Part shown: positions 1-35,627 of the stretch, piece by piece
Position numbering within the stretch: position 1 is the first letter of the stretch
Layout: each line of letters starts with the position of its first letter
Source: Asterionella formosa
Taxonomy: Eukaryota
Assembly (NCBI GenBank): GCA_002256025.1
Contig: NKIB01000057.1
Span: 1 to 35,627, forward strand
Direction of reading: 5' to 3'
DNA: 35,627 nt
Program-made: the position numbers and the translations under genes
Notes under the pieces: generated by a model
What the model was told of the DNA's origin: nothing
Seen by the model: the letters and a program-made list of their open reading frames with translations, nothing else
The model's database searches: none

Positions 1-449
1 AATAATGGACCTTGTTCGGCACATATTTGGCAAACAATACTACCTGGTACCATCCTCATCAGTAGACATAATTCCACCAGTGTTGATTTTGAGTAATAAT
101 AATCACGTAAAAAATTGGGTTGTCTACCACTGGCTAGTAGCTAGTACAGTTACCTAGTACCGGTAATAACCTACATAACATGAAAACTGGGAAGAGGGAG
201 CTTTTTTACCGGTAAGTGAGAGTTCTTCATGTGATGTGTACAACCGTAAAACTTTGATCTCAGATGGATGACATTAGACACCACAAATATCCTTACTATT
301 TCATTAAGTAAAATGCGTGTTGTGAATGTATTAGCCTCAAGAGCAGGATCTTAGTTGAACTTTCAAATGAATTATTTGAAACATCAACTAATTCAGTCTC
401 GCGTTCAAAATTCATTGTGAAAACTTCACATGAAACAGTTAAAACTTCA

Positions 450-1360
450 TAATATAATAACGTGTTCAAAGTAAGCGTTAAAGTATAGCTTAAACCATGC
501 ATGGTTGTTTTCAGTACCACGTACGTATGTAATAGGCTCGATGACTTCTGGTACCGGTAGAATATCCGTTAAGCATCATCACATGCATGACCGGAGCAAA
601 AACTTGCCACCAACATCAGATGTATCGCTATCATCGCTCGTTCGACGAAATATGGACGATGCGACTACATGAATCCCTCGAGAAGACAAGCAATCCAACA
701 ACCAACCGCATCCATTAGACAACGAATCGCTACTCGCGTCATGGCTGAACTGATTTCGCTTCAAACCGGTAATGATGGACAACGATCGGCATGGTGAAAG
801 GTGAATTGCCGGAGTCCACTTTTCAGGAGACGAACAAAAACGAGGTGAATTCTTTATATAAATTATCAAAATCTGTATAGTATATAAAATGATTTCCTCA
901 ACAAGTAGACCCCTTGCCAATTTCGGCAATCCCAGGGCTAGAAAAGCGAGTGGCAATTGCTACAAATTTTAATCCCAAATGCGAAGATAGGAAATATACA
1001 AAATATATAATAATGATAGGCAATATCGGACCCATTGCAAATTTCGATGTGAAGATAGGAAATAAACGAAATATATTTTATATGATGGGCTATAGCGAGC
1101 TAAAATTGACATTTTCACTCAATGAGTGGGCAGTAGGTAAGCGAATGGCAGCTAGTTTTTGAATTGCCTCAGCAATACCCTTCTTGGCGGCTACTTGCCT
1201 TCTCGTATAAATGTGTACTCGGCTGGGATGGCACTCGTAGGCTGACCTTCTCGCAGTGCTGGGGGCGCCACTCGTACAGTCAACCTACTCGTGCCACCCA
1301 GCCTCAAACACATGTATACTTGCAGGAATGAGACCGCCTCGGGCGTGTATTGCATTCAAC
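450..1360 (+). repeat. ~0.9-kb dispersed non-coding repeat, copy 1 (inverted copy at 11858..12826)
   Basis: Co-linear reverse-complement match, e.g. 903 aagtagaccccttgccaatttcggcaatccc vs 12352-12381 ggattgccgaaatcggcaaggggtctactt. The shared ORF-track peptide PKCEDRKYTKYI...EWAVGKRMA appears on opposite strands. Internal ~70-bp tandem duplication (gaagataggaaata..). Confidence 0.9.
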
Positions 1361-1429
1361 ACTAACAAATAACGAGGAAAAAGAGAGTTACTAAGACTAC
1401 TAGGCCTACCGTCGTACTCTGTTGAAATT

Positions 1430-1632
1430 TATGGCGCTTCTTCCTAGCATGCTCCAGTACTGCCCTGGAATGACCTGTCAAGATCTATCTTATGCTACTC
1501 GTCGGCATATTATTCTGCTACCTGGTACCGGTATATAAATACTGTCTCCTATTTCCACTTAGACATTCGTCAGGCTACATCTAGTCTTCGAACACCTGTC
1601 AACATCAACAGCATAACAGACACATTCTGACA
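1430..1632 (+). repeat. ~200-bp dispersed repeat, copy 1 (inverted copy at 24223..24410)
   Basis: tatggcgcttc..ctccagtactgccctggaatgacctgtcaagatct..acatctagtcttcgaacacctgtcaacatcaacagc matches the reverse complement of 24223..24410. Confidence 0.85.
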
Positions 1633-2146
1633 CCCTCCCCTGTTGATGTTAGACATACCACATCATCCCAATGTGTATGCTCGACACACTCCATTCTATT
1701 GTAAATGATTTTAGCCACCACATCGAACAAGACCAACAAGAAATAGGCTTTGGTGATCGAGGATGACCCCCTTATCGACCAACTATCATGTATTTGGTCA
1801 ATTAGACTCCAACCATAGCCAAACAAGGATGCATTTCTATTTGTCTAGATTATGGCTTGCGCCGGTAACATAACGTTGACTGTTTAATTGATCCACAAAG
1901 GCTTACAATAAACATTTACCTTACTCTCTTGATGTAGAAAAATAGTAAACTTAGGTACAAATACCTTTGAATAATACCGTAACATGAGTATATTGTTTAA
2001 CAGTTTACAGTGTCGATGGTCAATTAATTAGCTGAGTTGAAGAATTTTAAGAAGTATCCAAGAGAGTTGCGCCATTTAACGAAGGGCTTCACGCCAATAA
2101 AGCCAAAGTCGTTTAATGGAACAAGGTGAAGGAGGGATTAGCTATG

Positions 2147-2242
2147 TGTGACAATTGCATCTCAATAATTCAAGTGCTTCCAGTACTCCACTGTTGTGAC
2201 AATTGCATCTCAATAATTCAAGTGCTTCCAGTACTCCGCTGT
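2147..2242. repeat. Tandem duplication, 2 x 48 bp
   Basis: tgtgacaattgcatctcaataattcaagtgcttccagtactcc(a/g)ctgt occurs twice with one mismatch. Confidence 0.9.
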
Positions 2243-2992
2243 CCCAGCACCTGTCATCCACCACTGATGATTTTGATGTAGTAGATGATTCCAAATGAAG
2301 GAAATTAATAGATTACATGTCAATGCTAGTATGATTCATTAGAAAGCTATCACTCTAGCTAATTCGAAAAACAGAAGGGTTTTTCTATTCTAGAATACCA
2401 ATATACAAATGCATAGTCACATTGGTTTTTGATGGGCAGTTTAAATAGGCGTAGTAATAGCTGGGTAAAAATAAGGAATTTACAGGAAACGTGATGCTAC
2501 CAATATTCAAAAAACTAGAGTTACAGACTTGCCAAAGCAACTTCCTTTGATCCTCCGCCTCCTCCTTCAGTTGCCTTTTCTCGTTTTCTTCCTGTATATG
2601 TACACTGGTAACTGTTATGTACCAAAGTGTGTTTGAGCGGTTGTCATCTGATGAGTTGCTATCATTGCTCATTTCATCAGGCAGATATGTATGAGTACCC
2701 TGGTACCATACACCACACAGTCCCATCATTCTCTTATTGGTAGTAATCGGGTTTATCAATAAAATGATTCACATGTGATAACATTCTAATGGTATTTCTA
2801 TTTGATAAAAGTTTTGGTGAGAGATTTGACTCTTCTAGGATTTGGTCAATGCAGTGAAAAAAAATGAAAAATTCAACTGTTGATAAAAATTTCTCAAGAA
2901 GTGATGTGTATTGATATCTTCAACTGCAATTGGCTTTGGTATTTGGTCAATGCTCTAACATCACCTTTCAAAGCACTATTGTATCACAGAAG

Positions 2993-3110
2993 TTTGAGCT
3001 AGATAGGGAAACTGAAAACTTCAAGGATCAGTCAGCCGTTTTAAGAGTCTGCTTCTGAGCCAAGAGACCTAGTACAGAAGGAATTCTTGTAGCAGAAATT
3101 TTTATGACAT
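2993..3110 (-). repeat. Degenerate tandem copy of the last ~20 codons and 3' flank of the RNase Z gene
   Basis: gatcagtcagccgttttaagagtctgcttctgagccaagagacctagtacagaaggaattcttgtagcagaaat vs 3167+ gatcagtcagttttttttcaaagaatctgcttctgggcaaagagaccaggtatagaaagaatcctttttgcagaaat. Confidence 0.75.
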
Positions 3111-3183
3111 CCAATATCCAATGAAAGATGCTTGAGCCAGACAAGGATACTCCAAGCTTCTCTAATGATCAGTCAGTTTTTTT

Positions 3184-5484
3184 TCAAAGAATCTGCTTCT
3201 GGGCAAAGAGACCAGGTATAGAAAGAATCCTTTTTGCAGAAATCTGCATTGAGTCCCTTTCTTCTTTTCTATCTGAGTTAAACGATTCTTCTGGGTATAG
3301 CAGGCGAAGAGCCGGTGTAAGCTTTGCGGCTACAGCCAAAGTGGCAGGAGTAATGCGCATGAAATCAAATGCAAAAATTATTGGAACTCCTTGTGTTGCT
3401 TCAATTTGCTTTAGTTGTGGGAGTTTTGGGTAACGCTGCGAGAAATGCGTGAGTACAACTGCCTTTGCCCGCATGTTCTTTCCAATTTCTAGCGCTTCGC
3501 CAACAGTAGAATGTTTCTTCAAAACTGCTTCGTCTTCCATACCATCTTCAAATGTGGCCTCATGGATCAATAGGTCTGTGTTGACAGCTTGCTCTGAAAA
3601 TTGAGTTGAGGGTCGGCAGTCTCCACTGTACGAGAGTCGGCCGAAGGGAGTCCCATCGAAACAGACTGCAAATGAATGTGCACAATGTGAGACTGGGACA
3701 GCGAGGCAGCGAGTGATGCCTAAGCGATGCTGCATCATTGCAAGCACTGTAGGTGGCATTAATTTCGGTGCAACCATGTCATGACAGTCAACTGGTATAT
3801 ATCGGTCTCGTATCGACGTGTCAACTGCCCCATACTCGTCGAGAAATCTAAAAAGGCTTGGCGGCGCCATCAAGATTATTGGTAGACAGCTTGGAATCGA
3901 TCGTTGTTCAGACAACAGGCGAAGTAAGCCAAGATGGTGATCAGCATGTGGGTGTGATATCCAAACTGCCTGAACGCTCCGAAGAATGCCGATATAGTCA
4001 CTGTTTTGTGGGTCTGCACGAAGGAGTTGTCCAATTGTGCCCTCACCGACATCCAAGAGCATTGAATTCCCGTTAGGTATCCGAAGTACTATTCCGGTCA
4101 CGTTTCGGTGCTTGCACGGGAGTGCAGAACCCGTTCCTGTAAAGATGAGCTCCGCGTCAGTTATGGCGTCAGATGCCTTTGCTTCGATCGAATCTAGGAT
4201 TTCAGCTGCTTTAGCTACCGCACCGGACTCGTAAGCCAGAGACTTCGCATCCTTTAGTTCAGTTTCTGTCATGACGGTCCCTGAATAAACCAGACCTTTT
4301 CGAGTCCGAGGGATCAGCGAGTATTCAAGCATTCGAGTTGCCTTTATAATTCTAACATTTCCTGTTATTGTGGATTGTTGAATTTGAGATTCAAGGTTGG
4401 CAATTGGAGATGGATAAATTTCGTCATGCACAATCGATCGGGTCAGTGCTCCGAGAGCCGCTGATCGAAAAGCAGTTCCCCCCACTGGAATCCTAGAGCA
4501 GTCACTGATGTTTTCGATTGAATCCATCCAAATATGATCAACAAAACTTGGAAACGTCTTAATCCATTCTTGATAGCTGATTCCTTGAAAAATATTTGAT
4601 GGAGTAACATGAATCATTACATCCATTGTTGGGGCACCATTAACACTATCGCCTTGCAGCTTCGCTAGCTGCTCCGATTGCTCCAGTTGTGTCAAAACGT
4701 CGTTCGAAGGACAATATATAACAGCAATGGCAACTCCGGGGCTACCTTCCAATAGAACTTCTTGACTTTCTACTTTCCTTTCGATTCCGTCGATGATGAC
4801 CTTTACTGATTGGCCTTCTTTGAGCTTGGCATAGAGTGGGCCAGGAGGAATACCGAGTTCCTTGGCTTTTTGTGGAAGGAATTTGCCTTGAATCGGTGGC
4901 GTCTTTATAAGAAATGATAGTATTTGTATTTCTACGGGACCAGATTGATGAAAAAGTGGTATCGTCTCGATATAGAATCCTCGTCGGATGAGATCAACAT
5001 GGTCCCTCATTCGCTTTTTCGATTTCTGGTTGCTCTCGTTCTCGTCCAGGTAAGCTCCCTCGTGGATTCGCATCTGAAATTTTTCGCGTCTCATGAAATG
5101 ACGAAGGGAATGCAAATAAGCGTGTGTCCCTTTCGGTCCAATTATATCAAGGCCGGGTTTTTCATTTGTTGAATCATTCATTGGCTGTCTTGTTGTTTCT
5201 TGGCCTTTCGTAGCATTGGCGTGGATTGCATTTTGCATGGCAGCCTCAGCAACATCAGCCGTCGTTAGAATCATTCCAGGGAGTCCACCGACGGATGTAT
5301 GCGATATATGCGTCAAGCATACTCTTGTAACGGACCGAATCTTGAGACCGGGTGCTTCAAGAAAAGATCGCTGGCAACCCTCGCCACAGTTGATCAATAC
5401 TGAATTTCGATTGGGTCCCACCAAAAGAATTGACGGCGATGAATCAAGAGAAGATGTTGTCAATATCCTAATGGAAGATGTCAT
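3184..5484 (-). CDS. ELAC2: Long-form ribonuclease Z (tRNA 3' endonuclease, ELAC2/TRZ1), 766 aa, intronless
   Basis: N-terminal NCGEGCQR and GLPG pseudo-motifs, GIPPGPLY exosite, GTGSALPCKHRN PxKxRN loop, LLDVGEGT, ISHPHADHH metal-binding motif, YSGDCRP, HEAT, HST and THFSQRYPK. Confidence 0.97.
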   Translation of the reverse strand: MTSSIRILTTSSLDSSPSILLVGPNRNSVLINCGEGCQRSFLEAPGLKIRSVTRVCLTHISHTSVGGLPGMILTTADVAEAAMQNAIHANATKGQETTRQPMNDSTNEKPGLDIIGPKGTHAYLHSLRHFMRREKFQMRIHEGAYLDENESNQKSKKRMRDHVDLIRRGFYIETIPLFHQSGPVEIQILSFLIKTPPIQGKFLPQKAKELGIPPGPLYAKLKEGQSVKVIIDGIERKVESQEVLLEGSPGVAIAVIYCPSNDVLTQLEQSEQLAKLQGDSVNGAPTMDVMIHVTPSNIFQGISYQEWIKTFPSFVDHIWMDSIENISDCSRIPVGGTAFRSAALGALTRSIVHDEIYPSPIANLESQIQQSTITGNVRIIKATRMLEYSLIPRTRKGLVYSGTVMTETELKDAKSLAYESGAVAKAAEILDSIEAKASDAITDAELIFTGTGSALPCKHRNVTGIVLRIPNGNSMLLDVGEGTIGQLLRADPQNSDYIGILRSVQAVWISHPHADHHLGLLRLLSEQRSIPSCLPIILMAPPSLFRFLDEYGAVDTSIRDRYIPVDCHDMVAPKLMPPTVLAMMQHRLGITRCLAVPVSHCAHSFAVCFDGTPFGRLSYSGDCRPSTQFSEQAVNTDLLIHEATFEDGMEDEAVLKKHSTVGEALEIGKNMRAKAVVLTHFSQRYPKLPQLKQIEATQGVPIIFAFDFMRITPATLAVAAKLTPALRLLYPEESFNSDRKEERDSMQISAKRILSIPGLFAQKQIL

Positions 5485-5749
5485 GGATCCGTCGGAGTTG
5501 TGAGGGAAGCCTGCAGAGAAACAATCAAAGGATAGTATCTAAAAAATGTGGGGTTGAAATGTGGCCGAATTTTATTCGTGAACGACAAGATGAAAGGCTG
5601 CGCGGTGGTGTATCATCCATCGTAGAGTAAACCACCAACATCTACAGGTATGTGATCGGGAAGATATGGAGGATGTTCAGTATGTGATGATGAGCATGCC
5701 AGAAACACCCGAAATTTTAGTTAGGTAATTTGTAGCATCCAAAGTCCTG

Positions 5750-6824
5750 ACGTCAGCCATCACAATCAGAATAAAATGATGTATGCTCCAGCCAATCACA
5801 ACGACTGTGCTTTAGTGTTTTATATACAAAAGAATGGCTTTCTGAGGCCCTTCTTGTCAGCGCTTTTCTTGGTATGTTGTTTATATTTTTGGTTTTGTTC
5901 CACTTCCTGAGCTTCTCCTTCTTGCTATTTATGAACAAAGCATTTTAAAGTTTCAAACCAGAATGGGGGTCATTTCAAACCTTTCTTGTTGGCGCTTTCT
6001 AGGTATGATGTTTTTGTCTTCCTTTACCTTTTTTCTCTCGATGCACTGACAAAAATGCTTCTCTATCTTGTAAAATTCAGTGATGAACCACACATTTGAT
6101 GGGGTAGTCTATCACATTGACCGACAAATAAAAGAATGGTACATATCATGGATGCAATGTTGTTGATTCAGATATGTTGCTTTGTAATTTCTAAGCATGA
6201 CTATCCCATTTTTTAATTCTCCACTCTTCTTTCTCTCAGATCCTACCATATCAAAACCATTATTGCTTGCTTAGTTTTATTATTCATTTTAATCAAGAGT
6301 CAAGAAGTGCTGATGTTTTGGAAATGCTTGTGAGGTGAAATGAATGCTGCTCAACCACAAGCTAGAATGGTGCCCACATTCGTATTTCCTACTATACTGC
6401 CTTTCTTTGCTTGCTTTTAGTGCCAGCAGCTTGATGGCTGCTCACTTTATTTACAACCATTAGCAACTGCTTGTATTTTGTTTGACTTCATTTGCATATA
6501 GAAATAACGTGATTGTTGGGAAAAAAATATTTGTGGTTCTTGATCAAGAAATTATTTCATGTGATATACAAAGATAATTTTAGTTTGCACTAAAAATTAT
6601 TTGGGTTTTAAAATAAATTATGAAAGTTGTCGAAACTTTTTTAGTTCCCTGTTATTATATATATTTTATATGATGCATCACATTTTATATGTGGCCATAC
6701 CCTTAAAAATGTAATGAGCCCAATTCGTCATGCTGGGCCACCCAAATTATTAATTTGGGTGATCTCATTTGAATTAGCGTTTTTTCTGGTGGCTGTAGTA
6801 GTACCAGTAATTGCTTTGTAGATG
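5750..6824 (-). mobile_element. Degenerate second copy of the CATCTA-ended non-autonomous element (see 21116..23166); left boundary approximate
   Basis: Reverse complement from 6824 (catctacaaagcaattactggta..cagccaccagaaaaaacgcta..aatttgggtggcccagcatgacgaattgggc..tataaaatgtgatgcatcata) aligns to 21116-21350. Confidence 0.7.
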
Positions 6825-7718
6825 TAACCAGCATGTACTGCTATTCTGTTCACCCTGCACTTGTAAACACCATCACCTAAAAGTACACATACAGAACTTC
6901 ATCACAGCACGAACTTAGTAGTTTATTGTTGCCCATCAACAGTTGCAGCTAGCCAATGTGTCCTCTTTTCCATTGGGTAGGGGACATGGCCTGGCCATAT
7001 TGATCTCAAATCCCAAACCCCAAAACTTTTCTTGCCTTCCGCCCAGTAACAGCGATTAGATCATCAATGGCTGCAATTCCGCAAGGACAAGCAAGGGAGT
7101 GGTCCTTTACCCTCTTGCACTGACTACTGGAACCCATGATTTATTTTTTGTGACTTTGTGATGTTATGGATCAATCATCAGTATTATTGTATTCATGTGA
7201 ATGAAGTTGACTAAAATGTCTAGTAATAGCTAGTAGCTAAGTGGCAAGAGCCATTATAATATGCTTATTGTATTTGGCCAGTACAGTTGGAGTCTACTAG
7301 TAGGTAAAATTAGACCAAAACGACAAATTTTGGTTGAGGAAGAAAGCTGAAAGTCAGCTGCAGTTGGAGTCTAATAAAAGATGACAAAACACATATTTTG
7401 ATTGATGAAGGGGTTTACCACGAAAACAAATGACAGCACACAGATTTTAATTTACGAAGGGGTTGCCCACGAAAACCAAATGCCCAAGAAGGTTTTGGTT
7501 TTTGACAATAGGGTCAATAAAATATTATTGGGGGTTTGGCCATTGAAACACTTTTATTTGGCTTTTGACCATCTCTTCTCATGGCAAGATAGCTGATACC
7601 TAGTACTCTGGTACCGTACCCAATGCTGTAACAAGTACAAGCTTGACACTAGGAAGTCACGGCCTCATACCGATAAGAGATTGGACGCTAAAAGAAGTGT
7701 GGAAATGTGAACTTGTAT

Positions 7719-7723
7719 AAAAA
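7719..7723 (-). terminator. RNA polymerase III oligo-T terminator
   Basis: TTTTT immediately 3' of the tRNA discriminator base on the minus strand. Confidence 0.75.
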
Positions 7724-7796
7724 CACCGAATGGGGGGATCGAACCCCCGACCACACGATTAAGAGTCGTGCGCTCTACCGACTGAGCTAATTCGGC
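7724..7796 (-). tRNA. tRNA-Lys(CTT)
   Basis: GCCGAATTAGCTCAGTCGGTAGAGCGCACGACT-CTT-AATCGTGTGGTCGGGGGTTCGATCCCCCCATTCGGTG folds into a full cloverleaf with A and B boxes; G1-U72 wobble pair. Confidence 0.97.
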
Positions 7797-8202
7797 TTCC
7801 TTCTTATTCCATTTCCCTGGATTTTTAATATCAATATAATATACAGCATGGCATACCGACAACCTCGTGGATTTATACACCGGTACCAGTAGTATACGGG
7901 AGAGACTTACGATAGTCGTGACGATACATAGGAACATATCAAAATTTTATCAACCCAGCACTGTCCTCGTAGCGGTACCAGGTACCTGGTATTCGTTACG
8001 AGGTAGCTCAACTAGACTACCGGTACTTGGTATGAATAAAGTACAACAAGTGCATCATATGACGGTGTGTTGTGTGGGGCTCAATTCTTCATTCCTAAGA
8101 TCCCATTATTATGGGTTATTCGTGCTGTTGACAACACATAGGACGCCGCTGTTATAATTTCTAAGGGCTCTTCTGTAAATCTTCTGTCGCACTCGATCAG
8201 TG

Positions 8203-9300
8203 ATGGAGCAGGAAGGTCCATTTTCAATCCTTCCAGTGCTCCAACCAACATGGAAAAGGACCTTTCGATATAGCGATGTCGAAGCCATCTCTGGTGGCGT
8301 CGGTGCAATCTGCCGTGTGTGCCAGAAGAACGACACCCGGTACAATTGCCCAAAATGCGCGATTGCGTACTGTTCTGTGATTTGCTACAAAGACCACAGT
8401 GAAACATGCTCCGAGGCCTTTTATCGAGATAGGGTCGAAGCAGTAGTGCGACGAGAACAGAAGGAAGGGTCTGACGAAATCCACTCGATTTTGAATCGTA
8501 CTCAACAGAATCTTGATGAAACGGTTTGGGAAGGTGAATTGTGGACACTGGCAGAAGCTCTAGAGAAGGGATCGTTGACGGACGAGGAGACCGAGAGGCT
8601 TTTGTCACCAGATATGAAGTCTGCTTTCTATCATGCCGTCAGGACTGGCCAGCTAAGCGACACGATTCAAAGCTGGCATCCATGGTGGATACCCGAATAC
8701 GCAGTTGCCAGATCCAATAAAGACAGCACTGTTCAAACCAAAGAAACGCTAGATGATAGGTTGCTGGCGATACCAAGGTTTTCTTCGCTACATCCTGGTG
8801 CAATCTTGTCACAGGAACTAGCTTACAATGCCATTGACTTGCTCTATAGTGCAGCCTTGACCCTAAGGCAATATCATGGGAGCGAAAACGCAAGAATCGT
8901 ATCAATAGAAGCATCGCGTTGTTTGTTACAAGCCTCTGCGGTCCTTCGCGACGACGCTCGATACTTTTCAGTCTCCGAATGCTTATTGGCCTGTGTGTCG
9001 ACGAAGGCGTCAATAGATTGGAAGATCCTAGTCGATGATGTATCTCGACTATGGAACCGACGAGATATTGCGCATACGCTCTTGGATGTTATTGTAATAA
9101 TAAAGGCCGCATCGAAAGAGCTTCAAGGAATGGAGGCCCAAGTCATGCGAAAGCACAGGAAGAAATTGGAGTTCTACTTATCTTGGTCTCGCGATGTTTG
9201 CTTTTTGGCTGAAGTACACGACGAGGTCAAGCAATGGGGCACGAATTGGTCATCACCAAAGGAAAGTCCCTCCATTGATTATTGTGGGACATCACTATAA
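8203..9300 (+). CDS. ZNHIT2: Zinc finger HIT domain protein (ZNHIT2-like), 365 aa
   Basis: CRVC..YNCPKCAIAYCSVICYKDHSETCSEAFYRDRV zf-HIT domain with the ZNHIT2-type CSEAFY extension, WHPWW, and C-terminal KKLEFYLSW. First ATG is at 8203. Confidence 0.85.
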   Translation: MEQEGPFSILPVLQPTWKRTFRYSDVEAISGGVGAICRVCQKNDTRYNCPKCAIAYCSVICYKDHSETCSEAFYRDRVEAVVRREQKEGSDEIHSILNRTQQNLDETVWEGELWTLAEALEKGSLTDEETERLLSPDMKSAFYHAVRTGQLSDTIQSWHPWWIPEYAVARSNKDSTVQTKETLDDRLLAIPRFSSLHPGAILSQELAYNAIDLLYSAALTLRQYHGSENARIVSIEASRCLLQASAVLRDDARYFSVSECLLACVSTKASIDWKILVDDVSRLWNRRDIAHTLLDVIVIIKAASKELQGMEAQVMRKHRKKLEFYLSWSRDVCFLAEVHDEVKQWGTNWSSPKESPSIDYCGTSL

Positions 9301-9721
9301 AATCTAAGTCCCTCTGACAGTAACAAGGTTGTTCTCCCTACAACTCTTTTGTGAAAACATGAGAAATTATACGACGTCTGCATAAAAATCCAAGCATCAC
9401 TCAGCAGAGATTATAAACTCATAGGAGATATGGGATATCCAATGCCAGGTTAATATTATTTTTGAAGAGGCCAATAACAGCTTCCAAAATCCCTACTAAA
9501 TTGGGGACCTGCTCCTTGTACACTCACCATGAAAATGATTTTGGACTAGAACCATCAGCTGACTAGAAACTAAACATTACAAAAGAATCAATGCAGCTAC
9601 AAAGCATTCTAATAGCACATTTGGCCCTTCCAATGCATTGGGGCTATTGGTGGCAAGGTAACAGGATCATTCAATGTTGTCAACATGCTTTGATGTACTT
9701 GAACCAAACATCATGGGCTCC

Positions 9722-10285
9722 ATAGTGGGTCTCACCACAGAATTCAACAGTGTACTCATTCTCTATCGCATCTTAAGGATTTTGCAACATATCATCAGTT
9801 TTGAAAGGCGCAACAATCACAACACGAAAAGGGTCAGGATATTTTTCTCCAAAGACTGCATGAATGCTGCTAAGCTTTTGAGTGGCCTCGAGTGGGGCGA
9901 TGAATGCTTTTACTGGAATGGCATCATCCGCACTACGACCTTGAGCAATGTCTTCAACAGCCTTGAGCTCCTTGAAACTCAATGGTCCGTTCCACGAGAA
10001 TTCAAATCGTAGGTTGAATTCATCCACCAAAGAACCCTTCTGGTCCACAGGGACAGTACCAACTTTTCCAGACTTATTATGGGGATGCGTGACCAACATT
10101 TCTTGCAAAGCATAATTAAGGACATGGGTCATCGTGTGATAAGATGCAATAGGAGCATGGTGAACATAGTCCACCTCACAAATGACGATTTCACCAACAG
10201 TGAAAGTTCTTTCTGAAACATTGCGGATGTGAAGAAGGGCAAATTGTCCATACAGTTGCACATTGTCAATTTGCAATGTAGCGCC
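9722..10285 (-). pseudogene. Alanyl-tRNA synthetase editing-domain fragment (pseudogene)
   Basis: HTMTHVLNYAL, VDQKGSLVD..LRFEFS and AVFGEKYPDPFRVV. After an in-frame TAA (9773-9775) the frame continues DAIENEYTVEFCGETH, a degenerate SVEFCGGTH. No aminoacylation domain is visible upstream. Confidence 0.85.
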
Positions 10286-10464
10286 ATTAGCACTTACAAT
10301 GACAGCAGCATTGTAGACCTAACCTCATCAGCTTTGGGTGCATTCGAAGTGTTATCTTGTGTAGTCTCCTTGACAGTCTGTTCTGGTTGATCTGGAGCGG
10401 AAACCTCATTATTTTTAGATGAGCGATGTATGGCAGGATGTAAAATAAACTGGTAATTAATTCA

Positions 10465-10740
10465 TTTTGTGCTCGTCTAATGGTGGTGTAATTAAAATTG
10501 CTCAATTACCGGTATTGCATAGAATTTTGCTATTTAATTTTTGCTCATATTCCGACAAATGAAGACGAAATTGTTCAGCCTTGATAGGTTTTGTTTTTTA
10601 CCCAGGACTTTTTTTGCTCTAACCTTTTCGGTTTTGCTCTATCCTGAACTTTTTTGATTAATTGATAAATTTGTTCCTCACTACACAAAATTTTGCTCAT
10701 TGCTCCAATCATTTGCTCATTGCTAAAAATTTGCTCATTG
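10465..10740. repeat. Cluster of TTGCTC(A) motifs in AT-rich DNA, possibly a transposon subterminal array
   Basis: aattgctcaa, ttttgctcat, tttgctctaa, tttgctctat, and ttttgctcattgctccaatcatttgctcattgctaaaaatttgctcattg. Confidence 0.45.
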
Positions 10741-11089
10741 AAAGTTGGCATGGTTTAGCAGTTATTGTCTTTTCGTAATTGCGGTTATAATTTGAATTTA
10801 CTTAATAAAAACATGGGCTAGAAAGTCAGCCGACTCCAACGGTCGGTTGTAGTTTTGAGTTTCGCATCCAATTATTTGCAGAGTCTCAGACTTCATCACG
10901 GAATGGTGGAACTGCAGTAGCAGACATAGCAGGAGAAAGAATAGTAACAGGAGGAGTTGCAGCAGCAACAACCACAGCAGGAGGAGGTGTATGGAGAGGG
11001 AATGGCGGCTCCTCGTCACCATGGTGATTGGTGTCTTCGAATCTTGTAATTAGAGCTTGCCTTGCTTGTTTTAGGAACCGGAAAATCAC

Positions 11090-11565
11090 CTGATTGTTTG
11101 TACTGTCACACTGTTAATTTCAATTCTGCAACAGACATTTGTTCTTTTGTTTTGTTCTGTTCCTTCAAGGTAAGTACTTTTCCGAAAAGTGTATTGAATT
11201 CTTGTTGCCTTTTTGTTCTTTTGTAGTACCAATGAATGTCCAAAATTCGCTTCTGTTCCAGTACTGTAGCAGCAAGAATACTATTTGGCCCAAGGGCAAA
11301 GGTTTGTGCAGAGGCCAGTAGTTCTGCTGTTAGCTATCCTCTTCTTGTGTTCCCCCTTGTCAATGTGGGAATCTGCTGTCGCCATCCTCTTTCTAGATTG
11401 GGCCTCCTGGAAGATTCCATTTTGTACATTCGCATGTTTGCAAAACTCGTTAATTTTTCGAAAAATTGTTTCAGCAAGGCCAGTTTGGAGATTTAAGTTG
11501 TTATCAGGAAGGATGGTGGCAATAATTTATGTGGGCGCATTGATGTTCTGTTGCAGTTGGGTTAA
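11090..11565 (-). pseudogene. Decayed coding remnant, possibly the C-terminal region of a Tc1/pogo-type transposase
   Basis: Manual translation with stops gives ..NLNLQTGLAETIFRKINE..RG*LTAELLASAQTFALGPNSIL..QEFNTLFGKVLTLKEQNKTKEQMSVAELK. The resemblance is from memory, not a search. Confidence 0.3.
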
Positions 11566-11857
11566 TTGAATCTCAGGGTGAGCGAAGCAACAAGACATCA
11601 TCGCTCAGGGGATACCATCCTCAATCGGAAATTGCTTTTTACCTAGTTGTACTACACATGTCCTCCTTTTTTGTTATCTTTGTGTTTGTAATTGTCACCT
11701 TTGTATTTGCCTCCAAACTTTCCCAGGGAAGCACACCAGTGTTTCCAGTTTCATATGCCGAAGTGTCCATTGTTAATTGAGTATCATAATGCTCACTCAC
11801 ACCTTCATTATTGCCATCCTCTTCCTTGAAAACTTCATATGAATTATGAATGAGGTT

Positions 11858-12826
11858 GCTGAAGGCAATACACGCCCGAGGTGGTCTCATGTCTGCGAGT
11901 ATACATGTGTTCGAGGCTGGGTGGCACGAGTAGGTTGACTGTACAAGTGGCGCCCCCGGCGCTGCGAGAAGGTCACCCTACAAGTGCCATCCCAGCCGAG
12001 TACACATGTGTACGAGAAGGCATGTAGCCAGCGAGAAGGGTATTGCTGAGGCAATTCACAAACTAGCTATGTGATCATAATCCTATGATGCATCATGGAA
12101 AAATGATGGTTTCTATTTGCAGATGATTGTCATGCCATTCGCTTACCTACTGCCCACTCATCGAGTGTAAATGTCAATTTTAGCTCGCTATAGCCCATCA
12201 TATAAAATATATTTCGTATATTTCCTATCTTCACATCGAAATTTGCAATGGGTCCGATATTGCCCATCATTAAAATATATTTTGTATATTTCCTATCTTC
12301 GCATTTTGGAATTACAATTTGTAGCAATTGTCCCTCGGTTGTCCAGCCCTGGGATTGCCGAAATCGGCAAGGGGTCTACTTAAGGAAACAATTTTATATA
12401 CTTAACTGATTTTAGTATCTTATATCTAGAATTTACCTCGTTTTTGTTCGTCTCCTGAAAAGTGGACTCCGGCAATTCACCTTTCATCAGCCATGCCGAT
12501 TGTCGTCCATGATCATGACCGGTTTGAAGCGAAATTAGTTCACTGATGATGCCAGTAGCGATTCATTGTCTAACGGATGCGACTGGTTGTTGTATTGCTT
12601 GTCTTCTTGAGGGATTCATGTAGTCGCATCGTCCATATTTCGTCGGACGAACGATGATATCGATACATCTGATGTTGGCGGCAAGTTTTTGTTCTGGACA
12701 TGCATCTGATGATGCTGGATACTCGACCGGTAGTCACCTAGTCTACATACGTACGTGGTACTAAAAACAACCATGCATGGTTTAACCTAAACTTTAATGC
12801 TTACTTTGAACACGTTATAATATTAT
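11858..12826 (-). repeat. ~0.95-kb dispersed repeat, copy 2 (inverted relative to 450..1360), with a ~64-bp insertion near 12068..12131
   Basis: Reverse-complement alignment to 450..1360. The extra segment tatgtgatcataatcc..gattgtca is absent from copy 1. Confidence 0.9.
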
Positions 12827-13954
12827 CTCTGTAGACTCGGTATTGTTTTTACGAGACCAGAATGTTAAATTCGATTGTTCACATATTGATTAGTTTTACA
12901 TACCGTATGCCCGATTTCGTCCTCACAATTATAATTCTCACTCTATCCTGCCTGCTGTTGCTCAATTTGGGCTTGCAACGCACAGGAACTTTCGACTTTC
13001 TCATGAGCCCATCGTCTGCTGTGTGTTACGCTTGTTAGACCGGATTGGTGAGTACAACAGTGAAACACTGAATGTGATTGTAGATACTAATTGTCGAAGT
13101 TCTGATTTGATTGCTTCCGTGGTCCATTTTGATCGCTTCCATCGTTGTTTGTCGTTCCACCCTGTCGTTTTGTTTCGATAGTATTTATCTATATAAGAAC
13201 CAGTGTTTTTCCCGATGACTACTCTTTGACGACGTATTGTTGTTGATTTGTATAGTCGTTTCCCATGATGTCAATATTGCCGCCAAACAATGCTTTTCTT
13301 GTTCTAACGCACTTTGCTTCATTTCTACTACGAGTTCGTATCACAAGCTACATAAATACTCAGCTAGAGAGAGTCAATAGTGCTGGAGCAGCATGGCGAT
13401 CACGCTTGCTCAGAATGGAATGATCAGGGTTGCTTGTTTGGTGCTGGGCGGAGGAATGACTGTGGCGGAAATATTGCTATGGTGTCAGGCTACTAAAGCG
13501 ATGCGCATGGTTCTTGCAGCAACCAGAGCATTTACGCTACATAACTATGCAGGTCTAAATTGGGTTCAGCTTTTTTCTTCTTCTTTTGGACTTTGATTGT
13601 GTGGTGATGGAAAGTCAACAATGTTGCCAGTGTAAGTACACTACAATGATTCACAATGCATACATCTCCATTGAAACTCCAATTTTTCACTTCATTTCTA
13701 ACCCAAAACAATTTTTTCTATTTCTCATTTGATGCAACTTATTACATCGCATTTCATACTTTGGTTGCTCCAAACATCGTGTTCAATTTTCATTGATGTT
13801 GCACGTTGTTACAATGATTCTCGTGTGTTTTATGCTTGTTGTACCATCCTATGCATATTACCGTTATTCTGGCTGTCATGCTAAAAATCGGCGATTTTAA
13901 TGCCGAAAAATTCGATGTGCCCCATATTGCCCTTAAATAAAAATTACTTAGAGC

Positions 13955-14602
13955 CTAAAAATTACTTAGAAGTACCCGAATGGCAAGACGATAGCTGGAG
14001 CGGGAATTGCTGGGAAATAACAAGGCAAAGCTGCCATCAGCATTCAAGAAAAGTGGTTTAGTAGGGCCACAAAGGATAGGTGTCAATGTAGACATGGCTG
14101 CTGTTGACAGGCGGTTGAAACAGGGACAAATAAGAAGTGGTATAAATAGTAGTTGACTTAACTTCAAGTTTAAAACTTTTTTTAATTCATTCTTCACTTG
14201 GTCAACATATATCCAAGGGAAAATGTGTTGCTTAGCTAATACTGTCCCAGGAATAGCATTGTAAGGCATTTTCCCACCATCGTTAGCCTTCTTAGCTTCT
14301 TGCTCCCTAATCATGTTGTTAAGACAAATCTGAATGCTGACCAGCTCTCCAGGAGACAACTTCTTTTGTGGCAAGGCAAGGCTTTTTCTTGTCGAGGTGC
14401 TTTCCAGGTCATGATTTGTATTGTGATGGGTGATGGGTGGCTGTTGTGTTTGCATTTAAAGTTTGTACTAATTATGAAGTACAGAATGCAACAATACAAG
14501 TACGTAAGTATTAACCAGCACTCGCTACCGGTATACTGGTATATTAAAATCTGAACAACTCGTTCGTGACAATAAATAGCGTACGATATCTTGCAAAAAT
14601 AA
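13955..14602 (-). mobile_element. 5' portion of a larger relative of the CCA...TGG MITE, with a truncated ORF (13955..14455) that may be a transposase N-terminus
   Basis: The reverse complement of 14485..14602 aligns to MITE 19701..19790 (attgtcacgaa.gagttgttcagattt..acgtacttgtattgttgcatt). It is followed by an ATG ORF containing GKMPYNAI..FPWIYVDQVKN. Confidence 0.55.
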
Positions 14603-14743
14603 TACCCGGAGGCATGTACTACCAGGATGTACAGGTATGCCGGTACTCTACGCTCTACTGTGTGGTACCTGGTACCTGGTACCATATTCCCTATACTCCG
14701 AACTCCGAACCAGCCTACCGGTACCGGGAACCTGGTACCGGTA

Positions 14744-14845
14744 CCACCTAAAAACTGTAACCCACTGCTATGGGGACTTTTCAACTGAAACCCACCACTA
14801 AATTGAGTACGGTACGGCAAAGCAACGCAGGGTTTGAACTTTATT
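14744..14845 (+). mobile_element. Isolated terminus of the CCA...TGG family, inverted relative to its own interior
   Basis: ta|ccacctaaaaactgtaacccactgctatggggacttttcaactgaaacccaccactaaa..gtttgaact vs MITE ta|ccacttaaaaactgtaagccaccgctatgacggcttttgaactgtaagccaccgctaaa..gtttgaact. Confidence 0.8.
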
Positions 14846-14994
14846 ACGGTACGGTAGTTGTTGTTCCGCACACGTATTTTTACTGTCATGCATTCCTGCA
14901 GGCTGTCATCACCGACCTTTTCCCAAAGAACTGAACGGTAGCCACCATAACCTCAAGTGCCTTGTATATCCAGAGGCAGCGGGACCTTGTGAGA

Positions 14995-16093
14995 ATGAAT
15001 GCTTTGCTTCTCGGTTTGATGTGCTACCAAGCAAATGCCTTTTCACCAATTATTAACCAGCGACGGACGCTCCAACTCCATAGTGCCGTTCGTTTGGCAA
15101 TGACATCGTCCTTCAATGCAAGAAGTTCGGAACAGGAGAATATTCGATCTTTTGATCCTTTCAATGTGGCTACCGTGGAATCCTGGGCGAAAGCTGCCAC
15201 CGAGGTGAAAGTAGCCCCACTCAGAGCTATGATGCTGATCCCCATGTCTCTGATCCCCGACAAAGTTTGGGCAGCAACCGAATCAGGATACGCAAGCGAG
15301 ACAATGAACCCGAGAAACTTTAACCCTGTTTGTCCAGCTTCTGATAATTTCTATCGATTTTTGCAAGGAAGCACCGAAGCTGTTGTCGGCCGTGATTCCT
15401 TTGTGGAATATGGTCCATTGATTGCTGGTGGGCTGCTTCGCATCCGTCTTGAGCTCTGCGTGGTTGAGTCGTTTTTCAACGAAGCCGTCGGTCCATTTAT
15501 TCAACAGAATGGACTCAGCTGGATCTTGCCTTTGCACGAAACAGTGGAGACTTTCTTAGCAGGAACAATCTTCAGTTTGGCATCAACATTCATTTTGGTT
15601 GGATCGACAAAAATTTTGGCCGTGATTGTGACTTACGCCGACGTCTTCCTTGGAGCTCCTGCCCGACTCCTGGGATCGTTTGCTTTTGATCGAGCCAGAG
15701 GAAAGCCCGTGACACTAGATATTGGTTTGGGTCCATTTAAAACTCGACTAATTGGTCCGCCAGAGGCATCGCCAACCAAGGACGGCAGTCCCTTTGATGG
15801 TACTCCACTGATTGATTTGGATAACACAAGTCCACTAAATCTCGTGGTCATTTTGCTCAGTGGTGGTGTCAAGCTTTTTGGTGAAACATCCCGGGTAAGT
15901 TTATAGTATACTGTGTAAATTTAACCTTTGTCATGTTTGATAGCTGATTGAATTCTCGTTTCTGCAGATTTTTCGCGAAGTTATCGAGGGAGCGGATCTC
16001 TTTGTAGGGAGATATCTTGTCCTACTGGTCACAGGCTACATTGGAATGAAATTTTTGCACTTTAAAGTTTTTCCAGACTTCCCACCATTGTAA
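14995..16093 (+). CDS. Plastid-targeted membrane protein of unknown function; 2 exons (14995..15894, 15968..16093), ~341 aa
   Basis: Signal peptide MNALLLGLMCYQANA followed by FSP (ASAFAP-like), an R/S-rich transit peptide and hydrophobic segments. Intron 15895..15967 (GTAAGT..TGCAG) splices in frame to IFREVIEGADLFVGRYLV..HFKVFPDFPPL*. Confidence 0.85.
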
Positions 16094-16581
16094 TGACAAG
16101 GCTGTCGCAAGTTGAACTTCAAATTCTGATCGCTCTCTGTGCTAGTTTCCCAGCATTTCCTCATCAGATATTCACATCAGGTTTCCCCAGGAAATCTTTG
16201 CATTTTGTTTGAGCTAACACTATTCGCATCCGAGCAAACACTATGCAACCAACATTTTGGGATTTCTCTTAGCTACATTAGTCGGGGTATTGCCAGGAGG
16301 CCGACTCTGTTGTCAGTAGGTTCCGGATTGATTACCAGTAGGTTCCACTTTTTCTACTCTGTAGATTAGCTTGCTCATGAGCATTCTTCGCCTCAGAAGA
16401 GTGCAGTGGCATGGTATAGTCACTCCACTCTGGACGAATATTCTAGTGTTATTCTTACCCATGGGCCACTGATCTTGCGCTGTGCTACAAGGAGAAACAT
16501 ATTATAAAGTCTATTTAGTCTATTTTATATTACAGCTGAGACTACATGGCAACTAGACTACAAGTATCACAACTGGTAAGA

Positions 16582-16907
16582 ACTACATCATATCCCAATA
16601 CAAGGTGACAATACCTTGCAACTCAAAGTTGCCCCTGTATTGGATTTTGGCAGTACTACATCACATCCCAAGACAAGGTCGTAAATACCAATACAGGGTG
16701 AAAATATTTTGCAATTCAAGGTTGCCACTGTATTGGATTTTGGCAGTACTACATCATGTCCCAATACAAGATCATAAGTTCCAATACAATGTGACCTTTT
16801 TTTGCAATTTAAGGATGCCCCTGTATTGGTTTTCACTGTATTATATTAGGACCCAATACAAGGTCATAATTGGGCAATTCAAGGTCGACCCTGTATTGGT
16901 CTATAGT
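16582..16907. repeat. Imperfect tandem array (~72-94 bp units) built from CCAATACA / TGTATTGG boxes in both orientations
   Basis: actacatca..cccaatacaagg..tgcaattcaaggttgcc.ctgtattggattttggcagt repeated about 4 times. Confidence 0.8.
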
Positions 16908-17921
16908 TCTGGTAAAGGGTACATATGAGATCATAGTAGTAATGCATATTGATTATATATAACTGTCTTTTTTGTTGTATGTGATCATGCAGTAATGCAT
17001 ACTTTCAAATCCCCCCCCCCCATTTTTTGGCAATGTGTCCAGCTCCTGCTGGCATATCGTGCTGCTCAAATTATTCTGCACTGAGAGTGTACAGCATGCA
17101 TACATATTATATATACTGGGACATCACTGAGCCAATGCTATTCATTGTTTGACATCACAAAAAAATACCTCCAATTTATTTCATATCCTTTTCAATGATG
17201 TATGTCAACCATTTTCTCACTGCTTTACTCATCTCCGGCTGAACAGCAGGGAATGTACAATCATAGACAAGGTGCCATGTTGCTTTTCGGAATTGAAATT
17301 CATTCATGCCATAGCATAGCTATAGGTCGCTCCACTTTCTTGGACTCAATAGAAAATTGTCCATGTGTTATATCTCACCTGTCATTGTGATTCTGTTCAC
17401 TTCAGGGGTGCTTCAGACACACCATCTCTCTTTCTACCTCAGTGCTCCTTTCAATGTAATTGAAGGATCGGTGAATTGTTGAGTGATTGGAAAGGAAACA
17501 GCCAGATCCGGTTCTAACATCCAAAATTATGTCAGATATCCAATTTTGTGAAGGCTTTATTGTGGTATTATTTGTGCGTGCTATTTCTCAGCCATGCTCT
17601 TGCTTCTGTCATTGAACTTCTTCACTGTAAACTTCGTTCTCAGCCAGCGCTCCAATTTGCTTTGACTGATTGATGGTAACAAAGGATTGACTAATTGCGA
17701 TGACGGCAAAGTTGGGGCTCGAAAATCACCAATAAATGATTCAAATTTTTCAGAACTTCGATATTGCTATAGGACTAAAATAGCAAAATTAATTTGAACA
17801 GTGGCTATAAAAGAATATAGTATTATAGATATTAGTAATAGTTCGTTATTAACCTTACAAGGATTGTCTTAATACTGAAATGGGTTTTGCAAATGAGTCA
17901 TTCATCTACTAAGCTGCTGCG

Positions 17922-18200
17922 TATTACGTGAAGTAACCATCACGTAAATAAGCCTAGTTGATTTTGAATGGATCACACAAATTAGTTGAATACATCAAAA
18001 GCTTGCTGAATATATCTAAATATTATCTGAATACATCACGTTATTTATTTGATCAGAGTATCATGCATGCATTCCTGATCATCACTATATTACGTGATCA
18101 CCTTCACGTAATTATTTGAAATACTTCAATTAATTCTGTAATTTAGTTCACATTGCCTTATAATTTTGTTCACGTAATTCTACAATATAGTTCACATAAT
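17922..18200. repeat. Dyad TTACGTGA-N6/8-TCACGTAA motif twice, plus further TTCACRTAAT half-sites
   Basis: 17922 tattacgtgaagtaaccatcacgtaaata; ~18087 tattacgtgatcaccttcacgtaatta; also gttcacgtaatt and gttcacataatg. Confidence 0.55.
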
Positions 18201-19618
18201 GTATTAAATTTGTTTACTTAATTTTAAAGAATTATCAAATAACGTTGATTACTACCGGTATTGCACATTACATGGGAAACAAATCTCGATATGCAATCAA
18301 ACAAAGCTGTTCTATCAGAATGGAATCTTCAGTCTTGAGAAGGCAGGCATTATGAGACATCTGTAAGGACATTGCAAGACGAAGAGAAGCTGTTCATTCA
18401 GAACAAGGGAAAAATTATTCACTTTTGAACAGGCATCATTGTACAAAGTTGCAACATGAATGCATCACACACTGGCTTCCTTCTTGTCCTTGAAATGACT
18501 TCGTCATTGACCTGAAAAGATTTACATAATAACAGTGTGTCAGTAGTACATATGATAGAACTAGCAACAGCAGAAAGCAACACACAGATGTGGTAGTATT
18601 CAACTGTTTCTTGGGGCAGTCGAATTAAAACAACAAACCGGCATCAGCCAGGCAGCACCACAACTTACTGATGCTTTCAAAAGAATGCTCCTGTTGTGAA
18701 ATGGACGGCTAAAATGTAAAAAAATGTAGAGAACAATAATAGAACCAAGTGATTTATTGCTCGCTTTGCTGATACAAAGACAAAAACTGAAGATTAAGCT
18801 TACCTTAAAGGCCTCCATTGCGGGTCTCCATATTGTATCATTTCACCTGCCTTCTATCACTCATGCTTTCCAAAGAACACTCCTTTTCTGAAAAGGCCTG
18901 TTCAAATTTCAAATGAATGTTGAAAACAACAGCATATCAGTATGAGTTATCCCTTACTTGGTTATATGATAGCAAAAATAGCAAGCAAATAAATCTTACC
19001 TTAAAAGCATCGATTGCTTACTATCTCAATGTTGCATCATTCCAACTTCTGTTGTTGCAACAAACAATATGTGAGTTCTTGGCTGATGAAGGATTTGTTA
19101 ATGGTGAGGCGGTGAAAAACTAGAAGGGGGATACTGGTTTTAAGGGTTGTCCCCATGTTGAATTCATACGAAATATAATTTATGTAAAAGAATAAGAGAA
19201 TTCATGTTGGATGCTGACAATATCGATGGTAAAGATGATTGTTGATACGCTTCATGCACCCAGTTGCCGACAACCACATCGCTTCGATATTCTCCATCAA
19301 TTCATGCCCGATAGCACTCCGAAGATTTGCAGTCGATAACACACACTAATTTGAATAGATAGTTTGTTTAGCAGTTCAAATTCATACTGGTATTTATTCA
19401 GACCTCGAGTTCCAGCAAAATGTTCGGATTATGGTTATCCTCATTCCCCCTGACAACTTAGTTTTGCATTTTGTATACACTGGAATATCCCTATAAGATA
19501 CACCTTGTTCGCTCCTGTAAGTATGGCCTTTATTTATCCTATAGGGAGGAGGTGTATCTTATATGGTGGCTCAACAAGCAAGTTTACCCGGTTTCGTACT
19601 TACTACAGTACCAGGGTA

Positions 19619-20364
19619 CCACTTAAAAACTGTAAGCCACCGCTATGACGGCTTTTGAACTGTAAGCCACCGCTAAACAGAGTAAACGCACAGTTTGAAC
19701 TTAGTTTGGAAGATACGTTAATTATTGTCACGAAGGAGTTGTTCAGATTTATATAGCGAGTAAATACGTACGTACTTGTATTGTTGCATTGTGTAAGTTG
19801 TTAACTACTACTCATTATGGCCCAAAGGTTGCTGTCGACGCGAAATTGCGAAAAATGGAAAATTTCGTGTTTACTCTATTGAGCTGGCATCGTCTTTCTA
19901 CACGTGCACACCATGTATATAGAGAAATTCTTGCCATAGAATTAATTACGTATTATTAAATGTGTGTACGACGTCATTGTGCTTTCGAATACATTATGCA
20001 TCAGAAGAATTCGGTGATGATGCAAGCGCAAAAAGCATACTGCATCGCGCAAAAAAGGTAAAGTAATACGAAAATAGTTTCTGTAGTATAAACGGAGTAA
20101 AAATAATCACGGTTATATACTCATGCATGGATAGAAGAATATGCACTGTAAGCCACCGCTGTGCAACAATCTTAATGACTTAAAAAAATTAGATCTTCAT
20201 GGCTTTATACACTGAATCGAAACTGATTACTTATTCGTAGAATAGAGTGCATCTTGTAACATACACTTCGTACTTGTATCAGGTTTCGATTGTTATATTA
20301 CTTGAATATTTTTTAGTCGGAAGATGGAGTAACAAAATAAGGATGGCTTACAGTTTTTAAGTGG
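19619..20364. mobile_element. 746-bp MITE with perfect 21-bp TIRs (CCACTTAAAAACTGTAAGCCA) and TA target duplication, Tc1/mariner-like
   Basis: ta|ccacttaaaaactgtaagcca ... tggcttacagtttttaagtgg|ta. Internal repeats of actgtaagccaccgct at ~19659 and ~20146. No ORF. Confidence 0.92.
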
Positions 20365-20639
20365 TACACAATATGTACAGTATAAATAAAACAAGGCAGG
20401 AAGGTAGAAACAAATCATTTGCAGTTTTTAAACTTTTGACTTTCCTTTGGAAGAAAAAAGATTCGATTGTAGGCTGATCATAAGTCTATAATGAGAACTT
20501 TTCTGAACAAAGTCAATTATTTCAAGCAATGGAAGCACCTGCTCAAATCAATACATCATTTTCTGTTACATACATCAGTGCTGTTTTAAGACTAAGAAAC
20601 GCATCTCGGCGTAAGGCTATAGGAACCTTATTGGACACA

Positions 20640-21115
20640 TCACTGGCTGATTACTTCCATAATACCGCCTTTATCCAAGACACTGTCATACTCCTCATCC
20701 CCTTCATTAATATATGCAGCAACCAAATTCGCAATTAAAGATTCAGCAGATGGGACTGCATATTCACAAATACAATCTTGCATATAATGAACGTCCACTT
20801 CCCCAAGCTTATCCATCAGCTCCTCCACTTCATTGTCAGTTTACTCTGGTACTGCTACACATTCTTCATTACCTGCTTTATGAAAAAACAACGAGGCTTC
20901 TTGCATTTCCCAATCATGAGCGGCTGTAGCTTTTCCCCAGCTGCACCGCAACATGTCAAAGAAACTGTAACTCGATCCTTTTCTAATTTTCCTCCTTTGC
21001 ATGATTTCGATACTTGATTGAGCGTTGAATTGGGGAGATCACGACAAAAATATCCAGTCTCATCCATATTGAAAAAGTCTGCTGGAGTATATCCATCGCA
21101 AAAACTAGCCAAGAA
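20640..21115 (-). pseudogene. pogo/Tigger transposase, DDE_1 N-part and C-terminal remnant (internally deleted)
   Basis: YTPADFFNMDETGYF..CKGGKLEKDRVTVSLTCCGAAGEKLQPLMIGKCKKPRCF. Confidence 0.9.
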
Positions 21116-23166
21116 CATCTACAACGCCGATTATTGGTACAGCCGCCACTAAAAACCGCTAGTCAAATATGAACAGCCAAATTAAAAATTTGGGTGGCCC
21201 ACTATGACAAATTGGGCAAAATACATAATTTAAGGAAATATAAAATGTGATGCATCATAGAATATATATGATAAAGTTCCTAAACTTTTTATAAACGCAC
21301 ATAAATTTTGGGGCAAACTAACAATATTTTTGTATGGCTGATCATATAATTTCTATGAAGAGCAAAGTAAAATGGGAATGCTATTGCGATATTAATGTTG
21401 TTGTCATATCATTCAAACTATATTTACGTTATTTGACTATAGCTACTATTGCAACCGATAAAGTTGTAAAAATCGTTGTAAAAATCGCTGAGCAGCATGC
21501 TGATCTGCTCTGCATGCGTTGGCAACCTTCAATCAATTTTCTAGAAACAATCATCATAACACAACCTGTCTTGAAGCAAAGCATTAGCTCCTGTTTCACT
21601 ACCATCTGGTGTCCGTGGTCATGGATGATTGTTGGATGAGAAGAATTGTTTCCTGCAAGTAGTACAGAGATAAATATGTTAGAGTTGCGAAATTGGCTGA
21701 TTACAATGGCAAAGCGCACAGACCAATCATCTTGGTTCTTACCTTAGCTAGCTATTTCATATTGGAGATGTCAAAAAGCATTTTAGTTTCGGATGAACAA
21801 GCTAGACAAACTTGTGTGAGTGTTTGCAATGAACAAAAGGCAAGGAATAAATGAAATAACAATCAACATCAAACCAAGATAAGCGCCAGCAAAACAACCT
21901 TAACAACGGCCTCAATTCTTCGTTGAATCTTGAAATTTCTTTCATGAGAAGTTGTAATTAAGAAAGGAGTAAGAGGTGTGAGAAGTAGAAGATCAGAAAG
22001 AGTCACAATCACATCAAACTGACCATGCAGAAGCAACCTTCATCATTGCGGTTTTCCTTGATTTTGGCATGATTTTACAATTATGTGGCGCAAGGATGAT
22101 GATGATGATACTAGACTACTGGTGCCAGGTACCAAGTACCAGGTACAAATTTTTAATTATTTAATTTAAATATGGGCGCGGTCATTGTGCTCATTTTCTC
22201 ATCAAATGTAGACTCCTCTAATAAAACGAACACGCAAACGAAACTGGCGCAGTCTGCAGTGTTGTACGAGTGTATCATGAGGTATGAGGTACCTGGTACT
22301 AGGTTATGGAGGTAGCCCTCGCAAGCGCTACAAGGTAAATTATTATTTAGCTGAGATGCTGCGATGCTTTTGACTATACAAAATCATACAGTGTAGTTGT
22401 TGTGATCATCTGGAGCATCCTGCATCATGTCGTCTCAACCTTGACCATGACGAAAATAGCGGAAATCTCTACGAAAATTGAGAACGACGCTCTCCTGTTA
22501 GGAGCATATATCAATCACAACAAAGGCAATACAACCGTAAGAGAATAGTTGCAATGGCATTGATATTGACAGCGAAAACTGCAATCGCCGATGGCACAAT
22601 TATTCTGCATAATCTATAGTTATGCTGCTCAAATCAAAACGACGCTGTTGCGAACAGACTTGACATTTTTGCAGTTGCTGAGCAATGAATAAGACAACGA
22701 CTATAACAATAACATGATTAGTTGAAGCAAAAATTGTTAAAATTGTTTTTCATCAAATGAGAATGATTGATTGTTCCACCGGCATTTGTGGATGCAGATA
22801 TTGGCGCTAACAACTGCTTGTGCTGTTTGTTCTTTGGCAGTCGATATCAAGAGAAAATGTGATAGAGGAAAAAATATTTGAATCAAAATAAGGTACTCTT
22901 TATTTAATTATGTGGTGAGACCAGCAAAATATTGCCATGATGTGACGAAATTTCGCCATTATACCATTATGAGGGCTAGTTGAAAAAAATTGTTGCGAAC
23001 TCACATAATTATTTGATAAGTAGAATAAGTTTTGTTATAGAACACATAAATTTTGGTTTGACCCAAATAAATTCCCCAAAAAATAGCATAATATTTTAGA
23101 AAAGTAGCATAAATACGTCACTCTAGACATAAATTCGAAAAAGTGCCGTAGATGGCGTCTTAGATG
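21116..23166 (+). mobile_element. 2051-bp non-autonomous insertion with 13-bp imperfect TIRs (CATCTAMRACGCC) and 2-bp TSD (AA)
   Basis: aa|catctacaacgcc ... ggcgtcttagatg|aa. Removing it and one AA restores the transposase frame GAA TGG AAA GCT TTC TTG GCT AGT (EWKAFLAS). Confidence 0.88.
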
Positions 23167-23168
23167 AA

Positions 23169-23673
23169 AGCTTTCCATTCTACATCCTCCTTATCAACGT
23201 CTTTATTCCTAGACTCTCCGCAAATAGCATCGCAGGTTTTGACATTGTGTCCTTCTTCCTTTTTTTAAAAGCCAGCCACTAGAAGACTTTTTATTATGAT
23301 CTGCTTCAAATGCTTTGGCAATTGACAAAGCTTTGCTTGTAGGATGGGACCACTAATTGGATATCCATTTGCGCGAGCAGTAAAAAACCATATACATAAC
23401 AATATGTTGATTTCTGTACCACTATTAAGGCAAGCCATTTTCATTGATTGCATCGATTCTCCTTTTATCAGTAAGGACTCCTTCCTTTTTTTGAACAGTT
23501 CTAATGCTTAGGGCAAGTTTAAAAGTAGCTTCTCGAGCACTATTTCCTTCACCCAGAAGCTTTATTGCTGCTAATTTTTTATCAAATGAAACACTTTTAC
23601 ATATTAAGTTCATTTCCGAGATGCTCTTCACAACAGTTCCTTCCATTCCCAATGTTGATGATGCCTGCATCAT
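23169..23673 (-). pseudogene. pogo/Tigger transposase N-terminal CENP-B-type HTH domains (frameshifted)
   Basis: SVSFDKKLAAIKLLGEGNSARE.., WFFTARANGYPISGPILQAK, SGWL, and HNVKT..ICGES..VDKEDVEWK. Confidence 0.88.
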
Positions 23674-24222
23674 GGAGATTGAAATGAGTGAAAGAATAGA
23701 AGCAAATGGACAAGAAACGATCGAGGTCCCTTTTAGTTAAGTATAAACTAAAAATTATTTTAAAAGCTGTCATCATTTACACGAGGTATCACAAGTGATA
23801 GTACCAACAGATCATTACTAAGCAAGATGACGTGGTATGTTTCTACTATACTGACGCTTCTATTACATGCGTAAGCAACTGGTACTGAAGACTGTCAGTG
23901 CACAGTGATTTGAGATTAAAAAAACAAATCAAAACAAGGAAAAAACTACTGGCTTAAACTGAGTGCAGACTGTGCAGCGCTCGTTTTTATCTTATACAGA
24001 GGTCAGAACAACCAATTTTTCAGCAAAAGTGCATCCAAGTGGATCTAATGGAGAGGCTGTATCTTATAGAGAGTGTCACTTAAAAGGATAACCAAATTTG
24101 GGGTGCTTCATTGAGAATTTTTTTTATGGAGAGGGTGTATCCTCGAGGGAGTGTATCTCATATCGGAGGTTCCACTGTACCGTATATGGTGCAACTTCAG
24201 ATACGTATATACCGGTATGTAT

Positions 24223-24410
24223 GTCAGAGTGTGTCTACTAGGCTGTTGATGTCGACAGGTGTCCGAAGACTAGATGTACTAGTCTGAGGAATGTCTAAAC
24301 GGAAATAGACAAGATTTATATAGCAGAATAATATGCTGATGAGCAGCATGAGAGAGATCTTGACCGGTCATTCCAGGGCGGTACTGGAGCGTGGTAGAAG
24401 AGGCGCCATA
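24223..24410 (-). repeat. Inverted copy of 1430..1632
   Basis: Reverse-complement alignment; lacks the 13-nt cctggtaccggta present in copy 1. Confidence 0.85.
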
Positions 24411-24671
24411 TACCTCAAGATACTATGTGCACCCCAGCATATGATATACCGGTATATACCGGTTCATATTTAGTATTCCCTCGCCCCAAAAACACTTGTT
24501 GCATCGATAATTCAAATTTCCCTGGGGCCATCATTTTGAAGACTATAACTTTCTCTGGCTCAATTGCCCTACATATTGTGCGGGTTGCTCTAGACGCTAA
24601 AGATACATGCATATAATATAACTACATAGCAAGATTAAAATTGGCAAGCACTCCGGAGTACATACTGTTAA

Positions 24672-25270
24672 AGTTGCAGCCCTGCAGTCACAGATTGCGA
24701 GGTCCTTTTTTCCCAAAATATTAAAATGATGTACCTCAATCCACATATTATGTACAACAAAATAAAATGGTTAAAGTTATAATTAGATTTCACCAATATG
24801 ACCACTTTGCATATGCTTAGATACATTTATTGCTCAAATTAGGGGCATGTTCTATATTCAGATATGGTATCTGGAGAGAAAGTGCAATTCTGTATCATAG
24901 ATTTGTAACTATCCCAAAAACAGTCAAAAAAGGGGGCTATCAAGCTTTAAAAAAATCTACAATACATAACTGCACTTTCTCTCCAGAAGTAAATCCTGAC
25001 GTTATAGGTTACACGGCTATCTATTTTTATCTTCATGAGACCCCATTGATGTGTGTAGTGCAATCGTCCACCAAAAAGTCGACCCGATAGGCTTTTTCAA
25101 CAGTCGCAAATATTGGAATCTGAATTTGTACATGCGAAAACATTCTTGTAGATATAGGAGTCTTGCATATGTATGTTTTGCTGCATAATTCTCAGTCCGA
25201 AAAGACTCCTGGGTAAGTTGCCACATCACATCACATATTCTGATTGGTTGAATTGAATTTACTTACCTGC
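24672..25270. mobile_element. Terminal ~600 bp of a diverged Kolobok-family element
   Basis: Begins ttaa|ag. Patchy co-linear similarity to 25649..26245: tttcaccaatat..catatgcttagataca..caaattaggg..atctgg.gagaaa.tgca; ccaaaaa.tcgac; atatt.tgattggt..ttacttacc. Confidence 0.65.
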
Positions 25271-26243
25271 TCCACATTGGCTGTAGTATTCCGGTCTTGT
25301 AAAATCATGCCAGCCAAACTTGAACCAAACGTATTAGATGTAAAGTATACCGGTAGGTAAAATCAGTACTACTGATAGTTTCATCCTGTCTTTCATCATC
25401 ATGAATGAAGATTATGAACTACCGGGATACCGGTACTCTGGTACTTTGGTAATGATTTATACATATACGTTTGTAAATGGAGCAATGTCAAACTTACATT
25501 CAGCAACAATATAATGAATAAACACGAACCAAGAGCATGTTGGCATACCGATACTCCTTTTTATATACCGGTATGTGTTTTGGCATTGAGCAAAATCATT
25601 CAGCAACCTAGATATGGTACAAACAATTAAATATCATTGTTTGTTTAAGGTTCCTGCATTTGAACCCCTAGCTCGAGGTAGGGTTAAAAAATAATATTGA
25701 GTCAGAGTAGTCAAACTTACACTTCTTCGCCAAAAACGTAAATGTATATCGCTAAACGGAGCTTTCACCAATATACACCCTTTTCATATGCTTAGATACA
25801 GTCTTCTGACAAATTAGGGTTATAGGTCAACGCTGTATATCGTCAGGATATACTAGGATCTGGCGAGAAACTGCAGAAAGGAACTTCTTTTTTTTTAACT
25901 ATGCTGAAAATAGTGGATTTTATCGGGCCAACTCGTTTATTTGGCCTTTTTGCAGTATCTCGCCGAAAGTTAACTTCTGGGGCTATATGAAGATTTCCTA
26001 TGTACTTAACTCTTCTTCAAACCCTGCCAACGTTGAGCTATTGTCGTCCAAAAATCGACAATATCGGCCTTTTCAACGGTCACCAAAATGTAAGAATCAG
26101 AATCACTAATTGCCGAAACGTCATCATCGGAATAGGAGTCTTGTGATTCGATTTTTCGTCCTACAATCGCCTGTACAAAAAATTCCATTGTAAGTGCACG
26201 TTTCACTATAAATATTTTGATTGGTCAAGTTCAATTACTTACC

Positions 26244-27938
26244 GACAATTGATTCGCCTTGCAGCATTAACCATTCGTATAAATTTTTTTCCTTTTCCTT
26301 GTCATGATATTCTCCGTTACTAACCATTTTTCCTGCTTTTAAAGGGCACCATATCTCAGAGCAGTAATCGTGGCAGCCAAATAAATGGTTGATTGGTGCC
26401 TTGGAGGAAATACTAAATTCGGCCAGAGAGAGGTTCCGGTTTTTTTAAATCCAAGCGCCATAGTAAACTTTCAACCGGCGACAATCTGCTTTTGAGGGAC
26501 GCTCGAGGGAGACTGGGCCATTGGATTTCATAAAAGCTGGGCGGAGAAGGACCTGTACTCTGTGGGATGGGTCAGACAGAAATGTAGGTTCGGGTACAGT
26601 CAGTGGAAGGCATCCTTTATCCGGTTTTTTCAATCCTTTCAATGTTCTTGGCCATTGGAAGGATGGCTGCAGTTTCAATGACTCCTTATAGGACCACTTA
26701 GAAACAGCTCGAATAGTAGAATCATCATCACAGATGATTGTAGAGTAGATAACATTGTTTTTCATTACTGCATCAATCATCATTTCCACACCAGCATCTG
26801 GTTCCATTGCTTTTGAACTACCAGTTACATGATTCTTGGGACAAACATGTTCCTTGATTGGTTTCTTGTACCATATAGCCCTGTTGCACACATCACAGAA
26901 CTTAGATTTCACTTTGTAGTCTAGTATCTTTTTCTTGTAGCCGCCAATACAAAAAGCATGTCCACTTACAGAGTTGTACTTATTCCCGCTGGACCACTGC
27001 TGCCAGCCCATATCGTAACTAAGAGTGAGTTGAGGCATATTCAGTACAAACAAGCGATCCGTACCAGTCAGACTGTTCCACCACTGAAAATCACGTCCTT
27101 TGTCAGCCCAGTCTCCTCGTTCATGCACATTGAGTGTTAGATATATTTCCTCCTGACACACCTCTTTCATTGCAAGAGCGGTTGCAGTAACTTCAGCGTT
27201 TCCTATCAGTTCCTCTACTGCTACACCAAAGTTACCTTCCGTAGACCAAAATCCAAAGGTAAGTGGAAGATTTATTGCGGAGCAGATGATATCTGCATCT
27301 GCTGGTCCCATTCCGGCTTCGTGACAACCCAAAATAAACTGTTTGTTGATAGAAAAGTGTTTTGCTTCTATTGCGTTATTTCTTATCTTATCATTTCTGT
27401 CTCCATTGCTGTTGCTTCTTGCAGGCTCGAGTTTAGAAATCAGTTTCTGACAGGTCAAACAAGAGACTTTGAATTCGCTTGCCAAGCCGTAATTTTTGGT
27501 AGAGACAACAATCAACGGCTGTTTCATTGTTGAAATCGGAAAGTCAAGCACATCCTGCTCCAGAAATGATTCACATTGCTGTTCAATGGACAGCTTTTGT
27601 TGTCTATTTGATGTAAAGTAAGTTACAAAATCACGAAGTGATTGTTTGCAATCTTATTTTACACATTTATTAACACAACTTTTGCAATACATATCTTCCT
27701 GCAGAAATTTCGACAATGTATTATAGTCGATTATATGATTCGTGTTCAGTTGAGAGCAGTCTTTTTTAATTGATGATGATGTGATTGCTAGTTCAATTGG
27801 TGAAGTGGTTGTTATAGGGGGACAAAAAGGCATCTTAGAGGTCCACCAATTTTGATTTTCATCGGACGCTATATTTCGTCCTCCTTGACCACCAACACCA
27901 ATTTCGGAAATGAGACGGCTACCACTGGAATGTGGCAT
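26244..27938 (-). pseudogene. Kolobok-type ('Mutator-like') DDE transposase, single frame broken by two TAA stops (27654-56, 26445-47)
   Basis: CxxC pairs, SYDMGWQQ.SSG..YNSVSGH..IG..KILD..SKFCDVC..HVCPKNH..GSSKAME, ICDDDS and SDPSH. Past the second stop: HLFGCHDYCSEIWC. The 102 bp between the two track ORFs is open and in frame. Confidence 0.85.
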
Positions 27939-28114
27939 GATTTTGTCTTATAATAGTTGGTGTTGCTGTTTTTTATGGCTGGTTGATTCATTAGATTGTG
28001 TAAAAATATATTTGTCATTCATGCCACCTCCTTTCTAAATGGTTTTGAAACATCGTACGTAGGTGGATTGAAGTTCTTGATTTACTAATGAAATAAATGA
28101 AAATCTTAAAATCA

Positions 28115-28573
28115 CTAATCACTAATAGATTTAGAACATTTAGAACGTTTGGAAGTTGGTTTGAAACCAGTGTACACTTCGTTTGGGTCCTTGTTCTTCA
28201 AAAGAGATTGAACCCCCTTCAAACAACAGTCAGGAAGTTGCATCCGAACACCTTTTCCCAATGGACCACTGAAAACTCTGATTAGAAACTTGTACAGAAG
28301 ATTGCGGGCTCTTGATGCCGTAATGTCTTCATCCTTCAACCTGGTAAGAATGGATTCACCTTCCAGAAACTTCTCCACCAACTCTTCGACTTCATCCCAT
28401 TGGCACTGATATTCAGGGCAGCAAAAATCGCAGCATTCGCAGAAGATGCAATCCTCACATCCCTCCACATACGACTCTACAATCAAGTGGTCTTGGCAGG
28501 TAGGACAACTATCATGACTGCAGTTAAATTCATCATTACCATTGTCATCATTTTGATGTGTAATTTCGCTCAT
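28115..28573 (-). CDS. KolX-like accessory protein (P2X7 cytoplasmic ballast-like domain with Cys-rich N-terminus), 152 aa
   Basis: RARNLLYK..FSGPLGKGVRMQLPDCC..VQSLL..DPNEVYTGFK fits the R..Y....G.LG...R..LP.C....YTGFK signature. It lies inside Kolobok TIRs and the ORF is intact. Confidence 0.75.
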   Translation of the reverse strand: MSEITHQNDDNGNDEFNCSHDSCPTCQDHLIVESYVEGCEDCIFCECCDFCCPEYQCQWDEVEELVEKFLEGESILTRLKDEDITASRARNLLYKFLIRVFSGPLGKGVRMQLPDCCLKGVQSLLKNKDPNEVYTGFKPTSKRSKCSKSISD

Positions 28574-30449
28574 GGTTGATTGTTGCTTTTTTGTTTCTTA
28601 CCGGTAGTCATCAACAATATGTGCCATGCTGCCAGCTCGTCTGACACATATATGTTGATTGTATGATAGGGTATATGAACATTGAGCGATGGAGAATGTT
28701 TATGTATATATTTATTTAATTCGAAAAGGAATCTATGTATGTACGCACAAATTTCCAGTGATTCAAATATTTCAAATGGAATCACGTCATTCAAAATTAA
28801 CTCATAAAAATTCTTAGTTCCAGGGAATTTCGGCAACCCTAAGCAATATTTTAATTTTTGCCTAGGGGTTCAAATGCAAAAAACCTTAAAATGGAACTCT
28901 ATCAATCTGGCACCGATTCCTATTTAATTCAAATATTCAAATCGACACTTGAATCATGGGAATTCATAATAGGAAACTCCCTGTTCATGCCGTTTTAACA
29001 ACCCTAGTGACATTTTCTCCAAACTAGGGTTAAGCTGGGGACGCAACAATAATCTGAGTATTGGTATTCCGTACAGGCGACGTACGAGCCATGCCAGCGT
29101 AACCACCAGATTAGGTACATGTGTGAGTGCTAATAACAATGCACTCATGACAGCAATAGAATACCGGTACCAGGTACCAGCTACGGTAGTCATAATATTG
29201 TAGCTCACCTTTATTAAGCAGAAGCAGGTTCCTCTTAACACATGCGGCCGTTTCAAAATCCTTTTTGGGCTTTTTCGATTTCCACTTGCTTAGCTTCCGT
29301 AATGGCTATCTCGACCAAATGCAGATGCATGACCATTGACGACCCGTTCTTCGTCGAACGACGTACCTACCCGGTATGTATTTCTCAACACACATAAAAG
29401 GTAGAATATAACAGTAGAACAACGGCAACTTGACTTTCATAGTGGATTGTGTACCACCCATATGTACAAGTTGCGATGAGGATGCGAGGGAAGAAATCGA
29501 TGGTATGCTCGTTTTGATCAATCAGAACTGTTAAATATCTGGCGCAATGGTCGATGTATGTGTATCAAACGTTGAAAGTGGGTAAAACCACTATTGTTCT
29601 CTTCACATTATAATTTTGATACTGAATTTGTGTTGTTCCGTTTCCCGCAAATATTTGGGTGGCCGGCCGAAATAGAACATCATTTGGCGAAATGTTGATA
29701 ATCTAAATGAATATATTTATTCTTCATGCGTTCCGAATATTTTATTTAAATATAATTTATTTGATTATTCATTGCAAGCTTATAGTCACGTCTAAATTAC
29801 TCATAAGAAACAGATCTTAGATCTTCCGAGTAAGCCGACCCTCAAGTGGAAATTTGGAATATAGTAATCCGTCCTAAAATTTGCTGCTCGGCACTGAGTG
29901 TTCCGATAATCGATCCAAGTGTTATCGGACAGAGGAGTAACAATTTGATGCCTACCGGTACCGGTGTTGCTTTCCCAACAATTGTCAAGGGGGTGTTTTG
30001 TACCAGGCTCACCACAGTAGATCATACCAGTAGAAGAGCGCACAGGGAGGGGAGGGGGGTTGATAGACTCGCTGGACTCGTTGGTTATTCTGGATATCTT
30101 TGAATATGAGAAGAGCTGGACTACCCCGGCAGCTGTTAAATGCATAGATTTTTGTCTACGTAAAATATTCGGTAGAAATAGGTATATGAATATTTGAAAG
30201 TTTGAATAGATCTTATATATGATTCGTAACTATATGTTATGTATATCCACATCAACTTCGAACTTCTTAAACACTTGCCTGCCATAAACCACCTCTAAGG
30301 AGTGTTTTGATCTCGCATGCAGGCGCACTACCGGTAACACACTTGAGGGATTATGAAGCAATCCAGTTCATGCAACATATTGGTTGTCGGAGGTAATTAG
30401 ATCCCTTTGAAAGTCTGATTGAACTTTGAGAGGCACCGACGAAGAGCCC

Positions 30450-33443
30450 ATGAGCGCATTTTCTCGAAATTATGTGCTCCTTGCTGCGGCATATGCAATT
30501 GGTTTGGTTAGTCAAGGAGAATGCAGTTCGACGGATCCAGTCTCTTTCATACCGCGTAGAGGACGTAGAGACGTAAGTTCCAGTACTAGAGGTACTGAAA
30601 ATTCATACATCCAATCGTCGCGTGGAGGCGATGGCCCGGAAGAAAGTAGCATCTTTGACGTAGATTTCTACGATGACACCAATTCACGATATGCCGATGA
30701 GCTTGAGGATGTTGTTGATCGTTACGACTTCGACGACGGGGCCTCCTTTGACGATGTGCATCAGGGATACGGAGAAGTCAACCGTGAGGATTATCAGGAA
30801 TCTGACGAAATGCAACCCGGAGGAAAAGATGCTCTATACAAGGCGTATAACGAGCTGCATACGGTTGCACAAGGTAGGTTTGCAGGTATCTATGATGTTT
30901 TGAGTGGTTTTGTGTGCACTAATATCTCGTCTTGACAAACAGAATTCAGCAAGCCTTTTGATGCACCGGCTGTAGTAGTTGTTGGTCATCAATCCTCAGG
31001 GAAATCAGCTCTAATTGAGGCTCTAATGGGTTTCCAATTCAATCAAGTCGGCGGGGGTACAAAGACGCGGCGACCCGTGGCCTTGCGAATGCAATACAAT
31101 CCACGGGAAAGCGAACCGAAATGCTTTTTGCTCGGAGAAGACGGGGTTGAGCGTCCAATGTCGCTACAAGGAATTCAGGACTACATTGAAAAAGAGAATC
31201 ACAAACTGGAACGAGATCCGACGAGATCGTTTGATTCTCGAGAAATTAATGTCCGGGTAGAGTATAAATATTGTCCAAACATGATTCTTATCGATACACC
31301 AGGTCTGATTGCTGCTCCTAAGGTACCTCAAGGGCGGAACGGCGCCGGATCTGCATTTTCGCAGCAACGAGCTCTCGTTGCGTCTGCTCGTGAAGCTGAA
31401 CGCCTAGTGGTTGAAAAAATGCGCTGCCAGGACTATCTCATTCTATGTGTGGAAGACACCAGTGACTGGAAGCATGGTGCGACAAGAGAAATTGTACAAA
31501 AAGCCGATCCTGACTTATCACGAACGGTAATTGTAAACACCAAATTCGACACAAAGATACCGCAGTTTGGAACGCCCTCAGACATCGAAGACTTCCTTCG
31601 TGCAAGTATTCTGGACAGGATCTCTCCTCACAAGCTCGGAGGGCCATTTTTTACTTCCGTCCCCAGTGGCCGTGTTGGTCGCCAAGAACTAGATGGTGAA
31701 AGTGGTGATTTCCTTTACACGAACGACGATGATTTTGTTGCCGAATGCGGGGAGAACGAAAATAACGATCGAACTGTTGTCGCGTCAAAGTTACGACGAA
31801 TGGGAAAAGCCGGGGAAGTAGCTAACGCCGGATTGTCTGGCAGAATAGGTCTAAGCAGACTTCGTGGATTTCTGGAGCAACGTGTTGACGAAAGCTACAG
31901 GCGGAACGTAGCAAAGATCATCCCAGTGCTTCAATCAGAATACGTTGCGGCAGAACGTCGCCTGCGAGCTTGCGAGAAGGAATTAGATTCGTTGTCGGTT
32001 GAGAGACTGAAAGCTGGAGCAGACGCTTTTTGTGACGAGTTTTGTAATCTCCTCAGAAAAGCGCTACAAGGGAGCATTATTGCACCCGCCAATGTATTCG
32101 GAGAAACGCTGTCCCAAGAGACTGGTGCCGCAGGATCATTTCATGGTAAGCCCCCAATTCAGGTTTTTTGGTAAATCACTTGGCATGTACTCAAATCGTT
32201 GTTCGTCGCCGCTTAGATGTCAACAATTGCCCTATGTCTGTTTCCGATCGAACATGGGATCGACTAGTGGAGACTGAAGTTGGTCACAATGAACATCGCC
32301 TTTATGGGGGGTCACAGTACCACCGAACACTTCGTGAATTTAATTTGGCCACGAAATGCCTCAGACTGCCAACTATCAGCGAAGACGAGATCGCGAATGC
32401 TGCCGGAGTCGGCACCTCGCACGATGGAGTCAATTTCTTACACGCTGCCTGCGTTATCGCGCTTGAGAAGGCACGCGTGTCATTCGAGCCACTGCTTGAA
32501 GCGTTAAGGGTTCGTGTGACGCACGTTATGGAAAGACTATGCCCTGTTGCTGAGTATATGCTCCGCGAGAACGAAGAAAGAGAAAAAGCAGCAACTTCGT
32601 CATATAATTTCATGGACGACGAAAGGGATCAAGAAAGTGTTGGATCTTCCAATCGCGCAACTGATATTTCGCAGAATCCGCAGTTCCGGCAGCTCGTGCG
32701 GCGAATATTCGACAAGTTTGTTCAAAAGTGCTCCAATGCGGTATGTTAGTTGGTATTGATTTGCTGCATTTGCGCTAGTACTGTCTGACAATTTTCGCCT
32801 TCCACAGTCATTGTCGAAATGTCGAGACGATTTAATTTCTATAACTCGGTACGTTACATGGAATCTTGACGAACGAAGTAGTGGGGCCCTGCGACGATCG
32901 TTGCCCGACAAGACTGATTTGGTTGCAGTCTATCAAGTTGCAGTGCAAGCTTCCAAGAAAGCAGAGAGCGACAAGGAATCAGGTAGTTTGACACGTTCCC
33001 AACAAGTGTTAACTCCCATTCCGGATGAGCGACGGAATGAGGACCGCGATTACTTTAATCTCCTGCAACTCATGGAAGAAGCAGTGTGCTCTCGAGATGC
33101 AAACCGTACTAACCTTGTTGTTGGTGGGCTTGTGCAGCATATTGTATCTCAGTGGCGTGAACAATTTGGCAGAACAGTCACAATGAAGTTCAACTGCTAC
33201 TTTATGCTTCCATTTGTAGACGATTTTCACAAATTTATGAGAAAAGAATTGCAGAATGTGTACGAAGGAGAAGGTGATCTTAATGATGTCTTCAATCTGA
33301 ATTCGGCCAGAAAGGCTTTGGAACAAAGCCGCCAAGAGTTGGTTAATGAATGTACTGCCAACAAAAGGCTGCAAGAAAAGTTTGATGCCATTGCTCGTAT
33401 GATGCGCAAGCAGCAGGGTATACAAAACAATGATTTCCAATAG
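30450..33443 (+). CDS. ARC5: Plastid-division dynamin-related protein ARC5/DRP5B; 4 exons (30450..30873, 30943..32145, 32217..32740, 32808..33443)
   Basis: LYKAYNELH..AQ/EFSKPFDAPAVVVVGHQSSGKSALIEALMGFQFNQVGGGTKTRRP, DTPG, TKFD, PFFTSVPSGRVG, RLYGGSQYHR and KFNCYFMLP. Three in-frame GT-AG introns of 69, 71 and 67 bp. N-terminal signal peptide. Confidence 0.95.
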
Positions 33444-34194
33444 GATTGAATCTGTCCCTATTTCTCCTCAATATTGTTCCAATCGAAACTTTGGTCTGCC
33501 TGCCTGTGAGCTCATCCGATGATTGGTCCAACAAACAATGCTGTCTTTCAACCACATCTCTGTGTTTTCTGTGTTGGTTATCTCTTCTGTCTGTACAGCT
33601 TTGTTGCTACCACTACGTAATGGAATCATTCATCTCATGTTGAGTTTGAATAGTCATGATGACTCCCATGCACAAATCGTTGCATCCCCACACCTCAAGC
33701 CAATCTATGGAAACCGACGGTACTTCCCTGTCTTTATCATGTCATGGGTTCTATTTAAGAAAGCCATAACATTGATAACATGCTCTAAAATTCACCAAAC
33801 CTTATTTTCATCAGTTTTTAAAAGGATTGCTTTGCTATTAAAGATGGCCTAGTATTGGCCCCTTGCTAATGTTGCTGGTATTCTTATTCAGACTTCTCGA
33901 TAGCAGGATGAGCTGCATGTGAAACCTTAAATGACCTAACAGTGATTCGCAACTACTGTTATGAAAGTGTGTAATTGAGATTTGTTCAATGTAGGAAGGC
34001 TCTATTTACCAGGTAAACTACGTTACCAGTAGTGGATGGCAATAACGACATCTACATTCTGATTTGTTCATGACTCGACACCATGAATTTTCCTATCATG
34101 TTCCAGTATTACTAGCAAAGCAAGCTCACCAGCAGAAAAGAATAAAAAATAACTTCATAAAGTAGCATCAACTTTTACATTATATAACTATGTT

Positions 34195-34746
34195 TCAGTC
34201 CTGAGCTCGACACTCGGTGGACTGATTACTGTCGTCAGCGAAGTCAGAAATAGGGGGACCTCCACCTTCTTCTACCTCAACAGCTCTTCGACTAGCTTCG
34301 TTTCGAAGCTTTCTCTCTGACGCAGTCTTCTGCGCTTTGGCCAACTGCTTCTCTGACATGGTCGACTTCACATAATCAAATCTGGACGCAGTCAGTCCCG
34401 TGGCTTCCGTCAGGGGTTTGCCAATCCGTTCAACAAATGCCACCACAGCGCCAAGCGTACCGACAGTCCGATGCCACAGTTTTGTTTTCAAGGGCAATTC
34501 ATAACTGCCAGTGTCCCAGTAATATTCTCTGGGAATTGGAATAATCTTGCGGACAGCCCACTCAAGGGGATCCATTTTGGGGTCGTTCATGTCGACTTGA
34601 TAGAGTTGAAGTTCTATTGGGATGCCATCGTCGCGCGGCTGATCCTCCTCCTGCGAATCATTGCTACTTGAAGGCACGTCCAAAGATAGTCTAGATACCC
34701 CAGAGGAGTATTCTGCAATCCTTTCGTCGTCGTTCAGTCTTGTCAT
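34195..34746 (-). CDS. Hypothetical protein, ~183 aa
   Basis: Open ATG ORF with coding-like GC content and protein-like composition (acidic N-terminus, aromatic core REYYWD..KLWHR, TGLTASRFDYV, charged helix). Family not recognised. Confidence 0.65.
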   Translation of the reverse strand: MTRLNDDERIAEYSSGVSRLSLDVPSSSNDSQEEDQPRDDGIPIELQLYQVDMNDPKMDPLEWAVRKIIPIPREYYWDTGSYELPLKTKLWHRTVGTLGAVVAFVERIGKPLTEATGLTASRFDYVKSTMSEKQLAKAQKTASERKLRNEASRRAVEVEEGGGPPISDFADDSNQSTECRAQD

Positions 34747-35293
34747 GGTCACAGTCGTGGAATACCGGGAAGCAAATCAAATACCGGTACCAGTTAAAAA
34801 TGGCTTGGAGCCACTTCGAATGGCTTTGAGTCACTTAACGATATAATATGCATTGTGTATACATAGATTCTTTCTAATTTTTCAGTTATGACTATTTTTA
34901 GTAAGACAAAGTTGTTCCTCACGTTGCGCCGGATACAACAGATCTAGATGTCGGGTAAGGTCTGTGTTTTAGAAAATCAGATAAATGTGTCGGAAAGTAA
35001 CGATCGGCCCAAAAGTGGCAAAAAAAATATACCATTGAGCCGGCATTGCCCGGAAATACACATATTCATTAATTAAAGACATTTAATATCTAATATATAT
35101 TTAGTTGCGTTTAACCGCCATGGACAATGTACTATAGCAATAAATCAATCAATTCATCACTCTTGGTAAATGAATGCAATATTTCATGAAGGCCAAAAAA
35201 TCGAGCCTTAGATATTTGTCTGAGACCATAATTCACATCAGAAATTTCTTCCGACATACCGCAAAATGAAGCAAATCGCAGTCATCTCCTTAA

Positions 35294-35627
35294 GGTTCCT
35301 GCATTTGAACCCCTAGCTCGAGGTAGGGTTAAAAAAATAATATTAAGTCAGAGTAGTCAAACATAGACTTCTTACGAGTAAAACGTAAATGTATATCGCT
35401 AAACGGAGCTTTCACCAATACACACCCTTTCCACATGCTTAAATACAGTCATTTATCAAAGTAGGGGTATAGGTCAACGCTATATATCGTCAGGATATAG
35501 GATCTGGCGAGAAACTGCAGAAAGGAACTTCGGTTTTTTAACTATGCTGAAAATAGTGGATTTTACCGGGCTAACTCGTTTATTTGGCCTAGTAAAAAAA
35601 CCGAAGTTCCTTTCTGCAGTTTCTCGC
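35294..35627. mobile_element. Second copy of the Kolobok terminus, running off the window end
   Basis: ttaa|ggttcctgcatttgaacccctagctcgaggtaggg.. closely matches 25649..25965. Confidence 0.9.

Follow-up and report, generated by a model that had tools for sequence, protein, structure and literature searches.

Palindromic TA-flanked units in a repeat-rich stretch of diatom DNA as probable transposon excision scars

The excision of mariner-type transposons leaves behind TA, terminal nucleotides of the element and a second TA. Tc1 and Tc3 cut the non-transferred strand 2 nt inside the element, Mos1 and Sleeping Beauty 3 nt inside, and the Tc1/mariner footprints described include the TACATGTA type of Tc1/Tc3, the TAC(A/T)GTA scar of Sleeping Beauty and the 3-nt scars of Mos1. 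To our knowledge, excision scars are usually rare curiosities at single loci, and DNA transposons have been little studied in diatoms. Cyanobacteria carry HIP1, a highly iterated octameric palindrome found in genes and between them, without target duplication. A plant case is that of the Stowaway MITEs in intron 4 of the Triticeae beta-amylase gene, where TA-flanked footprints combine 2-4 bp of one element end with 1-2 bp of the opposite end. There, a new element lies at a TA beside an older footprint, and repeated gains and losses at one site were inferred by sequence comparison alone (PMC1925063).

Here we analyse a 35,627-nt stretch of DNA (hereafter the window) in which the palindrome TACCGGTA and its relative TACCWGGTA are strikingly frequent. 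It comes from a diatom-like alga that is present in freshwater sequencing runs. We consider it very probable that these palindromes are excision scars of TA-targeting, CC...GG-tipped ITm (Tc1/mariner/pogo) elements, and our verdict is that a known mechanism has operated at unusual density, through an unannotated clade of diatom transposases. Literature on TACCGGTA yielded primer-type matches only, among the matches listed, and no report of TACCGGTA or of dense scars in diatoms was found, subscription journals lying outside the scope of the search. Within the scope of that search, the literature on diatom transposon excision footprints comprised only an unrelated Kolobok paper, that on mariner-like diatom transposases gave no result, and the broader diatom, mariner and MITE literature held nothing on scars among the matches listed.

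Abundance of the palindromes and their origin at TA

All 30 coordinates at which the original prediction had placed the two words are exact matches. TACCGGTA occurs at 20 sites in the window; 100 dinucleotide-preserving shuffles gave 0.15 on average and never more than 1, which bears out the predicted expectation of fewer than one copy. TACCWGGTA occurs at 10 sites, six of them with a central T and four with a central A, where shuffled sequence averaged 0.19 and did not exceed 2. With up to one mismatch allowed, the counts in the window rise to 42 for TACCGGTA (6.4 expected) and 26 for TACCWGGTA (4.6 expected). The predicted enrichment over a Markov background likewise holds in the window: under an order-2 model TACCGGTA is the most over-represented 8-mer (z 36), and ACCGGTA and ACCGGT lead the 7-mers and 6-mers, respectively. 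Flanking sequence is distinct at every one of the 30 exact sites, so they are not one repeat recounted. Grouping exact units within 60 bp gives 22 groups, 17 of which hold a single exact unit. The units listed singly, none with an assigned strand, are:

41..49, TACCTGGTA unit, exact TACCWGGTA match
158..165, TACCGGTA unit, exact, adjoined at 151 by the 1-mismatch 9-mer TACCTAGTA
207..214, TACCGGTA unit, exact match
10507..10514, TACCGGTA unit, exact match
18253..18260, TACCGGTA unit, exact match
22290..22298, TACCTGGTA unit, exact TACCWGGTA match
24210..24217, TACCGGTA unit, exact match
25348..25355, TACCGGTA unit, exact match
25566..25573, TACCGGTA unit, exact match
28599..28606, TACCGGTA unit, exact match
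30329..30336, TACCGGTA unit in near single-copy DNA 5' of the dynamin-like gene, found again in a contig of sequencing run X6
34007..34015, TACCAGGTA unit, exact TACCWGGTA match

The arrays and the mixed or decayed units, again without strand, are:

546..559, TACCGGTA plus the six extra bases TTCTGG, which are present in this copy only
1519..1533, double scar TA-CCTGG-TA-CCGG-TA, from paralogue comparison
7970..7991, array TAGCGGTA-CCAGG-TA-CCTGG-TA, in which two units are exact and one has decayed
8018..8032, TACCGGTA then decayed CTTGGTA, exact and 1-mismatch matches
14526..14541, TACCGGTA and TACTGGTA, in a subterminal piece of the CCAC transposon family
14666..14681, double scar TA-CCTGG-TA-CCTGG-TA, exact matches
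14716..14743, four-unit array CCGG-TA, CCGG-GA, ACCTGG-TA, CCGG-TA, exact and 1-mismatch matches
22117..22145, four-unit array TACTGGTG, CCAGGTA, CCAAGTA, CCAGGTA, the last unit exact
24447..24464, TACCGGTA-TA-TACCGGTT, an exact unit next to a decayed one
25420..25435, TACCGGGA and TACCGGTA, one decayed and one exact unit
29162..29183, triple array TA-CCGG-TA-CCAGG-TA-CCAGC-TA, exact and 1-mismatch matches
29953..29966, TACCGGTA and CCGGTG, one exact and one decayed unit
34782..34796, TACCGGTA and CCAGTTA, one exact and one decayed unit

Two places were compared with other copies of the same repeat. At 1515-1540, CTGC-TA-CCTGG-TA-CCGG-TA-TATAAAT corresponds to CTGC-TA-TATAAAT in an inverted paralogue (24222-24425), which has a single TA at 24322 and differs by a 13-bp indel. 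At 14522-14541, TCGC-TA-CCGG-TA-TA-CTGG-TA corresponds to TCGC-TA-TAT in two independent copies, one in the window (19755-19760) and one in a metagenome locus, L002, and both lack the CCGGTA and CTGGTA units of 14526-14541. At these two places and for these four units, the aligned copies show the motif arising, as judged from sequence, by insertion of 6-7 bp, CC(W)GG plus TA, at an existing TA, and the differences are the indels at TA that the original prediction had proposed to look for in paralogues, not substitutions. The paralogue of 546..559 at 12725-12732 carries a decayed form of its TACCGGTA.

The extra bases, CC or CCA plus GG or TGG, are the tip nucleotides of the resident CCAC...GTGG element, and CC+GG, CCA+GG and CC+TGG are the combinations that had been predicted from those tips. 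Between TACC and GGTA there are 0 nt at 20 sites, 1 nt at 11 (T at 6, A at 4, C at 1, G at 0) and 2 nt at 2 sites, neither of them CCATGG (0/2). The size classes fit the tips, and the 1-nt centre is A or T at all but one of its 11 sites (P = 0.027 for at least 10 of 11 at the AT content of the window). No site with both an element-filled and a scar copy was found among the window repeats, the related loci and the reads. On 10400-30399 the reads of four runs, whose alignments were dominated by repeats, gave neither a joint at 19617/20366 nor an indel within any scar among the joints and indels listed. A contig of run X6, which comes from a different study, corresponds to 14554-15273, overlapping the cluster at 14666-14743, and holds six gap letters, which may or may not fall in that cluster.

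The motif is not an assembly artefact, because other X6 contigs span 14037-14583 without a gap and 29964-30399, and because scar-type units also occur in the independent metagenome contigs L001, L100 and L116. X6 also contains the scars at 14526 and at 30329, so these two appear to be shared and not recent.

Four open reading frames in the window have Pfam matches:

3184-5484, tRNase Z
8200-9300, zf-HIT
26445-27551, Mutator-like
31026-32174, dynamin-like

None of the 30 units lies inside them, in agreement with the absence of the motif from intact host coding sequences noted in the original prediction. Five of the 30 fall inside a 213-codon stop-to-stop frame (14314-14952, minus strand), which we count as non-coding because it has no family match and runs across transposon ends. 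The absence from coding frames, together with the perfect palindrome and the position of 28599, 34782, 30329 and 10507 at 25-230 bp upstream of open reading frames, is what a selected or maintained word might show, be it a site for a transcription factor or in a promoter, or a HIP1-like word that a methylase or biased repair maintains; ACCGGT, CCGG and CCWGG are well-known targets of methylases and restriction enzymes. We find such maintenance scarcely credible. The word was made by insertion at TA within copies of mobile elements and not by substitution, its three length variants have nothing in common beyond the TA...TA frame and the tips of the transposon, and the stacked arrays adjoin transposon ends. 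Moreover, the window is repeat-rich, with high-copy repeat rather than promoters over most of its length (from word depth in sequencing runs), and the reading frames adjoining 28599, 34782 and 10507 have no family support. The HIP1-like alternative named in the original prediction is thus a poor fit, given the indels at TA and the empty Pfam-supported frames.

The CCAC...GTGG family and its candidate transposase

The predicted TA-flanked, CC...GG-tipped family is present in the window as a complete MITE and an arm from 14744, and beyond it in four related metagenome loci (L001, L002, L100 and L116). Its traces in the window are:

19619..20364, plus strand, MITE of 746 bp with CCAC...GTGG tips, TA at 19617-19618 and 20365-20366
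19609..19618, no strand, TACCAGGGTA, a scar-like unit with a 6-nt insert whose final TA doubles as the target duplication on the left of the MITE
14744..14864, plus strand, partial left arm beginning CCACCTAAAAACTG, 70% identical to 19608-19728
14380..14583, minus strand, subterminal and 5' part of a disrupted copy of autonomous type that aligns with L002 129-585
10889..11580, minus strand, degraded C-terminal third (aa 502-723) of the transposase gene of the family, from tblastn of P0121

The terminal inverted repeat of the MITE matches at 20 of 20 bases (CCACTTAAAAACTGTAAGCC), and its subterminal region repeats the word CTGTAAGCCACCGCT. Across the window and the four loci, TA directly precedes CCAC at all seven element ends and a scar-like ...GGTA unit directly adjoins five of the seven; the flanks of L100 and L116 resemble each other and may represent one insertion, in which case the figure would be four of six. 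The array at 14716..14743 terminates on the TA that flanks the arm at 14744. The four loci came from a metagenome scan with a 17-base terminal-repeat pattern, which returned 117 loci; we regard the other 113 as chance matches, the pattern being too short for a collection of that kind. The four related loci carry 5 units in 5,006 bp, about 1 per kb, and the 113 unrelated ones, which serve as a background sample, carry 5 in 248,309 bp, or 0.02 per kb.

These observations suggest that the CCAC family is probably the main source of the scars. The ratio of scars to elements is high, with one complete and two fragmentary copies against about 57 excess scar-like units in 35.6 kb, and the scars could instead be real footprints left mainly by other TA-targeting CC...GG families elsewhere, the CCAC family merely sharing the tip dinucleotide and inserting into old scars. 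The units CTCTGG, CTTTGG and CCAGGG, which cannot be derived from CCAC/GTGG tips, would fit that origin, and our view takes in the window, with most of the genome outside it. We nevertheless judge it unlikely: a scan of the window for TA-flanked terminal repeats gave no second element with at least 14 of 20 terminal matches, bar chance scar-to-scar pairs, the centre of the 5-nt class is nearly always A or T, as a third tip base A predicts, and most CCAC-family ends adjoin scars. Units outside the simple tip grammar (CTCTGGTA, CTTTGGTA at 25436-25451, CCAGGG at 19611 and CGGTACGG at 14813) need decay, untemplated bases or a second family. For the CCAC family itself, summed word depth in a culture-like run exceeds that of single-copy bins several hundred-fold; such a depth does not count copies, though it hints that they are many.

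The ends of the MITE match an autonomous element in L002, where an open frame of 498 codons lies 520 bp inside the CCAC-family terminal repeat. A full-length form of the L002 protein, P0121, has 723 aa and is 99% identical. Neither protein belongs to a Pfam family, DDE_1, DDE_3 and Transposase_1 not being reached at curated thresholds, and P0121 has at least 348 relatives, likewise without a Pfam family at these thresholds; DDE_1 is touched by 1 of 36 family members (E = 0.001). In the ESM Atlas, the closest clusters that bear a name are DDE_1 (0.86-0.88), a match at the level of a lead. Searches of the PDB by sequence, and by profile with the transposase, gave no match, and no relative of the transposase was found in viral contigs. 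In the window, tblastn of P0121 found the C-terminal third alone, none of the 13 short frames of 10798-14554 exceeded a Pfam curated cut-off or showed a transposase family, and local alignment did not recover the right arm that should lie left of 10861, its score of 28 comparing with at most 23 for shuffled sequence.

In the AlphaFold model of P0121 (pLDDT 83.9), residues ~170-508 match the catalytic domain of Metnase (Z 13.1) and Mos1 (Z 13.0), with 191-193 of ~200 target residues aligned at an rmsd of 3.1-3.4, followed by Sleeping Beauty (Z 11.6) and retroviral integrases (Z at most 9.1). Foldseek also places Mos1 in its top rows, yet with all E-values above 0.001, and the structure matches listed include no solved pogo-type transposase. 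D241, D390 and D428 are kept in at least 90% of 36 sequences, with 37 residues between the last two, where ITm triads are DDD/E with ~30-41 residues from the second to the third acidic residue. In the model D241 lies on strand 1, D390 after strand 4 and D428 just before a long helix, a placement compatible with such a triad; that of Mos1 is D156/D249/D284. The motifs LLLDGHGSR and WQVGD near the second and third acidic residues resemble those of pogo. The ITm traits present are TA duplication, terminal inverted repeats and, in the model, an RNase H-like fold of Mos1/Sleeping Beauty type; ITm membership thus follows from fold, TA duplication and terminal repeats, not from sequence. The autonomous partner of the CCAC family is accordingly predicted, from this model, to be a mariner-fold transposase.

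Mixed arrays and a proposed mechanism

Scars stack in mixed arrays far beyond random TA targeting. This is supported by the four pairs of exact units that share a TA, where 0.37 would be expected under random TA choice (P = 0.0004). Slippage fits these pairs poorly, because three of the four are unlike and simple slippage yields like units. More generally, the word could have spread by slippage of a GGTACC-type micro-repeat, or by the copying of a 6-7-bp palindromic unit into TA without a transposon: units are often in tandem, the pair at 14666-14681 and the run at 22123-22145 consist of like units, and GGTACC occurs at 22 sites in the window against about 6 expected. Against this, most groups hold one exact unit and so have nothing to slip on, TA bounds every unit on both sides, which is the signature of TA target duplication, and we know of no mechanism that copies a 6-bp word to dispersed sites. 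We hold a spread of this kind to be very unlikely. By eye, the outer flanks of isolated scars show a mild G...C bias; a strong GG-TA-CC target preference was not adopted, that bias being only mild.

If the palindromes are excision scars, they could form as follows. By analogy with Tc1/Tc3, Mos1 and Sleeping Beauty, the transposase would cut the non-transferred strand 2-3 nt inside the element, and with that stagger each flank would retain TA plus CC or CCA as a 3' overhang. Joining of these ends could then take two courses. Trimming of the unpaired A would give TACC+GGTA, the commonest form (20 sites), and overlap of the terminal A's as an A:A mismatch would leave a central A or T after repair or replication (4 A, 6 T), a logic that parallels the TAC(A/T)GTA scar of Sleeping Beauty. 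The scars would last in non-coding DNA, decaying slowly and mostly at CpG (TACTGGTA/TACCAGTA). Each offers two TAs, at which fresh insertion and excision could build mixed arrays such as TA-CCTGG-TA-CCGG-TA, whether through reinsertion at or near the donor site or through a GG-TA-CC-like target preference.

We tentatively extend this to a feedback, in which excision yields two TAs in a GG-TA-CC frame, or elements re-enter the donor site, so that reused, long-lived hot spots of transposition grow mixed arrays and, in this diatom lineage, an unannotated mariner-fold clade leaves about one scar per kb of non-coding DNA. Were this true, scars would account for a large share of the small insertions in the genome and for its top k-mer. 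As the probable scars are the strongest word bias in this DNA, a simple k-mer count could show how much cutting and pasting a transposon family has done over its lifetime and how far end joining is used for repair, and mixed scar arrays would be a natural record of repeated TA use. The analysis also gives a predicted identity, that of a mariner-fold transposase with known ends, to a large protein family of diatoms that so far bears just the label hypothetical, and P0121-type transposases are candidates for a native transposon tool in diatoms.

Comparison with known systems

The units resemble HIP1 in being a massively over-represented 8-bp palindrome and differ from it in that insertion at TA creates the word, supported reading frames lack it, and it tracks a transposon. 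Like pogo/Tigger/Fot1 elements with DDE_1 (PF03184), the CCAC family targets TA, and its weak sequence signals point towards them, but the curated threshold is missed and the best-matching solved structures are mariner and Sleeping Beauty. With the Stowaway case the window shares TA-flanked scars, reuse of TA and inference from sequence, whereas that case concerns one locus across a plant tribe and ours dozens of sites in 35 kb, with arrays of up to four units (PMC1925063).

The likeness to Tc1/mariner footprints lies in a duplicated TA on both sides enclosing 2-3 terminal nucleotides per transposon end, that to Sleeping Beauty in a central A/T ambiguity explained by a 3' overhang mismatch, and that to Mos1 and Sleeping Beauty in the predicted catalytic fold of the transposase. 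Unlike Mos1, however, P0121 is about twice as long, has ~140 extra residues within the catalytic region and lacks a Pfam family. Unlike the described Tc1/mariner cases, the scars of this diatom are the top over-represented word, at about one exact unit per kb, outnumber the resident elements and form mixed tandem arrays.

Enrichment of the motif and its origin at TA

The original prediction, that the 8-mer palindrome TACCGGTA (TA-CCGG-TA) and the 9-mer TACCWGGTA mark transposon excision scars dispersed along the window, was accurate in its coordinates, every one of which is an exact match, and in its claim of enrichment. TACCGGTA occurs at 20 sites against a mean of 0.15 (maximum 1) in 100 dinucleotide-preserving shuffles, and TACCWGGTA at 10 sites against 0.19 (maximum 2) expected from shuffles. 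The former is also the top over-represented 8-mer in the window (z 36, order-2 Markov model), with its sub-words heading the 6-mer and 7-mer lists, and since the flanks differ among all 30 exact sites this is not a single repeat counted repeatedly. Tolerating one mismatch yields 42 sites (6.4 expected) and 26 sites (4.6 expected), respectively, an excess over chance of about 57 scar-like units in the 35.6-kb window; the commonest such variant is the CpG-transition form TACTGGTA/TACCAGTA (7 sites, 1.4 expected).

Within the window TACC and GGTA are separated by no base at 20 sites, one base at 11 and two at 2. The single inserted base is T at six sites, A at four, C at one and G at none (P = 0.027 for at least 10 of 11 being A/T at the window's AT content), so that TACCWGGTA has T at its centre at 6 of 10 sites and A at 4, and CCATGG is absent from both two-base sites (TACC-NN-GGTA). 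Words of the TACGGTACGG type (TA-CGG-TA) are found at 14813-14826 and 14842-14853, TACGGTA/TACCGTA having 8 sites against 2.8 expected in the window; they could represent scars of a shorter kind (1+2 nt) or derive from another family.

Paralogous repeat copies inside the window were used to distinguish origin by insertion from origin by substitution, and at two places they bear out the predicted insertion at TA. The copy at 1415-1632 reads CTGC-TA-CCTGG-TA-CCGG-TA-TATAAAT and its inverted paralogue at 24222-24425 reads CTGC-TA-TATAAAT, a 13-bp difference made of two units with one TA apiece. The copy at 14465-14583 reads TCGC-TA-CCGG-TA-TA-CTGG-TA, while both window positions 19714-19811 and the metagenome locus L002 read TCGC-TA-TAT; as the units are missing from two independent copies, the change is polarised as an insertion. 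Compared with its paralogue, the copy with the 552 site has six extra bases, TTCTGG; the paralogue has a unit at 12725 in decayed form, GACCGGTA, and the scar at 552 is therefore older than the duplication. Among all 36 indel rows of at least 4 bp in 7,024 aligned columns of repeat copies, three (at two places) are made entirely of scar-type units, one is the 6-bp TTCTGG case, two (at one place, 14813) start with CGGTA and fit the units in part, and the other 30 are ordinary indels. It is very improbable that the word is a promoter motif or a HIP1-like word, as this would give no account of the indel origin at TA within mobile-element copies and would leave the three length variants, and the arrays at transposon ends described below, unaccounted for.

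The probable source element and its putative transposase

A search of the window for terminal inverted repeats with TA on either side recovered the predicted element with CC...GG tips, a MITE of what we call the CCAC family (tips CCAC...GTGG).

Features of the CCAC family in the window and at metagenome locus L002
19619-20364: complete element of 746 bp, the sole complete one found in the scan
from 14744: partial left arm, starting right after the TA that closes a four-unit scar array
10889-11580 (-): C-terminal third of a transposase gene of the kind at L002
14380-14583: 5' fragment of such a gene; with the preceding entry, all that the window keeps
L002:557-2050 (+): open frame of 498 codons, beginning ~520 bp inside the terminal repeat

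The tips of the complete element are CCACTTAAAAACTGTAAGCC and its inverted complement (20 of 20 bases matching, TA each side), and its subterminal part has repeats of the word CTGTAAGCCACCGCT. Scanning metagenomes with a 17-base tip pattern gave mostly chance matches, with 4 of 117 loci (L001, L002, L100 and L116) truly related. CCAC directly follows TA at all seven element ends in the window and these loci, and at five of them GG precedes the TA as part of a scar-like unit (e.g., L001, ...TACCTGGTACCAGGTA abutting CCACTT); the flanks of L100 and L116 are alike, and if they represent one event the scar-preceded ends number four of six. Exact units number 5 in 5,006 bp of the four related loci against 5 in 248,309 bp of the 113 unrelated loci. 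We consider it unlikely that another CC...GG-tipped family is the main scar source, with the reservation in its favour that, of this genome, the data cover the window only.

The full-length form of the L002 frame is a 723-aa protein, P0121, 99% identical to it. P0121 belongs to a family that numbers at least 348, with as many as 93 members in a 90% cluster; every one is labelled hypothetical, Pfam domains are precomputed for none, and the diatom Fragilaria crotonensis contributes one. Nothing significant came from searching Pfam, or PDB by sequence and by profile, with the transposase; 1 of 36 family members matched DDE_1 (E = 0.001), and the named ESM Atlas neighbours of P0121 are DDE_1 clusters (0.86-0.88), at lead level only. 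FVDEVG (D241), LLLDGHGSR (D390) and WQVGDSxEQNG (D428) are conserved in the 36-member alignment. The AlphaFold2 model (mean pLDDT 83.9) puts D241 on a strand, D390 just past a later strand and D428 just before a long helix, a predicted placement that is as in RNase H-like transposases. Foldseek ranks complexes of the Mos1 mariner first (E about 0.005, probability 0.98), and against the model the Metnase transposase domain scores Z 13.1, the Mos1 catalytic domain 13.0 and Sleeping Beauty 11.6, each target domain being aligned almost end to end, with retroviral integrases at 9.1 or below. Judged from this model, the family labelled hypothetical turns out to be a putative mariner-fold transposase with known terminal repeats.

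Setting of the probable scars in the window

The window's longest ORF encodes a tRNase Z whose best named relatives are diatom proteins (41-47% identity), an identical protein is encoded on a JGI metagenome contig, and window DNA turns up in sequencing runs from 17 studies, of freshwater, lake and algae-metagenome origin. The four Pfam-supported ORFs contain none of the 30 exact units; five lie within a 213-codon frame without family support that runs across transposon ends. Contigs of four runs were placed on 10400-30399, where summed word depths, which are not copy numbers, are ~850 in a few bins of run X2 and 10^5 to 10^6 in most, so that high-copy repeat makes up most of the window.

No filled/scar allele pair was present among the rows listed for these contigs, an output dominated by repeats. 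The scars at 14526 and 30329 also occur in run X6, from another study, and thus appear to be old or fixed. An X6 contig that spans 14554-15273 contains six gap letters.

Other repeats and mobile elements in the window
26445-27551 (-): Mutator-like transposase ORF (Pfam PF20700, E 4e-39) in a high-copy stretch, a second DNA transposon family, unrelated to the CCAC family
16572-16900: tandem array of ~3.5 copies of a 93-bp unit, mutually 72-88% alike, each holding an internal inverted repeat CCAATACA...TGTATTGG
12077-12141: 65-bp insertion in repeat copy 11857-12826, missing from paralogue 449-1361
6538-6825 / 21115-21361: inverted pair of an AT-rich repeat family, 70% identity, carrying the over-represented word GATGCATCA
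25607-25947 and 35251-35627: two copies of a separate repeat, 87% identity, ending in a 41-nt hairpin-like inverted repeat (35507-35547 / 35587-35627)

Contigs from all four runs include forms skipping 57-64 bases at 12077-12141, hence copies with and without the 65-bp insertion coexist, and the insertion may represent a mobile element of very small size.

Proposed scar formation and reuse of TAs

The proposed mechanism draws on a TA-duplicating, CC...GG-tipped element, on a partner enzyme modelled with a mariner-type fold, and on units that, at the level of aligned copies, appear as insertions at TA built from tip nucleotides. Non-transferred-strand cleavage falls 2 nt inside the element in Tc1/Tc3 and 3 nt inside in Mos1/Sleeping Beauty. 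By analogy, the transposase would cut this strand 2-3 nt within the element and leave TA-CC(A) on either flank as a 3' overhang. Loss of the unpaired A followed by joining would give TACCGGTA, and overlap of two terminal A's would create an A:A mismatch resolved to TACCAGGTA or TACCTGGTA; such an overlap, with its mismatch resolved either way, would account for the near-equal A and T centres and the lack of CCATGG.

Exact units share a TA in four pairs against 0.37 expected (P = 0.0004) if 30 events chose randomly among the window's 2,374 TAs, and three of these pairs join unlike units, an outcome that slippage would not give. Slippage alone does not explain the units, since it accounts neither for unlike neighbours nor for the many isolated units.

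Many further arrays take in decayed units
14716-14743
22117-22145
29162-29183

The arrays, and the scars that lie directly against element ends, jointly indicate that the TAs of old scars were hit by repeated insertion and excision. Possible causes are reinsertion at or beside the donor site, or a preference for tip-like GG-TA-CC targets; the outer flanks of isolated scars have only a mild G...C bias in a by-eye reading of the 30-site listing.

The excision-scar mechanism itself is textbook. What looks new is a scar density so high that a scar is the top k-mer, scars outnumbering elements, mixed scar arrays, and a clade of diatom transposases that lacks annotation, has a predicted mariner fold and carries ~140 additional residues within its catalytic region. 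The literature searched, with subscription journals outside its coverage, contains no earlier account of the TACCGGTA word, nor one of diatom DNA dense with scars. A precedent for reuse comes from a study of Stowaway MITEs in Triticeae (PMC1925063), which describes a new insertion at a TA beside an old footprint.
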